IMG/VR virus record: IMGVR_UViG_3300035686_000003 | Span: 64,001-128,000 of that record | Strand: one strand, 5' to 3' | DNA length: 64,000 nucleotides | Source: a virus | Lineage: Duplodnaviria; Caudoviricetes | In this document: in pieces, positions 1 through 64,000 of the stretch | Position numbering within the stretch: the stretch's first letter is position 1 | Layout of the letters: each line of letters opens with the position of its first letter | Made by a program: the position numbers and the translations under genes | The notes under the pieces: model-generated | Told to the model about the DNA's origin: nothing | Database searches by the model: none | Seen by the model: the letters and a program-made list of their open reading frames with translations, nothing else

Positions 1-2370
1 AGGGGCGTCCGTGACCAAGGTACAGAAAACCTTCCGAAGCTTGAGGCAACGATTGCTGCTCGTCGCGAAGAACTACAGCTGCAACAGAAGCTATCAGAGA
101 TTGACGAGAACGCTCGAAAGAATGGGACTGATCCGAAGGTCGTTGCTGAACAGAAAGCTGGTCTACAAGATAGGCTGAAGATTGTTCGCCAAACCATTGA
201 GGCGAACAGAGAATACGCTGAGACAGTAGAAGGTAGAGAGAACAGCAAGCGAGCTAGAGAACAATCCATCGAATTGTCTCGTGGTGAACTGGCTGTAATG
301 AAACAGCAGCTAGAGGCAGCGGAAGCGATTGCTCAAGTAAACCCGTTGGCACCTGAAGCCTTGGGTATCCCTGAGATGCAGAAGGCGATCGCTCTCAAGG
401 AAGCTGAGTTAACTCTCACTGAACAGATTGCTGGCATTGAGGACAAGAGATTCACCAACGACATGACCGATGAGGCGGCAGACAAGAGGATAGCCGACTT
501 AAGGAAAGAGAACGAGCAACTAGTAGAAAACATCAACAAACGTGCCGAACGTGCAACCAAAGAGCAAGAGTTCGCCCGTCGCAGAGCAGCACTCGACAAC
601 CGTAACCAAGACGTTGAGCTGAAGGGTTCAGTGACGGAAGCTCTCGCAAGGAACATTGAGTTGGGACGCTCCACAGGTGAACCTATCGCAATGAGATTCG
701 AGCAGCAGCGATCGCAACAACAGCTCAGCTTTGATAGGCAGATGCTCGACTTAGATGAGCTTGAGGCTAGCGGGAAGCGCACCAAGGAAGAGATTGCGGC
801 GTTACGAGCTGAATATACTCGACTCAATGAAGTGAGTCTGGACAACCTTAAGGCAGAGCAACAACGTGCGACTGAAGACCGGATCATGGAAATCTCTGGT
901 CGTATGACTTCTTCACGAGTAGGAGTCCTCAATGGTCGTGCCGATCTTCTGAGTTCGATGGGCTTAGATACTCAAAGTAAAAGTTATAGACGGCAAGCAG
1001 CCATTAGTGACCAACAGCAAAACTATAGCCAACAGTCGCTTGAGCTAGAGCGGTTTATAGCGCAACAGCAGCTGAGTAACGAGCAAGCACTGGAGTTGAG
1101 GACTTCGTTGTCAGAGGTTAATAACATGAGCATGGAGAAAATCAACAATGAGTTCTCCACTTGGAACGAATTAATGGTTGGCGTCCAAGGTTCGTTTGAG
1201 TCGGCTTTTACTTCAATCCTTGACGGGAGCAAAACAATTGGGGAAGCCGCAATGGACTTCCTGAAAGGGATTGGAAGCCAGTTGGCGTCAATGGCTAGTA
1301 AGATGCTTGTTGATAAGTTATTTGGTGGTTTGTTCGGCAAAGGTAACGAAGATCAAGAAGCTAAAAAAGCTGGATTAATTTCCCAAGGCGGAATCATTGG
1401 CGAAATGACAGGTGGGAATCCTTTGGCTCAATACTCTGCCTTAAATCCCTTGCCAGTGAGCTTGGTTAACACCAGTGCTTTAGCAGGACTAGGAGGATTT
1501 GGTGGAGGTGGTGCAAACCTATTTCAAAAGTCTTCTGGAGGTGGCATTTTTGATGTGTTCAAAGGTAGCGGAAGTTTGTTTGGTAGTGCAAATCAATTCC
1601 AAAATCCTGTTGCGGTAAACATGGTGGGAGCTAGCAATAACGTTTTTGAGCCTATTACTAAAGGTATTGGAGGTGTGTTCAGTAGCCTGATGGGTGGAGG
1701 TGCTGGTGGAGGACTTGGCGGAATTGTCGGAAGCTTACTCGGTGGCTTAGGCGGAGGGGGAGCTGCTGGTGGTGGAATGGGCGGAGGCTTTGGTTCTCTG
1801 ATAAGCACTGGACTCAGCTTGGTGTCAAGTATCTTCGGGTTCCATAATGGAGGGATTGTAGGAGATGCTGCTCATGTGCAAGCGTACGCTAGTGGAGGCG
1901 TTGTAAGTGGTTGTGGTTGCCGTGCTTGTAGCTTCGCTCAAGGGGGGACGGTCGGCAGTGGAATAGAAGAAAGTTTGGAAGCTGCGATGAAACGAGAACG
2001 CTCAATGAATGGGGGAAAACGGGCTAGGGTGATTATTGCCACTGACGGAGAGTTAATTGTTCCAAACAAAATAGTCAACAGACTTAATGATCGTCAAAAA
2101 GCTTTTCTTATTGGAAAATCATCTGCCCCTTCTGCCTCTATGATGAATTATGCCACTGGAGGAATAGTAGGCTCACAGATGGGTTCTTCCATTGCAAATA
2201 ATGTTACGAACATGGGTGGAAGCACCAAGATTGAAGGCAGCACAGTAAATGTTGGCGAAGGCGGCAACATGAGCCGTTCAGAAGCTGCACAACTGAAGCA
2301 AATGATTGATGCGTCAGTCATGCAGACAATCTCGAAACAGACCCGTCCTAGAGGTTTGCTTTCAAGGTAA
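1..2370 (+). CDS. Tail tape measure protein, C-terminal part (5'-truncated; frame open from base 1)
   Basis: Long helical E/Q/A/R-rich region, then Gly-rich hydrophobic segments and repeated F/Y-A/H-xGG motifs (FHNGG, YASGG, FAQGG, YATGG) typical of lambda-like TMP C-termini; lies upstream of J. Confidence 0.85.
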   Translation, partial: RGVRDQGTENLPKLEATIAARREELQLQQKLSEIDENARKNGTDPKVVAEQKAGLQDRLKIVRQTIEANREYAETVEGRENSKRAREQSIELSRGELAVMKQQLEAAEAIAQVNPLAPEALGIPEMQKAIALKEAELTLTEQIAGIEDKRFTNDMTDEAADKRIADLRKENEQLVENINKRAERATKEQEFARRRAALDNRNQDVELKGSVTEALARNIELGRSTGEPIAMRFEQQRSQQQLSFDRQMLDLDELEASGKRTKEEIAALRAEYTRLNEVSLDNLKAEQQRATEDRIMEISGRMTSSRVGVLNGRADLLSSMGLDTQSKSYRRQAAISDQQQNYSQQSLELERFIAQQQLSNEQALELRTSLSEVNNMSMEKINNEFSTWNELMVGVQGSFESAFTSILDGSKTIGEAAMDFLKGIGSQLASMASKMLVDKLFGGLFGKGNEDQEAKKAGLISQGGIIGEMTGGNPLAQYSALNPLPVSLVNTSALAGLGGFGGGGANLFQKSSGGGIFDVFKGSGSLFGSANQFQNPVAVNMVGASNNVFEPITKGIGGVFSSLMGGGAGGGLGGIVGSLLGGLGGGGAAGGGMGGGFGSLISTGLSLVSSIFGFHNGGIVGDAAHVQAYASGGVVSGCGCRACSFAQGGTVGSGIEESLEAAMKRERSMNGGKRARVIIATDGELIVPNKIVNRLNDRQKAFLIGKSSAPSASMMNYATGGIVGSQMGSSIANNVTNMGGSTKIEGSTVNVGEGGNMSRSEAAQLKQMIDASVMQTISKQTRPRGLLSR

Positions 2371-2435
2371 GCGTTTAGTCAATCTTCGTTAGGCTGTCAA
2401 TAATGACGTAAATTGATTTATTGTGTGATGCGGGT

Positions 2436-2790
2436 GGGGCGAAACTCTTCCAACACCACGATAGTTTTTGTGAAGACCGGATCAAATTGGACTAGTCTCC
2501 ATTTGTTATGACAAGATCAAATTGATCTAGTGACCGGATCAAATTGATCCACTCCTCTTATATATAAAGAGACTAAGAAAAGACTAACTATCTCGCAAGC
2601 GGGTTAGGTAGCTAGTTTTGAGGTCACAAGAGAGTATCGTAGAAGCAGAGATCTCGGTTGCTCACGCTAAGAATCGAAGACCCTCCAAGAACAAACCTTG
2701 TCGTACTCAATGAAATTCAAGATCAAGAACCCTCGCACGAAATACCGTTACAACTCCGGAGGAAGAGTTTCGCCCCTGCCATGCCGCAAA
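2436..2790. repeat. Non-coding origin-like element A (inverted copy of 63628-63978; homologous to the ori inside the initiator gene)
   Basis: GAC(C/A)(G/A)GATCAAATTG at 2475, 2510 and 2532; AT-rich TTATATATAAAG tract; flanked by a perfect 16-bp inverted repeat GGGGCGAAACTCTTCC (2436-2451) / GGAAGAGTTTCGCCCC (2761-2776). Confidence 0.9.
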
Positions 2791-2960
2791 AAAAGTCTTT
2801 AAGCCGCCCAAAACCAACCGAACGTCCAAAGACACTACTCTAACTCACAACAGCTGCTACAGCCGTCACCATTGACCGCTAAGGATAACTCTTGCGTACA
2901 ATCACATATTGTTGGACTACCAAAGCTTGCGACCATGAGGTAGTACTTTAGCCTTGTGTT

Positions 2961-3455
2961 ATGACCGTAGCTCCATCTAACCCCTCTGAAATCAAAGGTA
3001 GTGGAATCCTTGGTGGTGGTGGATGCTTCGTTGCGGACACCCTGATTTGGACTGAGGACGGAACCAAGCCGATCCGTGACATTCGTGAAGGCGATCGCGT
3101 CTTATGCTTCGACAGTCACCGAAAGCTGCACTTTAGCGAAGTAATTGCAACATCGTTCCATTGCAACTATGACGTGTGGCGCTATAGGTTCTGGGGTGGT
3201 GAGTTCATTGCGACTCCCAACCACTATGTTTATACCGAGCAGAATGCATTCCAAGAGATCGGGAAGCTTGAGAGAGACGCACCCCTCTACAACTCCTCTT
3301 GGCAAGTGCTACCTCTTGAGTCATCGGTTTACATTGGCAAGGCTAATGTTTACAACTTCTGGGTGGCAGGTTATCACACATACTTTGTTACAGAGTCAGC
3401 GATAGCCGTCCACAACGGCAAACACAAAAAAGGAGCTTATCTTTTGCAAGAATAA
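2961..3455 (+). CDS. Stand-alone Hint (intein/BIL-like) protein; duplicate of the N-terminus of tail protein J
   Basis: GSGILGGGG|CFVADTLI...ATPNH...VYNFWV..YHTYFV...VHN|G; Hint at 3024-3416; leader and domain parallel those at 4241-4705. Confidence 0.85.
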   Translation: MTVAPSNPSEIKGSGILGGGGCFVADTLIWTEDGTKPIRDIREGDRVLCFDSHRKLHFSEVIATSFHCNYDVWRYRFWGGEFIATPNHYVYTEQNAFQEIGKLERDAPLYNSSWQVLPLESSVYIGKANVYNFWVAGYHTYFVTESAIAVHNGKHKKGAYLLQE

Positions 3456-3472
3456 ACTCCCTTTAAAACCGA

Positions 3473-4207
3473 TTAGTAATCTTTGCCTTTGATTTGCCCT
3501 CCAATCTCTCTGTAAGCTTGCCCTTTGGTTATTCGTTCTATTGTCGATATTCCTAATTCATACTTTGACGCTATTTTTGCTAAAGAATCACCTACAAAAC
3601 GGAGGTTTCTTATGTCCAAAACGTCTGAAGGTTCAAGAAGACGTGTCGTTGTCGCCTTTTTGAGAAGTTCATAATCCTTTCCTTTAACAAGTCCACCTAT
3701 ATGCTTCTACTTGTTTCCAAGCACAATGTTGCCTACTATAGTGTGTCCAAGTCCATATTCTTTGGCTAAAGTCTCAAAAGATATGTTTTCGTAGGCATAC
3801 CTCGTTCTAATTTCAATTACAATGTTTTCGTTGATCTTAGCACTGCCTGTTCCTTTTCCTTTCGATTGCCGATCTGCTTCAACCTTATCAATGACGTTTT
3901 CTGCTTGAGAGCCTAAAACTAAATGCTGTGGGTTACAACACTGTGGGTTGTGGCACATATGCCTTACTATCTTTTCAGAAGGTATTTCTTGTTTGTTATA
4001 AACCTGCCACATCAATCGATGAAGTCGTACACATCGACCTATCCCCTTGAGGTCAACAACTCCGTACCCGTGGTTTCTGTGACCGTTCCAGTTCCAGCAT
4101 CCAGATGAAGAAACGCTAATGTTTGATTCTATTTTCACCTGCTGATCAGGAGTTAACTCAGTCGGCAATTTCATAAATTTTATATTCTTCATGACTCTTC
4201 CTCTCAT
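3473..4207 (-). pseudogene. HNH homing endonuclease with C-terminal HTH repeats, interrupted by an in-frame TAG at 3707-3709
   Basis: CWNW...HR...VRHMCHNPQCCNPQHL..GSQAEN; the frame continues past TAG for about 77 codons (KHIGGLVKGKDY...YREIGGQIKGKDY*) to TAA at 3473. Confidence 0.8.
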
Positions 4208-4240
4208 GTGTCCCCAACAGGTTAACAGTTAGAAAACGAA

Positions 4241-6976
4241 ATGTCAAATGTCGCTAACCATTACGACCCATACTCTCAAATCACTGGTTCTGGTCTACTG
4301 GGTGGCGGCTGTTTTGTTGGCGAAACTGTTGTTCTTACTCCAAGTGGACACAAGTTTTTAAAGGATCTTAGGGTTGGAGATAGCGTTTTTTCGTACAAGC
4401 CAACAGGAGAGTTGGTTAATGGAAAAATTGTCGAAACTCATTTCCATGAAAAATATTTAGTCAACGAATATGTTTTGTGGCAAACGCAATTTGTTGCCAC
4501 ACCTAATCATCACGTCTTAACAGAAAATAACGCCTACAAACAAATACAACACTTCAAAATTAACGAGTGTTTAGTTGATGCATTAGGCGAACTTCAGCCA
4601 CTTGTTGCAGTTGAGAACGTTTCGCAACCCCGTGATGTTTACAATCTTACGGTAGAGCCTTATCACAACTATTTAATTACTGAAAAAGGAATAAGAGTTT
4701 CCAATGGGGGAGGTGGAAAATCTTCTGGAGGTGGCAAAGCTGAGGATGACGCATACAAAAGCAATGCAACAGCTTACATCCTTGAACTCTTGTCAGCGGG
4801 AGTAGTCGAAGGTATCGTTGGTGGGCAGAAGGGAATCTTTCTCGACAAGACACCAATCCAGAACGAAGATGGAACGTTAAACTTTAAGAATTTTAAGTAC
4901 GACTTTCGACCTGGCACCCAATATCAGGAATTCATGCCAGGTTATGCCGATGAGATTTCATCAGAGAAGTCGGTAGACCAAGAAGTTAAGAAATCCCAGC
5001 CAGTAGCTCGAACAGTCATCTCCTCTCAGATTGATGGCATTCGAGTTCGCATCGCCCTGCAACAGCAGAAGTACGAAGAGAACGGTGATGTTGTTGGCAT
5101 GGAAATGAGGTACAGGATTTATCTCAAGCAAGGAGGTGGTGCATTCGAGTTACGTGTCGATAAAGAAAAGGAAGGTCGGTTCTCATCGCTCACAGAATTT
5201 GAGTACTACTTGCCCGTCAACAACATGGGCGGAACCATTGACCAGTTCACTGTGAGAGTGGAAAAGGTCACGGATGACGTTGAAGATGGAGACACAAAGA
5301 AGCAACAGGTACTGAAGTGGCAGTCGTACACAGAAGTTATTGAGACAAAGCTAAGGTATGCTCATTCAGCAATCATTGGTGAGCAGTTCAATCCCAAAGA
5401 CTTTTCCTCAATCCCTTCAAGGCAATATAAACTAGCTGGTATACTAGTCCAGATTCCCAGCAACACAGTAGTTGATCCTGTTGACAGAGGATTGAACTTT
5501 ACTTCAGCTATCTGGGATGGGACATTCTACACTCCTGCATTAGCTTGTGCTGACCCTGCTTGGATTGCCTACTACCTGCTCACTGACCCTATCAATGGAC
5601 TCGGTAGATACATCGATGCCCCCTCCATAGATCGGTGGAGCTTGTATCGTGCAAGTCACTACAACAATGAGAAAGTACCCAACGGTTTAGGGGGGCTAGA
5701 GCGACGATTTTCGTGCCATACGGTACTTCAGCAACGAGAGGATGCTTGGAAGGTTCTAGAGGCTGTTTTTTCATCGTTCAACTGTTCCCACTATTGGGCA
5801 GATGGCACAGTGTACTTTGTACAAGACAGACCTCTTGCTCCTGGTGAAGAATACAAGTGGCAGTTCACCCAAGCAGACGTTGAAGGTGGTCAGTTCAGCT
5901 ATAGCTACTCTGCACTACGATCACGTTCATCAGTCGCAATGGTTACTTGGAATGACCCTAGCGACTATTACAATCAAACCATTGAGCCTGTCGAAGATCC
6001 TGAAGGTCTAGCAAAGTACGGGTACAAGGAGATTGAATTTGCTGCGTTTGGGTGCATCTCCAGAGGTCAAGCGATTAGGAAAGGTCGATATGTCTTGTTC
6101 TCGAACAATCGAGAGACACAGACGGTCACGTTTTCTGCTCGCTCATGGGCAGCTTACGTTCGTCCTGGTGAGATTATCCAGATTGCTGATGCTCAACGGG
6201 CAGCTATCCGTTATGGAGGATTAGTCAAAGCTTCTACGCCAGAGACGGTAACCCTTGATGCGCCAATCCAGATTCTTTCAACGGGTTATCGCATCACTTG
6301 CATGACAGCAGCAGGAACATTGCAGACCAGAAACATTACGAATGCTCTTGGGTCAACTCCTTCTGTAGCTGTAGACAAAGTTTTTACCATACCTATTCTT
6401 CCTGAGTCAAACTGGGTTGTTGCTTTGCCTAGCATCTTGCCGCAACTGTTCCGAGTCATCTCAAACTCATCTGACCCAAACGATCCGACGAAGCACACAA
6501 TCACAGCGATACAGTACATCCCAGAGAAGTTCAACTTCATTGAAAATGGATGGGCAATTCCTGATCGTCCCATTCGACAAACTGTACCTGTCATTGTTGC
6601 TCAGCCGCGATCGCCTACTTTAGCTTCAACGACTGTCAATGGTTCACCTAACTTAATCGTTAGCTGGCTACAGGCAACCAATCTTATCGACTACATTGAT
6701 CCTTTCGTGGATTCCTATGAAGTTGAGTGGTCACGAGACGGTATTACTTGGAATGAATCTCGAATTGTCGTAGGTACGAGTACTATTTACAACAATATAG
6801 TTCCTGGTATCTACTATGCACGAGTACGTTCTATCGATATTCAAGGAAAGGTTTCTGGACACGTTTTCACAGCCCCACACACAGTTCAAGTGGTATTGAC
6901 GCCACCAACACCCATTACAACTGAAAGTCAAAACTTTAGCAACTCTGGTAACTCTAGTAACGTTTGGTTATTTTAA
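4241..6976 (+). CDS. Tail tip/host specificity protein (lambda gpJ-like) with N-terminal Hint domain and C-terminal Fn3-like domain
   Basis: LELLSAGVVEG, IFLDKTPI, FRPGTQ.Q, WDGTF, DPAWIAYYLLTD, ERRFSC, AFGCISRGQA.R.G motifs of J-type proteins. Confidence 0.9.
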   Translation: MSNVANHYDPYSQITGSGLLGGGCFVGETVVLTPSGHKFLKDLRVGDSVFSYKPTGELVNGKIVETHFHEKYLVNEYVLWQTQFVATPNHHVLTENNAYKQIQHFKINECLVDALGELQPLVAVENVSQPRDVYNLTVEPYHNYLITEKGIRVSNGGGGKSSGGGKAEDDAYKSNATAYILELLSAGVVEGIVGGQKGIFLDKTPIQNEDGTLNFKNFKYDFRPGTQYQEFMPGYADEISSEKSVDQEVKKSQPVARTVISSQIDGIRVRIALQQQKYEENGDVVGMEMRYRIYLKQGGGAFELRVDKEKEGRFSSLTEFEYYLPVNNMGGTIDQFTVRVEKVTDDVEDGDTKKQQVLKWQSYTEVIETKLRYAHSAIIGEQFNPKDFSSIPSRQYKLAGILVQIPSNTVVDPVDRGLNFTSAIWDGTFYTPALACADPAWIAYYLLTDPINGLGRYIDAPSIDRWSLYRASHYNNEKVPNGLGGLERRFSCHTVLQQREDAWKVLEAVFSSFNCSHYWADGTVYFVQDRPLAPGEEYKWQFTQADVEGGQFSYSYSALRSRSSVAMVTWNDPSDYYNQTIEPVEDPEGLAKYGYKEIEFAAFGCISRGQAIRKGRYVLFSNNRETQTVTFSARSWAAYVRPGEIIQIADAQRAAIRYGGLVKASTPETVTLDAPIQILSTGYRITCMTAAGTLQTRNITNALGSTPSVAVDKVFTIPILPESNWVVALPSILPQLFRVISNSSDPNDPTKHTITAIQYIPEKFNFIENGWAIPDRPIRQTVPVIVAQPRSPTLASTTVNGSPNLIVSWLQATNLIDYIDPFVDSYEVEWSRDGITWNESRIVVGTSTIYNNIVPGIYYARVRSIDIQGKVSGHVFTAPHTVQVVLTPPTPITTESQNFSNSGNSSNVWLF
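4310..4705 (+). other. Hint/BIL domain (132 aa) within tail protein J
   Basis: CFVGETVVLT...ATPNH...VYNLTVEPYHNYLI...VSN followed by Gly (no C/S/T at +1). Confidence 0.85.
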
Positions 6977-6982
6977 ATTATT

Positions 6983-7834
6983 ATGCCAAGTACATCGTTT
7001 ATTGACGGAAACGGACAACTTAAGCATCGTTCAGTTATAGGAGCAGGAACAACAGAAGATCCTTTTGTTTCTGTAGTTAGCGATAACGCTGGAGCAACAG
7101 GAGTTGGCGGTATCACCGATATTCCAGCAACGACACCAGCAGCACCAGGCTCATTAATAAGTTTAATCAAAGGTTTTTGGACTACATTTGGATTAATTTC
7201 AGAAGCTGCTGATACCACTGGCTCACTAATGCAACGCATTCGTGGCATGGGGGATCGGATGGGTAGTTATGGTGATATTGCGAGTCCCACTGGTTCTATC
7301 ATGGGGCAATTACGTTATATCGCAGAAAGCAGACTTATTCCCAAGCCAACTTTAGGTCAGTATTACGCAAGCTTTGCAGGAGGCAACAGAAGTTACAATG
7401 CAACGGCAGGGGTTGTTTCTGTAACTTCTTCAGGAGGCAATGTCTGTGTTTTTGTTAATCCTACTGGGTCAGGGGTTGACTTGTATATTCAGCGCATTGT
7501 ACTTTCATCGGATCAACCTGGTAGATATGAGCGATATCGTCAGGGGACATTGGGTACAGCAGGAACAGCAGCAACTAATGTTAACAGAGGCGGCAATGGT
7601 ACTCCTGGACTTGCAAAACTTTATAACCCAGCACAGATAACTGCAACGGGCGGAAGCCTTGGAATGATAACCTACGTTCCTGCTTCTGCCACTTCAGCTG
7701 ATCCGGTAGATGGCACCCTGATACTACGACCAGGACAAAATTACTATTGGCGGTACATTCCCAACCCTGGAGTATCTGGAAGTTCTAACTGTGCGGTCGA
7801 AGTTGTTTGGTGGGAGCTACCATTGCAAGCTTAA
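6983..7834 (+). CDS. Putative virion/tail-associated protein
   Basis: Directly follows J; G/T/S-rich with a beta-rich C-terminal part; function inferred from position only. Confidence 0.45.
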   Translation: MPSTSFIDGNGQLKHRSVIGAGTTEDPFVSVVSDNAGATGVGGITDIPATTPAAPGSLISLIKGFWTTFGLISEAADTTGSLMQRIRGMGDRMGSYGDIASPTGSIMGQLRYIAESRLIPKPTLGQYYASFAGGNRSYNATAGVVSVTSSGGNVCVFVNPTGSGVDLYIQRIVLSSDQPGRYERYRQGTLGTAGTAATNVNRGGNGTPGLAKLYNPAQITATGGSLGMITYVPASATSADPVDGTLILRPGQNYYWRYIPNPGVSGSSNCAVEVVWWELPLQA

Positions 7835-8232
7835 GGAGCTTTAGTTAACGAGCGCCTCAACCATTTAATCAATCGCCAGCACTGAATCAAGCCATAGTTT
7901 AACCGACAAATCTGGTTTGCACAACTCTGAAGAATTGTAGGGAACACCTCCTGCTCAGACACTCTTCCTTTCCCATGACTGAGGACATTGTGGAACCAAT
8001 AAGCATGAGTATCACGACTTACTGGCGCAATGTGCCAGAAGATCTCTTCGTGCCCTCGTGATTCATAGGCTTCCCTATTCATGTGGTGCATTGAGTAAGG
8101 GTAGTAACGCCCACCTACGTAACCAATACGCTTCCACGGTAGCAACAGATCACGATTGTCACATTTGTTTAGCCAAGTAGCGTGGCGGTTACGCCATTCG
8201 TTTGACTGTAGATACACCCTGTAGTTGCTCAT
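7831..8232 (-). CDS. HNH-like small nuclease
   Basis: YLQSNEW start and HH...H pattern resembling small phage HNH proteins. Confidence 0.45.
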   Translation of the reverse strand: MSNYRVYLQSNEWRNRHATWLNKCDNRDLLLPWKRIGYVGGRYYPYSMHHMNREAYESRGHEEIFWHIAPVSRDTHAYWFHNVLSHGKGRVSEQEVFPTILQSCANQICRLNYGLIQCWRLIKWLRRSLTKAP

Positions 8233-8235
8233 GGG

Positions 8236-11200
8236 TTATAGAACCTCTCTCAAAAATGCAGTGTACTCTTCGTCTTCTAACTTTAAACCAAAGACCCCTA
8301 CGAAAGTCAATGATTCATCGATAATGTTGCCATAGTCTTCAACCACTTGATCGTGCAACAAACACTTCATAGATGTCCCTGCGTGATCTTCTACCCTGCA
8401 AAGTTGGTAAAGTTTGCCAGTTTTTGCAGTTTTAGGCTTCTCCCTTTCAACAATAGTGCAAGCAACGGTGAAAGAGTCCTTGAACTTGGGAATGTACAAC
8501 TCTTCCTCAGAATCTTCGTCAGGCATAACTGGGAAGAGATCCTGCTGCTCCAAATCGTCAAGGGGATTGCCACTTATAAAGAACCCGATAGCATCTTGTT
8601 CCTGCCTTAATTTTTCTTCAAAGGTAAAGTCTTCATCCATCTCAGGTAAGGTAAAAACGAATTGCTCCTTGACTTCCAAAAGCTCTAACTGTTTCTTGCG
8701 AATAAAGTTTACATGCTCCTGCTTTGTTTTCTTCAACGGGCTGTAAGCTTGTTCGTAAGCATCTAGAGCCTCTAAGGTGGGTTCTATTTTTAGCTTTTCG
8801 TATCTCTTGGCTAGAGACTCTTGGATTCTTGCTATTCTCTCTGGCAACTTTAGCAGATTGGCTTTCCATTCTTTCAGCAAAGGGATAGCTGAAATTAGTT
8901 GTTTACGATTGCTGTGAAGGCTATCAAAAGCACCAGAATAGGTCAAAGATTGTAGTCCGGTACTATTAACTCCAGTTCTTTGATAAAAGTCAACGATGTC
9001 GGTAAACTTTTCGGACTCGCGAGCGTCAAGTATGTTTGTGATCGCCACTTCACCTAATCTGTTGATTGTCTTAAAGCCAAAGAGAATGTCATCGCCATTA
9101 GGAGTAAACAACAACTTTGATGTATTAATGTCGGGAGGTAAAATTTTAATCCCCATATCTCGACATTTGTTGAGGTACTTAGATACCTTATCTCGCTTAT
9201 CCTGCCCATCTTGATAAGACATTAAGGCTGACATATATTCAGCACTGTAATGAGCTTTCAGTAACGCACAAGCTAAGCTTTGGTAAGCGTAAGACAAACT
9301 GTGGCTCTTATTGAAGCTATAGCCTGACTGATATTCAATGAACTGAAAGAGTTTTTCGGCAATTTCTTTCGTTTGTCCTTTTGCAATCGCCCCTTGAACG
9401 AACTTCTCTGCCTCTTTTTTAATTTCTTCAGTCTTTTTCTTGCCAATACATCTGCGAAGATTATCTGCTTGTCCCAAGGTGTAATCAGAAATATCTTGAG
9501 CAATTTTCAGAGCTTGTTCTTGATAAACTAAGCAGGCGTAAGTACTAGAAAGGATAGGCTCTAGTTCTGGAATCATATATTCCATCGGTTGCCGCCCATG
9601 TTTACGATTGATAAACAAAGGCACTTCTCCAGCATCTAAAGCGCCCGGACGAAACAAAGCGTTCGCACCAGATAAATCTTCAATGTTGTCAGGCTTAAGG
9701 TCTTTGAGCATAGCCTTCATACCTGAAGATTCAAACTGAAATATGCCATCTGTTTCTCCGGTGCGATAGAGATCGTAAACCTTGTCATCTTCCAGCAAGT
9801 CAAGCCTTTCCATATCAGGAATTTGACCTCTGTTTTCCTTAATCATGTCAAGCGCCTTCTTGACAATCGTTAGGTTCTTAAGACCGAGGAAGTCCATCTT
9901 GATAAAGCCCATCTTCTCAATTTGATTCATATCGTATTGAGTACAGACTCCATCTTCCTTGGTCTTCATCAAGGGCACCCACTCACTCAACGGAGTATCG
10001 GAAATAACAATTCCTGCTGCATGAGTTCCATAGGTCTTGACATTTCCTTCTAGATTCATCGCAATGTCAATCCAGTTTTTAAACTCTGGCTCCTTGCGAT
10101 ATCTATCACGAAACTCTAGGCTAGGTGAGTCTTCGGCAATCATATTCTTTAGCTTCTCAGGATTGCCACGACGAACAGGTATTAGTTTGGCAGTTAGCTT
10201 TGAATCCGCAATCGGTAAGTCTAAAACTCTTGCTACTTCTTTTACAACAGCCTTAGAAGTAAGGCGATTATAGGTTCCAATCTGAGCAACTTTGTCACGT
10301 CCGTACTTTGTTATCACGTAGTCAACGACTTCGCCACGCCGCTCCTGACAAAAGTCACTGTCAATATCAGGCATGGACTTTCGTTCAGGGTTTAAGAATC
10401 TCTCAAAAAGTAACCCATGATAAACAGGATCGATGTTCGTGATTTCAAGAGCATAGCAAACCAAAGAGCCAGCAGCAGAACCACGACCCGCTCCAGTAGG
10501 AATGTCTTGTGACTTCGCAAAAGCTATACAATCGTGAACAAACAAGAAGTAAGATTCAAACCCCTTCTGGTGCAGAACATCTAGTTCATAGTTAAGACGC
10601 TCCCTATAGACTTCAACAAGTTCTTGGTTCCAGTTTTTGATTTTTCCTTGAGCCGCTAACCGACCAATGACTTCTAGACGCTTCTCCAATCCCTCCTCAG
10701 CTAAAGTACGCAAATGCGCCTCAGCAGTTACTCCAGTAGGCAGGGGAAACTCTGGTGCTGTTGGTGAGCGATACAATTCGTAATGTTGTACCTTGTCAGC
10801 TAACTTTACTGTGTTAGTGATCGCAGAATCCAGAATCTTGTCCCTTTCATCGGGGGTCAGGTAGGTGAAACGAGACTTTAGATCTGTTCCATCAGCCAAA
10901 AACAAGTCTCTGTCATAATGAAACTTTTCTTGGTCAAGTTCACTCAGCTTCTTCCCATACTTGATGCAATAAAGGACTTGGTGAAACTCGTAGTCACAAG
11001 CATTGAGGTAATGTGTGTCAGGTGTCACCACGAACTCAATGCCTAGCTCTCTCCCCAGCTTGATCAAACCTCGATTGAGTCGAGAATAGATCTTCTGGGA
11101 ATCATGACTTTGAAGTTCAATGTAATAATCTTCACCAAACACTTCCTTGTATTCAGACGCAATCTTCCGTGCTTCCTCGTACTCATCATGAATGATCAAC

Positions 11201-12651
11201 TGCGGCACAAGTGAGCCTATGCAACCACTGGTTACGATTAACCCTTCGGAAAATTCCTTGAGTTTCTCAAAAGTGATGAGGGGATACGCCTTCCCCTTGC
11301 CCCCTGCTGCCTTCTTATTGTGCAACTCAGACCAAGTGGTTAACCGAGAGAGGTTTTTGTAGCCTTCGAGAGTTTTGGCTAGCACAATCTGATGGAAGCG
11401 ATTCCCAGGCTTGTAGTCACCAGTCAATCCATCAAGGGGCTTGGTGGCTAACAATGCTGATAGAGGATGCTCCAAGTACATCTCATTGCCGATGATTGGC
11501 TTGATACCAAATTGCTTGCAAGCTTCGTAGAGATCCAAAGAACCCATCATTGTTCCGTGGTCTGTCAGGGCGATCGCAGGACTACCCTGCTGTATTGCCT
11601 TCTCAACTAAATCTTTGACCTTTGCCGAACCATCGCTATAGTGACTGTGGCAGTGCAATGGCACGAACGGTACGGTAGATGCACTGGTAACCTTATCTTC
11701 CTGAACCTCTGTTATCGTCGGGATCTCTGTACATACCTCAATCTCCTCTAAGGTTTGCTTTGGTTCTTCTAGTGTAACAATTGACTCTTGGGAAGTACCG
11801 AAAGCCATAAACTCCTCTGGTAGTTTAATATTGCTTGGCAAGACACCCTGAAACCATAATGGCGCTATCTCTTCAATGCTGTATCCAGCTAGCGAACATC
11901 CCAACTTCGTGACAAGAAACTCTTTATCAGGATTTGCTGAGGCGAACTCAAACAGCTCTGAAATCTGGGAGCGTATGTACTCTAGCGGTATCGACCGTTC
12001 ACCTTTAGTTAAGTCTTTTGTGACAATAGCGTATGTTTGCCCCTGAAGCCCTTTTGCCTGACCATAGTTTGCTCCAAATGCCATAGCTGCTTTAGCTGCA
12101 CCTTTGCCATGCCTGCCTTCGGTATTAGAACCGAACACAAAGATTTGGTGAGGAAGCAATGACGTGATATGGTCAGGAGTTACGGTAACAGTCTCCAAAC
12201 CTACTTGCTCAACACGATGATTTATCTGGTATCTCTGTCCACTGATAGAAAACCCCTTTGACAACCACTGCTCAACGCACCACTCCCACGAGTGATCGTA
12301 GTCTCCATCAGGCACCAACAGATTGAAAATGTAGTTATCTTGGCGAGAGTTGATTTCCTTGATAAGTTTGATTAGCTCTGGTCGTTTTTCGATGAGAGTA
12401 GGACGCACGGCATCCTTGAAAGCCTCCCAATCAGCATCAGTCTTGCTTGACTTTTCCCACGCATCTCGTGGTTCTTGCGGGCAGAACAATTCTTTGAGTT
12501 CGATAATTCTGATGTTCGAGCTTCCTGTAGGAAACAATACCCAATATTGCCCTACCGTGCCCCAAGTTCCCTCATTGCTGTACCTTACGATTCTAAGAAC
12601 CATATCGTTCCGATTCCTCCCTGTCATCACAACAATTGTAGCATACTCCAC
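8236..12651 (-). CDS. dnaE: DNA polymerase III alpha subunit with ~325-aa N-terminal extension
   Basis: PHP motifs LHCHSHYS and ALTDHG, GRGSAAGSLV, FERFLNPER.SMPDIDSDF, HAAG, KMDFLGL, FNKSH; the extension contains FVFGSN.EGRHGKGAA...GLQGQTYAI (A1S_2505/macro-like). Confidence 0.95.
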   Translation of the reverse strand: MEYATIVVMTGRNRNDMVLRIVRYSNEGTWGTVGQYWVLFPTGSSNIRIIELKELFCPQEPRDAWEKSSKTDADWEAFKDAVRPTLIEKRPELIKLIKEINSRQDNYIFNLLVPDGDYDHSWEWCVEQWLSKGFSISGQRYQINHRVEQVGLETVTVTPDHITSLLPHQIFVFGSNTEGRHGKGAAKAAMAFGANYGQAKGLQGQTYAIVTKDLTKGERSIPLEYIRSQISELFEFASANPDKEFLVTKLGCSLAGYSIEEIAPLWFQGVLPSNIKLPEEFMAFGTSQESIVTLEEPKQTLEEIEVCTEIPTITEVQEDKVTSASTVPFVPLHCHSHYSDGSAKVKDLVEKAIQQGSPAIALTDHGTMMGSLDLYEACKQFGIKPIIGNEMYLEHPLSALLATKPLDGLTGDYKPGNRFHQIVLAKTLEGYKNLSRLTTWSELHNKKAAGGKGKAYPLITFEKLKEFSEGLIVTSGCIGSLVPQLIIHDEYEEARKIASEYKEVFGEDYYIELQSHDSQKIYSRLNRGLIKLGRELGIEFVVTPDTHYLNACDYEFHQVLYCIKYGKKLSELDQEKFHYDRDLFLADGTDLKSRFTYLTPDERDKILDSAITNTVKLADKVQHYELYRSPTAPEFPLPTGVTAEAHLRTLAEEGLEKRLEVIGRLAAQGKIKNWNQELVEVYRERLNYELDVLHQKGFESYFLFVHDCIAFAKSQDIPTGAGRGSAAGSLVCYALEITNIDPVYHGLLFERFLNPERKSMPDIDSDFCQERRGEVVDYVITKYGRDKVAQIGTYNRLTSKAVVKEVARVLDLPIADSKLTAKLIPVRRGNPEKLKNMIAEDSPSLEFRDRYRKEPEFKNWIDIAMNLEGNVKTYGTHAAGIVISDTPLSEWVPLMKTKEDGVCTQYDMNQIEKMGFIKMDFLGLKNLTIVKKALDMIKENRGQIPDMERLDLLEDDKVYDLYRTGETDGIFQFESSGMKAMLKDLKPDNIEDLSGANALFRPGALDAGEVPLFINRKHGRQPMEYMIPELEPILSSTYACLVYQEQALKIAQDISDYTLGQADNLRRCIGKKKTEEIKKEAEKFVQGAIAKGQTKEIAEKLFQFIEYQSGYSFNKSHSLSYAYQSLACALLKAHYSAEYMSALMSYQDGQDKRDKVSKYLNKCRDMGIKILPPDINTSKLLFTPNGDDILFGFKTINRLGEVAITNILDARESEKFTDIVDFYQRTGVNSTGLQSLTYSGAFDSLHSNRKQLISAIPLLKEWKANLLKLPERIARIQESLAKRYEKLKIEPTLEALDAYEQAYSPLKKTKQEHVNFIRKKQLELLEVKEQFVFTLPEMDEDFTFEEKLRQEQDAIGFFISGNPLDDLEQQDLFPVMPDEDSEEELYIPKFKDSFTVACTIVEREKPKTAKTGKLYQLCRVEDHAGTSMKCLLHDQVVEDYGNIIDESLTFVGVFGLKLEDEEYTAFLREVL

Positions 12652-12712
12652 TCACCCACAGAAAAGCAAGGGCAAGCTTTCGCCTACCCTTGCCTACGGT
12701 TGTATTCAGTTG

Positions 12713-13321
12713 TTAGGCGGTAGGCGCAACCCAATGTAGCTCGGTAGTGTTTTCCTTCAGACCTTCATAGCGGTTCAGGGAGTACAGGTAGTCACTGAGA
12801 GCATTGAACTCGCGAGCTGTGATTTTGATTGAGTCATTGTACTCATCAACACATTCTCCGTAAAGTTTGTCGATCACAACCCAGAGCAAGTGTTCGACTT
12901 TGCGGGAACGCACCCGAACATAATCTAGTGCCAACGAGCGATTAGTCTCTGGTATCACAAAGTCTTTGGCGGGTGCAATTTGGTCAGCGATCGCCTGCAA
13001 CCGTTCCTCTAATGCGTCCACATGAGAACTTTGGCTAGCGAACTCGATGTTATTGAACTTGAAGTAGACAAGTGCCGAAAGGTTGTTGAGATTCAACTTG
13101 TAGTAGTTGAACAGTTCAATGTCTTCTGCTGCCAATGCCTGTCCATAGTTGAACAAATATGAGCTAAAGTCATTGCGAAGGAACTCGATCTCATTTTGGA
13201 GGTTGCACAGCTGGTGGCTTTTTCGGATTGTCCAACCAGAGATGAGGTTAGATGTGCCTTTGTCGCCTTTCGCTGTCCGTCCGTTAGGTTGTATTCGTGC
13301 CACGAGTTTATTTGCCTCCAA
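12713..13321 (-). CDS. PduO-type ATP:cob(I)alamin adenosyltransferase
   Basis: RTAKGDKGTS.L.SG, LDYVRVRSRKVE and FNALSDYLY.LNR match the PduO motifs TxxGDxGxT, RTxxRRAER and LNRLSDxLF; overlaps the end of nrdJ. Confidence 0.75.
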   Translation of the reverse strand: MEANKLVARIQPNGRTAKGDKGTSNLISGWTIRKSHQLCNLQNEIEFLRNDFSSYLFNYGQALAAEDIELFNYYKLNLNNLSALVYFKFNNIEFASQSSHVDALEERLQAIADQIAPAKDFVIPETNRSLALDYVRVRSRKVEHLLWVVIDKLYGECVDEYNDSIKITAREFNALSDYLYSLNRYEGLKENTTELHWVAPTA

Positions 13322-16094
13322 TCAAGCATTTGTCTGAATCACAGCCAGTGACACCCTGATCCTTGTTCCACCCACTATCATAACGCTCTAGCAAACTTTG
13401 GAAGTCTTCTGACTTCCTACGGTCTAACACTTGCTGCTGTAATGCGTCGTAGGTTTCCTTTGATATAGGTTCAAAGGGTAAGCGAGGATACGTTTGCTTG
13501 TCATCGAAACGAGCTAGCAATGCACAAGAGATGTAACCTTCATCGTCACGGATTGCATCATGGATAAGAGTGCCAAGTTCTTCGATTTCGTTCTCTCGTA
13601 GCTCAATAGTGCCGGAAGTATTATGCGTGACATAGTGCTTCTGTACCTGCATATAGAAGTCGAATTGGGCAGCAGCACTGAAGCGAGAAATGTCAATTTT
13701 GTCAGCACCAGGAAGATTTGCCCATGACACTTCAACGGGTATCTCTACCAACCACTCTTGCACTCGCGGATCAAATGGATCGTCCAACAGTTTTCCTTCG
13801 TTGTCCTTACATGACTGTGAGGGAACAACTGAATAACCATAGTCCATACAAGTCAATGCGACAGGATCGTGAGCAGTGAAAGTGATGCGACGAATGTATC
13901 GCTGTGCTTTTGGGGGATGCCACCCTGGAGAGGCTCCTGTCAAAAGGCTTTTGGTACCAGAGGGTTGTGTAGTTGTGTAACGATTGGGACGCTTAAGTCC
14001 ATGTTCGTCACAGTAGCTCCAAACGCTATCACGGGCAGCTTCCTTCCAGAGATTTAGGTAACGCTTCTCTAATTCAATGAACAGTGCAGCATCAGCTTCC
14101 AACCAAACAGAATCGTTGTCACCTAGACCTAGCTTTGTTGCCACTAGATCCAAGTTATCTGCTTCCTCTACTGATAAGCCTTCCCAGTTTCGTGATCTTC
14201 CTGTCTTCCACCAACGCAACCAGCCACTGCCAAAAGCTTTGACAAAAAAGTCGAACAATCCAGTGAAAGACACACCAACAATGGGATCTAGCTCTCGTGA
14301 CTTGCGGTATCGCTCATCAATGAACTCATGATGCAGTAGCGCTCCTACTGACAAACCTCCGGTAGCAAATGCGAGCTTTTGTTCTTCAATGTTCAAGGGA
14401 TCGAATTGATTGAGGTGGATCTCTGAGAGGTTGCAAAGTCCATCAGAAAACACAATTTCTCCACAATTTCCGATAAGCAAACCTGATGATAGAGCGAAGG
14501 CGTTAGTACCTTCTACCGTACAGCAGTAAACTTTGTCAGCTATATGAGAGTATTCAATAGAATGAACGGTTGCAGACTTAATGGCATCACCAAACAAACC
14601 TTGGTCATGTATTTGTAATTTGTCGCCAACATTTAAGTCTTTTAGTTGCTTTCTTTCTCCATTTTCAAGAATGAATGTGTGGTACGCAGTAGCTGTAACC
14701 ACATCGCAACAATCTAAATCAACATTGGTCATTAAAACATTAAGTTGAAGATTATAAACAGGCTGGTTCTCTCCTGTCACTCTAAAATTGTCAACTGTTC
14801 TCCAGTTTAAACCATCCCAAACTTCAACAGTTTTTCCAACCAAATCTTCAACATAAGCAAAAGGATTATCTTTAGTCAAAACCATTGTGCCAGCAGCAAG
14901 ACAAGGGTTTAAACCGTAGCGCTGCATTCGATGCTCAAGCTCGTCTGACCGCATACTTAAGTTACTGGTGCGGCTAATTAGGAAGCCTTCTGCTAGATCT
15001 CGATCATTCGGATATAGATACAAGAATTTTTTCTTATCCATCTCTGTCGCCAACAGGTCAGCATTAGCTCTCGCTACAGCTTCTCCCGCCCACTGAATCG
15101 CACCTTCGCCGCTATAGTATTGCGATCGCACTGCATCAACACACTCTTGCAACGATGGTTTGTAGTGGTAGACTCTCGTATGGTTCGACATCCTCAACGC
15201 ATCTCTTTCAGGGTCAATCTTCCAATTACCATCGGAATCCTGAATCCACAAGTTCTCCTTCAGGAGTCGTGCCGTTGAGTCGAATTGTCGCATTCCCGCA
15301 TAACGACGCACGTTACCTGCGACAATAGTCAGCGCTACCTCATCGAGTAACAGACATACTCCTTCAGCGTCCAACTGACGACCAACGTAACGATTGAGTA
15401 CTGCTACTACTCGCTCGTACATCCGGGATAACTGGATGGGGTTTGCTACTCCCCCGAAACCTTTGATTGGTGTTCCATCAGGTCTGACTGATGAGATGTC
15501 AACGTTGATGTTAATTTTGGAAGCTTTCAAGGGTTCAAAGGCTAACTGCAAAATTGTAGTCATTGAGTTGACCCACCCTTGACGAGAGTCGCCAACTACA
15601 ATGTCTACTTCAACATAGTCATGAAGATCTTCATATACCTCAACAGTAGTCTCCTCTAGCCGCACCAAATGCTTTCCTGGTGTCCCTACGACACGCACTT
15701 GCAAACTGTTGCGAACGGGAGGCAGCTTCGATATGTGACGGGATTCTAGTACACCACCTGTGCCGCAACCCATCATCCCAAGAGCCATCATTAGTCCGAA
15801 GCTCTCAATGTCATTGATATTAGTCGAGTTGCAGTTGTAGGCTGAGTAGTAGTTTTCTGGTTTTTTAATCCAATCTGTACCGCCCACCCACATCCACCGA
15901 CCTGATGGAAGGACTTTGATTTCCTTCATCATTGAGTGAACGATAGTCTTCTGTTCTTCAGTGAACTGCCCTAATTCAGCTAGTCCATTCGTAGTGCGAT
16001 CGCAAACCTCAGCATAACTTTCACGACCATTTGCTGTGCGACGGCTGTACGTGCGAAAGAAAGTTGGGCTACCTGTCGGAGATTTAAATTCCAT
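13308..16094 (-). CDS. nrdJ: Class II (AdoCbl-dependent) ribonucleotide reductase, with mini-intein
   Basis: FFRTYSR, PSGRWMW.GG, GNVRR.A, NP[intein]CGEI, CNLSEIHL, QPSGTKSLL, C-terminal GCDSDKC. Confidence 0.95.
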   Translation of the reverse strand: MEFKSPTGSPTFFRTYSRRTANGRESYAEVCDRTTNGLAELGQFTEEQKTIVHSMMKEIKVLPSGRWMWVGGTDWIKKPENYYSAYNCNSTNINDIESFGLMMALGMMGCGTGGVLESRHISKLPPVRNSLQVRVVGTPGKHLVRLEETTVEVYEDLHDYVEVDIVVGDSRQGWVNSMTTILQLAFEPLKASKININVDISSVRPDGTPIKGFGGVANPIQLSRMYERVVAVLNRYVGRQLDAEGVCLLLDEVALTIVAGNVRRYAGMRQFDSTARLLKENLWIQDSDGNWKIDPERDALRMSNHTRVYHYKPSLQECVDAVRSQYYSGEGAIQWAGEAVARANADLLATEMDKKKFLYLYPNDRDLAEGFLISRTSNLSMRSDELEHRMQRYGLNPCLAAGTMVLTKDNPFAYVEDLVGKTVEVWDGLNWRTVDNFRVTGENQPVYNLQLNVLMTNVDLDCCDVVTATAYHTFILENGERKQLKDLNVGDKLQIHDQGLFGDAIKSATVHSIEYSHIADKVYCCTVEGTNAFALSSGLLIGNCGEIVFSDGLCNLSEIHLNQFDPLNIEEQKLAFATGGLSVGALLHHEFIDERYRKSRELDPIVGVSFTGLFDFFVKAFGSGWLRWWKTGRSRNWEGLSVEEADNLDLVATKLGLGDNDSVWLEADAALFIELEKRYLNLWKEAARDSVWSYCDEHGLKRPNRYTTTQPSGTKSLLTGASPGWHPPKAQRYIRRITFTAHDPVALTCMDYGYSVVPSQSCKDNEGKLLDDPFDPRVQEWLVEIPVEVSWANLPGADKIDISRFSAAAQFDFYMQVQKHYVTHNTSGTIELRENEIEELGTLIHDAIRDDEGYISCALLARFDDKQTYPRLPFEPISKETYDALQQQVLDRRKSEDFQSLLERYDSGWNKDQGVTGCDSDKCLIGGK
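14466..14903 (-). mobile_element. Mini-intein (146 aa) at the NrdJ active-site NP|CGEI
   Basis: CLAAGTMV...TAYH.F...VYCCTVEGTNAF...IGN|C; no endonuclease domain. Confidence 0.9.
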
Positions 16095-16151
16095 GTTTAG
16101 TCCCAGAATAATGTATTAGTTGTAGTAGAAAGTCTGATGATCGGGAAAGTC

Positions 16152-16877
16152 TTAAGGTGCTAAACGAGCTTTGCCATAACGGTTCTTCTTGTACCAGGCT
16201 GCAACTTCTGGCATCCAAGCTTCAAAGTGAGGAAACATTAACTCACATAACCATTGAATTTCAAGCTGTGCATCCTTCTTGGCTCGGAGATCTAGAAAAT
16301 GCATGAGGGATCGAGCGTTAAACCCAACGACAAAATGTTGGCGAAAGTCAAACGGTAGTGTACCCCTTGCGTGTTCTTCTGCAAGCCCCAACTGAATTCC
16401 CTTAGCGTAATAAGCAAGACTACATTGTAGATACTGCAAATCTTCTGCTCTCATTTGCTCAGTGTAGTCATATTTTTTGCCACTTCGGTCACTATAGCTA
16501 CCAACAGGACGTAAATAGAACAAATCTTCAATGTCAGATTGTTGCTGGTATGCTTCAACAAGTCTCTGTCCAGTATACCTCATGCTCTGACAGTCGAAAG
16601 TTGTTCCAATACGATGTGTTCGTGCTTGTTGCATTACTGAGTGAGGAAAGTATCCTGTTGCAAAAGTAATTTGAGGGTACTCAAGGCAACCATAGTGACC
16701 TCTGTTGCCCTCTAGTAAACTTTTGACAATGAGTTCTCCTGCTTTCTCTTCTGGAGGCGCCTTGCTCACTCGGTAACCCACAAAGTCTTCGCAATAGTCT
16801 TGGTGCATTGCCAACCAAACTAGTTGTTGTGGATTTTGTGTTTGAGAAAGAGTTACCACTTCAAATCGACTGTCCAT
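16152..16877 (-). CDS. thyX: FAD-dependent thymidylate synthase
   Basis: GHYGCLE, QQARTHRIG..FD.QSMRY, EEHARG.LP, LDLR...DAQLEI. Confidence 0.92.
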   Translation of the reverse strand: MDSRFEVVTLSQTQNPQQLVWLAMHQDYCEDFVGYRVSKAPPEEKAGELIVKSLLEGNRGHYGCLEYPQITFATGYFPHSVMQQARTHRIGTTFDCQSMRYTGQRLVEAYQQQSDIEDLFYLRPVGSYSDRSGKKYDYTEQMRAEDLQYLQCSLAYYAKGIQLGLAEEHARGTLPFDFRQHFVVGFNARSLMHFLDLRAKKDAQLEIQWLCELMFPHFEAWMPEVAAWYKKNRYGKARLAP

Positions 16878-16891
16878 TTAAGCAACTTCTG

Positions 16892-17434
16892 TTAACGATT
16901 GTCACCTGAGCCTTTGAGAACACCACGTTCCTTGCGAGAGAACAGCTTCTTGAGGTTGTCTGCTGCAACTGTCGCAAGAGACACACCCAGCCCTGTTGCT
17001 ATCTGAGCTAAGTACCACAAAACATCACCTAGTTCCTTGGTTGCTCCTTCAACATCGTTGTCCATAACCTTTTCTACTAGCTCACCTACTTCATCGGCTA
17101 AACCGAGCAGGGGATAAACTAACTTGGGATTGATGGAAGAGGCTGAATTGTCACCAATCTTGCTTTCAACCAGAAACTTGACGAGTTCGAGTTCGTTCTG
17201 TGCAAGCAGGATAGCTTTTTTAATGCTACTTTCCTTCTCAACAGAAATCTCTCCTTTAGCATCTCGGTAGATTTTCTTAATGTAGCCTGCGATTGTGGCA
17301 GAGACTTGGATTGCATCTAAACTACAATCGGCTAGCTCGCTACTTACTTCAGGAAAGATTGCTGTTGTCTTTGACAAATCTTGGTAGTTGTCAAGGGTTA
17401 ACTGTTGGGCTTGTGGAATTTCTTGGATGTCCAT
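16892..17434 (-). CDS. MazG-like NTP pyrophosphohydrolase
   Basis: LGLADEVGE, ELGDVLWY, NLKKL.SR..RG.L.GSGDNR. Confidence 0.88.
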   Translation of the reverse strand: MDIQEIPQAQQLTLDNYQDLSKTTAIFPEVSSELADCSLDAIQVSATIAGYIKKIYRDAKGEISVEKESSIKKAILLAQNELELVKFLVESKIGDNSASSINPKLVYPLLGLADEVGELVEKVMDNDVEGATKELGDVLWYLAQIATGLGVSLATVAADNLKKLFSRKERGVLKGSGDNR

Positions 17435-17499
17435 GTGTTTCTCCTAACTGTGGAAGTATTGTTGCAGTATAGCACGACACTTCCACAGCGTCACTACTG

Positions 17500-19467
17500 T
17501 CACTCAAGCTGTTGTAGTGCCTTTGGATGTGCCAAATAGATGTTTCCCACTTGGAACAACTTGCCATCACCATGAACAATGTTTTCTAGCGCTCTGACAG
17601 AGTATAGCTCCCTATCCTCCTCATCTATTTCAATGAGTTCAACCTTAAGCTGGCAACCCTTCAACGGATTAAACAAATACGCCTGCCCAATCACAAAGCC
17701 ATTTGCAGGAGCCTCCTCTGAAGGAACATCAGCAACTTCTGGTTCTATAGTCGCTTCTGCTACTACAGGCGGCTCTACGACTTCAGGAACAACCGCTACG
17801 TCAATGAAGGATGGTAGGGGTAAATCGGAAATTACTGGTGAAAGTTTGTCCTCCTTGATCTCGACTAGCTCTAGATCTGGATGAGTGGGCAAAGGGGCGA
17901 GTTCTTCTTCAGGAGAGTCTCCCTCCTTGTCTTGATACTTTTCAAACCCATCCCAGCTTGCAGTCGTTTGCTCTGGAATTCGTTTGGCTGTACTAGCAGG
18001 ATCATCTGGGTAGCTATAGTTGCTAGCGCTAGCGAGAGGGTAAAGCCACCCACTTGACCAGTCGATTCCCATGCGAATCTGTGCGTTCCCACCTTCTCTG
18101 TTTTTGAGCCAGTTAAACTCAAGAACCTTGTAATCGTGAATTGTTTGTCGGTTGGCATAACCCTCCGACCACAATGCAATTATCTGATCTGCGTGTTTGG
18201 AAATACCGTTGCTATCAGCGAAGCAGAAGATGCCCTCCGGCTTTTTGCCGGATTTAACAACATCTGTCGAATATTGTGCGAACGAAAAGAGTGTCGCACC
18301 CATCCCCTTCGCAATGTGTCCCAACTGAGCTGTTGCCGATGAAATCACAGAAGACTTCATCTCGTTTGGGCAAAACTCTCCAAAATACTGCAAATAGTCT
18401 AGTACAATGCAACGGAATCCTGTAAATTGCTCTCCGTATCGCTCTCTGAACTCTGATTCAGCTTCAGCGATCGCCTGATGCACTCCCGCTACGGTTGGTT
18501 CCGTTGGCTGAATGATGTGCAAAGGCAAATCATACATTTTTTGCTCATAAACCTTCTCTAGCCTCTCAACATCTGCAAGGCTAAACACAGGATTTTTGCT
18601 GATTACTCCTGCCGATATCTTTAGCTCTGCACCCCAAATTTTGGCTTGACACTGCTCCTCTGTCATCTCCATCGAAACAAGCAAGGTAAAGTTCCCTGCT
18701 TCTGCCAGTTGCTTAGCTAATGCAACTGCTAGGGTGCTTTTGCCACCACTGGGAGGCGCACCAAATACCACGATTTCACCAGGGATAAAGCCCCCTGCCG
18801 CTTGGTTGAAGTCGTACCAATCAGCAGTCCGTACTGCATTGGTTTGGGCTTCTCCCATCGCAATTGCTTTGATTTGATCAAGCATTTTGCGACCAATATC
18901 CCGCACAGAACCACCCCGCTTCTTCTTCGGCATTCCCTTTTGCCGAAAATTTCGCAAAGTGCTTTCAGCTGCCATTAAGACATCGCTGGAGGTAACGGAA
19001 GGATCTAAAGCCAAACTGATGCTATTGGCAAGAATCTTAGCAAGTTCCCGCTTCTCGTATTTTGCAACAATTCTCTCTGCATAACCCGCTACATATTCAG
19101 GATCGTGGTAGCTAGATTCAAAGAGCTTCGAGAGTAGTGCTTTCGTGAACTCTCCCGTTTTCCCGCAATAATCATGCAGGTAGTTTTCAATGGTTCGTAT
19201 TTCAATGGGAAGTCTATATTTGTGGTAAGCATCACAAACACCCTTCCAAACATCCCGCAAGTCTGGAGATACAAAGTGTTCTGCTTTGAGGGTAGAAGCA
19301 ACCTTCAGAAAGGTCTGTTCTGGACTCGCTGAGCCGAAAATACAAGCCAAGACTCCGTATTCGTCCTCAATTGCCTCTGGCATCTTCCGACTTGCTAATT
19401 CCCGTAGCTGTGCTGCCTGTAAATCATGACCATGACCAAAACCTTTTCCTTTGCCTGCTAGAACCAT
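17500..19467 (-). CDS. dnaB: DnaB-like replicative helicase
   Basis: DnaB-like N-terminal domain, GAPPSGGKS, VSMEM, IVLDYLQ, AD.I..L, KNREG; directly downstream of the initiator. Confidence 0.85.
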   Translation of the reverse strand: MVLAGKGKGFGHGHDLQAAQLRELASRKMPEAIEDEYGVLACIFGSASPEQTFLKVASTLKAEHFVSPDLRDVWKGVCDAYHKYRLPIEIRTIENYLHDYCGKTGEFTKALLSKLFESSYHDPEYVAGYAERIVAKYEKRELAKILANSISLALDPSVTSSDVLMAAESTLRNFRQKGMPKKKRGGSVRDIGRKMLDQIKAIAMGEAQTNAVRTADWYDFNQAAGGFIPGEIVVFGAPPSGGKSTLAVALAKQLAEAGNFTLLVSMEMTEEQCQAKIWGAELKISAGVISKNPVFSLADVERLEKVYEQKMYDLPLHIIQPTEPTVAGVHQAIAEAESEFRERYGEQFTGFRCIVLDYLQYFGEFCPNEMKSSVISSATAQLGHIAKGMGATLFSFAQYSTDVVKSGKKPEGIFCFADSNGISKHADQIIALWSEGYANRQTIHDYKVLEFNWLKNREGGNAQIRMGIDWSSGWLYPLASASNYSYPDDPASTAKRIPEQTTASWDGFEKYQDKEGDSPEEELAPLPTHPDLELVEIKEDKLSPVISDLPLPSFIDVAVVPEVVEPPVVAEATIEPEVADVPSEEAPANGFVIGQAYLFNPLKGCQLKVELIEIDEEDRELYSVRALENIVHGDGKLFQVGNIYLAHPKALQQLE

Positions 19468-19559
19468 TGTCTCTCTCCTATCGGGGTAACTTTACTAGAC
19501 ATCTGTGTTTGTTCCAAATCAAAATCAGCTTCCTAATTTTGGCAAAGCTGAGGAACTTC

Positions 19560-20927
19560 TCAAGGTGTGAGGTTACGTGCAAGGTAGTCGGCATTCTCCT
19601 GCCGTACTTTGAAAGACCAGATCACGTTGTACTGCATGGACGTGTTGCCCTTCAATCTGACTACTTCTCTGATGCACTCCTCCCTTAATTTATCACGCAA
19701 CGCTGATTCCTGCCACAGCCTCAATGCGCTGTCCTTAAGGAATGTTTCCGCCTCGAACAATACAATCTCCTCCTTCTGCATAACAGGTGCCTCTAAGGTA
19801 GGCTGTTGAGCCGCTACCGCTTGCTTCTGTGAGGACTCGTACATCTTAAACTCCTCCAAGAGGTGACGGTATTTCTCTCCACCCAAGGATAAGTTTTCGA
19901 GGACACGGACGTAATAAAGACTTTTGTTTGTCAAAGTCGTATTGTCCTTCAACAACACGGCATAGAACCAAGTGGTGAAGCTCTTGTACCGCTCCTTCGA
20001 TCCGAAGATATCATACCGCCATTGGTTATCACGATCTACCTGCTCTTGCCGCAACCGTTCCTTCTCCTCTTTGGCAAGTCGTCTCGCCTCAGCTGCCGCC
20101 CGACGCTCTGCTTCTTTTGCGGCTTTACCTGCTGCTACTTCCTCCGGTGTTCTTTTGTTGCGTTTGGGCTTTGACGTATTTTGTGTCAATTTAGTTTGCG
20201 GCGGGGGCGAAACTCTTCCAACACCAAGATCAGTTATATTCTCTGCTTTGATTTTAGATTTTGATTCCGATGAGTACGAGAAGGTTTGTTCTTGTGCAGG
20301 GTCTTGGATTTCCAGCGAAGCTCCGGAGTCCAGATTTAGTTGTGTGCGAGATTCCCCTAGCGAAGCGTCAAGGTTGCTGGCTTGCCCTGCGTCAGCAGAA
20401 AGGTTAGTCTCTTGTTTAGTTTCTGCTCTAGTTTCTTGTATATATAGAGGACTGGTGCAATTTGATCCGGTGACTAGATCAATTTGATCCGGTGACTGGT
20501 GCAATTTGATCCGGTCTATTCGTGAGCAGATCAATTTGATCCGGTCATCCTTAGTTAAGCGCCAAGCTTCTTGTCCTATGTAGCCGATAGCTTCTACTCC
20601 CTCTTGATTGATGGTGTACCACTTTTGATTCGTTTTACCGAATTTGGCTGATTCTACTAGCTGCATTTCTTCTAGCGACAGCAGGATTCTTTTGACTGTA
20701 GGAACTGACCACCATCGAAAATTCTTTGCTTGCCACTCTTCTACCGTGTTATAGACCCAATATCTGCCATCTCTGTAGACGGCTTGATTTTGCGACATCT
20801 CGTGATTCTTTATCCAGTAGTTTATTTGCTGTAGCACGATCGCCTCTTCCAAGCCAATTCGGACTGCTAGTTCCGGCAGGATAACCATCGGGAACTCATC
20901 TTGAAGCAAGTAAATATTCTTTCTCAT
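19560..20927 (-). CDS. Replication initiator (lambda O/DnaD-like winged helix) containing the origin iterons
   Basis: LPELAVRIGLEEAIVLQQINYW...DGRYWVYNT.EEW...TVKR.L.SLE; internal DNA repeats; followed by DnaB. Confidence 0.85.
   Translation of the reverse strand: MRKNIYLLQDEFPMVILPELAVRIGLEEAIVLQQINYWIKNHEMSQNQAVYRDGRYWVYNTVEEWQAKNFRWWSVPTVKRILLSLEEMQLVESAKFGKTNQKWYTINQEGVEAIGYIGQEAWRLTKDDRIKLICSRIDRIKLHQSPDQIDLVTGSNCTSPLYIQETRAETKQETNLSADAGQASNLDASLGESRTQLNLDSGASLEIQDPAQEQTFSYSSESKSKIKAENITDLGVGRVSPPPQTKLTQNTSKPKRNKRTPEEVAAGKAAKEAERRAAAEARRLAKEEKERLRQEQVDRDNQWRYDIFGSKERYKSFTTWFYAVLLKDNTTLTNKSLYYVRVLENLSLGGEKYRHLLEEFKMYESSQKQAVAAQQPTLEAPVMQKEEIVLFEAETFLKDSALRLWQESALRDKLREECIREVVRLKGNTSMQYNVIWSFKVRQENADYLARNLTP
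20430..20546. repeat. Putative replication origin: four iterons plus adjacent AT-rich tract
   Basis: CAATTTGATCCGGT at 20458, 20480, 20502 and 20532 (spacing 22, 22, 30); TTGTATATATAG next to them. Confidence 0.85.
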
Positions 20928-20930
20928 TGT

Positions 20931-21122
20931 CTAAACTCTCCCTTTGTTTGCACGATTTTCAAGTTCGTTCATTGCTATCTCATAAAGAGCATCCACAAAT
21001 TCTTGCTTGTTTAGCCCTAGCCGATCTCGCAGACTATCTATTCTTTCTTTGTCTAATTTCGGAATCCTCCAAGGGTACACTGGTCTACTTTCGTTGTATT
21101 TTCCATCTCGTGTTCTTGACAT
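20931..21122 (-). CDS. Small RHH/CopG-like DNA-binding protein
   Basis: WRIPKLDKERIDSLRDRLGLNKQEFV; paralog of 21215-21430; ATG at 21122 preferred. Confidence 0.55.
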   Translation of the reverse strand: MSRTRDGKYNESRPVYPWRIPKLDKERIDSLRDRLGLNKQEFVDALYEIAMNELENRANKGRV

Positions 21123-21214
21123 ATTTTCTCTCCCATTTGTAAGCGACGTAAGCAAATCTCTAACACTATTATAACTTTAGTTTGCCTAAAGCTGCGATAG
21201 TGTTACTTCAAAAT

Positions 21215-21430
21215 TTATGCCCTACCCTCCAAGACCCCTATTGCAAGCTCGTACATTGCCTCTAGGAACTCCTGCTTGCTATAGCCTAACTTTTGTCGCA
21301 CCTGCTCAATCCTTTTTTGTTGCTCTAAATCTACTCGCAAGCTGTACGTGGGATGCTTTGAGTTGTAACGGATGAACCTCTGAGTGTTAGTGCCTGAACT
21401 GCCTGATTTCTTCTGAGCTTTTGAATCCAT
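21215..21430 (-). CDS. Small RHH/CopG-like DNA-binding protein
   Basis: YSLRVDLEQQKRIEQVRQKLGYSKQEFL. Confidence 0.55.
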   Translation of the reverse strand: MDSKAQKKSGSSGTNTQRFIRYNSKHPTYSLRVDLEQQKRIEQVRQKLGYSKQEFLEAMYELAIGVLEGRA

Positions 21431-21474
21431 GATGCTTCTACCAAATTTAACTTCATCATTGTAGCATACTCAGG

Positions 21475-21552
21475 AATAGCTGTTAGCGTTTAGCCGTTAG
21501 CTATTAGCTTTCCGGATTCTAGCTAGAGGCTAATAGCTAGTAGCTAAGAGCT
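21475..21552. repeat. Heptamer-periodic inverted repeat (TAGC x5 / GCTA x4 at 7-bp period)
   Basis: AATAGCT GTTAGCG TTTAGCC GTTAGCT ATTAGCT ... AGCTAGA GGCTAAT AGCTAGT AGCTAAG. Confidence 0.75.
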
Positions 21553-21690
21553 GTTGTACGGAAGTTTGCACTAGTTGACTACGGTTTACTTCCATGGACG
21601 ATCAGAGATCTTTGATAAAGTGAGAGATGTAGTTTAACTCCTTGTTGTATTGCGGAATATGAGAACGAGTTATCCACGACCACCCACAAG

Positions 21691-21757
21691 TCAGTGATCA
21701 ATGAACAGTGATCAGTAGTCAAGATTTGTTAACTGATCACTGTGTACTGATAACTGA
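21691..21757. repeat. Heptamer-periodic inverted repeat (CAGTGA(A/T) / ACTGAT(A/C)), STRR-like
   Basis: TCAGTGA TCAATGA ACAGTGA TCAGTAG ... ACTGATC ACTGTGT ACTGATA ACTGA. Confidence 0.75.
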
Positions 21758-21791
21758 AAAGCCCTAGACTCTTTTGCGGAATCTAGGGCTA
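21757..21791 (-). terminator. Intrinsic terminator
   Basis: AGCCCTAGA..TCTAGGGCT stem with A-tract on the left, downstream of 21803-22045(-). Confidence 0.65.
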
Positions 21792-21802
21792 ACTGTTGTT
21801 GG

Positions 21803-22045
21803 CTATTGAATTCCTTTTGCTTTAGCGATCACTTTCCTGGCTCTGCTAATGATGCGACCATCGAAATAGTCGCGAGTGTCACCTATAGCTGCTAGTTGGT
21901 CTGTTGTAAGCTCTAGCATCTCTAGTAGCTCTGGTGCGGCAGCGATGAGGTGGGCAGTATGTGAATCCAAGTCTTCCACAATTAAATACCCATGCTCATC
22001 CCTGACATCAAAAAAGCTCCCGATTTTAACAATTTCCCACCTCAT
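21803..22045 (-). CDS. Phage hypothetical protein
   Basis: AHLIAAAPELLE motif common in small phage proteins; RBS present. Confidence 0.6.
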   Translation of the reverse strand: MRWEIVKIGSFFDVRDEHGYLIVEDLDSHTAHLIAAAPELLEMLELTTDQLAAIGDTRDYFDGRIISRARKVIAKAKGIQ

Positions 22046-23829
22046 AGTTCTCCTCCTTCATACCCTTCAAAGTATTCCAACTTCATCCCCACAGCTGGCA
22101 GTTCCATTAATGCTTGAATTTCCTCCTCATTGCGAGCCAATGGTACCCAATACATGATACTTTTGCTACGAGTTGTCGCGACGTATGTGGCATTCACCTC
22201 TTGGGCGAACATCCACTTCAACATATCCCGTCGCAAATAAGGCAACACATTTGCGCCCACTAGGAAAACATTTGTTGCTTCGTCGCCCTTCGCTGAGTGA
22301 ATCGATGAGAAAATGATGTGCTTGCTACGGTCTTCAGCCTCCACGGGAAAGGCTTGAGCGATCGCTTGCAAAAACTCATCGAGGTTACGGGCATCCTTCC
22401 CCAAGAACTCGTAGCAATATTCTAGACACTTGTAGCTGTCACCTACAGCATCTGCTAGTTGCAGTTGTTCACCATCGATATACTGCTGCACCAAGAAGTC
22501 CCGTTGTTCTGTGAGCTTATCAATGAATTCGCTCCACTTACAATGACGTGCGATAGACTTTGCGAACCCTGACATTTCCTGAGCGATATTGCGCCCACGA
22601 ACAACCCCCTCTTTCCCTTCAAAGAACTTTGTCTCTAAACACAATTTTACTAGTGGTGCAACAAATCTACATATTACTAAGTCGCCCGGTTGTGCTAAGA
22701 GTCTGACTTTATGGGGGTGGAGTTTCTCAATGTGACCCACCTGTGCATCATCACGAGCTTTGATGGCAGGGACGATGAGACTAGCAAAGGCTACGTGCGA
22801 TTGGGGGCAACGCTGGGTTTCTGCAAGGGGGAGGGTGCGAGCATCTGTCATTCTTGCAAAGGTATCCATTGCATCGTTACGGGCACCCATAAAGGAACCC
22901 GTGATAGCCTGTCGAGGATCGCCTACACCAATGAGCCGATATCCAGCAATCTTAAATTTTTTGTAAAGTGATAACATTGCTGGGTTGTTGTCTTGTATTT
23001 CGTCCCCTAGTAGCACCGCCTTCTCAGCTTTAGGCTTTCTTGGGGATAGTCTTAGCTTATGTACCAGCCATAACATATCGGCATAATCGATGACCTTTTC
23101 GTAGACCCCCTGACGATAACAGTCGTCTAGGAGGGCGATGGCACTGTTGATGCCCCACGCCTGCCCACGCTTGCCTCCTGGAAACCGAATCCCATAGTAG
23201 CCACAGGTGAACTCTAGTGCTTCTGGTGTTGCTTCAGCGAGGTTTAGTCTAGCAAAATCAATGAGTTTTTGTAGCTCGCCTTTCCAGCGATCTAGTACCA
23301 GCTCAGCCTTATCGGGTTCTGGTGGGAGTTGTGGAGGGGCAACAGGATAATCCCCCTTGAAGGGTTGCTTGTTATCCAAGCGGTACTTGTAGTCAGCGAT
23401 TGCCGACTTTAGTCTCCGTGTGCCAACTTCTGCTAGCTTTAGTGCTTTTTTGTAGTCAACCTTGGGAGCTTCGCCCCTGAAGTAAGACATCAGCAAGCCA
23501 TAACAACATCCGTGTGCAGTAGAGACGTTGCAGCGTTTTGGTATGCGTTTATCATTTTCTAACTTCTCCTTGACAGAAACGTTATAGGCGAGAATGTTGA
23601 TTTTTGTATTCACTGGAAGTAATCCAACGATTCCGACAATCAGGGTTGTCTTACCCGCACCCGCCACTGCTTCTACTACTAGGTTGTCATCACTATTCTG
23701 AACTTCTTCAAAGACTGCCAGCTGTTGATCATTCCAGGGGATTGCGTTCAGGAATTCTTTCTTCCAGCGCTGAGGTGTCCAAGTGTCTGATTTAACTTTT
23801 GGTGCTTTTGCTTTGCGTTCTTTCGTCAC
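22042..23829 (-). CDS. SF1 (UvrD/Rep-like) helicase
   Basis: EAVAGAGKTT, LAYN, STAH, DEIQD, VGDPRQAI, TQRCP, SSIHSAKGDE, YVATTR. Confidence 0.92.
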   Translation of the reverse strand: MTKERKAKAPKVKSDTWTPQRWKKEFLNAIPWNDQQLAVFEEVQNSDDNLVVEAVAGAGKTTLIVGIVGLLPVNTKINILAYNVSVKEKLENDKRIPKRCNVSTAHGCCYGLLMSYFRGEAPKVDYKKALKLAEVGTRRLKSAIADYKYRLDNKQPFKGDYPVAPPQLPPEPDKAELVLDRWKGELQKLIDFARLNLAEATPEALEFTCGYYGIRFPGGKRGQAWGINSAIALLDDCYRQGVYEKVIDYADMLWLVHKLRLSPRKPKAEKAVLLGDEIQDNNPAMLSLYKKFKIAGYRLIGVGDPRQAITGSFMGARNDAMDTFARMTDARTLPLAETQRCPQSHVAFASLIVPAIKARDDAQVGHIEKLHPHKVRLLAQPGDLVICRFVAPLVKLCLETKFFEGKEGVVRGRNIAQEMSGFAKSIARHCKWSEFIDKLTEQRDFLVQQYIDGEQLQLADAVGDSYKCLEYCYEFLGKDARNLDEFLQAIAQAFPVEAEDRSKHIIFSSIHSAKGDEATNVFLVGANVLPYLRRDMLKWMFAQEVNATYVATTRSKSIMYWVPLARNEEEIQALMELPAVGMKLEYFEGYEGGEL

Positions 23830-23958
23830 GATAACCCTCTCTTGTGTGTTGGACTTGGAACCAAGTTATTTTTTAATCACTTCAATCCGTTGCCTAGTCT
23901 TTGTTTGGTACTTACAACCAACTTTCGTTCACCATCATAACACTGTAGTAAACTACGG

Positions 23959-24909
23959 TCAACCGAGGTCGATTCTTTCGCCTAGGACTCCTGCATGATA
24001 GGCTCTTTTGCACAGACTTCCCCAAGAATACTCTTCGTTGTAATAGTAGGCATGGAGGATCTTTTTGAACTCCTTCCAGAACCAACAAATTGACCTTTGA
24101 TCGAAGTAGTACAAATCCAGCTTGTAAACCATTGGCTCGCCATCTTCAGAAATATTGTAGGCGCAAGCTAGCATTCCTTGGTTGAGAGTATATTTTTCTT
24201 TTGTCAATTTGTTGAATGGTGCTACATACGCACTGAGCTGCAAAGCATACTTAATCAAAGGGAAGTATAGTTCTCCATTCTTTTTTTTGCTTATGGGAGC
24301 TTTTCTTTTGTTAAAATTCTTCCAGTCAAGAACAGTCATGCTGTAGCCACGCCCTTCATCTAGAATGTATGGTTTCACTTCAGTCGGCAATAGCGAGCAG
24401 TCGATATACTTGTAAGCATCAACTGTACCACCGTAACCTAACCGTGGATCTTCTTCGTCATGCCAGAAGATGCGCTTCTCCAAAGATATAGGGTGAATAT
24501 AGGGAAAGAGTGGTTGGAATGGTTCAATGAGGTTTAGTTGTGCGTCATCTAACCTCAACGATTCCTTAATGCTGGTGATCGCTAACTCTTGTTCTTCAAG
24601 GGGGAGCAACTGCAACTCAGGTCTTTCTGCGAGGATTAACTCAGGATAATGATATCTAAAGTGATTCTCTAATGCAGCATGGGCATTGGTTCCGTGGTTG
24701 CCTGCTTTAACTTTTATAGCTTCTGCCTTAGCCTTTCCTACTCGTTTCTGCCAACCAGAGAGAAAAGCTTTATCCTCGAACTTGCCGATGATTGTTGTAA
24801 CTGAAGAATATTCTTTATCTTTATGGCGGTAAACTCTGCCCTTGCCTTCAACTCTTGAGTTGTCTTGGATAATGTCTGTGTCGTTCCAAAGTTCTATTTG
24901 TGGTATCAT
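23959..24909 (-). CDS. PD-(D/E)XK exonuclease (phage Cas4-like)
   Basis: YSSVTTI, GT..H..LE, GGTVD, LDWK, LQLSAY. Confidence 0.8.
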   Translation of the reverse strand: MIPQIELWNDTDIIQDNSRVEGKGRVYRHKDKEYSSVTTIIGKFEDKAFLSGWQKRVGKAKAEAIKVKAGNHGTNAHAALENHFRYHYPELILAERPELQLLPLEEQELAITSIKESLRLDDAQLNLIEPFQPLFPYIHPISLEKRIFWHDEEDPRLGYGGTVDAYKYIDCSLLPTEVKPYILDEGRGYSMTVLDWKNFNKRKAPISKKKNGELYFPLIKYALQLSAYVAPFNKLTKEKYTLNQGMLACAYNISEDGEPMVYKLDLYYFDQRSICWFWKEFKKILHAYYYNEEYSWGSLCKRAYHAGVLGERIDLG

Positions 24910-24951
24910 TGTTTGTCATTTTAGCTGTGCTTATAATATTTTCGCACATTG

Positions 24952-24980
24952 TTGACAAATAATTATAGATTAGGTATATT
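24952..24980 (+). promoter_or_regulatory. Sigma70-type promoter
   Basis: TTGACA-17 bp-TATATT, pointing into an ORF-free gap. Confidence 0.65.
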
Positions 24981-24986
24981 TAAGAA

Positions 24987-25078
24987 GCCTGGTTGAATAA
25001 TACACTTTGACTTGGTAAAACCTTAACCCTCTCTTATTCAAAGCCGCTGTAACTCAAGTAAGTCTACAGCGGCTTTTG
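24987..25078 (+). ncRNA. Candidate ~90-nt sRNA
   Basis: Consensus promoter upstream, TTGAATAA/TTATTCAA stem, terminator AAAGCCGCTGTA..TACAGCGGCTTTT at 25040-25077; 25024-25035 is complementary to the helicase RBS. Confidence 0.45.
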
Positions 25079-25092
25079 CTTTGCGTAAGCTA

Positions 25093-25806
25093 CTATCGAA
25101 GCTTCCTATTGATCCGTTCGATGAGAGAGAGAAGGAGGGATTCTTCTTCGGCTTGGAGGTCAGCTATCTTCTCGTATTCTTTTTTTGCTGTAGTTTTTCT
25201 TTCTTTTAGAATCTGGTTGAGTGCTTCAGCATTTTGATTTACCCAGTCAAACTCTTCTTGACTTAGATCATATCGGCTCTGGGGAGTGACCCGCTGGTTG
25301 TTGCAATCGTAGATGTTACAGAAGCAAGTTGCCTTTTTTAAATCCGATGGCACCGAAATTTCAATCGTAATTATGTCATTGACTTGTGTTCCTAATCGCG
25401 CTAGAGAAAACAAAAGTCCTCTAGTAAAATTTGTAGCTATACCCTTCTCAAGCATCAATGGCACATCAGTCATCAAATCTAAACGTAGCTTAAGATTTTC
25501 TTCTCCTTCAAAATCCCTGACCCCAGTTTTCAGTAGCTTCACTTTTCCCTTAACTGCTCGTTGTTTGATGAACTCTTTCTGGTCGTCTACAGGGCGATCA
25601 CCATGATGCTTGTAAAACGATCCTGTTTTGTCATCAACATAGATTGCTGTACCACCCGAAGGAGGATCGCAGAAGCCAAGCACTTGCTCGCTATTATTAC
25701 TTTGGCTTTGCTGTTGTGCTAAGGACGCCAACACTTTGATTGCTGCCAAGATTTCTTCGTTTATACTTGTCATTGTTCTATCGCCTCTGTGGTCTACTAC
25801 TCTCAT
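25093..25806 (-). CDS. Hypothetical protein (cyanobacterial plasmid/phage type)
   Basis: Long ORF co-oriented with the operon; LGF..PP motif; function unknown. Confidence 0.55.
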   Translation of the reverse strand: MRVVDHRGDRTMTSINEEILAAIKVLASLAQQQSQSNNSEQVLGFCDPPSGGTAIYVDDKTGSFYKHHGDRPVDDQKEFIKQRAVKGKVKLLKTGVRDFEGEENLKLRLDLMTDVPLMLEKGIATNFTRGLLFSLARLGTQVNDIITIEISVPSDLKKATCFCNIYDCNNQRVTPQSRYDLSQEEFDWVNQNAEALNQILKERKTTAKKEYEKIADLQAEEESLLLSLIERINRKLR

Positions 25807-25810
25807 TGTA

Positions 25811-27646
25811 TCACGAGATGAGTTTGAATTTTTTCATCAAATCATTGCGTTGAGTCTTGATTAGAAGGCTTAATATTTGTGCCTTTACTTCAGCTACTCT
25901 TCTAGTTTCCCCTAGTTCTTGCTCAATGAAATCATCAAGATCGATGTGGGAGGTCGTGTTTAGCTTACCAAGAACGATGTCGCTTTGTGACTTGACAGTT
26001 GCCACAGCAAGGTTCAACCCCTGACGTTCAGTGGGCGTTAGAGCGTCTTTAGCTGCTATTGCAGTTCTAGTTTTACTTTGGTCTTGCGGAAGTTCAACAC
26101 TGTCAAGTGTAAACTGAGTTTTCGGATGCCACTTCCCATTAAATTCAACAATTCTGTCAGAAAGATCTCGTTTTGCGTTGCGAGGTGGTTCGTTATTTTT
26201 CAGTTCGCCCCAGTTACGTGCAGTCGCATCGAAGAGGTTTACGTTCCAAGTAACAGAACTGCCTGTAATGGTTGGAATTTCAACTCCAGGAGCGATCGCC
26301 GCAAAGCAAACCCTGAGTTTAGTTAGGTTACTCATCAAAGCAAGCTTGTTGATGTTTCCTTGAGGAGAACCAAACCAAACATACTTTCCACGCTTGTCTC
26401 CACCAGAAACCAATGAAGCACAAAGGTTCATCAATAGTTCCATTAGCTCTTTAGCAGCAGAAGCCAGATCCTCGCTTTCTTTTTTCTTTACGTCTCTCTC
26501 TAGTGACTGAGCCAAGAAATAAAACTCGTCAACAATCAAGAGACAAGGGTTGTCGTCTCTGGCATTCTTGAGGTAGTCCCTGATAACCACAATAAAAGAT
26601 TCGTAGGCATCAGTCTTATCAACGACATCTCCCAGATCAAAGAATTGCGTTTTAGTGCAATGTGCCCAATACTCAGGATCTTCGCCCTGTTTGGCTAGTG
26701 AGCTAATCGAATAAACTTTGTTGAATCTCCCCCTTTGCAATCCAATTTTGCTGGAGATTGCCATGAGCAATGATTTGCCGCATCTTTGTCCACCAATAAA
26801 GACAATTGAGTCAACGCACTCCAAGATGAAATCTACGATGTCTTTAGTTTTTTCGGATCGTTTAGCCATTTCGATTACACTTGGTTGTGAGATTTGTTCC
26901 TGCAAACGGGTGAAGGGTTCTTGAAGCTGAGTCGGGATAGACTCTACATCTGTTTCAACGAATACGGGAGCAGGCTTTGGAATAACAGTTTGCTTTGGTA
27001 GTTGAGGACGCTTTGAACTAGGAAGGGCAATGCTAGCCGTATATTCGTTTGCAAGATCTTCGCAAGCATCAAGAACTTCCTCATATCTCCAGCCTTTGCA
27101 ACGAGCTACGTGGTCAATCGCTTTGGTTAAGGGGTTGTCGCCTTTGTAACTAATCTCTCCATCGACAACTGTTACATCAACTGCCTCCTCAACAGCTTCC
27201 AAGAACAAGTCCGTGCCTGCAATTTTCCAAAGGCTAGCCCAATAGACTGTTGGTGACGAAGAAATAGCTAACCTCACTTGCTCAGAGGTTTTCTCTAGCT
27301 TCATTATTTTTGCCTGTTGAGTTCCCGCTGACCCAAGAAGCCCTATCATTCCGGCTCCAGCAAGCACAGGTATAACAGCTGCTCCAATAACACCTAATGT
27401 GGCACAAGAGCTAATTGCAAGTCCTCCAAGTAGCATTCCGCTTAAGCTCAAGGTAGCATTGGTTCTTTCAACGGCATGGCACTCTTTTTCAAGCTTTTTT
27501 AGTCCATTCAGCAATCTACCCAGAACATCAATGCGGTCTGCAACCGGGGTATCAGGAGTTACATTTGCAACTTGGATTAAGTCGTCAAATGGAGAGTTGA
27601 CTAAGCTTCGAGTTAATGCCAGTTCACCTTTGGATAATCTGTTCAT
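25811..27646 (-). CDS. Membrane-anchored P-loop ATPase (FtsK/HerA/VirD4-like architecture)
   Basis: Two N-terminal hydrophobic helices, Pro-rich linker, Walker A GGQRCGKS, Walker B LLIVDE. Confidence 0.65.
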   Translation of the reverse strand: MNRLSKGELALTRSLVNSPFDDLIQVANVTPDTPVADRIDVLGRLLNGLKKLEKECHAVERTNATLSLSGMLLGGLAISSCATLGVIGAAVIPVLAGAGMIGLLGSAGTQQAKIMKLEKTSEQVRLAISSSPTVYWASLWKIAGTDLFLEAVEEAVDVTVVDGEISYKGDNPLTKAIDHVARCKGWRYEEVLDACEDLANEYTASIALPSSKRPQLPKQTVIPKPAPVFVETDVESIPTQLQEPFTRLQEQISQPSVIEMAKRSEKTKDIVDFILECVDSIVFIGGQRCGKSLLMAISSKIGLQRGRFNKVYSISSLAKQGEDPEYWAHCTKTQFFDLGDVVDKTDAYESFIVVIRDYLKNARDDNPCLLIVDEFYFLAQSLERDVKKKESEDLASAAKELMELLMNLCASLVSGGDKRGKYVWFGSPQGNINKLALMSNLTKLRVCFAAIAPGVEIPTITGSSVTWNVNLFDATARNWGELKNNEPPRNAKRDLSDRIVEFNGKWHPKTQFTLDSVELPQDQSKTRTAIAAKDALTPTERQGLNLAVATVKSQSDIVLGKLNTTSHIDLDDFIEQELGETRRVAEVKAQILSLLIKTQRNDLMKKFKLIS

Positions 27647-27681
27647 GATCTTAAGCGGAACGCCTCGTGTAGATTCATTGA

Positions 27682-28440
27682 TTACATTTTGCGAGCAGAG
27701 ATATCGACCGTTGGTGCTTCACGTCTTGGTTCGCCACCACCTCTCGAAGATTGTCCTCCCTTGGCTTGCTGGTGCCCCTCATGGATAGCTTCTGCAATAT
27801 CGCAAGCAGCACTGAGCAAAGAGATCGTAACTTCGGGTAACACTAGTGTCACAATGAGCATCAGCATTCCTTGAAAGCTGAGAGACAGAACAGTTGCCCA
27901 AAACACTAGCTGAATAGCAGTCTCAACCAGGTAGGAAAGATACCTGCCTCTCTCTAACGTTCGATGAGAGAAAGTATGCCAGTTCATCAGACGCTCTGAG
28001 ACTCCTTCTGGCAAATCTTTAGCTTTGGGGTCAATGTTTTTGTTAACGTAAGCTTTGGCAATTTTCTTTTTTACTCTCCAAAGACTAGGGAATAATTGAT
28101 ACACGTTGAAACCAATGCCAGCTAATATTCCTAGTGTTCCAGCACCAATCCCAACAAGGACACCCCCAAGACCCAGAGCTTTTGCAGCCCAAACTCCAAT
28201 CGCACTCCACTGGTAACCAGCAGCAATCATCACTCCCGCAAAAATAGCAGCTGCAACAAACACAACAGCATCAGCAGTTGCAAGTACCTCAAGTAAAGTC
28301 TTAATTGCAAAAGTTGTCAGATTAAAGGTGTTATGGATGAACTCGCTAATCAGGTGGACTATCGATTTGCCAAAACTGAAGATCTTCTGCATGATTGCAG
28401 TAATTTTTTCATTCAGAGACTTGTCGTTTCCTTTGGACAT
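27682..28440 (-). CDS. Multi-pass membrane protein
   Basis: About four hydrophobic segments. Confidence 0.65.
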   Translation of the reverse strand: MSKGNDKSLNEKITAIMQKIFSFGKSIVHLISEFIHNTFNLTTFAIKTLLEVLATADAVVFVAAAIFAGVMIAAGYQWSAIGVWAAKALGLGGVLVGIGAGTLGILAGIGFNVYQLFPSLWRVKKKIAKAYVNKNIDPKAKDLPEGVSERLMNWHTFSHRTLERGRYLSYLVETAIQLVFWATVLSLSFQGMLMLIVTLVLPEVTISLLSAACDIAEAIHEGHQQAKGGQSSRGGGEPRREAPTVDISARKM

Positions 28441-28444
28441 GGCT

Positions 28445-28822
28445 TTACTTTCCTGCTTTGATTAAAGAGATTTGAGCATCAAGTTCTTTTTGGGTAAAAA
28501 GGTGTTGCACTTGTAACTGACTGTTATGATATGCAGCGTGACCAATTTTCCCGCTGGGATCTTTGAAACAAGAAGTTGGACTTCTGCCATCAGCGTGCAG
28601 TTGTATAACGTCACCAATTAACATCGGTCTAACAACTTTTTGACAGTTATTGACGAGCGAATGTCTAGCCACAGTATCTAAAGCTTTACTTCTGGAAACT
28701 TGCGCTCTACTAGATGTAAGGTTTTGTGCGAGCTGTGCCGACATTGATAGAACAGCACAGCCTGCGAGAATGGCAAAACTAATATGTTTGGCGTACAGAG
28801 GAGCAATCTTCATCAGCCCCAC
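28445..28822 (-). CDS. Exported/membrane-anchored protein
   Basis: N-terminal hydrophobic helix followed by a small soluble domain with two Cys. Confidence 0.55.
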   Translation of the reverse strand: MGLMKIAPLYAKHISFAILAGCAVLSMSAQLAQNLTSSRAQVSRSKALDTVARHSLVNNCQKVVRPMLIGDVIQLHADGRSPTSCFKDPSGKIGHAAYHNSQLQVQHLFTQKELDAQISLIKAGK

Positions 28823-29511
28823 ACCTCGTCTAAAAAAGAGTCAGTATCAAACTCAACCTTTGAATCCACCGAAGCCTGTCGCTCAACAGTTACTTGCTGT
28901 CTTCTTGTAGTCCGTTGATTCTCCCGTTCCTTCATCTCCTCAAGGAACTCGTCAACATTGACCTCTTCAACCTTGGTCACCTTCTTGTCAACGATCTTCT
29001 GGATATTAGTCGATGACAGTAAGTTGTCCAACACTTCTTCTTGCTCAGCCATTGCGTCAAGGATTCTGTTTGAGTAATCCTTTTGCCGCTGTTGCCAAGC
29101 AGCAACGAAAGTTTTCTCTTGTACTTCCGCTAGCAAATTTGCCCGTTGTTGTTCCCGGTTTGCAATGCTTGTTGCGATCGCGAATAACACTCTGTCAGAG
29201 AATCCAATGTTCTGAGCGGTCAACACCGACTTGGCACTTTTTACTAGCTCAGTTGTGTCTTGCAAGACTAATGCTTCCGTTTGTTCACTACAGTCGCTAG
29301 GGGTCTGTGTTGGTGTAACTGGTGCGGTGCCAGCAAGTTCCTTAGTTTGCTTGACTGCGAATCCCAATGCTTCAAGGGATTCAAATGCTGAAACAACGTC
29401 TTCTTCAGATATGTTATCGCTGTTTTCTGTGTACCCCATAGCTTTTAGAGCAGCTGTCGCATTTTCTTGGGGGTAGCAATCTAAATCTTTTAATGCTTCT
29501 GTAAAGTTCAT
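28813..29511 (-). CDS. Acidic coiled-coil hypothetical protein
   Basis: Helical E/Q-rich ORF overlapping the next gene. Confidence 0.6.
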   Translation of the reverse strand: MNFTEALKDLDCYPQENATAALKAMGYTENSDNISEEDVVSAFESLEALGFAVKQTKELAGTAPVTPTQTPSDCSEQTEALVLQDTTELVKSAKSVLTAQNIGFSDRVLFAIATSIANREQQRANLLAEVQEKTFVAAWQQRQKDYSNRILDAMAEQEEVLDNLLSSTNIQKIVDKKVTKVEEVNVDEFLEEMKERENQRTTRRQQVTVERQASVDSKVEFDTDSFLDEVWG

Positions 29512-29682
29512 GGTCTTCGTTACTTGCGCTTAGTTTTCTGTGTCTTACAACACTATAACACGACGATTAGCAATTGTCGGCTTTTCGACAACAAATATTC
29601 ATTACTATTGCGCTATGAAACGAAGAATATGGATTAGAAATTTTGATGGTAGAAAATACTTAGAGCCAGAGCTACTCCAAGC

Positions 29683-30066
29683 CTATGAGAATAGCCATGA
29701 CTCTACTACTTCTCTTTTCAATGCGAGAATCTTCTTTTTCCCTGACTCATCGGTTCCTCCAATCCAATCGCGAATATCTGCGTACTCACAAATGCTATGT
29801 ACTTCTTGGCACCAGGCAATCATCATAAGGAAAAATTTCTGGTAGAAGTCCAGCTTCTTCCGATTCTTCCTGTTTCCCCAATAAAGGATACGCACCAAAG
29901 AAATCGAACTATCAACAATCTCTCGTTCCCAGTTGTAGATCGTCCGTTCGGTGACGGACAGAACTTTAGCCCATTCTTCACGAGAGGAAAGGGTTTTTAG
30001 ATCGTCCTTGCTTGCCCCAAACATATTCAGCAAGGTACTTAGGTAATATGCCTCTTGAGTCTCCAT
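29683..30066 (-). CDS. HTH DNA-binding protein
   Basis: REEWAKVLSVTERTIYNWE; ATG at 30066 preferred over the longer track start. Confidence 0.65.
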   Translation of the reverse strand: METQEAYYLSTLLNMFGASKDDLKTLSSREEWAKVLSVTERTIYNWEREIVDSSISLVRILYWGNRKNRKKLDFYQKFFLMMIAWCQEVHSICEYADIRDWIGGTDESGKKKILALKREVVESWLFS

Positions 30067-30155
30067 GTTTTCTACTAATATTAATTCCTTGTAAAGTTTA
30101 ACACTAATTTGTATTTTCAGCCAATTGTTATCACAAAGGTTTGTAGATTTGTTTG

Positions 30156-30465
30156 TCCGAATCCGGAAACGACCCAGAAACGAGTCAGAACCCACCCAGA
30201 AAGGACTCGGAAAGTGCCTAATGATAGTGGTTCGCAATAGTGGACTAAAATTTTGCGAATGAAACTATAGAAAACGAGTGATTTACTTGAGCTGCATCTG
30301 TGAAACCCTTATGGCAGTAAGGTGTTTTATTTGAGGGGTATGTGAATCCCAGATTCTTTGTCGCAATAGTAAATCCAGAAAGGACTCGGAAAATCGGTCT
30401 TATATTGACGTATTGTGGGTCAGAAATCGGAACTTCCGGATTTGCTCACACCGTTTCCGGATTTT
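30156..30465. promoter_or_regulatory. Divergent control region with repeated sites
   Basis: CCAGAAAGGACTCGGAAA at 30196 and 30375; TCGCAATAGT twice; TCCGGA four times. Confidence 0.5.
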
Positions 30466-30636
30466 GCTGGTAGTATTTATTCCTATGAGTTTGAAAGTTG
30501 GAAGCAGTTCCTTACTTCTTCATTGTTCTTGACTCTGTTATCACAGAAGATGTTCCCGACAATGAGGTAAGCTCGACAACTTGACAACTCGACCGTCCAT
30601 CTACTAAGCTGGTGAAATAAACCGTTTCTGGACAAA

Positions 30637-30807
30637 ATGAACACTAAAAGACCGAAATTGACTTGCTTCACAACCCATGAACTTAGAACGTGCCTGAAGA
30701 AACACGTTATAGATGAAGGAACAACCTTGGACAAATTCATCCACGGTTTATTGGAGAATTACTTAAAGGAAAGAGGTCTACTTACAGAGAAAGAGGAGGC
30801 AGCTTAA
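30637..30807 (+). CDS. RHH-type DNA-binding protein (56 aa, not in the ORF track)
   Basis: MNTKRPKLTCFTTHELRTCLKKHVIDEGTTLDKFIHGLLENYLKERG. Confidence 0.65.
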   Translation: MNTKRPKLTCFTTHELRTCLKKHVIDEGTTLDKFIHGLLENYLKERGLLTEKEEAA

Positions 30808-30808
30808 T

Positions 30809-31018
30809 ATGTTCTGGAATCCCAACGGATGCAACAATCGCACATCACATAACAATGGTGAGCCAGTGTGGAACGAACCGACACTACGAAGATTTTGGCG
30901 ATACTGCGAGATTAAAGGCTTAGACTCAAAGGATGCTAGGTCGGTACAGAAGTTTGTTGAAGAAGAACTGTATCCTCCTATAGGCACGATTAACTCTCAG
31001 GGGGTGCCAAACTTCTGA
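30809..31018 (+). CDS. Hypothetical protein
   Basis: GAGGAGG RBS; tightly packed in a small operon. Confidence 0.5.
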   Translation: MFWNPNGCNNRTSHNNGEPVWNEPTLRRFWRYCEIKGLDSKDARSVQKFVEEELYPPIGTINSQGVPNF

Positions 31019-31290
31019 TGGCTACAGAAGAATTAACCATTGAACACGTAAGGCGATTTGCGCCATACCAATTGTTCCAGTGTGTATCTCCCGATGGGAG
31101 TGAGTATCTGTTGGAGTTGCAGGAGATGGACGTTGATGCTGCCATTGAAGCAGATGTGTTTCATATCAAAAACCTTAACAGCTCTGATCCTGTTGCAGTA
31201 ATGGACTTTGCTAACCTAAAGCTGACATTGCAGACCATCAAAACTTATGTACCCTGTTGGACAAACACCTGGGATAGATTAGTGCATTAA
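31018..31290 (+). CDS. Hypothetical protein
   Basis: TGATG overlap with the previous ORF. Confidence 0.55.
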   Translation: MATEELTIEHVRRFAPYQLFQCVSPDGSEYLLELQEMDVDAAIEADVFHIKNLNSSDPVAVMDFANLKLTLQTIKTYVPCWTNTWDRLVH

Positions 31291-31298
31291 AGGAAACC

Positions 31299-31445
31299 AT
31301 GAAGATAATCACTGCTGGGCTTTTCATCGTTACGATTCTTGCTACAGCTCAGTTGCTCACTGACTTCACGCCTATTTATGCAGACGCCCAACCGGAACCC
31401 ACAGAATCTTCGCCCCCACGAGGAGGTGGACGAAGAGATATTTAA
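31299..31445 (+). CDS. PatX/PatS-like secreted peptide (48 aa, not in the ORF track)
   Basis: MKIITAGLFIVTILATAQLLTDFTPIYADAQPEPTESSPPRGGGRRDI; AGGA RBS; signal-peptide-like N-terminus, Pro-rich linker, RGxGRR C-terminus. Confidence 0.65.
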   Translation: MKIITAGLFIVTILATAQLLTDFTPIYADAQPEPTESSPPRGGGRRDI

Positions 31446-31471
31446 CTTCAAAGGTTAGCGAACCTACCTTC

Positions 31472-31499
31472 AGCCCTGTGGGAAACTACGGGGCTTTTT
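31472..31499 (+). terminator. Intrinsic terminator
   Basis: AGCCCTGTGG-GAAA-CTACGGGGCT followed by TTTT. Confidence 0.75.
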
Positions 31500-31550
31500 G
31501 CTGTGTAAACGCCCACAATAGTAGCAGTAGATACAGAGGAGATTACTGTT

Positions 31551-32483
31551 GTGGCTTTTGGGAAACAAGAGTTTGAGCTAAAAGATTTTGTACAAGAGCA
31601 AACTCAGCGGCTAGCAGAAGAGACACCCAATGAAGAGAGTTGTGGATTTATTCTTCGGGATGACAATGTTATTCGGTGCAAGAATGTATTCTACAATCCA
31701 ATGCTCGATGATAAGGACGAGCAGGCACTTGCCGAACTCATGGATGAGTTAATTATTCGTGACGTGTCGCTCGAACAACCTTTGGACAAGGTTCGTGAGG
31801 CAATCTCGGTTAGGACAGGTATCGCAATATCAGCTCGCGATCGCTTAGCAGCAGATAGCAAAGGTATTGCTGCTGTGTGGCATTCCCACTGTCTCGATTC
31901 CTCACCAGGGATGCTGACCTACGAGGATAATCCAGCGCTAGGGATTCATTCGGACATCACACAATCGAAGCTGCAACGGTTACCTTATGTGATGTACCAT
32001 ACCCGTTTCAAAGAGTGGGATATGTATGACCCCTACAATCTCAGTCCATATCCACTGAAGAAGCAAATCGCCCACCCGGAAAATCCTGATGATTACGCTA
32101 ACCTTCCTTACTGTTGGAACCGTGCCGATTGCCTAGAAATTCCCAGATCAGCACTATGGGGAATGTTTGGTATTGACTTAGGTATTCATTTGCGATCTCA
32201 CCCTTCCGAGTACATGACTGAAGGATGGCAACGGTATGTCGATGACTTGCCAAAGCTAGGCTTTGAGGAAGTACCGATGTTTGACGCTATGAAGTTCAAA
32301 GCTGGCGATTGTCTGCTAGCGCAACTTCCGCGACACAAGACGCTACATCACTTATTCTTGCTTGTGGATGAGCCGAAGCAACTGGTGCTACACGTCATGG
32401 ATGGCGGCTTGAGTGTTATCGAACCTGTAGCGAAGTGGCGACGATTTGTGAGGGTGTTATTCCGTCACCAAAAATTTATCTAG
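31551..32483 (+). CDS. Tail assembly protein K-like (JAB/MPN + NlpC/P60)
   Basis: EESCG, WHSH and SD (JAB); ADCLE and HH (NlpC/P60). Confidence 0.8.
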   Translation: MAFGKQEFELKDFVQEQTQRLAEETPNEESCGFILRDDNVIRCKNVFYNPMLDDKDEQALAELMDELIIRDVSLEQPLDKVREAISVRTGIAISARDRLAADSKGIAAVWHSHCLDSSPGMLTYEDNPALGIHSDITQSKLQRLPYVMYHTRFKEWDMYDPYNLSPYPLKKQIAHPENPDDYANLPYCWNRADCLEIPRSALWGMFGIDLGIHLRSHPSEYMTEGWQRYVDDLPKLGFEEVPMFDAMKFKAGDCLLAQLPRHKTLHHLFLLVDEPKQLVLHVMDGGLSVIEPVAKWRRFVRVLFRHQKFI

Positions 32484-32746
32484 TTCTACAGAGGTTTTGG
32501 CTTTACAAAGGCTTTATAATTACCTCTGTCGATATAGAAGAACAGTGAAGATACTCCTGATCGCTTGTAGTCCTAAGCAGCTCAATGACTCCTCTTGGAA
32601 GATACCGAAGGGAGCTGAGCTTTTCATTGTCTGGAATCAACGAGAAGCTGAAGCCATCCAAAAGCTTCGGACTTTCGATGAAGTAATAAGGTTTTGTTAA
32701 TATAGTTATAGGCATAGCCTGGGGGTAGTCGTATGACTGCCGCAAC

Positions 32747-32769
32747 AGCCGTTCGCAAGGGCGGCTTTT
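32747..32769 (+). terminator. Intrinsic terminator
   Basis: AGCCGTTC-GCAA-GGGCGGCT followed by TTT. Confidence 0.65.
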
Positions 32770-32839
32770 GTTGTGTCTGTGGGAGCTTACGCAAACTTGA
32801 ATTTGCTATTGCGGCGATGATTAAAATAAATTTGAAATT

Positions 32840-33136
32840 ATGAATGATATAAAAGTTGCAATTAAGCCAGGTGGCATTGGTACAGAAATATTTTTAAATG
32901 GGAAAAAGATCGATGCTGCAACTAGAAAAATTATTGTCGAGATCAATCCTTCTTCAGCTTCTATGACTGTGGAAGGACTGCTTATAGGAGAGGATGGACT
33001 ACCATTAATTGCTGGCGAAGAACTTCAGACTTACTCCTGTAATGCGTCAATAGAAGAACCCGGAGAGATAAACTTATCGTCACCCATGCTCGCACGTTTG
33101 TTGCAGTCGATTGACAGGAGTGCCGATGCTAACTAA
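32840..33136 (+). CDS. Hypothetical protein
   Basis: Clean ORF overlapping the start of tail I. Confidence 0.5.
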   Translation: MNDIKVAIKPGGIGTEIFLNGKKIDAATRKIIVEINPSSASMTVEGLLIGEDGLPLIAGEELQTYSCNASIEEPGEINLSSPMLARLLQSIDRSADAN

Positions 33137-33689
33137 AGTCCGGCTACTCGGGGTCTTGGGAGAGGAGTTTATCCCTGAGATTAACCTAGATATTAATTCT
33201 GTGCAAGAGGCTTCATGGGCACTCCAAAATATCTTTCCCCGCTTCAAGTCTTGGGTATTGGAGCAGGCGCAACATGGGCTAGCTTATGAAGTTTTCGTGG
33301 GCGATTGGCAAATTGGAGAACAGCATTTGCTGGCGGCTACTGGAGGGCAGGAGATATCAATTATTCCTTTAATAGGCGGAAGTGGTCGAGGCATTATTTC
33401 CATCATTGGAGGTCTTGCCCTGATCGGACTCGGATTAGCCACAGGAGGTGCGGGTTTCTTGGGATTTTCCTCTACCAGCTTATTATTGGCAGGCGGGGCG
33501 CTTTTACTCCAGGGCATCATTGGCTCAAAAAGTCCCAAAGCAGAAGAGAATGGACAAAAAAATAGTTTGATCTTTTCCGGTCAGCCCAATGTTACTGCTG
33601 TGGGAGCAGCTAAGCCGTTATGTTTCGGAGTCTTCCTAGTATCTGGCACCGTAGTGAGCGCCAGAATACGTACATTTGAATTATCGTGA
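33126..33689 (+). CDS. Tail assembly protein I-like (ubiquitin-like fold)
   Basis: VRLLG.LG..F, IIPLIGGSG, Gly-rich hydrophobic segment, FSGQPN...G..P..FG...V.G.VVSA. Confidence 0.85.
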   Translation: MLTKVRLLGVLGEEFIPEINLDINSVQEASWALQNIFPRFKSWVLEQAQHGLAYEVFVGDWQIGEQHLLAATGGQEISIIPLIGGSGRGIISIIGGLALIGLGLATGGAGFLGFSSTSLLLAGGALLLQGIIGSKSPKAEENGQKNSLIFSGQPNVTAVGAAKPLCFGVFLVSGTVVSARIRTFELS

Positions 33690-34029
33690 CGTACTCTAAC
33701 GCAGTAATTCAGGTCATTCTTTTCGCTTTCTCGTTGGGCTGTCTAAAGATTTTTCTATATCCCAGCCTCTTTTTAATCGATGGTACAATGGTACTCTCGA
33801 ATTACTCGAACGTCAAGGGTGGGTTACAATCGTAGCAATACATTAACCTATTGCTGCTCATGTCTAAGGCTGAAGTCTGCAACCACATCGAACGTATCGC
33901 AAAGCTGTTGCGACGAAGGTTTTATGTTTGGTACGACTGTCGCCTTGGCTACTACTGTGCGACTCCTTGGCGTCCTACGGGTAAACCATCAGATCTCATT
34001 GAACCGTGAATGTTAAGCTTCAGTAGTGA

Positions 34030-34302
34030 ATGAGTCTCATCCCTCTTGCCATGATCGATATCGAGTTGGAAGCTGGACTACCTTGGGGAGCAATTGCACA
34101 CCGTTGCTACCAGTCGTTCTATAGTGCCCTAGAGGGTGCAGGAGAGGCAAATGAGTACGCAACTTGGGATGAGTTGTCAGTTGGCGAGAAGCTGGCATTT
34201 GAGGTTGCACTACGGGAACTAGAAGAATGCATCTGTGACCGAAAGCAAGAATTGAACCGTTGGAATAATTTTGTTCAGCGAAGACTAAAGAAAGAACTAT
34301 GA
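34030..34302 (+). CDS. Hypothetical protein
   Basis: ORF coupled to the downstream gene. Confidence 0.45.
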   Translation: MSLIPLAMIDIELEAGLPWGAIAHRCYQSFYSALEGAGEANEYATWDELSVGEKLAFEVALRELEECICDRKQELNRWNNFVQRRLKKEL

Positions 34303-34643
34303 AAAACACAGTAACTCAAGCCGAAATCGACTTCCTACTCGACAATGCAGAAACTCAGGAGCATATCTTCTGGGACAAGGAGCTAGTCATAAGCTACAAG
34401 CTACCATCAAGCTTCACAATCAGTGGTAGAGCAGCAGTAATTGATGTCAGCAACTTTGATATAAACATCGGTCGTAAGATTTGTCGTGAGAATGCCGCCC
34501 ATCAGCTATGGCAGCTCGAAGGTTATCGGAAGCAACTGGAGTTACAAAAGTTAGCGAAAGAGCCTGAAAAGGTTTGCCAGTTCAAAGTCATGGGTTTTGA
34601 GGTAACAATTGTCAACCATGAATTGCAACCAGGCTGGAATTGA
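34299..34643 (+). CDS. Phage Gp49/66-like protein
   Basis: F...G.AA.ID..NFD..IG..IC.ENA...LW.LEGY. Confidence 0.75.
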   Translation: MKNTVTQAEIDFLLDNAETQEHIFWDKELVISYKLPSSFTISGRAAVIDVSNFDINIGRKICRENAAHQLWQLEGYRKQLELQKLAKEPEKVCQFKVMGFEVTIVNHELQPGWN

Positions 34644-35934
34644 TTTAATTAAGTTTTACGAAGGACTTAGATTAGAGAGCTATAAACATACAGGGGATGT
34701 CTGGACTGTCGGCTATGGTCACACTAAAGGTGTCAAGCCGAATATGCAGATAACCAAAGATGAGGCAGAGGAGTTGCTACGGAAGGACTTGGAACACTTT
34801 GAGGATGCAGTGACTCGCTTAGTCAAAGTTCCCCTCAATGAAAATCAATTCTCTGCTTTAGTATCCTTTGCATACAATTGCGGCGAAGGTGCATTGGCAA
34901 CTTCTACTGCACTTCGGAGGCTCAACTCTGGTGATTACAAAGGTTGTACGGAAGCGTTACAATGGTATAACAAAGGTTCTAGCGGCAATGTGCTACCTGG
35001 TTTAACCAAACGCAGAAAAGCAGAAGCGGAGTTATTCAGCCTAGAACCCACGCAGGTCGTAGTGCCAACTTACACGCAGACCCTGGAAAGAACTCCGCTC
35101 ACCATTCAAGCCCCTATGAATAATAGTAGTAGTTTCCTCTTCAACACATATCGCTACTTCAAAGATTTGCCACATCAGCGTAGCGCGATCGCTTACCTTG
35201 AGCAACATACATCACCAGAAGTACTGCAAGAGATGCAGGAGCTTTGGAGAGCTGGGAACGTCATCGCTCAAGTGCAGAAGATGCAAGTCCGTGAAGATAA
35301 GCCCATTCGACTTGTCGATAAAATTGTGGCTTACATGAAGGACAAGGGTTATGTCGTATTCAATGAGTCGGGAAAGCGAAATATCGTTTATGTTGAGGGG
35401 ATGAATCCTGACGGGCGATTGAACGATGATCGTCCTAATTGGTTCAATGATATCCGTTGTGTGTTCGAGTATCGTGATGGCAAGCCGGAGATGCTGGGTA
35501 TTTGGCAGGGGTCAACCGAACCGGGAAGCCACTACACTCATCGTCCAATGAATCCCAAGGGATGTGCCAGAATCGCCTTCGGACAATATCAGAGTGCTTG
35601 GGCTGTGGGATTACATGGAACCCGTCACAGGTATGAAGCCTTGGTGCAAGTGGGTAACGTCACAGTTCATCGTGATCTCAACAAAGACTTCAAGAGAACT
35701 GGGGATAAGCTATATACAGGTAACGACTATTACATTAATCAGCACCACGGAGGCAATGCTGCGGAGAATAGTTTAGGGATGCACAGTGCGGGATGTCTCA
35801 TTGGTCGCACTGTTGAGGGTCACCAGCAGTTTATGAAGATTGTTAAAGGTGATCCCGATTACCAGCAAAACAAGCACTATCGCTTCACCACTACAGTAAT
35901 TCCGGGCGATGAACTGGTAAAGCTGTACCCCTAA
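34618..35934 (+). CDS. Endolysin: GH24 lysozyme plus a C-terminal putative second catalytic domain
   Basis: LIKFYEG.RL..Y...G.VWTVGYGHT, NQFSALVSFAYN.G, GL..RR.AE; C-terminal INQHHG...HSAGC. Confidence 0.9.
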   Translation: MNCNQAGIDLIKFYEGLRLESYKHTGDVWTVGYGHTKGVKPNMQITKDEAEELLRKDLEHFEDAVTRLVKVPLNENQFSALVSFAYNCGEGALATSTALRRLNSGDYKGCTEALQWYNKGSSGNVLPGLTKRRKAEAELFSLEPTQVVVPTYTQTLERTPLTIQAPMNNSSSFLFNTYRYFKDLPHQRSAIAYLEQHTSPEVLQEMQELWRAGNVIAQVQKMQVREDKPIRLVDKIVAYMKDKGYVVFNESGKRNIVYVEGMNPDGRLNDDRPNWFNDIRCVFEYRDGKPEMLGIWQGSTEPGSHYTHRPMNPKGCARIAFGQYQSAWAVGLHGTRHRYEALVQVGNVTVHRDLNKDFKRTGDKLYTGNDYYINQHHGGNAAENSLGMHSAGCLIGRTVEGHQQFMKIVKGDPDYQQNKHYRFTTTVIPGDELVKLYP

Positions 35935-36287
35935 TCTCTGTAGGACTCATCAACCCAATCTTCCTCGATATGCACGTCAGGCTCCAGATATGGCAACACA
36001 CGTTGCGATTGTTCTCTACTGTCAGGCGTTAGTCTACCTTGGCTCAACGTGTAACTGTCGGACTCAACTACGGTAGTGGAATTGTCTTCTCGTTGACTTC
36101 CTCCACTCTGGAATGCACCCGCTGCTGCCGATATCCCTGCTGGCAATGCTGTAGCTAGGAGAGTGTCGATAGCTTCTTTATTGTCTCCAGGAGCAAACGA
36201 TAACGCGATCGCTCCTAGAATGCACAAAGTTGTTACTCCTCCACCAAACATCAAAACATACTTTGCGATACTGTTAGGCTGACTCAT
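35931..36287 (-). CDS. Two-TM membrane protein (holin candidate)
   Basis: Two hydrophobic helices and a charged tail; convergent with the endolysin. Confidence 0.4.
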   Translation of the reverse strand: MSQPNSIAKYVLMFGGGVTTLCILGAIALSFAPGDNKEAIDTLLATALPAGISAAAGAFQSGGSQREDNSTTVVESDSYTLSQGRLTPDSREQSQRVLPYLEPDVHIEEDWVDESYRD

Positions 36288-36364
36288 ACAGATAAATTAT
36301 ATTTTGTCTACTATTGTAACCCATAGGCTACCATAGTCTAAAATGTGTTATCTACTGCTAACTT

Positions 36365-36670
36365 ATGGATACCTTTCGTCACTTCCACAGGACACTCACT
36401 TATGCCTTCAAGGCAACCCAGAGTGTTACCCATGCAAACCTTGATAACGTTGGCGTCTACACACGAATGTTTATTGGTTGGTGGACAGCGTGTGGGCATA
36501 AGTTTGCTGAACATTACTATGAAAGTCAAAACTTCCAGCAGCTCAACAATAGGATGCTGACGCTCCTAGATGGTAGCAACCTCATCACTTTTGCAGCGAG
36601 TATCCAAGAAGTCAAGAAATATGCAGACCTGTTGGCTGAGGAATTTGGTATTATGGTTGACCCCGACTAA
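36365..36670 (+). CDS. Hypothetical protein
   Basis: ORF only. Confidence 0.45.
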   Translation: MDTFRHFHRTLTYAFKATQSVTHANLDNVGVYTRMFIGWWTACGHKFAEHYYESQNFQQLNNRMLTLLDGSNLITFAASIQEVKKYADLLAEEFGIMVDPD

Positions 36671-36776
36671 TCTTCGAGGAACAGGAAGTAGTCGAACAAG
36701 CAGGTTGATGCCGCAAATAGTAGTAGGAAGAAAATAATATCCATCGAAGATACCAATAATTTCTACGATATTAATT

Positions 36777-37475
36777 CTAGCCTATTCGCGTCAACGCTGG
36801 GAACGCTAGCATCGGTAGCACAGCATTAGCGCCAAAGCGTAACTCACAGGCACCTATAGTCTTCGCACAAGCAGCTTGAGGATCGCCAAAGGGTACTGGA
36901 GTGTTATTCATGTTCCACTCACTTGTGCCGCTATAGCCGCACTCCAGAGGGTGACGGTAACGAGCTTGGCAACGATTGAGGCAAAGTTGAGTAGGGAGCT
37001 TGGTCTCCAGTAGCTCCAATGGTGTCGTTAATTCAAAGACCACTCCAATTCCAGCAACTAATTCTTTGGGGTGGGATATCTGGAATTTCTGGATAGGTTT
37101 TGTCGCAGCAGGATTTGGTTCGGTGCCATCATCGAGATGCTTCCGAAGTATTTGAATAATCTTAATATTTGCACCCACCAATCCATCACCGTAGTAATCG
37201 ATAAGTCCTGTGATAATCTGGGAGTCCTCCGTTGTTGCATCAGACACAGCTAATGTTGGCGTAGGTAGCTGACCCTCTGAAGTAACCTCTAAACCTTCAA
37301 TGCTACAAGCTAAAGGTAAGTAGGAGATCCCGTTATGCACAACTCCATCATGTGCTGTAAAGTGGAACGACTCAAAAGGGGAGCTTTTGTTAAAATTGCT
37401 AAGCTCGAAAAGCAACAGTTCTGAATCATGATCTAGTGATTGCAAAGATTGTATAGTCACAATCCCACCCTCCAC
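36777..37475 (-). CDS. Minor tail protein L-like
   Basis: LFEL, G..Y.P.......G.E....G.LPTPTL.VS, LP...C...C..RY...ECGY.G, CAK...AC..RFG, FP. Confidence 0.9.
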   Translation of the reverse strand: MEGGIVTIQSLQSLDHDSELLLFELSNFNKSSPFESFHFTAHDGVVHNGISYLPLACSIEGLEVTSEGQLPTPTLAVSDATTEDSQIITGLIDYYGDGLVGANIKIIQILRKHLDDGTEPNPAATKPIQKFQISHPKELVAGIGVVFELTTPLELLETKLPTQLCLNRCQARYRHPLECGYSGTSEWNMNNTPVPFGDPQAACAKTIGACELRFGANAVLPMLAFPALTRIG

Positions 37476-37825
37476 ACTTGTTCAAAAGTTCCCTGAAATT
37501 GGTGATGCAAGATACCATTCTGCTGCCCCGCATAATTCACTTGATATTCTTTGCACTTAAAATTCAACCCCTGCAACTCTGGTGGTGCATCAGTGTCGAA
37601 TGCAAACGGACGTGTACCCCTGAGAGATACCAAGAATGCTTCCAGCTGGGTTCCGTTACTCACTAGTTGATTCACAGCAACACTCAGTTTCACAGAATTT
37701 AACCCTGGGACAACCCGACTCTGGATTAACCCGGATTCTTTCTGCTGCTCAAGCGATCGCACGTCACATTCGTATGACAACTGTGTGCCAAAGGCTAACT
37801 TTAGTGGGATGATGGGGATTGGCAA
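37457..37825 (-). CDS. Minor tail protein M-like
   Basis: Q.RVVPGLN, FL..LRG.RPF.F, FKCKEY, F.GTFEQV; directly upstream of L. Confidence 0.75.
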   Translation of the reverse strand: MPIPIIPLKLAFGTQLSYECDVRSLEQQKESGLIQSRVVPGLNSVKLSVAVNQLVSNGTQLEAFLVSLRGTRPFAFDTDAPPELQGLNFKCKEYQVNYAGQQNGILHHQFQGTFEQVWRVGL

Positions 37826-37897
37826 AATCAGTGAACAATGATTAGTGAACAGTTATCCTCTTAATTCTCGTTACATCAGGGGTTTCGGGTATGTGCG

Positions 37898-37926
37898 TTG
37901 ACACACAAGGTCGGAGGTGTTATTGT
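37898..37926 (+). promoter_or_regulatory. Sigma70 promoter with extended -10
   Basis: TTGACA-17 bp-TATTGT with TG upstream of the -10. Confidence 0.65.
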
Positions 37927-37952
37927 AAGAAAAAAGTTGAGGGTTAACTTAA

Positions 37953-38216
37953 ATGAAAAGAACATTGATAGCCGTCACACTCGTTGCAATATTATGTACA
38001 TCTTGTGCAAGTGATCAAGTTTTTGCAAAATCAGAAGCGACAATTGCTGACTTAGGTTACACCAACATCAAGTACGAAGGATATGCTTGGGTAAGTTGTG
38101 ACAAAAATGACTTTTATGCTTTGAAATATTCAACTACATCAGCTTCTGGTCGCAGAGTCACGTTAGCCGCTTGCTCTGGAGTCTTCAAAGGAGTCACAGT
38201 TCGGACAATAAACTAA
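37953..38216 (+). CDS. Lipoprotein
   Basis: Signal peptide with a lipobox-like LCTSC; own promoter and terminator (about 38235-38266). Confidence 0.7.
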   Translation: MKRTLIAVTLVAILCTSCASDQVFAKSEATIADLGYTNIKYEGYAWVSCDKNDFYALKYSTTSASGRRVTLAACSGVFKGVTVRTIN

Positions 38217-38328
38217 CGCACCACTCACACCTGTAGCCCGTTACTTCTTCTGGAGTAGCGGGTTTCACGTTTGTGTCAGGGTAACACTTGAGCTATGATG
38301 AACAATGATAAATATTAAAGAAATCTAA

Positions 38329-38640
38329 ATGTCAGAATTAGCAAAGAAATTATTTGAGAAAAACCCCGACCTCTTCACCCTCATCCAGATTGGTGAGATG
38401 AAAGAGGAACACCAGAAGCAGCTGGAATCCTTCCTGCAAGAGAATGAAGCTGAAGTTAGCATTGAATCTTTCATTGACGAACTCAAGCGGTTAGCCTTTG
38501 AAGCTCCTGGTCGCATGACTACAGCTAGCGATCGTGCTGAAGAAAAGCAATCGCAAGAACAGCAAGCCAAGGAAGAAGAAGCTGCAAACCCCTCCGGTAT
38601 CCTTCAGCAAGACCCTGCGTTTCCTGTGAATCCAAAATAG
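38329..38640 (+). CDS. Acidic hypothetical protein
   Basis: ORF followed by a hairpin at about 38664-38694. Confidence 0.5.
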   Translation: MSELAKKLFEKNPDLFTLIQIGEMKEEHQKQLESFLQENEAEVSIESFIDELKRLAFEAPGRMTTASDRAEEKQSQEQQAKEEEAANPSGILQQDPAFPVNPK

Positions 38641-38714
38641 ATTAGGGATTGTAGTCACAATAAAGCCGCCTCTAGTAACTCTAGTTGGGCGGCTGTTGTT
38701 TTTATGGGCAGTAG

Positions 38715-39131
38715 CTAGCCAAGTTGTTCTATTAACTCTTTTCGTGTTCCAGACAAATAGGTGTCTCCATCCTTGAGAAGGTCATAGCGAAATATTCCAG
38801 CAACTTTGACTTGCCAATGAGAATCGTAAAATCGAGAAGTGTTACGAAGATGATCGAATATTTCTCTTTCGGCAAACTCTAGCTGATCATAGGTGCTTTG
38901 ACTGAATCCACTATTTAATATGGAGATCAAGCTTACCGCTTCCTCACGATCATCTTTGTTGTCAAAGATCGACATACAATCCCCAACTTTTCCTTTCCCG
39001 AAGTTAATCTTCCAGCACCAGCACTCCTGGTCTTCATCAAAGAACACATCGACTGTTTCGCCCAAAATTGTGCCTTGAAAATAGTTCAAGGAAATCTCTT
39101 GCCATCCATCAGGTAATTTCGTTTGTGTCAT
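38715..39131 (-). CDS. Hypothetical protein
   Basis: LPDGW motif shared with the 43202 and 44098 ORFs. Confidence 0.5.
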   Translation of the reverse strand: MTQTKLPDGWQEISLNYFQGTILGETVDVFFDEDQECWCWKINFGKGKVGDCMSIFDNKDDREEAVSLISILNSGFSQSTYDQLEFAEREIFDHLRNTSRFYDSHWQVKVAGIFRYDLLKDGDTYLSGTRKELIEQLG

Positions 39132-39562
39132 TATTTACCCCTAGCGATTGTAAGATTTAGCTTAGGCGACAAAGCCTTCTGCCAATCCCGCTCACGAAGT
39201 CTCCTACCTCTTTCACTTTCATCGAACTCTAGCACCATGAAAAATATCTCTGTGTCTGGGCGACGATAATCCCTGAACTTACCGTGGGCTGCATTCGATG
39301 CGTACAAGTGTTGGTTCCAGCGCTGCCAAATGTTTTGCGATTGCCCCACATAATTATGGTCTTCGTGTTGCAACAAAGGGTCTAGTACTGCACAGTAGTA
39401 GACCCCTCCTTGAGACAATGATTCAACAAGATCATAGGGAATAGTGGGAGAGAACCGGAACCAACCCTGGTGAGTCTTGCATTCCGCAACTACGGGTTCG
39501 ATAAGGGGGTCTTGCAGAAGTTGGTGAAAGTATTGGAGTAGTAGTGTCATTGGATAAACCAA
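39131..39562 (-). CDS. GIY-YIG nuclease
   Basis: GGVYY...YVGQSQNIWQRW.QH...RE. Confidence 0.8.
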   Translation of the reverse strand: MVYPMTLLLQYFHQLLQDPLIEPVVAECKTHQGWFRFSPTIPYDLVESLSQGGVYYCAVLDPLLQHEDHNYVGQSQNIWQRWNQHLYASNAAHGKFRDYRRPDTEIFFMVLEFDESERGRRLRERDWQKALSPKLNLTIARGK

Positions 39563-39873
39563 GGAATAGAAGTCTCGATGAACTTAGTTGAAACTTTTTG
39601 GGGAAAACCGTAATTAGACGATCTTCCATTCGTCATGAAAGAAACTTCGCAGTCTTCGTCCATTGAGTGTTCTTTAGAGTAGCAGCTCATAACCCAACTA
39701 TATAACTGACCGTCAACCACAACGTTGCGAGATCTTTTCGTGTCATCCCTTTCGAGGATATGATAAACCTTGCCGTGATCACACAACTTAGAAACTCCCT
39801 CTATTTCAATGAAGTTTTGTTTGCCATACTTTTTCATTAATCTGTTAACTTGGCATCGAGCGCAACTTCCCAT
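39547..39873 (-). CDS. Hypothetical protein
   Basis: ORF with GGAGG RBS. Confidence 0.45.
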   Translation of the reverse strand: MGSCARCQVNRLMKKYGKQNFIEIEGVSKLCDHGKVYHILERDDTKRSRNVVVDGQLYSWVMSCYSKEHSMDEDCEVSFMTNGRSSNYGFPQKVSTKFIETSIPWFIQ

Positions 39874-39928
39874 TTTCCCTCCTTAGTGAACCAACAAAAA
39901 CTTTTACAAGCCTATCGATTTGATATAG

Positions 39929-40168
39929 TTACCTTGGTGGCAATGCCGCACTAGGACTCGGTAGTAGCTTCCACCCTTTTCGTAATAAATCTTGGCAAGT
40001 TGCAAAACCCTTGCTTCCATTCGCAATGCCGTGGTCGGCTACTGCATGCTGCGGATAGCTTGCGTATGGCTTCCAGGCGCTTTCACCACTAGGACGCAAA
40101 TGTAATACTTTTGTCTCGCTGTCGCTGCCACTGGGACTCATCCAACACATCTCGTTCATTGCTTGCAT
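39929..40168 (-). CDS. Conserved cyanobacterial-type hypothetical protein
   Basis: VLHLR....W.PY..YP..AV.D.....GSKG.AT.Q.L...GW.L pattern, recognised from memory. Confidence 0.55.
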   Translation of the reverse strand: MQAMNEMCWMSPSGSDSETKVLHLRPSGESAWKPYASYPQHAVADHGIANGSKGFATCQDLLRKGWKLLPSPSAALPPR

Positions 40169-40195
40169 CCTCCGAGAGATTTCTACTATTTTAGC

Positions 40196-41302
40196 CTAGG
40201 TAGTGATTTGTGGTAGGCTATATAGCTTGTCCCACTTTCTTTTCATGTGAGGGATAGGTAGTTGGCTCAATGCTGAGAGAACATGGATGGCTCTTGTCCC
40301 ACAAAAACCATACTCATATATTGATTTGTGCTTGTGAACATTGCTGACTCTTGCAGTGGGCATTGAAACAGGAAAATGTTTATCCATGATTTCTTTGATC
40401 CATATCAGAAGATCTTCTGTGCCTACAATTTGTAATTTCAAATAACTTGAGCTACGAGTTATGCATCCATCACCGTCAATGACTCCGCAAATGTATGCTA
40501 AAGCCAAATCTTCTGTTAACGGAGGTGGTTTAAGTGTAGCAGTTTTGCGAGAAGTTATATTAAAGTTATTGTTTAAATCTTGGACTAGTTGAGATGCTCC
40601 ACAAATTGCTATTTTAGCAACAGAGTTTTCTCGATATTGTCTTGGACTCTGATGATTATATTGTTTTACTTTGCCTGAATATTTTACGTTTTGAGCAAAT
40701 CTTTCTAAGTGAGCTGTATCTTTTTTGTTGAGTGCAATTGCAACTATAGCTGGCTTATCGTACAGGCATCCGTCAGCAGCAATGAAACCTGCCCAATAAG
40801 AATTCAAAAGGTTTGGAGTCGCAAAAAAGTTTGTATCATGGAAAAGCTGCTTGTTCGTCAAATTTAATATTTGCGCTTTAGCATATATTGACGCAGTTGT
40901 TCTGTTTAATGCTTTTGCTATTTCGGACGGCTGAAGTAAATTGTAATTATCTTTCAAGAAGGTGTCATCTGCGTCTGACCAATTTCTAATGCTGTAAATT
41001 TTCAAATTGTGAGCCTTAGATTCAATCGTTGTCTCTGTTCGCCCCGGAAGAAGCGCCAATAATTCTTTTCGGCTAACTCTTCCATAATACGTTTTTAGGA
41101 TATCTAGCTCAGTTTTAGTCCAAGCTTTTTTCTTACCACTAAAAATTTTTAATCTACGGTTTGCAGCACCTTTTATGGCATTGTAAGTTTTGGACGGAAA
41201 AAGGTCTTCCAATTCTTTGCGATTGACTTTTCCGTAAACTTCTCCCAAAAGATTAAGCTCTTGTTCTGACCAAAGTTGTGCCATACTAGATCCTAAGTGC
41301 AA
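40196..41302 (-). CDS. LAGLIDADG homing endonuclease with N-terminal Myb/SANT-like repeats
   Basis: W[ST]..E...L repeats; YWAGFIAADG and YICGVIDGDG. Confidence 0.85.
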   Translation of the reverse strand: MHLGSSMAQLWSEQELNLLGEVYGKVNRKELEDLFPSKTYNAIKGAANRRLKIFSGKKKAWTKTELDILKTYYGRVSRKELLALLPGRTETTIESKAHNLKIYSIRNWSDADDTFLKDNYNLLQPSEIAKALNRTTASIYAKAQILNLTNKQLFHDTNFFATPNLLNSYWAGFIAADGCLYDKPAIVAIALNKKDTAHLERFAQNVKYSGKVKQYNHQSPRQYRENSVAKIAICGASQLVQDLNNNFNITSRKTATLKPPPLTEDLALAYICGVIDGDGCITRSSSYLKLQIVGTEDLLIWIKEIMDKHFPVSMPTARVSNVHKHKSIYEYGFCGTRAIHVLSALSQLPIPHMKRKWDKLYSLPQITT

Positions 41303-41324
41303 TATGCATTAACTCAATCATAGC

Positions 41325-41738
41325 ATGATTTGGAGAGGTTGTATGAAAGTCCAAACTTTGAAATTTCCTTTACCCCCGACGCTAAACGACCAAATCAATA
41401 GCGCTCGAACCCATTGGACAAAATCAGCACAGGCAAAAAAGAAGTGGACAAAGCTTATTGCTGATCACTGCTTAGGATCGTCATGCTTTGAAGGAAAAGT
41501 ATGGATAACTTTTGACTGGTATGTAGAAAGGTTTTCTAGAGATCCTGACAACATTATGGGTGCAGCGAAATTTATCATGGATGGCATGAAAGATGCGGGA
41601 GTAATAAAGAACGACAACCTGACAATCATTCAGTCGCCTCAGCTGCATAGCTTTGACAGGGGAGAGGATGGGGTAGTTGTCGAAATCTCAGATTCTATTT
41701 CATTGATAATCGACAAGTTGGAAGCATTGAAACGGTAA
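41325..41738 (+). CDS. rusA: RusA-like Holliday junction resolvase
   Basis: LPPTLN, RDPDNI..A.KFIMD.M...GVI.NDN. Confidence 0.8.
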   Translation: MIWRGCMKVQTLKFPLPPTLNDQINSARTHWTKSAQAKKKWTKLIADHCLGSSCFEGKVWITFDWYVERFSRDPDNIMGAAKFIMDGMKDAGVIKNDNLTIIQSPQLHSFDRGEDGVVVEISDSISLIIDKLEALKR

Positions 41739-41801
41739 TGGTTAAGGGGGCTGGCAAGGACAAATTATTGTTCGACCAATGCCAGCTTTAGTTATCAAGG
41801 G

Positions 41802-42314
41802 TTAACAGGGGTAGTCTAGAGCGAACTCTTCGTAAGTTGCTTCTGCTTCGTCGTGATCATCGTTATGATCTTCGTCATAGTCCTCATTATAGTAAGAAGG
41901 ACAGAAAGTTCGGATCTCTTCTGGTGTACAAAAATCTTCGATCTCTTCCGGCGTACAAAAATCTTTGACACTCCAATACTCTCGATCCAAACTCAGGATT
42001 GTCAACCCCTTGCTCCCTCCCCAGCAGTCTTCTCCAGCAGTCCAAATCCAAGCATTGTTTGCGCCACGACCAAACTTTGCATCGACAGAGCGTAATTCAT
42101 CGAAGATTTCGATATCACCATCTTTCTTAACAACATAAAAGTAGGGATCTTGGTCTTCATCCAACTCAACGTACCAATCGTAATCAGTCAGATCACAAAA
42201 GACTTCTGCCCCATAACCTTTCGCACCGATGAAAGTCGCAATAGCTGCTTGAGCTTCCTCTAGTTGGTTCTGGAGACTTTTGTGATGCGCCAAAAGTTCT
42301 TTGATGTTGGTCAT
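41802..42314 (-). CDS. Acidic hypothetical protein (paralog of 42324-42740)
   Basis: MTNIKELL, AEVF.D.T...WY, GE..WG; internal DFCTPEEI duplication. Confidence 0.6.
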   Translation of the reverse strand: MTNIKELLAHHKSLQNQLEEAQAAIATFIGAKGYGAEVFCDLTDYDWYVELDEDQDPYFYVVKKDGDIEIFDELRSVDAKFGRGANNAWIWTAGEDCWGGSKGLTILSLDREYWSVKDFCTPEEIEDFCTPEEIRTFCPSYYNEDYDEDHNDDHDEAEATYEEFALDYPC

Positions 42315-42323
42315 TGTTGTTCC

Positions 42324-42740
42324 TCACTCAACGTTAGATTTTACTGCCAAACCTAATTTAGGGAAAGGGGTATTGTCCTTGAGCAATAACTGAAGACTTT
42401 GGACTTCTTCTGGAGATGCAAACTCTTCTAGGCTTTGACATTGAAGGGGTAAGTCAAAAAACGTTAACACACTTCCCCATCCTTCTTCCCCTGGAGAGTA
42501 GCACCAAGCTCCTGTATCGGTCACCTTGCAAAAATCATCGTAAACCCTAATGCCTCCTGTTTCTCGAACGAAGATAAGAATTGCTCCTTCGTTAACGTGG
42601 GAATACCAAGAAGCATTGGTTTTGTCTACATACACCTCAGCAGAAACGGCTTGCAGATGATCAACTATTGCAGCTTCTGTTACCTTTAGTTCCTCAAGTT
42701 TTGCGTTTCGTTGCCGTAACAATTCTTTAAGATCCGTCAT
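42324..42740 (-). CDS. Hypothetical protein (paralog of 41802-42314)
   Basis: MTDLKELL, AEVY.D.T...WY, GE..WG, F..PEE. Confidence 0.6.
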   Translation of the reverse strand: MTDLKELLRQRNAKLEELKVTEAAIVDHLQAVSAEVYVDKTNASWYSHVNEGAILIFVRETGGIRVYDDFCKVTDTGAWCYSPGEEGWGSVLTFFDLPLQCQSLEEFASPEEVQSLQLLLKDNTPFPKLGLAVKSNVE

Positions 42741-42754
42741 TAGTTTTCTCCTGC

Positions 42755-42820
42755 TTACCTTAGTTGGCTATTGATGAACGATTGTGAACGGGCGATCACT
42801 TCCAAAGGATCTGTGGTGTC
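42755..42820 (-). pseudogene. Relic 3' end of a third 43202/44098-family gene
   Basis: DTTDPLEVIARSQSFINSQLR* versus DTIDPLVAIATAQAYINDQL (44098) and AITQAQSFIDSQL (43202); DNA near-repeat with 43190-43230. Confidence 0.6.
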
Positions 42821-43184
42821 AAGAGCTACTGGGTGTGCGTTCTGCTATTCGTTGTCCAATGTGAAAAACCGCTGCGTCGTCCCAACTTTCAATCGCATGA
42901 CAATCTCCATAACCAAGCTTCCATTCTAAGGTTTTATCAGTTCGAGCTTGAGCGGTTTCTAAATTGTAACGATAATGAAATTTGTCCCATAGACCATCTT
43001 CAAAACCATAGCTAATATCATCCTCATTTTCCAGAATCTCAAACTCTCCCGGATACACAAAATCATATCTATTAGGGAGATCGATTAGGTAGGCATCATT
43101 GAAAGGTCTAATGTCTCGGTGCTTACCTATGAGGTACTCTCTTCGAGACTCATTGTTTAAAATCTGTCTAACAATTACGTGCAT
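42819..43184 (-). CDS. Hypothetical protein
   Basis: ORF with GGAGG RBS. Confidence 0.5.
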   Translation of the reverse strand: MHVIVRQILNNESRREYLIGKHRDIRPFNDAYLIDLPNRYDFVYPGEFEILENEDDISYGFEDGLWDKFHYRYNLETAQARTDKTLEWKLGYGDCHAIESWDDAAVFHIGQRIAERTPSSS

Positions 43185-43201
43185 TAGCTTCCTCCTGCTT
43201 A

Positions 43202-43963
43202 CTAAAGTTGACTATCGATGAACGATTGTGCTTGAGTGATCGCGTCAAACTTATTCTCTGCTGAAACAGAATGTACTAGTTCACTGTTGACATATATCCA
43301 GTAGCCATCGAAATCTGGAACAACCTCAATAAAGCAAAATTTACCCTTCATAGTTGACCAACCAAGCTTAGTCTCTTCCCACCCCTCCGGCAACTCCTCC
43401 GCAACCTCGTCTTCCCTCATCACCTCTGGCTCAGGCATACTTCCGTACACCTTAACCTTACTCCGCCACGGTTGCTGCAAATATCGTCTTACTGTAGTTG
43501 CCAACTCTTCTCGTGTTCCTCTAGCAAACCATCGGTCATCAATATAGCAGTTGTAAACATTGAGTCCAACTGATACTAGCTCATACGATTTGATTCCTTG
43601 AATTGCATGAAGCAATTGTTCTAACGAAACCCCATCGCTTTCCACTGTTTGTGTTGCCTTCAACGATTGCAACAACTCAAGTTTGCGACCTGTACCATAA
43701 AACCTGCCGTCAACGTAACACTCACAGAAATCTTCTTTGCCTATGTGTTTGAATTCTAATTGTCGAATCCCTTTAGACATCATCAATTCTTCCATCAATT
43801 CTTCTAATTGCATACTTTCGTTCTCTTTGGGCGCTAATGATCGCACGTACTCACGGAGTACCTCGGTCTTTGTCTTGCCTGTCTTATCACAATGAGCTTC
43901 GAGTATCTCATGTTCTTCTGGGGTTAAGTAGAAGTCAACCCTCTTCTTGTCTTTGGTTCGCAT
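43202..43963 (-). CDS. RHH/CopG N-terminal domain protein
   Basis: RVDFYLT.EE...LEAHC.KTGKTKTEVLREY.RSL; paralog of the 44098 ORF. Confidence 0.7.
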   Translation of the reverse strand: MRTKDKKRVDFYLTPEEHEILEAHCDKTGKTKTEVLREYVRSLAPKENESMQLEELMEELMMSKGIRQLEFKHIGKEDFCECYVDGRFYGTGRKLELLQSLKATQTVESDGVSLEQLLHAIQGIKSYELVSVGLNVYNCYIDDRWFARGTREELATTVRRYLQQPWRSKVKVYGSMPEPEVMREDEVAEELPEGWEETKLGWSTMKGKFCFIEVVPDFDGYWIYVNSELVHSVSAENKFDAITQAQSFIDSQL

Positions 43964-43998
43964 ACTCTCTTGTGTGGAAAAATTGTGTTGTCAGTGTT

Positions 43999-44041
43999 AG
44001 TATAGCAAAAGCCACCGAAGCTTGCAAGTGCTAACGGTGGC
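43999..44041 (-). promoter_or_regulatory. Promoter embedded in a terminator hairpin
   Basis: Minus strand TTGCAA-17-TATACT within GCCACCG..CGGTGGC+TTTT. Confidence 0.65.
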
Positions 44042-44097
44042 GATGATTACAAGTATGCAGGGTGGCATCTAGTGATGTCAACTACATTATATAGCGA

Positions 44098-44709
44098 TCA
44101 AGGCTCTAATTGATCATTAATGTACGCTTGAGCTGTGGCAATCGCTACCAGAGGATCTATAGTGTCAATATCGAGATGATGTTTACCGTGATACCACAAT
44201 TCATATTTTTTAGACTCTTCCTGTTTGCCAAACTCCAAGGAAAATTGCTTCAGAAATTCTGGGTAAATTCTAACTTCTATGCCTCGATGAGATCCGTGAA
44301 GAATAGAAAGTTCATCTGCTTCCCAGCCATCAGGCAAGTCTTGTAAGTCTTTAGTTGCATCTGATATAAAAACCTTCTTCCAGCGACCTTGCTGAACAGA
44401 ATCTCTCACTCTAGCAGCTAATTCTTCTCGTGTTCCTTGAGCAAACAATTGGGAATTGATAAAGCAATGGTACTCATTAGGTGCTGCCCAAATTAAGTTG
44501 TAAGACTTTATTTCAGGTATTACACTGAATAGTTCTTCCAGACTCATCGATTCCATCGGCTTTCCCACAGGCTGAAGTGATCGCATAAAGTCACGTAGCA
44601 CATCAGTCTTTGAGCGTCCTGTAGCCTCGCAGTAGGCTTCTAGAGCATCTTTTTCTGCATCTCTAACTTGTACCTGAATCCAGTTCCAGCCCTCTTTTGC
44701 CTTTCTCAT
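44098..44709 (-). CDS. RHH/CopG N-terminal domain protein
   Basis: IQVQVRDAEK.ALEAYC.ATGRSKTDVLRDF.RSL; ATG at 44709 preferred. Confidence 0.7.
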   Translation of the reverse strand: MRKAKEGWNWIQVQVRDAEKDALEAYCEATGRSKTDVLRDFMRSLQPVGKPMESMSLEELFSVIPEIKSYNLIWAAPNEYHCFINSQLFAQGTREELAARVRDSVQQGRWKKVFISDATKDLQDLPDGWEADELSILHGSHRGIEVRIYPEFLKQFSLEFGKQEESKKYELWYHGKHHLDIDTIDPLVAIATAQAYINDQLEP

Positions 44710-44739
44710 TGTTCTATCCTTTGTCTGTACGATACAATG

Positions 44740-44804
44740 AGTATAGCAAAAGCCGCCAATAGTTGCAAGTGAACCTGCGAAAGCTACTGACGGCAATGAA
44801 ACCA
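44740..44804 (-). promoter_or_regulatory. Second promoter-in-terminator module
   Basis: Minus strand TTGCAA-17-TATACT with the same GGCTTTTGCTATACT core. Confidence 0.65.
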
Positions 44805-44855
44805 ATCAAGTCACTGCGACTAAAAGACAAACAGTAACTTACACATTATATAACG

Positions 44856-45413
44856 ATGAAGAAGCAAAGTGCATCCAAGCGATTTGGCAAAGTATCGGAA
44901 GCTGATGCTAGCTGGCTATCCGAGCAACACGACTGCGTGAAGACCTTGTGGTTCGATGCAGTGATTGCAGATCCCTTTGGCGACACATTCAAGCCATTGA
45001 GGACAAAACTAAAAGAGAAGTCCTTCCTCCGTGCCAGAAAAGCATTGACGAACAAGGGGTTATTCGAGTTTGAGCCGAAGTATTCAGGTCGCGATCACAG
45101 GGTTGTGGAATGCTGGATGGTCAGAAACTTGCATGGAACCTGCAACTCTGATTACTGGGGACAATCAGAACCAAACAAAGCTCGATCTGACTATGAGATA
45201 TTCTTGCTCAGCGATTATTGGCAAGGTGTCCGGCAGCAAGTTCTTGAACGAGATTCTCATACTTGTCAAGCTTGTGGGGCAACATCGCATCTTCATGTTC
45301 ACCATTTAACCTATGCCCATCATGGTGAGGAGCATCTATACTTAGAAGACCTGATTACACTCTGCAAGCATTGTCATGCAAAAGAGCATGGTATTGAAGG
45401 TCAGAATCCGTAA
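44856..45413 (+). CDS. HNH endonuclease
   Basis: VLERD..TCQACG....LHVHH..Y......EDLITLCKHCH..EH. Confidence 0.85.
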   Translation: MKKQSASKRFGKVSEADASWLSEQHDCVKTLWFDAVIADPFGDTFKPLRTKLKEKSFLRARKALTNKGLFEFEPKYSGRDHRVVECWMVRNLHGTCNSDYWGQSEPNKARSDYEIFLLSDYWQGVRQQVLERDSHTCQACGATSHLHVHHLTYAHHGEEHLYLEDLITLCKHCHAKEHGIEGQNP

Positions 45414-45667
45414 TCACTAATCCACGCCAACAAATAATCCCCACCAGGCTGCATGAGTCCGATGGGGATTGTCTTGTGTAGTTCACAGTGGCAGGAGGAG
45501 CAAAGCGTGATGAGATTCTCTAAATCAAACTTTAGTTGTGGTGCTTCACATTGAGGAATGACATGATGGATCGTGAGGTCGCTAGTAGTCCCGCAACGTT
45601 GGCAGCAGTGGTTGTCGCGAGCTAAAGCGAGCTGCCGTGCGCCACTCCTACCTTTTCCTTTTCTCAT
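45401..45667 (-). CDS. HNH endonuclease
   Basis: RDNHCCQRCG....LTIHH......NLITLC.SCH..LH. Confidence 0.85.
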   Translation of the reverse strand: MRKGKGRSGARQLALARDNHCCQRCGTTSDLTIHHVIPQCEAPQLKFDLENLITLCSSCHCELHKTIPIGLMQPGGDYLLAWISDYGF

Positions 45668-45739
45668 AGACCGGATTCTGTATCAGGGGGTTGTATCTAA
45701 GCTTACAGCGGCTCCCAAGGGCTTGTCTGTGGCAAAGCG

Positions 45740-46078
45740 TCACTCATCAGTGTCGGAACTCTTGTGCCCCCTCAACATTCTCAGTGGCAGAGTTAAGTCA
45801 ATGTCGGTGGAAACTCCTAGGAGATACAAGGCGATCGCACAGTAGATGAAATTCGGGTACTCTCGGTTATGAACAGCCACGACAGTACCTTCGCTATTTC
45901 TGTCAACCTTGACATCTACCAAAGAAGTTAGAAGGATGACGCTACTGAACGCAGCTATCGCAATCCGCTTACCAATGTGATACCAAGGTAGCTTAGGTTG
46001 GGCTACGGTTTTGCGATTAACTTGAGAGGAGGAATTTTTTTGAGTTGGGGGTTGTGGGACTCGCTTATCAATCTGCAT
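45740..46078 (-). CDS. Small membrane protein
   Basis: Two hydrophobic segments. Confidence 0.45.
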   Translation of the reverse strand: MQIDKRVPQPPTQKNSSSQVNRKTVAQPKLPWYHIGKRIAIAAFSSVILLTSLVDVKVDRNSEGTVVAVHNREYPNFIYCAIALYLLGVSTDIDLTLPLRMLRGHKSSDTDE

Positions 46079-46602
46079 TTGCTAGTGATGGCTTCTTGCC
46101 AGGAATACTTATCTAATCTTAACTCCCAGCTCATTCCAGGAAGCGTTGGAAGATTAATAATTTCTAACACGAGATAACGTACAACATCGTGCGCTTTAGC
46201 ATTGATACTGGTAGATCCACCCTGGAGATCAGCAAGATAGGCTGCTTTGAATTTGTATACTTTCTTTTCCTTTGCGCCCACACGAATCAACCATTGAATA
46301 GAAACGATGTGAGTTTGAGGATTATTAGTATTCAACGGCAAAGCTTCATGCAAAAATCTTTTGATTTCTGCAATGTTATCCAAGGTTATTATCACTTGAG
46401 ACTTTGGATGGCTGGCATGGTAGATAAACCAAGTTGCAACACTCCCTGGTGTATTCCTTCGCACTAATTCAGCCTTAGCTTTGCCACAGCGGGACTCTAG
46501 TAGCTCTAGCGTTAGTAGCTTGCGTTCGGCAGGCTTTCGGAACTTGAAGACTACATCTTTGACCCACTCTACCAACCATCCGAACCAGGTCTGATATCCC
46601 AT
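46003..46602 (-). CDS. Hypothetical protein
   Basis: ORF only. Confidence 0.45.
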   Translation of the reverse strand: MGYQTWFGWLVEWVKDVVFKFRKPAERKLLTLELLESRCGKAKAELVRRNTPGSVATWFIYHASHPKSQVIITLDNIAEIKRFLHEALPLNTNNPQTHIVSIQWLIRVGAKEKKVYKFKAAYLADLQGGSTSINAKAHDVVRYLVLEIINLPTLPGMSWELRLDKYSWQEAITSKCRLISESHNPQLKKIPPLKLIAKP

Positions 46603-46604
46603 TA

Positions 46605-46775
46605 TTAGTCACTCCTTGATTCGAGTTTTTTGAGGCGATCACGAATCTCCTGCTGCTCCTTCATGATGAACACGAGTAAGTTCTCGATTCTATTTTGTGA
46701 CTGATATAAATCTGAAATAATCTCGGTTATGTGGTCTTCAATTTTCCATGTGTCATCGTCATAAGTAGTTTTCAT
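46605..46775 (-). CDS. Small coiled-coil protein (not in the ORF track)
   Basis: MKTTYDDDTWKIEDHITEIISDLYQSQNRIENLL..., with AGGAAG RBS. Confidence 0.4.
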   Translation of the reverse strand: MKTTYDDDTWKIEDHITEIISDLYQSQNRIENLLVFIMKEQQEIRDRLKKLESRSD

Positions 46776-47101
46776 TGACTCTTCCTAGTTGAGATAAAAT
46801 TATTGTGCCAACAAATTACCCCAGCGAAAGACGTACTTCCACTGGGGTTCGTGTATATCCACGGGTAGGATATATATTTTCTCTTGTTAGAGTTAAATGT
46901 TACTCATTCGTCATTGCATCATAGAATGCTCTCCACCCCTCCCACCTCTCAAACTTAGTCGTTCTCCAGGCACGATCTTTGAATTCTAGATGCGTCCCAC
47001 ATTTAGGACAAAAACAAAGCCTCCCCTCAATATCCAAAGATCTGTCAGCCCTTGCTACTTCCGTTAAGCAACAGGTTCCTAAAGGCATTACCACTGCACT
47101 A

Positions 47102-47674
47102 TTAACTGCCACTTATCCAACTCCTTGTTATCTCTAGATGATCTGCTCGTGCTAGATTGTACACTTTAATGTTGTGTGCGGAAGCTACTCGGATTGCCTG
47201 ACCTGTACCTCCTGTTGCTTGTGATGTTTCTTCGCCCACTGTAGCCCCATCAGGAGTCCAGCAGAGTACGAAATTAGCTGGCTCTTGTAAACTAATGCCT
47301 AACACTTGGAAACAATTGCGGGTGTGGAGTTTCTTCGTGTACGCCTTAAGATAGAGCCACGAGGGGTGGTGTTGTGCGGCAATCGCTTGTGCTTGTTCCC
47401 ATCGTGATTGAGGATATTTCCATTTGACTATTGTTCCATAGCATTTTCTTTCTTCCCAATCATTTGCATAAAAGGTTTGTTTTTCCCCTTGAACTCTATC
47501 ACACCCCCTCTCAAAGGCTTTGTCTGCTCCCTCAGCACCTCCACTCCTTAGCACTACTCCCTTCAATGCCAGCTTCGCACCCAATGCTTCCATTAGTTCA
47601 CAGATGTCAGCTGGTGTTCTGCGAGAGCCGATACCTGCGTAAACTTTAGTCGTCATTGATTTCAGAGTCCTCAA
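47102..47674 (-). CDS. SLOG-family (DprA/YspA-like Rossmannoid) protein
   Basis: YAGIGSRRTP, LRSGGAEGAD.AFE.G, RN..QVLG, CWTPDG, GGTGQAIR.A. Confidence 0.8.
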   Translation of the reverse strand: MRTLKSMTTKVYAGIGSRRTPADICELMEALGAKLALKGVVLRSGGAEGADKAFERGCDRVQGEKQTFYANDWEERKCYGTIVKWKYPQSRWEQAQAIAAQHHPSWLYLKAYTKKLHTRNCFQVLGISLQEPANFVLCWTPDGATVGEETSQATGGTGQAIRVASAHNIKVYNLARADHLEITRSWISGS

Positions 47675-47827
47675 TGTATTTCAAGATTTCTTCTGGTGTT
47701 GCAGCTTCTAGAATTAAAAAAGCATCACCACATTCACCCAAATGAAAATAATTAGGATGCCCTGACTGATACAACAGTAGTTCACGCTCGCTAACAATAG
47801 CAAGAGTACGCAAAAGTTCATGGTATG

Positions 47828-48187
47828 TCATGGATATAGCAACTCCTCAATCACTTCATCGAACTCACTCATGTCTGCTGATGGTCTACGTCCGTTAGCT
47901 TCTGCTTCTTGAGCGAGGATGCAACGGAGGGCTACGATTAAACCTTGCTCTTTACCTGCGTTGAACGCTTTATCAATGTTTGCCTCTAAGATTGATTGGT
48001 AGTCGTGGTTTAGTGTGGCTTTGTTGTACTTTTCAATAGCTAACTCTACTTGCCATTGATGAAAGTGAATGTGAGTGACAATTAACTTCTTGGCGTCAAT
48101 GTTGCCTTTGCACTCTCGAACTTTTGCATACTCACTCATTGTTTTCTCCCTACATCCGTAAAGGCGTCCAATCTTGGAAAGCAACAC
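47828..48187 (-). CDS. Hypothetical protein
   Basis: ORF in a minus-strand run. Confidence 0.4.
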   Translation of the reverse strand: MLLSKIGRLYGCREKTMSEYAKVRECKGNIDAKKLIVTHIHFHQWQVELAIEKYNKATLNHDYQSILEANIDKAFNAGKEQGLIVALRCILAQEAEANGRRPSADMSEFDEVIEELLYP

Positions 48188-48600
48188 CTCTCTCTTGTGC
48201 TTTTACAATTATTCGTGCTTGAGTAGCAGCTTTCACTTGCAAGCCACCGTTGATGATTGCTGTTGCTGCCTCAAGAGTTGTCTCTCGTTCTACTTGCTGT
48301 TCTATGCCTATACCACTAATATATTTTCCTTCTGGCAAAGACAAAGCTTCTTCTGCTGAATTGATTGTTGAATCCCAAACGTTAATCATCGCATCCTCCA
48401 AGATCTTTCACAATACTAACTCAGCTAAGGTTGATCGTCAAATCGACATTACGGAACTAGTCTTGAACGTAGATTGTCATGAAGTTATCTGTGGAATTAA
48501 TATCTTTAGCCAGTTTCAACTTTTGCCCTTCTTTGGTGGAGGCTGAAATATATCTGCCAGGTGGAATGATTTCTACGCTTTTTGTTTTCATTGTTTGTCC

Positions 48601-49599
48601 CTAAACCAACAATTCGGCAATAGCACGAGCAACAGGAGGAGCTACTGCGTTACCGACTACCCTCATGTCCACTGCCATCTTCCCACTGAACTTGTAGGTG
48701 GGATTAAAGCCGCTCAGGATAGCTAATGCTTCTATGGTGAGTGATCGCGAACAACCGTCTACTAAAACGTCAATAAGTTTAGTGCGACTACCACCTTTGC
48801 CATCGTCAGCGAGGTGGGCACGGAGAGTCCAGATGGGTTCGTACGAGCGACGGATCTTTGGTGTGTCACGGTAGGCAACACGTTCAATGATGAGGTCATC
48901 GGCAACATCTAGTTTCTCTACAGCTTGACATTGAGCTTCAGTGAGGACTGAGGTTGGCAGCTCATGTACGAGATCTCCCAGTGCTTTCCTCCAACCAACG
49001 ATCTTTGTGGTAGTGCCATAAATCTTTGGTATTTGACGATCTCTTGTGGCAATGAGGAATACTCGCTCCCTATCTTGTGCAACCCCAAAATCTTTCGCGT
49101 TCAACGGTCGTCCTGCCCAGTGAAACTCATTGTTCCAATGCTTCGGATTCAGCCATCCCTTACGAAACGTCACTTCCGGACAATACACTTGCCACCTGTA
49201 ACCCAGCTTATGCACAGCAATTGCTAGCTGCTGGATACTTTCGCTACGTTCGTAGCCTACTACATTCTCCACGACAAGGAAGCGTGGCTTGATGGTGTCT
49301 AGCCAAGGGATGAAGTCGAGGGTTAATTCCGCATCATCACGTTCAGGTGCAGACTTGCTTCTTCTACGGGAATGTGATTGACAGGGTGCTGACAACCATA
49401 TCCCATCAACATTGAGGAAGTCTTTGGGGTCAAGATGTCGGAAGTCGGAGCAGATCGTGTTGCCGTGGTTGGCTTGGTGGATGGCAGCGATCGCCGCACA
49501 AGACTCCACACCGATGACATCGAAACCTGCCTCACTTAAACCCCAGCTCGATCCGCCTCCCCCACAGCACAAATCTAAAACTGTTGGCTTGGTTGCCAT
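48601..49599 (-). CDS. DNA (cytosine-5) methyltransferase
   Basis: Motif I DLCCGGGG, IV APCQ, VI ENV, VIII QDRER, X GNAV.P. Confidence 0.92.
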   Translation of the reverse strand: MATKPTVLDLCCGGGGSSWGLSEAGFDVIGVESCAAIAAIHQANHGNTICSDFRHLDPKDFLNVDGIWLSAPCQSHSRRRSKSAPERDDAELTLDFIPWLDTIKPRFLVVENVVGYERSESIQQLAIAVHKLGYRWQVYCPEVTFRKGWLNPKHWNNEFHWAGRPLNAKDFGVAQDRERVFLIATRDRQIPKIYGTTTKIVGWRKALGDLVHELPTSVLTEAQCQAVEKLDVADDLIIERVAYRDTPKIRRSYEPIWTLRAHLADDGKGGSRTKLIDVLVDGCSRSLTIEALAILSGFNPTYKFSGKMAVDMRVVGNAVAPPVARAIAELLV

Positions 49600-49804
49600 A
49601 ACACGTACCTCCCATACATAAATGGACTCTCATAAATCCAAACATCTCCAGCTACATCCCAGTAATCTTTTCTCCACTCATTGAGGCTAATAGCAGGGAA
49701 ACAATCGAACCAACGTACACTTTCGCAACAAAAGCTTCCATTAGGTAACGGATAGAGGTAATCAAGAAGCCAAGGATTCTCTGCAACCCTTGGGATTTCG
49801 GTGG

Positions 49805-50259
49805 TCATGATATCACCGCTTCCCAGGCTGAAATAAGATCATCGAGGTTGGACAAGTTATGTGTGATTACTCTCAATGATGCATCGTTCTCGAATACGAT
49901 CTCGTACTGGTAGTTGATTCTATCGAAGTCACAATTGTAAATTGTGGGTGAGGAAATATAGTTGATCTTCATCAGATTTACTACAGCCCCATTGTCTAAC
50001 TTAAATACCTTGCTTGTGCCAAATACTTTATCTTCACTCATGCGATTGCTGCCTCCCAAGCTGCAAGAAGTTCTGTGCGAATTGAAAGGTCTGGTAATTC
50101 AGCCACTTCTAGTGTTGAACCGTCATCGAAGTAAATTGTGTACTCTACCCACTTGTCTCGTCCCAAAGATTCTTCTTTGACTCGTCCAATTCTTGTAATT
50201 TTTGTGAGATTAATTATGTTGCCTTGGGTGAAGGTAAATAGTTTACTATTGCTGCTCAT
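49805..50259 (-). CDS. Two tandem small paralogous hypothetical proteins (49805-50059 and 50038-50259)
   Basis: G...NL.KI..I, Y.I.F, L..AWEA in both. Confidence 0.5.
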
Positions 50260-50386
50260 GTACTGCCTCTGTTAGCTTGTGACATTATAGCTGGTACAAC
50301 TTTGTTTGTAAATGGGATTTTGTCACACGTTACCACATTCCTACATATAAAATAGGAGTGTAGAATTATATACGTAATTTTGTTAG

Positions 50387-50680
50387 ATGTCAAAGGAAAA
50401 GAAGTACGAGAATCCTGTTGAGCGAATCTACTATGGTATGAATTTACGGCAGGTGAATTTAACGCGGCGCGAGTCTGAGATTATGCGATGGATTTGTTTT
50501 GGGTTGAGAAACTCTGAGATTTCGGAGATGATGGCTGGAACCCTTGCCAGTAGAGGGGTAGAAAGTCACGTGAGGAACATATTAATTAAGAGTGGGCTGA
50601 AAAGTCGGGTTCAATTAGCTATATGGGGACTAAAAGAAGGTATTCTAAACTTTAAAGAGTTGCCGGGGGTAGAAGAATAA
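50387..50680 (+). CDS. LuxR/GerE-type HTH regulator
   Basis: LTRRE.EI...I..GL.N.EI......S..VESHV.NI..K.G..SRVQL. Confidence 0.85.
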   Translation: MSKEKKYENPVERIYYGMNLRQVNLTRRESEIMRWICFGLRNSEISEMMAGTLASRGVESHVRNILIKSGLKSRVQLAIWGLKEGILNFKELPGVEE

Positions 50681-50683
50681 TTG

Positions 50684-50818
50684 TTAATCTGGCTTGGGAA
50701 AAGAAGCAACCATACTTCTTACTAGCTCGGATTTAGTCATTCCACGTCTTTGAGCCTCTTTCTCTAGTTGACGCATTTCGTAACTTGTCATTTTCACTTC
50801 TAATTTTTTGTCTTTCAC
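50684..50818 (-). CDS. CopG/RHH protein (44 aa, not in the ORF track)
   Basis: MKDKKLEVKMTSYEMRQLEKEAQRRGMTKSELVRSMV. Confidence 0.6.
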   Translation of the reverse strand: MKDKKLEVKMTSYEMRQLEKEAQRRGMTKSELVRSMVASFPKPD

Positions 50819-50895
50819 AGCCAGAAGTCCTGCCTAATGTCATGATATTTTTTGCTATAATTAATTATATAACACTTTCAGAGAGTTGATGCAAA

Positions 50896-53800
50896 ATGTT
50901 TGACAAACAAGGAAAATCATTGTTCGATGAATTAATCGAAATGACGGCTGCTGGGTTAGATAGTGAAAGTGACAATAACAAGATAAGAGACAAGTACATT
51001 GAAGAAGTTTTTGAATTTGGCGGAAAGAAATTCGTTGAACGAGTTAACAAGTATGGGTATACCGAAAAAGGCGACAAAGTAGTTCTAGATGACTGGTTTA
51101 AAGAATATCTGGAACTGATCGGTGATTATCGAATTCCTCATACCCTTACTACTGGTGCAGCTCAGTGTGGAAAAGCGCAACCTGTTTACTCCAAAGTTCT
51201 TACTCCTTCAGGTTGGACAACAATAGGTGAGCTAAGACCAGGCGATGATGTTATGTCAGCAGCTGGCACTCCTTGCAAGGTCATTAATATTTATCCACAG
51301 GGAATAAAAAAGGTTTTTTCAATTAAGTTTGATGATGGCACATCGACAGAATGCTGTGAAGAACACCTGTGGCTTACCCAGAACCAAAAAGAAAGGAGAC
51401 GATATCGAGAGCAGTCTTTTAGACTACAAGAAAAGCCTTTCTGCTCTGTAAAGACGCTTGCTGAAATCAAACAAACATTAAAATTTAAAAATCCCGAAAA
51501 AAAGACAGGGCAAACTCATGCAAACAATCATTGTATCCCATTGACAAAAGAAATACAGTTTGATTGTCAAGCTATACCTTTAGATCCGTATTTGTTGGGT
51601 GCAATGCTAGGAGATGGCAGCATGGCTCATCCTCAAAGAATTAGTTTCACGAATATGGACTTAGAAATAATTGACTTGGTAAGGCAAAAACTTCCAGCGG
51701 GGTGCATTCTCAAAAAGCAAGTCAATGGTGAATTCAGACGTGATGGGAAAAGAGCTGTAGAATATCGTATCAATCAAAGCAAAACTCTTGTTCATGCTTT
51801 TGAAAGTCTAAATTTACTAGGCACTCGAAGCAAAACAAAGTTCATTCCTGACTGCTACAAATACAATTTGCCAGAAATCAGACTAGAAGTTTTACGTGGG
51901 CTAATGGATACAGATGGTAGCATTTGCAACGTGAACAATATGCCAACTATTAGCACTACCTCTAGGCAAATGGCTGACGACATAAGAGAAATAGCTTTGT
52001 CATTAGGGGGATTAGCAATTGTCCATACCATGACTGCTCCTAGTCGGCAAAACGAAAACTGGAACACTGCTTATTCCGTTCGACTAACATTGCCTAACGG
52101 AATAAACCCATTCCGTTTAACCAGAAAAGCAGAAAGAGTTAAAGAGAGGAACTACTGGCGATTCAAAAGATTTGTGGTAGGTATAGAAGAAGCTGGCGAG
52201 CAAGAGTGTGCCTGTATTTTAATAGATCACCCAAGCCACCTCTATGTTACGAACGATTACATTGTAACTCACAATACATTGGGTCACAATCTTTTGCTAG
52301 CAGATACCATTATCAATGGCAAACTTAATTGTGGATATTTTTTCTCCTCTAGAGATTCTAGGGAGGTCAATACGCCAGAGCAACAACGCCCAACAATAGA
52401 AAGGTTTGCCGAAGAATACGAAAAAATAAACGGAGTCAAGATCAGGCAACGGTCTGATAGAAAGCTGTCTTCAAGATATCAGATTGATGGTGTGACAGCA
52501 ATCTTTTCGTATCTTTCAACTTCAAAGGCAAGCGATAGCAAGAGTTCGTTGGCAGCAGCTGGCGGAAGCGCTGTTTCTTTTACGGCACACGTTATGTTTG
52601 TAGAAGAAGCTGGACAGTCACCACCAGAGTCAACAGAAGTTGTTATGCCTCGCTTATCTGCCTCTAAGATACCGACTAAGCCTAGACGTGATCTAGGGAC
52701 GCCGGGAGGAGGAGGTGCTTCCATTGAAGTTTTGTTGCAAGATGTTCACAGAAATTTTTATCCTCATGCACAATGCAAACATTGTCGAAAAATATTTCCA
52801 CTTCATCCATTAGGTTGTTTGCTGAAACCAATCAAACGAAAAAACGACCTAGGGAAGGAAGTGACTAGTTATTTTTTGAGCAGTGGACGCCCTGCACTAT
52901 GGTTCTCCCATGATGCAGAACGACCAGTGGAAACAGCCTATATCGGTTGTCCTCATTGTGAAAAACCTATCGACAATGAAACAAGATATGCAGCTCGCTA
53001 TAGGTGTACGAAAACAGGGGTTTGGTTAAGAGATTTTCTTGATAGTTTGCCTGTAAATGATCCGGTAGCTTGTGCCGATCTGAACACTAGAGTTGGTATC
53101 CACATCTCTCCCCTAGTTCGCAAGACCAAGCAGAACCTTGCCGCCGATCTCATAGACAAAGGTTTAAGAGCATCTAGAACCGCAGACTATCACCAGCAAC
53201 AATTAGGAATTGCAAGTTCCACACAGATAGTTGGCATCTCCCTCGAAATGCTCCGGAAAGCACTTGCAGCACCTAAGCCTGATGGTTCGCCCCTGTTCAC
53301 TCTAGCTGGCTTAGACATGGGCAGGAGTCGCGACTTCCTCACGATCGCCCAAATCTATCTCCCTGAGAATTACCGCTTCCTAGATCAACAGGAAATCTCG
53401 AAGCAATCCATCAGGCGCATTGTCTTCAGCTCAGATGTTGAGCGATCGCAAATACCAGAGCTGCTAAAGCGGCATAAGGTCAACTATGGTATCTGTGATA
53501 ACGAACCTAGTAGGGACTCTTCAATGGAGTTGTGCAATGAAACGAAAGTGTTGCAGATGGCAGACCAGAAGGATACCTTGAAGGATGCTGTGAAGCTTGA
53601 CAAGGTTAAGGATGGTGGTGCGGAATATCCTTGCTGGTTTATCCGTAACAAGAAGTTCCAAGACTTAATCCTGGAGACATTTCTTGAAGTTGCTGAAGAC
53701 GGCTATCCGCTTTATCGACTTCCCGAAGCGTGGAACAAGCATCTCAGTTCAAAGTCCGACTTGTCGCCATTCAAGCATCTCACTAGTCCCACTCGTGACC

Positions 53801-53934
53801 CTGAGACTGAGAAGTGGAAGCGAGCTGCCGATGGGAACGACGACTTGTTCTATTCATTCCTTTTCCTCGAAGCTGCATTTTACATCAAGTGCCTTGAGTT
53901 AGGCAAGTATCCAGAGTGGATTGGTAAGGTTTAG
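50896..53934 (+). CDS. terL: Terminase large subunit (gpA-like) with intein
   Basis: GAAQCGK[intein]T Walker A, VMFVEE Walker B, LGTP, CxxC pairs, nuclease GLDMG and DGNDD. Confidence 0.85.
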   Translation: MFDKQGKSLFDELIEMTAAGLDSESDNNKIRDKYIEEVFEFGGKKFVERVNKYGYTEKGDKVVLDDWFKEYLELIGDYRIPHTLTTGAAQCGKAQPVYSKVLTPSGWTTIGELRPGDDVMSAAGTPCKVINIYPQGIKKVFSIKFDDGTSTECCEEHLWLTQNQKERRRYREQSFRLQEKPFCSVKTLAEIKQTLKFKNPEKKTGQTHANNHCIPLTKEIQFDCQAIPLDPYLLGAMLGDGSMAHPQRISFTNMDLEIIDLVRQKLPAGCILKKQVNGEFRRDGKRAVEYRINQSKTLVHAFESLNLLGTRSKTKFIPDCYKYNLPEIRLEVLRGLMDTDGSICNVNNMPTISTTSRQMADDIREIALSLGGLAIVHTMTAPSRQNENWNTAYSVRLTLPNGINPFRLTRKAERVKERNYWRFKRFVVGIEEAGEQECACILIDHPSHLYVTNDYIVTHNTLGHNLLLADTIINGKLNCGYFFSSRDSREVNTPEQQRPTIERFAEEYEKINGVKIRQRSDRKLSSRYQIDGVTAIFSYLSTSKASDSKSSLAAAGGSAVSFTAHVMFVEEAGQSPPESTEVVMPRLSASKIPTKPRRDLGTPGGGGASIEVLLQDVHRNFYPHAQCKHCRKIFPLHPLGCLLKPIKRKNDLGKEVTSYFLSSGRPALWFSHDAERPVETAYIGCPHCEKPIDNETRYAARYRCTKTGVWLRDFLDSLPVNDPVACADLNTRVGIHISPLVRKTKQNLAADLIDKGLRASRTADYHQQQLGIASSTQIVGISLEMLRKALAAPKPDGSPLFTLAGLDMGRSRDFLTIAQIYLPENYRFLDQQEISKQSIRRIVFSSDVERSQIPELLKRHKVNYGICDNEPSRDSSMELCNETKVLQMADQKDTLKDAVKLDKVKDGGAEYPCWFIRNKKFQDLILETFLEVAEDGYPLYRLPEAWNKHLSSKSDLSPFKHLTSPTRDPETEKWKRAADGNDDLFYSFLFLEAAFYIKCLELGKYPEWIGKV
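51175..52275 (+). mobile_element. Class 3 intein (367 aa) with LAGLIDADG endonuclease
   Basis: Ala1 (AQPV..KVLTP.G), block B EEHLW, block F ECACI, block G VTHN|T give the WCT triad; YLLGAMLGDG and LRGLMDTDG. Confidence 0.9.
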
Positions 53935-53975
53935 TCTAAAATATAAAAATACTTGTCTTATGTTCTAGAGGTTCT

Positions 53976-54185
53976 ATGACTCACATCAATGCTCCGAAAC
54001 GAGGTAGCGGCAGAAGGACTTGGAAACTCCCTGGTGAGAGAATATCGGAATACCCTCGCATCACTTGTAGGGTTGACCCTGAGACAGAAAAGTTCTTGGA
54101 GGAGCAGAGGAGTATAGGTGAAACAGATCAGTCGTTAATGACACGATTGATCAAAAATTTACAGGGATATCTGCTGGGAAGTTAA
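53976..54185 (+). CDS. Small RHH-like DNA-binding protein
   Basis: KRGSGR, ITCRVDPE...L........ET...LM.RLI. Confidence 0.5.
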   Translation: MTHINAPKRGSGRRTWKLPGERISEYPRITCRVDPETEKFLEEQRSIGETDQSLMTRLIKNLQGYLLGS

Positions 54186-54345
54186 GTAGATTAGAGAAGC
54201 TTGCTAATGCCACCAACGAAGCGAAAGGAAGCAAAAGCAAGCAGGAGAGAGGAGGTAAGAAGGGAGAGGCAACCCTTCCCTCCTTTATTGATACACAGGA
54301 ACTGGCGCAACCATATGGGGTCTTGCATAGGATGCACTAGTTACA

Positions 54346-54696
54346 ATGGATTTAACGATAATATATCCCTATAATATAATGTCATCCCCCGATATTGAAG
54401 ATCAAGAAGCCTATCTTAAATACAAAGATCAACTAACTCAAGAAGTAACACAAACTTATGCGGGGTTAAAGTACAGCATCCTGGAAACTAATGACCGCGA
54501 AAAACTTCGAGAAATTTCGTTGACCCTAGCAAAGAGTGCTTATGAACAATGCTTAGTTAACTATGACACAGCCGTTGCGATGCTCACGATCAAGAGAAAG
54601 TACAACATTGCTCTCTCCCTCATCGGACTTCTTGCAGTTGTTGGAATCCTATCTAATATTGTCACAGCCCTAATTGTATGGCAGTTCCTACGCTAG
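54346..54696 (+). CDS. C-terminally membrane-anchored protein
   Basis: Hydrophobic C-terminal helix. Confidence 0.5.
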   Translation: MDLTIIYPYNIMSSPDIEDQEAYLKYKDQLTQEVTQTYAGLKYSILETNDREKLREISLTLAKSAYEQCLVNYDTAVAMLTIKRKYNIALSLIGLLAVVGILSNIVTALIVWQFLR

Positions 54697-55022
54697 AGCT
54701 ATTGGTTATCGAAGCAGTGCCTAAGACTGTAACCTTCCAAATCAAGGAGACTCTGTTGGGCGACGGCTATGCTCAAGTTGCTTCAGTGGGCAAAGGTTAT
54801 TCTTTAACCAACTACAATATTACTACAGACTATATGCCGTTACCAGTGTCGCTAGAGTTAAAGGAAAAACTAGCTAATTGGCGAGGGGTGCAAGCATTCT
54901 ATTGGACACCGAATCCCGGCATTGTGCCAGCGAAACTGTTTACCTGTAAAGAATGGGGGATTAATCTAGCTACATCGAACTCTCGACAACTCACAGCCAC
55001 TTTCAACGAGGTCATTAAATGA
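54678..55022 (+). CDS. Minor tail protein M-like
   Basis: LGDGYAQ...VG, G...FYWTP, FTCKEW, LTATFNEV. Confidence 0.85.
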   Translation: MAVPTLELLVIEAVPKTVTFQIKETLLGDGYAQVASVGKGYSLTNYNITTDYMPLPVSLELKEKLANWRGVQAFYWTPNPGIVPAKLFTCKEWGINLATSNSRQLTATFNEVIK

Positions 55023-55348
55023 ACAAGTACGTCGAAGAACACGACGATGAAGATGAAAGAGATGATACTCTTTTGTCAGCAACATCAACAATCGAGTCCC
55101 TGCTGATTCAGGCGCTAACGAACCAACTGAGTGCTATCGTTAACTCACAAGGTAGAGCTAAGGCTATCTCCTACGAGAATGCCTTTCGTCAAGCAGAAAC
55201 GTTGCGATCGCTGGCTCAGACAGCACTGATGTTGAGCGATTCTGATTCAGTGTACCTTCATGGTGCCAAGATTCAGGACTTCCTTAACAGAGCAATTCTC
55301 AGTCACACATTCCACACACAATCTACTTCCAATGAGTCTAACCCTTAA
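55019..55348 (+). CDS. Hypothetical protein
   Basis: ATGA-coupled ORF. Confidence 0.45.
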   Translation: MNKYVEEHDDEDERDDTLLSATSTIESLLIQALTNQLSAIVNSQGRAKAISYENAFRQAETLRSLAQTALMLSDSDSVYLHGAKIQDFLNRAILSHTFHTQSTSNESNP

Positions 55349-55514
55349 CCAAGAACTCGAAATCCAGAACTTTCGCCTACAGCTACAAAAGATGTCCCAT
55401 GAAGAAGCACAGCAGGTAGCTGTAGATTTATTTGTGCAGCTATTGCAACAACAGAATGCAATCAAGGAGATGTTCAAAGAGATAGCTCTTGGTGGAGGGC
55501 AGAGCTTCCAATGA
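55332..55514 (+). CDS. nblA: Phycobilisome degradation protein NblA
   Basis: MSLTLNQELEIQNFRLQLQKMSHEEAQQVAVDLFVQLLQQQNAIKEMFK matches L(S/T)LEQxF...MS.EQAQ..L..L..Q...EN..K. Confidence 0.85.
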   Translation: MSLTLNQELEIQNFRLQLQKMSHEEAQQVAVDLFVQLLQQQNAIKEMFKEIALGGGQSFQ

Positions 55515-55993
55515 TGTTGCCTGCGATCCAATACTGCAAGAAGTGTGGTGAATACAAGGAGTGGTGTGAGGAAAATTTTTACGTTGATTTTCGTACAGGT
55601 AAACTGGAATACCATTGCAAGCAATGTAGAAGAAAAGATTCTAGCAAAAGAAATAAAGCTAACCGTCAAACAGATCGGGGTTGGGCAAGGGATTTAGTCA
55701 ACAAAGCAAGAGAAAGAGCCAAACTTAAAGGCTTGCCTTGCGACATCACTGTTGAATGGATTTTGCTAAACACCCCACTACTCTGCCCTGTGCTGGGAAT
55801 TCCTTTGAAAAGAAATAAACTAGCCGTATCGGATAACTCTCCCACCCTTGACAGGATTAACAATTTGCTTGGTTACATCATCGGCAATGTCCAAATCATT
55901 TCCATGAAAGCAAATCGTGCCAAGAATAATCTTTCCTTTGAAGAAATAGAAAGATTGTACCTCTACTACCAAGAAAATAACGTCAGCGACTAA
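55511..55993 (+). CDS. His-Me finger (HNH/EndoVII-like) endonuclease
   Basis: CKKC/CKQC zinc sites, CPVLG, SPTLDRI....GY..GNV.IIS..AN..K. Confidence 0.8.
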   Translation: MMLPAIQYCKKCGEYKEWCEENFYVDFRTGKLEYHCKQCRRKDSSKRNKANRQTDRGWARDLVNKARERAKLKGLPCDITVEWILLNTPLLCPVLGIPLKRNKLAVSDNSPTLDRINNLLGYIIGNVQIISMKANRAKNNLSFEEIERLYLYYQENNVSD

Positions 55994-58900
55994 TGCCTCT
56001 ACCCACCCTTGTCCTCTCCCCAGAACTCACTGCCAGCAAGACCCTGCGATTCCAGACCAAAGAAACCCAGCTAGGGGACGGGTATGTGCAGACATGTGCT
56101 GTGGGTAAGAGTGATGGACTAGAGGAGTGGAGCGTCCGAAGTGATTGGCTCAATGATGCTGATATACAGATACTGATCAACCAGCTCAAATTCCTGCGAG
56201 GCTCAAAGCCTTTTGCGTGGCAACCAGAGGGTGCGGATAGGGGACGAGTGTACATTTGTGAACTCTTCGAGGTAGTGCAGCAGGGGCAACTACAGCAAAT
56301 CAATGCAACGTTTGTGGAGTTTTTGGAAGGCGAATGTGAGCCTTATAGGGGACAGCTGATAGCGGAAGACGAAATATTGGAACTGTTGGCTGCAAACAAG
56401 GGGTTTATTCATAGATTCACCAGAAACCAAAAACCTTTTTTAGTAAATACCTCTTTTTTACTCACCAACTCTTTCCAAGAAACTCTAGGAAGAGGAAATT
56501 ATTTTACCCAATTATCCGCCACTACTGAAGGACAGTTTGTTGCAATCCGAGCATCAATGTATGCCTATGAGCAAACGGGTGACACCTATTGGCGTGACGT
56601 AGCGATCGCAATGGCAAATGCTGCTATCTTTTATCTTTACCCTATTCAACCTTTTCCTCCGGTAAACTGGCAAACACTTGACGAAAACAATATTGTTGTT
56701 GCTCACTGGCTTTGTAATCTAGATCCCGTACCTAGTAAAGCGCCTGTAGCTGACGATCCGTTGAACAATGGTTACTTCAATCTAGTTGTAAATTTTGTCA
56801 ATGGTGTTGGGCAAATTCCTCATGGGGCACCCACTTTTGGAGAAAAACTGTCAAATGTTTATCGAGTAATTCCAATGAATGAAGAATTACTTTGGCAGAA
56901 TGTTTATGCGTTTCCGAGATACAATCCCCAGAGCTATTATGAGATCGACTATTGGGTAACAGACATTTCTTTAAAGGGTTTAATCCGTAGGTTCTATGCT
57001 GATGCTCAGCAGCCAGGTGGACGCCAACCACTGCCTACCAACGAACCTTTAGGGTTGGTTAAGTTGATTGTCCCTTATACAGGACAACTTAAGGTTACTT
57101 TTTCAACTTACACAGGCGCAATTATCCCAGTCAACGGCTTATATGAGCCATATCCTTGTTGGAGACTCTTGCGTCCTAAAGAGGCTCTAGCAGCCATTGA
57201 TACTTTAGCTTGGTCATGGGATGCGTACCGAAAGCTTTGGGAAAATACTGGTAATGAGTATTGGTATCGGTGTATGTATTACACAGCTTTGACAGAAGTG
57301 AGAGCTGCCCAAATAGAAAATTCTTCGGCTTGGTACAAGAAGTACGACGCACAAGACCCTTTTAGACATCCTGGAAGCCAAATTATTATAACTCCTGAAA
57401 ACGATAGTCGCACTTACGTTGCAACAAGAAACTATGGGGGAGACAAAAACCTTTGGCTTAAAGTAGATTTGACTGCTTCTAACAAATCTTTTCCAACCGT
57501 TGAGATTCAAAACTTTGCTGTTCAACCAGGAATAAATACAGATACTGTTGTCCAAGTAGAAGCCGCTTGTTCTCAAGCCACAACATTAGAAGTCGTATTA
57601 AGTTTATCTCAAAACGCTTTTGATTTTACAAAATATTATATTTGTCGAATGCCTGTACCCAGCGGCAACGTGCCCACGGTAGCAAACTTTACTTCAAGGG
57701 AGTTTGTAAAGTTTGAACCTAAAACAAATGTTTGGAACCCGTTCATTGCCGACAATCCAATTTACACCTACAAGGGAGATGATGGAGAGGTTACTGTAAC
57801 CCTAGTTAAGTCCTTAATCGATGGCGTTGCTAGAGATGTGTACGCAATTAACTTAAAAGCTAGAGGTGATTATGCTGGCGCAGGCTTTGTCACAAAAGGG
57901 ATAGCTCCTGATCTGGGTGGTGCCGCTCCTAATTTTCCTTTAAAACTATTCTACAGATTTGAAAGAGTAAACGATGGTGGTTGGCTTTACTTAACAGTTA
58001 ACGGCAAGAAATATGGAGTTTATCTCGAACAAACACAAGATTGGGCAATTCAAAGTTTAGAACCTTCAGATCTGGTAAATGACGATGATGAAGCTCCACC
58101 TTCAGATGGAAAAATTACCAACATTGAGGTTGAATGTAACGGAGACGACAGAGCTATCTTTTATGTTTGGTGGATAGGTTCAGCAGCAGAAGAATTACCA
58201 GCGTATGCTCAAACTTACAAAGCAGCTATAGTTTCTAAAGTTAAAACTGCTCACACTTTATGGTGTGGAAACTTTGAGGCTATAGGGGCACCTAGTAATG
58301 CCTTGCGTTATGTTCCAGGAGTGAATTTATTCACGGTAAATGTAGAGAATGGTGCAATTGACTCTTGGCGCGGATCTTGCGTGATGGCAGGTTACCAAGA
58401 CCCTTATCACCTCGTTAGAACAGAGCAATGGGAGCGCTTAGGTAATCAACTGCAATTTTTAGAAGACTCTCAAAATGCTTATCAACAAGCTAATCCTGAC
58501 AGAATCAATGGACTATTTTATCAAGGTTTTTTGCTGCAATTTTGGGACGCTGTTGATTTTGTAGACAATAGAGGCTACAACGTTTTTACGGAAAATACTA
58601 TCGATCCTAACTCTGAATGGTGTCAGTACTTTACTCGCCCATTGAAGTCAACAGCTTATGCATGGTATCTATTAGTTGAAAAAGGTATGGGCAAAACTAA
58701 ATATGCCAAGCAAGCAGAACGAATCGTGATGAGGTTTCTTGGCTTTCTCTTCACTTTTCATAGGAACAGAAACTCAAATCAACCCCCTACAAACATTAGA
58801 GTTGATAATGGCGCAAAGGTTCTTTATCACGAACCTTCTACCGCTGCTTTAACGCTTGCCGCCTCTATATTTGCTAACTTGGCTGGTGGCAATAGCCTGA

Positions 58901-59130
58901 TAACTTTCGGAATGATTAAGGGGATGTACGAATATATAAAATCTCAGAAGGTAACTGGCGGTTTGATGGATGGTTCTTTCTCTGCTGGACAACCGGAGTT
59001 TACAGTAGATGGTGTCGTTTATCGCGAATATTTCGGCTTTTGGAACTATGAGATAGTCGAATCGCTCTCGCTACTGCATAAATACCGAGAGCAAATTCGA
59101 CTACCTAATTGTAGTAGCCCTTTATTCTGA
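55993..59130 (+). CDS. Tail protein: gpM-like N-terminus fused to a putative glycoside hydrolase (GH8-like) region
   Basis: LGDGYVQ, G.KPFAW.P, INATF.E in aa 1-110; ATTEGQ, AAID...W and aromatic-rich beta inserts. Confidence 0.7.
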   Translation: MPLPTLVLSPELTASKTLRFQTKETQLGDGYVQTCAVGKSDGLEEWSVRSDWLNDADIQILINQLKFLRGSKPFAWQPEGADRGRVYICELFEVVQQGQLQQINATFVEFLEGECEPYRGQLIAEDEILELLAANKGFIHRFTRNQKPFLVNTSFLLTNSFQETLGRGNYFTQLSATTEGQFVAIRASMYAYEQTGDTYWRDVAIAMANAAIFYLYPIQPFPPVNWQTLDENNIVVAHWLCNLDPVPSKAPVADDPLNNGYFNLVVNFVNGVGQIPHGAPTFGEKLSNVYRVIPMNEELLWQNVYAFPRYNPQSYYEIDYWVTDISLKGLIRRFYADAQQPGGRQPLPTNEPLGLVKLIVPYTGQLKVTFSTYTGAIIPVNGLYEPYPCWRLLRPKEALAAIDTLAWSWDAYRKLWENTGNEYWYRCMYYTALTEVRAAQIENSSAWYKKYDAQDPFRHPGSQIIITPENDSRTYVATRNYGGDKNLWLKVDLTASNKSFPTVEIQNFAVQPGINTDTVVQVEAACSQATTLEVVLSLSQNAFDFTKYYICRMPVPSGNVPTVANFTSREFVKFEPKTNVWNPFIADNPIYTYKGDDGEVTVTLVKSLIDGVARDVYAINLKARGDYAGAGFVTKGIAPDLGGAAPNFPLKLFYRFERVNDGGWLYLTVNGKKYGVYLEQTQDWAIQSLEPSDLVNDDDEAPPSDGKITNIEVECNGDDRAIFYVWWIGSAAEELPAYAQTYKAAIVSKVKTAHTLWCGNFEAIGAPSNALRYVPGVNLFTVNVENGAIDSWRGSCVMAGYQDPYHLVRTEQWERLGNQLQFLEDSQNAYQQANPDRINGLFYQGFLLQFWDAVDFVDNRGYNVFTENTIDPNSEWCQYFTRPLKSTAYAWYLLVEKGMGKTKYAKQAERIVMRFLGFLFTFHRNRNSNQPPTNIRVDNGAKVLYHEPSTAALTLAASIFANLAGGNSLITFGMIKGMYEYIKSQKVTGGLMDGSFSAGQPEFTVDGVVYREYFGFWNYEIVESLSLLHKYREQIRLPNCSSPLF

Positions 59131-59916
59131 CAACCCGTACCAACTTGTTATATGTAGCCAACGTCTACGCAAGCAGATATCGTTAATTAATGCTACAGAT
59201 ACACCAAGTTCAACACTCATTTCTTTGCAAGTTAAGTGTTCCTGATTGTCTAGAATCCATTTAACATCATCTTCTGTTAGCTTTGAAGCGTTATGCTTGC
59301 TCCCTTGTTGAAAATTCCCACTATTGATTTTGCAAACTTTCAAAACTTCGATTGAGTGTCTTGTGTTCTCTAAAGGAGTTACCCATTCTAGATTGCTTAC
59401 ATAATTGTTGGAAGGATTGCCGTCAATGTGATTGACTTGGTGTTGAGGTGTTGGCGGGTCAGAGATAAAAGCAGTCGCAACAAGTCTGTGAACTAAATAT
59501 CGCTTAGCTTTTGGCATACCTTTTATCCAAAAACATACTCCCTGATACCCTTTTTTGTTGCTGGGCTTTAGGATTTTGTTGTTCTTGATGCTTCTAACGT
59601 TTCCAAAGCTAGACACTTCGTACTCTCCTTCGTAACCCTTGATATCTCGCCATTCCTCTGAAGAAACACTGCTTCGTTCCAGTTGCTCAGCCAACCTTTC
59701 TTTTTGAGTTTGCGTGATTATTTTTTGACGATAAAGAGCTTCTTCGATATTCCATCTTTTTTTGCAACAAATGCAATTGCCAGCATGACCAGTATTATTC
59801 TTTCTTCTCAGACTTTTCCCAATCGTCCCCCATTCGTGTCCTTTTGGATCTTTGCGACACAATCCCCCTAACACGTAGTTTTGTTCGTCAAATCTCGGAC
59901 AGTTTACGTAAGTCAT
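59122..59916 (-). CDS. NUMOD4-HNH homing endonuclease
   Basis: EEWRDIKGYEG.YEVSSFGNVRS, VHRLVA.AF, VNHIDGN..NN..SNLEWVT..EN..H. Confidence 0.92.
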   Translation of the reverse strand: MTYVNCPRFDEQNYVLGGLCRKDPKGHEWGTIGKSLRRKNNTGHAGNCICCKKRWNIEEALYRQKIITQTQKERLAEQLERSSVSSEEWRDIKGYEGEYEVSSFGNVRSIKNNKILKPSNKKGYQGVCFWIKGMPKAKRYLVHRLVATAFISDPPTPQHQVNHIDGNPSNNYVSNLEWVTPLENTRHSIEVLKVCKINSGNFQQGSKHNASKLTEDDVKWILDNQEHLTCKEMSVELGVSVALINDICLRRRWLHITSWYGLSE

Positions 59917-60002
59917 TTTTCTGCCAACTCCTGCTACGATCGCTAACTTTTGCTGGCAGATGCACCCCCCCCCCCAAAAAATCAGCTGTCAGTCTTCAGT
60001 GA

Positions 60003-60745
60003 TCACTGCCATCGGCTTGCGAAGCTACTGACTAGTAAAGCCTCCACTAAATCTCTAAACCCCTCAATCGTATCTACATCCCAGCGCTTGCAACGTTGGT
60101 CTGCAACTGTGTACTGAGGCGAATCTAATATAGCCTCTAGTTCGTCTACGGTCAATCTCTCCATCGTACTCAGTGATCTCACCCCTTGAGATCTTTCGTG
60201 AAGCTTGAGGGCATCCTCCTTTGATAATCCCTTCTCTGCCTGCACCCACCAATATGTTCCAGCACGAAGAAGTCTCAACGTATCACCAGGTAACCAGCAT
60301 CGGTAATATTCAACCTCTTCTGAGATAGCACCAAATTCAATGCCAAAGCAATCAAGAACCAGGTGCAGCTCCTGAACTACTTCGTCAGACGTGGCATACG
60401 ATTTCATCATTAGTCCTCCTTCAGTACTCTATTGCAATAACTATCGAGACACCTCTGTACAGTCGGATCAAAGTGACCTGACGCAATCATCCTAATCCTT
60501 TGTTTTCGCTCATCGGTAAGCCTATATTTCTCTGTAGCTGGCTTTGGTGTTGCGCCCGTCCAGAGATAGGAAAGAATCCAAGCTACTACTGCTAGTACAA
60601 CAGTGTCTTCCCCATCGGCTGCAAAACCTGCAAGCCGTTGAGTTAAATAATTTGCAGCTACAAAAGTTACAACTAATGAAAAATCAAGGCTTTGCATTTC
60701 TTGCTCGTACATAATCACTCTCCAAAGTAACGAATTGGTGGACAC
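60003..60745 (-). CDS. Two small hypothetical proteins (60003-60410; 60410-60745 is a membrane protein)
   Basis: Coupled ORFs in a minus-strand run. Confidence 0.45.
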
Positions 60746-61044
60746 ACATCATCTACATCTTGCAACGGTTGCCCCCTATAGTAGTCCTCTAGTGCGGCGA
60801 TCGCAACTGCTGCAACTTGAATCAACTCTACAGCGTAATTGTCACTGTCGCCTTCAAGGATGGCTCTGGCAACCTCACCTGTTTCCTCAGTTAATATCGC
60901 CAACCACAAGGAAGGCTTAAGATTCCGAGGCATTGCACCAAACTTTTTGTCTTGTCTTTCTCGTTCATCAATTACTTTCTTGATGACAAGTGCCCTGACT
61001 TGATTAGGGTCATTATAATTTATGGGGCTAGCAGGTTCAAGCAT
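60715..61044 (-). CDS. MazG-like family protein
   Basis: ERERQD.KFG, W.AIL.EE.GEVA, ELIQVAAVA. Confidence 0.75.
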   Translation of the reverse strand: MLEPASPINYNDPNQVRALVIKKVIDERERQDKKFGAMPRNLKPSLWLAILTEETGEVARAILEGDSDNYAVELIQVAAVAIAALEDYYRGQPLQDVDDVCPPIRYFGE

Positions 61045-63442
61045 TAGTTGTCGTTCTCCGTAATTGTTATAACAGAATTTAGATTGCCAATCATCTGATG
61101 TAGCTGGTGAAGATTGTTATTGCCACGAACTATTTCCGAGACGTAATAACTAACCTCATGATCTTCGTATCTTTCAATGATTTCGTCTTCATATTCTTGG
61201 TAGTAAAAGTCTACCTTTTGCATTGCTTCTAACAAAACGTTCCAGCCATCGAAGCAAGCATAATGTTCGGCACAGTAACGTAAATGTCTAACAGCCTTAA
61301 TAAATTCTTGCATCACTCTCCTCCCTCTTCCTTCAACGCCTCATGCAACTGTCGCCACATTTCTGTAGCTATAGCCTCGTCTGCTGGCTTTAGCACCCCA
61401 CACTTGATACTCCAAGATAAACATTGATAGAGGACTTCCCCTTGAGCATCACTGATAGCTTCCATGAAAGAAAGACAGCGGAAATTGTCTTCGTAATATT
61501 TCTTAGTTTTACTCACAGCTTATTGTACTCCTCGATTGCATTGCTAAATCCTTCAATGAACATAGAATCTCCAGTATTCTTGTTAACCACAACATAGTGG
61601 GCTACATCAGAATACGAAGGACTCACGACTACTTCCAACTGTTTACTATCGCAGCTAGCGAGAACTTTGATAGCACGACAGTCACGGAAATCTGACATCT
61701 TGACGGTGTGTTTCATAGCGTTAATCGAACCTCCGAAAAGAATAACGAGGCGGAAAAGGCATTGAGCGATCAAGATCAACAACGTAATTTACGTCAAATT
61801 CAGCTGCTAACACTACTAATGCATCAATGAAATCAGCATCAACGTGCTGGATTACCCTATCTCCTTTCATTGACACAGCACATAAATCTGGATACACCAC
61901 CTCAATATCCTCGATAACAATTGCATCGGGTTCATTGCGAGGCAAAATGAAATATTCTTCAAGACAGTTAAGCGCACTAACACCAATAGCAACCGCTAGT
62001 CCTACTGTTGGACAAATGCTACAAATAGCCAAGGTTCCAGCAGCAGTGATACAAGCGTAAGCCTTCTGTTCATGACTGCGACATTCGTACTCTTCCTGAG
62101 TTCTTAAACCTTTTTCGTACAACTTGTAATTGTATCCTCTGAGATCTACTATTTCATCTCTCAATGTCATCTTACTTCCTCCTTACAAAGCCCCGATTCT
62201 TTTTAAGTGTTGCTGATAAAACCATTCTATTTTGTCGTGATGTTCAAGCATATCAACATACGAACAATCTTCATCAATATAGTAACCGACCTTAAACTCA
62301 CTTTTGAGTTCTATTAAAGCGTCAACAAAATCACGATCTACATCTTCGATTAAGTCATCGTTCTTTGTTGCAATAATAAGCCATTGTGGGTAAACAACTC
62401 TGATATCTTCTATCGGAACACCCTGGACAATAGAAGGATCGTCCAATATTTCAGATATCGTATCTCTCAATGTCATCGTACTTCCTCAGTTACTTTTCTT
62501 ACTAATGTTGGCTGATGCACCCCTGAAAAATCAGTAGGGTTTCACAGCATGAATCATTGACATTGGAACTTCAATGAAATCACAACCATGACGACTGTAA
62601 CCTTCTACTTGAGGGTAGTGACTGAATGCTGCCTGCTTGCCAAAATATTTAGCTTGTTCCATTGATTCAGCCGTGTAGACGAGTATTCGACTAGCAAAAC
62701 CAACTTCGTGACTCGCCCAACAATAACCTGCGTACAACTTTAACATCTCAGATCCCTCCTACTTAAACTTCACTCTTAGTTGCGGCTTCAGCTCCGTATG
62801 GGAAGCCTCTAGCTCCTGTAGCTGCACTAATGCTGCCCTGCCCTTATCCGTATTGCTGAGGTAGGCAATCTTCTCCTCCAAAGCAGTTAGTTCCTCCGCA
62901 TTTCGTGCTTGGGCGATCGCAACCTCCTCCTTCACCACTTCCCTGAGTTCTAGTATCTCATCGGTTGGTACAACTGTAGGCACCATTGCCACAGAAGCAT
63001 AACCATCGTCACCAATCCAAACTTTTGTATCCTCCCGTTTACTCGACTTTCGCAACGCTAGAGCTTCTTTAGTAGCCCCAATTTGAAGGATGCGACACCA
63101 CCCCTGAAGTCCTTCGAGTTCCCTCTTGTGATGGATGTATTCCTCCAGTGGGCTTCGTTCTCTCATCGTAGTTTACCACGTTTCTAAGGTTTCTGCAAAT
63201 CGTTCTAACTCTTCTATTATACCGTTGAGCCTCGCAAGGGAAATCCTGCCGCTGACCAGCTCAGCAATGGTGGACTCTAGCTGAAGTCCGTACATTTGCT
63301 GTACTTCCATTTCTGAGAAGAAGCAATAGTAGGCTACACGAACTTGTGCGATCGCATCTTCGAGGTACGGTAGTCGGTCACGAGAGCAACAGGTAAGGGA
63401 ACGTTCCTTCAAAGTTCGTATGGCATTGATTAAAGTTTGCAT
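61044..63442 (-). CDS. Cluster of small hypothetical genes, including paralogs 61721-62170 and 62183-62476
   Basis: MTLRD.I, IEDI.VVYP, VD.DF.DAL shared; duplicated RBS/start DNA; tight packing. Confidence 0.55.
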
Positions 63443-63627
63443 GAGTAGATGTGGGATGAAGTTTAGTACACCAATCTACCACACAAAGGTTACTAGAATC
63501 TGGAAGCGCACCCACAAGTTCAACCATCTGTTCTTGTAGCGGCACCTAGCAGCTCCGTGAAGCCACACAAGTATCTTCGACAAGCAAATCATCATCTGAA
63601 CTTCCATCATCGGTTTTAGCGCGAAAA

Positions 63628-63978
63628 TTTGCGGCGTGGCAGGGGCGGAACTCTTGCTCCGGAGTTGTAACGGTATTTCGTGTGAGGATTGTTGATCTTG
63701 ATTTCGATGAACACGAGAATGTTTGTTCTTCCAGGGTCTTCGAGTCCCAGCGTGAGCAACCGAGATTCTTCCTTGCGCGACATCCTCTTGTAACCTCAAA
63801 ACCTGCTGTCCAACCCGCTTGCGAGATAGTTAGTCTTTTCTTAGTCTCTTTATATATAAGAGGAGTGGATCAATTTGATCCGGTCACTAGATCAATTTGA
63901 TCTTGTCATAACAAGTGGAGACTAGTCCAATTTGATCCGGTCTTCACAAAAACTCATCGTGGTGTTGCAAGAGTTTCG
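63628..63978. repeat. Non-coding origin-like element B (inverted copy of 2436-2790)
   Basis: CAATTTGATC(C/T)(G/T)GTC at 63871, 63893 and 63928; flanks GGGGCGGAACTCTTGC (63642) and GCAAGAGTTTCG (63967). Confidence 0.9.
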
Positions 63979-64000
63979 AGCTGCCCACACCACAAATCGC

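Follow-up and report, generated by a model that had tools for sequence, protein, structure and literature searches.

A phage is usually regarded as having its replication origin at a single site. The phage genome examined here (circular, ~147.6 kb, hereafter 148 kb) carries, besides the origin embedded in its initiator gene (RepA), three dispersed, intergenic, non-coding copies of that origin, raising the question of whether such ectopic copies are working elements of the replicon or debris of a gene. Two of the three lie in the 64,000-nt window, the whole stretch of DNA analysed (coordinates are positions in this window unless marked "genome"). Cassette C2 (2402–2791, + strand, sense as in RepA; three-way and six-way alignments) fills the entire gap between a 4745-aa tape-measure gene and a Hint-domain ORF, inside the tail operon, while C3 (63614–64000, - strand, running on to ~64016, ~16 nt beyond the window end; repeat search, BLAST and alignments) lies in a divergent intergenic region. 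The preliminary description of the window had recognised these two as an inverted repeat (2436–2790 and 63628–63978), and the repeat is real: the copies are inverted relative to each other and 88–90% identical (2463–2716/63701–63954, 89% complementarity; 2714–2790/63628–63704, 91%; BLAST, 88% over 368 nt). Its count of two, however, was limited by the window, and a genome search with BLAST adds C1 (genome 28214–28597; also delimited as 28229–28580), which lies outside the window. Relative to neighbouring transcription, all three cassettes are oriented as is the in-RepA origin, though with n = 3 this is not significant. From their sequences, we consider it probable that the ectopic copies function, as sites bound by the initiator or as additional origins.

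The source of the cassettes is the gene for RepA (455 aa; 19560–20927, - strand; tblastn and PHROG), in which a lambda-O-like N-terminal DNA-binding domain is followed by the in-gene origin, a linker, and a C-terminal domain common with a second initiator-like protein, RepB. The N-terminal 110–200 aa match phage proteins annotated "replication initiation O-like" or "replication initiation protein" (tblastn, E 6e-16 to 4e-21), and RepA matches phrog_6493 (E 4e-26) and phrog_11233 (E 2e-15); no Pfam family was matched at E ≤ 0.01, nor did a sequence search of the PDB return a match. A DnaB-family replicative helicase (17500–19467, - strand; Pfam DnaB_C, E 6e-23, plus the DnaB N-terminal domain) lies directly downstream. 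Judged by these matches, RepA is an intact lambda-O-type initiator. Its origin (20403–20545, + strand; iteron search and alignment) comprises four exact 14-mer iterons (20458, 20480, 20502 and 20532; codons ~127–156) directly after the DNA-binding domain and next to an AT-rich tract, i.e., TATATATA and then three 12-mers at period 12 (20403–20438). The linker module (20172–20400, - strand; genome self-BLAST and six-way alignment), which is coding sequence in RepA and recurs as DNA in RepB (83%) and RepC, is where the diverged arm of the cassettes comes from. C2 and C3 both align to 20204–20546 within this gene, as first described, and the lambda-O-like internal origin proposed there is borne out by the O-like and PHROG matches, the downstream DnaB gene and the placement of the iterons.

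The genome has two additional initiator-like paralogues, RepB and RepC, each with its own in-gene iterons, as well as an initiator-domain–HNH chimera of the Odn type. RepB matches RepA aa 182–451 (E 3e-29). Its type of N-terminal domain was modelled with AlphaFold (pLDDT 77, from 4 sequences only); Foldseek found no significant match for this model, and VIA-align returned ORC/Cdc6 and plasmid Rep/Pi winged-helix domains at Z 4.8–7.3, a generic winged-helix signal only. Beyond this genome, a RepA homologue with 41% identity (P0002, on contig L016) has iterons, TATATA and 12-mers at the equivalent place, and metagenome homologues on L016, L023, L025 and L026 have iterons directly after the DNA-binding domain and next to an AT-rich tract, with a GATCAAATTGATC core in common. 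Searches by RepA pattern, by iteron pattern and in the one phage sharing the Pol III alpha gene found no related phage carrying cassettes: RepA peptide patterns had no match in IMG/VR, 17-mer and iteron-pair patterns recovered unrelated contigs only (one cluster each), three viral contigs taken as whole records (G002–G004) held the iteron core in one cluster only, and that phage (G001; Pol III alpha, 49% identity) had neither RepA nor a comparable dispersed repeat.

All cassettes are built to one plan, described here for C2. Its left end (2402–2450, + strand; direct-repeat family D3 with 20172–20230, and motif search) repeats the end of the RepA/RepB linker in inverted orientation, antisense to the GRVSPP codons. 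The conserved core follows (2451–2605, + strand; alignments and iteron search), with iterons at 2476–2489, 2511–2524 (a variant) and 2533–2546, a TATATATA tract and two 12-mers of type AGAGACTAA; the AT-richest 40-nt window of the cassette (2559–2598) falls on this tract and the 12-mers. The remainder (2606–2791, + strand; alignment) is what remains, in decayed form, of the coding sequence for the initiator linker, and it ends in the right terminal repeat. The C3 core (63812–63967, - strand) has iterons at 63871, 63893 (variant) and 63928, and every cassette has three iterons, TATATATA and two 12-mers. As the preliminary description had it, two of the three iterons in each window copy are 22 bp apart (2511/2533 in C2, 63871/63893 in C3), with the refinement that one of each such pair is a two-mismatch variant, leaving two exact iterons per copy. 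An inverted duplicate of ~50–75 nt of linker end lies upstream of the iterons in each cassette and thereby creates 16-bp terminal inverted repeats (GGGGCGAAACTCTTCC at 2436–2451 in C2, its complement at 2761–2776), a motif found in the RepA linker itself at 20204–20219. The cassettes are also mosaics of RepA-like, RepB-like and RepC-like stretches: in the six-way alignment, 27 nt of C2 reaching into the core (2436–2462) match the RepB version exactly and its 3' end resembles the RepC version. None of this is coding. Stops and frameshifts interrupt the Rep frame, already noted as not preserved, in all three cassettes; what survives of Rep-like peptide (QEQT.SYS, GRVSP) is scattered across stop-containing frames, and a 107-aa ORF at 63476–63799 uses a non-Rep frame and is missing from the other cassettes. 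Scans of the cassettes detected neither promoter-like nor terminator-like sites, and there was no Rfam match or conserved ORF.

Divergence among the three cassettes is concentrated outside the core. Over 156 bp the cores are 98.7–99.4% identical pairwise, against 63–81% outside, with 2/156 variable columns in the core vs 80/235 beyond it (Fisher p = 2.7e-18). Between the two window copies specifically, the core is 98.7% identical and the remainder 65–81%, and identity between copies across the linker relic is 76–81%. The uneven conservation reported earlier is thus real and sharper than noted, and quite unlike the uniform neutral divergence that had been named as the contrary outcome. The conserved block spans the iterons, TATATATA and the period-12 repeats, and the spacers between iterons are invariant too; such near-total invariance goes beyond the usual need of iteron origins and suggests that gene conversion between copies contributes. 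A search of the window for CAATTTGATCCGGT with ≤2 mismatches (0.39 matches expected by chance) returned 10 matches, all in three clusters (2476/2511/2533, 20458/20480/20502/20532 and 63871/63893/63928), and across the 148-kb genome the exact iteron is confined to the RepA origin and the cassettes. At the iterons, 40/42 positions equal RepA's own, compared with 57% in the rest of the RepA–cassette alignment (p = 1.5e-7), which indicates that the cassette sites tracked the specificity of the initiator.

A full core kept almost unchanged while the rest decays argues that the cassettes are probably functional, and both this contrast and the RepA-matching iterons favour the functional Rep-binding cores predicted in the preliminary description. 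Specifically, the cassettes appear to be non-coding, RepA-bound origin elements under selection, and we hold with moderate confidence that they serve as auxiliary origins, auxiliary initiation being the likeliest role because the whole origin architecture is kept, beyond the iterons. From the observed anatomy, conservation pattern and RepA homology, we infer a model in which a piece of the initiator gene, comprising iterons, an AT-rich unwinding element and the linker together with an inverted duplicate of the linker end, would have arisen once and then been copied to three intergenic sites of the circular genome. RepA, as a replisome organiser of the lambda O type, would bind the 14-bp iterons of each cassette as well as those within its own gene (four loci in all); it would then open the neighbouring TATATATA and 12-mer tract and bring in the DnaB helicase encoded beside it, and firing from the cassettes would make this a multi-origin phage chromosome. 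A broader version is more tentative: RepA would fire from four origin copies in the manner of baculovirus hrs, alongside domain-swapped RepB and RepC (swapped DNA-binding domains, own in-gene iterons) and the Odn-type HNH chimera, with redundancy and swapping together possibly reflecting an origin arms race. GC and AT skew, raw or at third codon positions corrected for coding strand, had no inflection at any copy or origin-like site; skew here is dominated by transcription and is uninformative rather than negative.

The alternative that survives best, possible though a good deal less probable than auxiliary initiation, is that RepA binds the cassettes without firing them, either arresting forks and so switching theta replication to a recombination-dependent or rolling-circle mode, or limiting initiation by titration or pairing of RepA, in the manner of the control iterons of P1 incA or F incC. 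The conserved core and matching iterons fit this equally well, and since the cassettes have three iterons and two 12-mers vs the gene's four and three, they could be weaker or binding-only sites; oriR of phage SPP1, when bound by gp38, has been proposed as such a roadblock (PMC6316719; PMC3485210). Yet a pure binding site has no need of the AT-rich tract, the 12-mers and the ~25 nt before the first iteron, all of which are also preserved. Neither do we see ParA, an integrase or any other clear plasmid-like sign that would call for copy control: among the families searched, AAA_31 (ParA), Phage_integrase and Resolvase had no match in the phage, which has one ParB_N-domain protein (genome 131821–132498). 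The phage-plasmid or handcuffing role entertained in the preliminary description accordingly has little backing, given the lack of a tyrosine or serine recombinase and of a ParA-type ATPase, and the retained AT-rich part.

We regard it as unlikely that the cassettes are instead non-functional relics of the initiator gene whose cores stay alike through repeated gene conversion rather than selection. The invariant spacers between iterons are what conversion would produce, and the family is plainly recombinogenic, as the mosaic cassettes attest and as does the linker DNA of RepB and RepC, which agrees at 92% over 173 nt although identity between the proteins is 34%. However, conversion tracts would have to end at the same two sharp boundaries in 3/3 copies, exactly around the origin parts, and conversion from cassette to cassette does not explain why the iterons equal RepA's own. 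The diverged flanks, moreover, show that a long time has elapsed, and unselected iterons should therefore have decayed.

Selection on origin function also accounts better for the divergence pattern than does a selfish, MITE-like or foldback element that carried origin sequence by chance and spread by transposition, a reading we find very improbable. The cassettes do resemble such elements in being short (~390–420 bp), non-coding and dispersed over three intergenic sites with 16-bp terminal inverted repeats, perfect in C2, and in C3 both repeats carry a matching change (TTCC/GGAA to TTGC/GCAA). But the repeats are of coding origin, consisting of the GRVSPP motif of the initiator linker plus its inverted duplicate, and C1 and C3 have degenerate versions of them; the alignments reveal no target-site duplication at the cassette boundaries; and a search of the phage genome for DDE_Tnp_1, rve and TnpB-type transposases had no match, nor was an integrase or resolvase found there. 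The strongly non-uniform divergence is unlike that of a neutral MITE, and no cassette-like sequence was found in the other contigs having this iteron pair.

Least credible is an assembly artefact (a collapsed or duplicated repeat): NCBI contigs do stop inside the identical cores (those of C1 and C3), as do Logan contigs (C1 and C2), so that a single assembly supports the joins across C1 and C3, but the diverged arms of every copy are particular to it and adjoin unique genes, all of C2 is contained at 100% identity in an NCBI contig of 99.6 kb, a promoter-like motif array runs on at both sides of C1, and independent assemblies contain the copies with unique flanks, which argues against the artefact that the preliminary description had named as a possible undoing of its claim. 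Two further candidates were rejected. Site-specific inversion fails because the integrase and resolvase searches found no recombinase in the phage, and there is no evidence for the flipping of the 61-kb segment once suggested, the independent 99.6-kb contig being collinear through C2; three separately truncated paralogues would not be expected to agree, as all copies do, in their boundaries and in the inverted piece at the end.

If the auxiliary-origin reading is true, three extra complete cores under evident constraint imply that a single origin can be multiplied on a large phage chromosome. The conserved core set against a decaying pseudogene arm would be a natural experiment marking the bases that an O-type origin needs, and the three initiator paralogues together with an origin-domain nuclease make this genome a compact setting in which to study modularity, redundancy and conflict among origins.

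Among known systems, dispersed repeated origin elements, some of them inverted, occur in large dsDNA genomes as the hrs of baculoviruses and the duplicated oriS/oriLyt of herpesviruses; these are eukaryotic viruses with unrelated proteins and sequences, and the resemblance is functional only. In satellite phage P4 (ori/crr) and the plasmids P1 (incA) and F (incC), the origin works together with another cluster of initiator-binding repeats some distance away. Such clusters, the titration locus P1 incA among them, are known as repeats only and are not known to have an AT-rich unwinding part, whereas the cassettes keep the unwinding element and no partition or plasmid-maintenance module was found in this phage. 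The likeness to lambda lies in the RepA N-terminal domain, which is homologous to proteins annotated O-like, and in the iterons and AT-rich tract, placed in the gene just after the DNA-binding domain; lambda, however, has a single origin, and the present phage encodes a DnaB of its own, with no P-like loader identified.

On a smaller scale, an ectopic origin copy is known from the Bacillus phage SPP1, whose oriR, not named among the precedents in the preliminary description, comes closest, to our knowledge, among documented cases in which an origin internal to an initiator gene has an ectopic copy. There, oriL lies within gene 38, intergenic oriR has an equal organisation (direct repeats plus an AT-rich unwinding element) and lies among late virion genes, and gp38 binds both (PMC6316719). 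The parallels are close: an in-gene origin in the initiator with helicase genes after it, an ectopic intergenic copy of the same organisation and, for C2, a place in the tail operon comparable to that of oriR. RepA and gp38 nevertheless share a functional class only (no significant pairwise similarity, BLASTP E 0.24; different PHROGs matched, with none in common at the thresholds used), and the cassettes here visibly go back to a fragment of a gene, complete with pseudogene arm and inverted end duplicate. Whereas SPP1 has one ectopic copy in 44 kb, this phage has three in 148 kb.

RepA, a 455-aa open reading frame on the minus strand (window 19560-20927), drew no match in a Pfam search. We consider it an initiator because its first 110-200 residues resemble phage proteins with O-like or replication-initiation annotations (E down to 4e-21), the protein matches phrog_6493 and phrog_11233, and a DnaB helicase gene lies directly downstream. 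Immediately past the DNA-binding domain, at codons ~127-156, stand four exact iterons, followed by TATATATA and then by three 12-mers at period 12. Homologues from other metagenomes (41% identical in P0002; ~33% in L023, L025, and L026) carry the GATCAAATTGATC core at the same position in the gene, and in P0002 the iterons are followed by TATATA and three period-12 repeats. The homologues back the layout, and the analogy to lambda O and to gp38 of SPP1 lends good support to a putative in-gene origin.

With up to two mismatches allowed, the 14-mer CAATTTGATCCGGT has 10 hits in the window (0.39 expected), every one of them in one of three clusters. The preliminary description had reported two ectopic copies of the origin at opposite ends of the window; their inverted relationship holds (88-91% identity), but the number does not, as a whole-genome search returned a third copy (genome 28229-28580, 92% identical to the first of the two). 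The three non-coding cassettes are here called C1 (at genome 28.4 kb, outside the window), C2 (window 2402-2791), and C3 (window 63614 to ~64016), and the exact iteron is absent from the genome outside these and the RepA origin. Read in the RepA sense direction, each cassette comprises the end of the linker (~50-75 nt) as an inverted duplicate, a core of three iterons (of which one, a variant with 2 mismatches, retains the palindrome), TATATATA, and two 12-mers, and an arm of ~190 nt that is homologous to linker coding sequence and ends in what is, in the genes, the GRVSPP-encoding motif. Together, the linker end and its inverted duplicate make up terminal inverted repeats of 16 bp, which are perfect in C2 but degenerate in the other two cassettes. 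RepA peptide traces persist in the linker arm, spread over frames and broken by stops; no ORF common to C1-C3 was found, nor any promoter-like or terminator-like site or Rfam family in the cassettes. The boundaries and the inverted piece are common to all three, which therefore trace back to one already-truncated ancestor copied twice and do not represent three genes that decayed separately.

Conservation within the cassettes is far from uniform. Variable columns among C1-C3 number 2/156 in the core and 80/235 elsewhere (Fisher p = 2.7e-18), the core edges are sharp on both sides, and pairwise identity is 98.7-99.4% in the core, 76-81% in the linker arm, and 63-78% in the 5' inverted piece. 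This is the opposite of what the preliminary description had said would refute its functional proposal, namely neutral divergence spread evenly over the element. Compared with the RepA origin, 40/42 iteron positions are identical, whereas all other aligned columns agree at 57% (p = 1.5e-7). This difference argues that the cassettes have kept the predicted initiator-binding sites and unwinding region, while the rest appears to have drifted in a pseudogene-like manner. The inter-iteron spacers are also invariant, which suggests that gene conversion contributes too; as the sole cause of core identity, however, conversion would leave both the common sharp boundaries and the match to RepA's iterons unexplained.

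The copies are real, as independent assemblies contain them. One NCBI contig (JAXMNB010549154.1) corresponds to genome 28396-127952, spans C2 at 100% identity, and has its two ends inside the identical C1 and C3 cores; another (JAXMNB010550697.1, ~127814 to ~1686) starts in the C3 core by coordinate arithmetic, and Logan contigs of SRR11830169 break within the C1 and C2 cores. The joins across C1 and C3 come from the IMG/VR assembly alone, that at C1 being supported by a promoter-like 13-mer array that runs on at both sides of the cassette. For the proposed flipping of the 61-kb segment we found no evidence and no tyrosine or serine recombinase, though homologous recombination between copies is possible. 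The C1 and C3 cores (156 bp, identical) are direct repeats, and recombination at them would divide the genome into one circle of ~99.5 kb and another of 48 kb, with an initiator gene on each.

The virus record, of which the window is bases 64001-128000, is 147,706 bp long; its ends overlap (bases 4-97 = 147613-147706) and its junction is crossed by one NCBI contig, which indicates a circular or circularly permuted genome of ~147.6 kb. PHROG and Pfam matches identify a tailed phage (major head protein, portal, major tail protein, 4745-aa tape-measure protein, J-like tip protein, endolysin, terminase) that also encodes Pol III alpha, DnaB, ThyX, and a class II ribonucleotide reductase. Selfish elements are abundant (window 2961-3455, 3707-4207, 4241-6976, 13308-16094, 50896-53934, and 59122-59916): among them, Hint domains occur as a free-standing ORF and N-terminally in the J-like tail protein, the reductase gives an intein signal, the large terminase has a LAGLIDADG insert, and HNH endonucleases are also present. 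Other repeats were also seen. A 67-nt sequence at window 21691-21757, upstream of RepA, and at genome 128423-128489, just beyond the window end and ~400 nt from C3 (92.5% identical), forms a hairpin that is long and perfectly paired (CAGTGATCAGT...ACTGATCACTG), with a folding energy of about -28 to -36 kcal/mol. A 385-nt inverted repeat (80% identity; genome 2512-2888 and window 30122-30486), unrelated to the cassettes, probably reflects paralogous small genes, and a 68-nt direct repeat (78% identity; window 42738-42805 and 43182-43249), at the starts of two neighbouring minus-strand genes, may stem from duplication of a leader or of a regulatory region.

Two initiator-like paralogues lie outside the window: RepB (439 aa, minus strand; genome 146693-147706 continuing at 98-403 across the record junction; L071:1284-2603) and RepC (358 aa, plus strand; genome 38073-39149; L053:2074-3150), which is 34% identical to RepB. 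Their N-terminal domain differs from that of RepA; modelling gives a winged-helix fold (pLDDT 77), for which ORC/Cdc6 and plasmid Rep winged-helix domains are the best, though generic, structural matches (Z 5-7). The C-terminal two thirds of RepB match RepA (E 3e-29; C-terminal domain 32% identical). Just after the N-terminal domain, both genes carry repeats of 21-bp period—four to five exact 21-mers in RepB (AATAGGCGGCAACTCATTTCC, read as LPPIGNE repeats), depending on the record end read, and four GCACAAC-type units in RepC. An AT-rich stretch comes next in each gene, then the linker module shared with RepA; between RepB and RepC, linker DNA is 92% identical over 173 nt. In a RepC homologue on another contig, adjoining SSB genes, 21-bp repeats occupy the corresponding position. 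No ectopic copies of the RepB or RepC repeats were found. The cassettes themselves are mosaics, RepA/RepB-like in the 5' piece, RepA-like in the iterons and middle, and RepC-like at the 3' end, which shows that members of the initiator family have recombined. Directly upstream of RepC, a 170-aa chimera (genome 37484-37996, plus strand; L053:1485-1997) fuses 93 N-terminal residues, 50% identical to the RepB DNA-binding domain (E 1e-25), to an HNH nuclease, a design shared with the origin-directed nuclease Odn of phage ICP1 (PMC8263062).

The best reading, judged from sequence, is that RepA would bind all four loci (i.e., the in-gene origin and C1-C3) and that the cassettes would act as auxiliary origins. 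GC/AT skew, raw or coding-strand-corrected, has no inflection at any copy and is uninformative here. The main alternative is a role like that proposed for SPP1 oriR, where bound initiator would stall forks and so trigger a switch to concatemer synthesis (PMC6316719); titration of the initiator is a related possibility. Plasmid-style handcuffing, raised in the preliminary description, is weak, as the cassettes retain the unwinding element and the phage has a single ParB_N protein, with no integrase, resolvase, or ParA found. A transposon is also a weak explanation: the terminal repeats have a coding origin, and neither a DDE_Tnp_1, rve, or TnpB-type transposase in the phage nor target duplications were found.

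Among 32 other contigs with the same iteron pair, most of them short, none had a second distant iteron cluster, and in this comparison origin multiplication seems particular to this phage. Although RepA has no detectable relation to SPP1 gp38, the closest known arrangement to the RepA origin and its cassettes is SPP1 oriL/oriR.

What the first reader, a model, noticed from the sequence alone, without database searches (positions are those of the whole stretch)
31299..31445. Phage-encoded PatX/PatS-like morphogen mimic (hidden 48-aa ORF ending PPRGGGRR)
Seen: an ORF below the track cut-off with an AGGA RBS and its own terminator, encoding a hydrophobic signal-like N-terminus (possible AxA site at ADA), a Pro-rich linker and C-terminal PPRGGGRRDI. 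Known: PatX of filamentous cyanobacteria has this layout with an RG(S/T)GR core, and PatS/PatX/HetN pentapeptides inhibit HetR, the master regulator of heterocyst differentiation. Inference: the phage may export a HetR-binding peptide to keep filament cells vegetative and permissive, or use it as an arbitrium-like signal. The core is RGGGR rather than RGSGR, so activity is not assured. I do not know of a described phage patX.
Basis: partly seen in the sequence, partly recalled or inferred. Interest (0 to 1): 0.85.

Follow-up and report, generated by a model that had tools for sequence, protein, structure and literature searches.

The report
Phage exported peptide resembling PatX
A virus of (probably heterocyst-forming) soil-crust cyanobacteria carries a real small gene for an exported peptide whose last ~20 residues look like the active end of PatX, the host signal that switches off the developmental regulator HetR. 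Its closest viral relatives lack the motif, and no experiment shows it works that way.

Summary
The 48-aa ORF (31299-31445, +) is there as described, with an AGGA ribosome-binding site and a terminator. It is a real gene: three related phage contigs have a small exported-peptide ORF in the same slot. It is not a PatX family member (13.7 bits against a 30-bit cutoff; true PatX scores at least 48 bits on my own model). The three closest homologs lack RGxGR, so the gene family's shared function is not HetR binding.

In this phage alone, the tail (AQPE...PPRGGGRRDI) matches the Nostocales PatX active end beyond the pentapeptide. It scores 16.5 bits, which none of 19,252 background ORFs, 50,000 tail shuffles or 60,000 family-conditional simulations reached. 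Three lines point to a Nostocales host: HIP1 enrichment, avoidance of Ava/Asu/Nsp restriction sites, and a shared sRNA-like gene.

Counter-point: all 47 Nostocales-type PatX have Ser or Thr where the phage has Gly. Gly occurs only in a Microcoleaceae subtype and one low-scoring paralog.

My odds: active HetR antagonist 0.35; coincidence with another function 0.33; inactive PatX look-alike 0.15; not translated 0.12; communication peptide 0.05.

This scan has flagged exported RGxGR peptides in other, unrelated cyanophage genomes before. Those notes are unverified.

The parts
31291..31294 (+). Shine-Dalgarno-like AGGA, 4 nt upstream of the ATG
   Evidence: Read directly. The same AAGGAAA-N-ATG arrangement is seen in relative L008.
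31299..31445 (+). 48-aa ORF including the stop codon: small exported-peptide gene, one of a 3-4-member phage-specific family
   Evidence: Syntenic homologs: L008 911-1099, L009 3040-3210, L007 5775-5903. The profile search finds only these.
31299..31388 (+). Signal-peptide-like N-terminus (residues 1-30): MK, an 18-residue hydrophobic core, candidate cleavage sites ATA|Q (after residue 16) and ADA|Q (after residue 30). YAD(A/G) is invariant in the three clear homologs.
   Evidence: Sequence inspection plus alignments. No SignalP was available.
31383..31442 (+). PatX-like tail (residues 29-48): QPE...P-P-RGGGR-RDI
   Evidence: 16.5 bits on a model of 92 natural PatX. Nulls: 0/19,252 ORFs, 0/50,000 shuffles, 0-2/60,000 family-conditional simulations. 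Best natural match is L195.
31419..31433 (+). RGGGR pentapeptide (CGA GGA GGT GGA CGA)
   Evidence: A single A/G difference separates its central Gly codon GGT from the Ser codon AGT of L195.
31472..31500 (+). Intrinsic terminator hairpin plus T run that closes the small operon
   Evidence: Conserved in window, L007, L008 and L009. No such hairpin was seen by eye in the short intergenic DNA of L010, the one peptide-less relative printed; the other peptide-less relatives were not checked for it.
31500..31511 (+). Conserved box CGCCCACAATAG between the terminator and the tail-tip gene
   Evidence: Invariant or near-invariant in four relatives. Function unknown.
30637..31290 (+). Upstream genes of the same rightward operon: 56-aa ORF that looks RHH-like by eye (30637-30807), 69-aa (30809-31018), 90-aa (31018-31290)
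   Evidence: No Pfam/PHROG family for any of them, so 'RHH-like' is my reading, not a tool result. The 90-aa gene is conserved in all relatives.
30434..30464 (.). Two TTCCGGATTT iterons in the divergent control region. They contain TCCGGA but are phage-specific operator words, not DIF1 promoters.
   Evidence: each relative has its own repeated word in the same region.

Best explanation
The ORF is a real accessory gene of a cyanophage that most likely infects a heterocyst-forming (Nostocales) cyanobacterium.

Its product is a small Sec-type exported pro-peptide. The single most likely specific mechanism, which I hold at about one in three, is that it acts as a PatX-type decoy. The pro-peptide is exported and trimmed in the periplasm by host peptidases, as PatX is by PatP. 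An RGGGR-containing fragment then re-enters infected and neighbouring cells and binds the HetR hood domain through main-chain pairing and its two arginines. This would dampen HetR-driven differentiation so that cells stay vegetative and permissive.

Shown: the gene is conserved in related phages; the exported-peptide layout; the tail's statistically unusual match to the Nostocales PatX active end; the cyanobacterial, probably Nostocales, host.

Inferred: export, processing, uptake, HetR binding, and any benefit to the phage.

The summed alternatives outweigh this reading, but no single alternative mechanism outranks it.
For: 1. Real gene: syntenic ORFs in L008, L009 and L007 were called independently, and the profile recovers them at E 1e-20 to 1e-26.

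2. Aligned with 15 natural PatX, the peptide reads as a shortened PatX: signal peptide, then QPE..P-x-RGxGRRDI. It scores 16.5 bits on a model of 92 PatX, against 7.0, 1.0 and -1.7 for its own homologs.

3. Nulls: 0 of 19,252 six-frame ORFs reach 16 bits (next best 12.6). 0 of 50,000 tail shuffles do. 0 of 60,000 simulations with the family backbone fixed do, or 2 of 60,000 with the shared Gly also fixed. The local alignment to L195 scores 55 against a null of 31.7 +/- 4.3.

4. DNA: 21 of 24 nt are identical to L195 patX over the RGxGRRDI codons (24 of 27 counting the following codon), including a 17-nt exact run. The Ser codon AGT stands against the Gly codon GGT.

5. In the solved HetR-PatS6 structure, binding rests on four main-chain H-bonds and eight H-bonds from the two arginines. 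The serine adds one (PMC4649674).

6. RGGGR occurs in two natural members of the NCBIfam PatX family (L198, L234).

7. Host: HIP1 occurs 65 times against 1.3 expected. AvaI/AvaII/AsuI/AsuII/NspI sites are absent or nearly so. An sRNA-like gene is 36/36 identical to Nostocaceae copies, and 8 of 10 phylum-sample hits lie in PatX-positive genomes. The source is a biocrust metagenome.

8. A protein-language-model search puts three PatX clusters on top at 0.80-0.82, which the tool rates as a lead only.

9. PatX must be exported to act, and HRGTGR binds HetR (PMC12756182).
Against: 1. Not a PatX member: 13.7 bits against the 30-bit cutoff. An equal score arises at a non-coding place in the same phage, and the model gives weak hits in 13 of 14 control genomes. 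True PatX scores 48-111 on my model. Only the last third of the model aligns, and a ~25-residue middle segment is missing.

2. The three syntenic homologs have VGTPR, GDQTR or SDDRR in place of RGxGR. Whatever the family does in common is therefore not HetR binding. hhalign of the family against PatX gives 17.7% probability. The Atlas control with the L008 peptide does not hit PatX.

3. All 47 Nostocales-type PatX have Ser (46) or Thr (1). Gly and other residues occur only in the Microcoleaceae M-type and in low-scoring paralogs, in genomes that also hold an RGSGR copy. This argues that Ser/Thr matters in the inferred host group.

4. The finding came from a motif hunt over very many windows, so chance cases are expected somewhere.

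5. There is no DIF1 promoter, no expression data, and no binding data.

6. The DNA identity is not significant once identical amino acids and the choice among 95 loci are allowed for (my estimate).
Confidence: 0.35

Rival explanations
1. Coincidence. The gene encodes a small exported or membrane-anchored Pro-rich peptide whose function lies in the part shared by the family (signal/anchor plus YAD(A/G) plus an acidic-then-basic tail). That function could be an envelope-acting role such as superinfection exclusion or modulation of a periplasmic host protein. The RGGGR tail is then one state of a fast-drifting C-terminus.
For: The homologs keep the ORF, the signal-like N-terminus and YAD(A/G) but not RGxGR. 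The cassette (ORF plus hairpin) is present only in a sub-clade and absent from L003, L006, L010, L011 and L013, as expected of a dispensable accessory gene. RGxGR is common in this genome (11 in six frames). There is no detectable homology to anything else. The finding was selected by motif from a very large scan.
Against: The match to PatX extends into the flanks and was never reached in 19,252 ORFs, 50,000 shuffles or 60,000 family-conditional simulations. The matching PatX subtype and the inferred host agree, both being Nostocales. No positive evidence exists for any particular envelope function.
Confidence: 0.33
2. A PatX-derived or PatX-convergent tail that is no longer, or not fully, active on HetR. 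The Ser-to-Gly change (one A-to-G transition) weakened or retargeted it, and the homologs show later stages of the same decay.
For: Nostocales PatX is strictly Ser/Thr (47/47). AGT against GGT is the only non-synonymous difference from L195 within RGxGRRDI. L008 still scores 7 bits on the PatX model over signal plus linker. The homologs keep PP-x4-R in register.
Against: The ORF, its start and its signal peptide are intact in all members, which suggests selection for some function. The M-type PatX tolerates many central residues, and the structure gives the serine only one H-bond.
Confidence: 0.15
3. The ORF is not translated, or not functional. It would be a chance open frame between the 90-aa gene and a conserved terminator.
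For: It is very short, has no Pfam/PHROG/NCBIfam family, only four examples are known, and there are no expression data.
Against: The same slot holds an ORF with the same start context, a signal-like N-terminus and an invariant YAD(A/G) in relatives whose flanking tail gene is only 59-65% identical. Independent gene callers called all of them.
Confidence: 0.12
4. An arbitrium-like phage communication pro-peptide. The conserved signal sequence exports it, and the variable C-terminus is a phage-specific code read by a phage receptor to set the lysis/lysogeny or timing decision.
For: It has a signal peptide plus a C-terminus that differs between related phages. It lies at the end of a small operon that starts at a divergent control region with phage-specific iterons, which looks like a genetic switch.
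Against: No AimR-like or other receptor candidate is nearby, since the neighbours have no family. The 90-aa neighbour is present in relatives that lack the peptide. There is no precedent in phages of Gram-negative-type hosts (my own knowledge).
Confidence: 0.05

Closest known systems
PatX (Asl2332 of Nostoc/Anabaena PCC 7120; NCBIfam NF047413, Pfam PF28278)
   Same: Small protein with an N-terminal Sec-type signal, a Pro-rich linker, and P-x-RGxGR-R-(D/E) near the C-terminus. The tail matches the Nostocales consensus QPE..P.RGSGRR(D/E).
   Different: It is 48 aa against 56-98 aa and lacks the middle ~25 residues. It scores 13.7 bits against a 30-bit cutoff. It has Gly where Nostocales PatX has Ser/Thr (47/47). 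It is phage-borne, not next to hetR, and has no DIF1 promoter. Its own homologs lack the motif.
PatS and HetN of heterocystous cyanobacteria
   Same: Both carry the RGSGR-type pentapeptide that binds the HetR hood domain (PMC4649674, PMC7761841).
   Different: PatS (13-17 aa) and HetN are made and processed in the cytoplasm and have no signal peptide. Both have Ser at the centre.
Microcoleaceae 'M-type' PatX-family peptides (e.g. L148, L198, L210)
   Same: Signal peptide, acidic linker, and PP-x-RGxGR with a variable central residue that includes Gly (L198).
   Different: They end exactly at the final Arg, are 67-71 aa, and score 46-63 bits on NF047413.
AimP (arbitrium) pro-peptides of Bacillus phages
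   Same: About 40-50 aa, with an N-terminal signal peptide and a short phage-specific C-terminal active peptide (my own knowledge).
   Different: There is no adjacent receptor gene, the host type differs, and there is no sequence similarity.
Cyanophage-encoded NblA (my own knowledge)
   Same: A precedent for cyanophages carrying a small (~60 aa) host-type regulatory protein that reprograms host physiology.
   Different: NblA phage copies are clear homologs of the host gene. Here, homology to the host gene is not demonstrable.

Membership tests
PatX (NF047413 / PF28278) | Score at or above the curated cutoff (30 bits) over the whole model | tested here: not met
   13.7 bits, covering model positions 50-68 only. 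Weak sub-cutoff hits also appear in 13/14 control genomes (scores not listed), and a 13.9-bit hit lies at a non-ORF site of the same phage. True PatX of Nostoc, Microcoleus and Scytonema score 57-85 bits.
PatX (NF047413 / PF28278) | N-terminal Sec-type signal peptide | tested here: inconclusive
   MK plus an 18-residue hydrophobic core and AxA-type sites (ATA|Q, ADA|Q), judged by inspection and by alignment to PatX signal peptides. No signal-peptide predictor was available.
PatX (NF047413 / PF28278) | RG(S/T)GR pentapeptide near the C-terminus | tested here: not met
   The phage has RGGGR. Of 95 natural family ORFs, 78 are RGSGR, 3 RGTGR and 2 RGGGR. All 47 Nostocales-type are S/T. RGxGR as such, and its P-x prefix and RR(D/E) suffix, are met.
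PatX (NF047413 / PF28278) | Motif conserved among orthologs | tested here: not met
   Syntenic homologs L008, L009 and L007 lack RGxGR, and none hits the PatX model.
PatX (NF047413 / PF28278) | DIF1 (TCCGGA) NtcA/HetR-dependent promoter | tested here: not met
   Two TCCGGA lie about 180-200 nt upstream of the operon's first start codon (30637), but they are part of a phage-specific iteron. Relatives carry different words at the same place. TCCGGA is not enriched in the genome (20 against 27 expected).
PatX (NF047413 / PF28278) | Derived peptide binds HetR and blocks differentiation | not testable with these tools
   The controlled complex prediction with HetR could not be run, because the server was unreachable. 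ITC/EMSA and in-vivo tests are needed.
Arbitrium AimP-type communication peptide | Cognate receptor (AimR-like) encoded next to the peptide gene | tested here: not met
   The neighbours are 56-, 69- and 90-aa proteins without any family, plus tail-tip genes.
Spanin (o-spanin/Rz1-like Pro-rich lipoprotein) | Lipobox with Cys after the signal sequence | tested here: not met
   The 48-aa product contains no cysteine.

The most novel reading that the evidence does not exclude
A cyanophage of heterocyst-forming cyanobacteria exports a miniature PatX look-alike. It would have evolved on the scaffold of a pre-existing phage secreted peptide, or been patched in from a host patX 3' end. Its RGGGR fragment would inhibit HetR along the filament, so the virus controls the multicellular development of its host. 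Together with the other, unrelated phage RGxGR peptides noted by this scan, this would mean that HetR antagonism has been invented repeatedly by cyanophages.
Probability: 0.3. Interest if true: 0.9.

Novelty: new variant of a known kind. Interest (0 to 1): 0.66.

Why it matters
HetR and its RGSGR-type inhibitors are the textbook bacterial example of a Turing-type activator-inhibitor patterning system.

A virus that makes its own inhibitor would be the first case of a phage manipulating the developmental patterning of a multicellular bacterium. It would also give a natural experiment on which residues of the morphogen matter (Gly against Ser/Thr). It would bear on nitrogen fixation in soil crusts, where Nostocales supply fixed nitrogen.

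The test is cheap: a synthetic hexa- to octapeptide, purified HetR, and an inducible construct in PCC 7120. Even a negative result would be useful, because it would calibrate how far RGxGR motif hits in phage genomes can be trusted.

Tried and rejected
- Complex prediction of a HetR dimer (HETR_NOSS1) with residues 19-48: submitted seven times and never answered because the server was unreachable. There is no result of any kind.
- Expression: no RNA holder was listed. The only run holding the DNA is the biocrust metagenome that may be its source.
- DIF1 promoter idea: rejected. TCCGGA is part of a phage-specific iteron.
- PatX model hit as evidence: rejected at face value, because it is at noise level in controls.
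- Word-based homolog search with the peptide: found only itself.
- Profile search of 1.84e9 proteins: found only the three family members.
- Pfam, PHROGs and NCBIfam: no family for the peptide or its three upstream neighbours.
- Host via prophage relatives of the tail-tip gene in 185,579 species genomes: none found.
- Spacer-grade DNA matches in 144 Microcoleaceae genomes for window 22001-42000: none, only endolysin-level similarity and the sRNA-like element.
- patX in phages: tblastn of a Nostoc PatX and of the peptide against 50,697 phage genomes gave noise only. The IMG/VR scan with a Nostocales PatX alignment found none, but it used N-terminal patterns only. The first, broader alignment was too diverse to scan with.
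- Recent capture from a host patX, judged from DNA: 21/24 nt identical over the shared RGxGRRDI codons (24/27 with the next codon) is suggestive but not significant once amino-acid identity is allowed for.
- Spanin reading: rejected, because there is no Cys.
- Literature: no paper mentions RGGGR together with HetR. Wu et al. 2004 (patS minigene substitutions) is not held.
- Identity of the sRNA-like element: no Rfam family and no sequence match in papers.

Full report
**What is there**

The window is bases 64001-128000 of a 147,706-bp IMG/VR virus record that CheckV rates as complete. At 31299-31445 (+) there is a 48-codon ORF. It has AGGA 4 nt upstream of the ATG and a 10-pair hairpin plus T run 26 nt after the stop.

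The product starts with MK and an 18-residue hydrophobic stretch. It has two AxA-type sites, a Pro/Glu-rich linker, and ends in PPRGGGRRDI.

The ORF is the last gene of a short rightward operon: a 56-aa ORF that looks RHH-like by eye (no family hit), then 69-aa and 90-aa genes, then the peptide. The operon begins at a divergent control region. Downstream lie lambda K-like and I-like tail-tip genes and an endolysin.

**Is it a gene?**

The K-like neighbour has homologs at 54-65% identity on metagenomic contigs. I fetched eleven such loci.

In the two closest (L008, L009), the slot between the 90-aa gene and the K-like gene holds a small ORF with the same start context, a signal-like N-terminus, an invariant YAD(A/G), and a Pro-rich acidic-then-basic tail. 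L007 has a more divergent one. All three were called by the sources' own gene callers.

The ORF and the hairpin behind it are missing together from L010. The ORF is also missing from the more distant relatives L003/4/5, L006, L011/12 and L013, where I did not check for the hairpin. It therefore behaves as a lineage-specific accessory cassette.

A profile of the three clear members, searched against 1.84 billion representative proteins, returns only those three. The family is tiny and has no detectable relatives, PatX included.

**Tests that go against a PatX reading**

- The curated NCBIfam PatX model gives 13.7 bits against a cutoff of 30, over its last 19 positions only. Run over the whole phage, the same model scores 13.9 bits at a non-coding place, and it gives weak hits in 13 of 14 unrelated control genomes.
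- None of the syntenic homologs hits the model. Their tails read VGTPR, GDQTR and SDDRR where the window has RGGGR.
- hhalign of the phage family against PatX gives 17.7% probability.
- The pair of TCCGGA hexamers upstream, which looked like DIF1 promoter elements, are iterons. Every relative has its own repeated word in that region.
- RGxGR occurs 11 times in the six-frame translation.

**Tests that go for it**

I obtained cyanobacterial genome handles through HIP1-rich contigs and ran the PatX model over 401 cyanobacterial genomes. 77 have a hit above the cutoff. From these I extracted 95 family ORFs.

A model built from 92 of them gives the window peptide 16.5 bits, aligned from the end of the signal peptide through QPE..P-P-RGGGRRD. 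Its homologs get 7.0, 1.0 and -1.7 bits, and true PatX get 48-111.

Three nulls were run:
- 19,252 six-frame ORFs from the phage, its relatives and unrelated loci: maximum 12.6.
- 50,000 composition-preserving shuffles of the tail: maximum 13.9.
- 60,000 simulations holding the residues shared with the homologs fixed: maximum 14.9. With the shared Gly also fixed, 2 of 60,000 reach 16.5.

The resemblance therefore goes beyond the pentapeptide and is not explained by composition or by the family backbone.

The best natural match is a Nostocales-type PatX (L195). Its tail NQPEDTAPNRGSGRRDI compares with the phage's AQPEPTESSPPRGGGRRDI, with a local score of 55 against a null of 31.7 +/- 4.3. Over the eight RGxGRRDI codons the DNA is identical at 21 of 24 nt (24 of 27 counting the following codon), with AGT (Ser) against GGT (Gly). 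I judge this suggestive but not significant once amino-acid identity is allowed for.

A language-model search independently ranks three PatX clusters first, but at 0.80-0.82, which the tool rates as a lead only. The same search with the L008 homolog does not find PatX. Both results agree that the PatX likeness belongs to this phage's tail and not to the gene family.

**The central residue**

The literature gives RGSGR, with RGTGR in a few alleles (PMC7761841). In my sample the family as NCBIfam defines it also holds RGEGR, RGDGR, RGQGR, RGKGR and RGAGR, and RGGGR twice (L198, L234).

Split by subtype, all 47 Nostocales-type sequences are Ser (46) or Thr (1). The variable centre is a property of the Microcoleaceae M-type, which ends exactly at RGxGR, and of a few low-scoring paralogs. 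Both RGGGR carriers sit in genomes that also have an RGSGR copy.

An earlier follow-up of this scan concluded that one such phage-borne RGEGR peptide copies a different host peptide, not PatX. I did not verify that, but it prompted this split.

In the HetR hood-PatS6 crystal structure the peptide is held by four main-chain H-bonds and eight from the two arginines, and the serine adds one to Glu253 (PMC4649674). Gly is therefore not excluded, but it is not what the inferred host group uses.

**Host**

Four lines of evidence bear on the host:
- HIP1 (GCGATCGC) occurs 65 times against 1.3 expected.
- The genome has no GGCC, GGWCC, GGNCC or TTCGAA, and almost no CYCGRG or RCATGY. From my own knowledge these are the classic AvaI/AvaII/AsuI/AsuII/NspI specificities of Anabaena and Nostoc.
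- A ~85-nt sRNA-like gene 230 nt downstream of the K-like gene is 36/36 identical to single-copy genes in Nostocaceae genomes and about 90% identical to those of Microcoleaceae. In the phylum-wide sample, 8 of its 10 genuine hits lie in PatX-positive genomes, although only 83 of 401 genomes are PatX-positive.
- The only run holding the DNA is a biocrust metagenome.

A filamentous, HetR/PatX-bearing and probably heterocystous host is well supported, but it is not proven.

**Weighing**

The gene is real (about 0.88). It is not a PatX family member.

Whether its tail acts on HetR cannot be settled in silico. For: an improbable, subtype-coherent match in the right host context. Against: motif-less homologs, the Gly, and the fact that the finding was picked by motif from a very large scan.

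I put an active HetR antagonist at 0.35, an inactive or retargeted PatX look-alike at 0.15, coincidence with another (envelope or periplasmic) function at 0.33, an untranslated frame at 0.12, and an arbitrium-like signal at 0.05.

No phage patX exists in 50,697 sequenced phages, in IMG/VR by the patterns tried, or in the searchable literature. This scan has noted exported RGxGR peptides in other, sequence-unrelated cyanophages. Those notes are unverified and I do not count them as support. If they hold, the theme would be recurrent.

Noticed in passing
window 32709-32795 (+): The phage carries a copy of a cyanobacterial sRNA-like gene: two short invariant hairpins plus its own terminator. Single-copy homologs, with a TTGACA-17-TAnnAT promoter and a terminator, occur in 9/201 Nostocaceae genomes (36/36 identical) and 19/144 Microcoleaceae genomes (~90%). 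There is no Rfam family and no literature match. A phage-encoded host sRNA mimic would merit its own follow-up.
   Followed up: partly
whole phage genome (G000), including the window: Complete or near-complete avoidance of many restriction sites: GGCC 0/341, GGWCC 0/191, GGNCC 0/341, TTCGAA 0/44, CYCGRG 2/85, RCATGY 3/140. Also GGATCC, CTGCAG, GAGCTC and CTCGAG at 0/27 each. GATC, TCGA and ATCGAT are normal. GGCC is also absent from seven related contigs but not from L007.
   Followed up: partly
whole phage genome (G000): The HIP1 palindrome GCGATCGC is 50-fold enriched (65 against 1.3 expected), and no tRNA genes are present.
   Followed up: yes
window 53976-54185 (+): A 69-aa ORF that looks like a ribbon-helix-helix protein by eye, directly after the 1012-aa gene, has an exact RGSGR at residues 9-13 in its basic N-terminal arm. 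It was the second-best PatX-model score in the phage (11.9 bits). It is probably a chance motif in a DNA-binding arm.
   Followed up: partly
window 30238-30636 and the matching regions of L003, L006, L008, L009, L011, L013: The divergent control region carries arrays of short repeats whose word differs from phage to phage: TTCCGGATTT here, CCGGACA, TCGGACA, TTGGACA, TTGCCCAAG and TTTCCCATTTT in relatives. This suggests operator specificity co-evolving with the adjacent regulator candidates (an upstream leftward ORF and the small rightward ORF, neither with a family hit).
   Followed up: partly
window 31472-31511; L007, L008, L009: The terminator hairpin and a CGCCCACAATAG box upstream of the K-like tail gene are more conserved than the flanking coding DNA in four phages. 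This may be a late-promoter or antitermination element.
   Followed up: no
L148, L197, L198, L201, L205, L207, L210, L213, L214, L217, L221 (cyanobacterial genomes): The Microcoleaceae 'M-type' PatX-family peptides end exactly at RGxGR, with a highly variable central residue (S, T, G, A, E, Q, K). A second paralog in the same genomes (Q-type) keeps RGSGR. The literature describes only S/T.
   Followed up: partly
L009 2924-3043 (+): In this relative, an extra 39-aa, extremely acidic ORF sits between the 90-aa gene and the peptide gene and overlaps the latter's start (ATGA).
   Followed up: no
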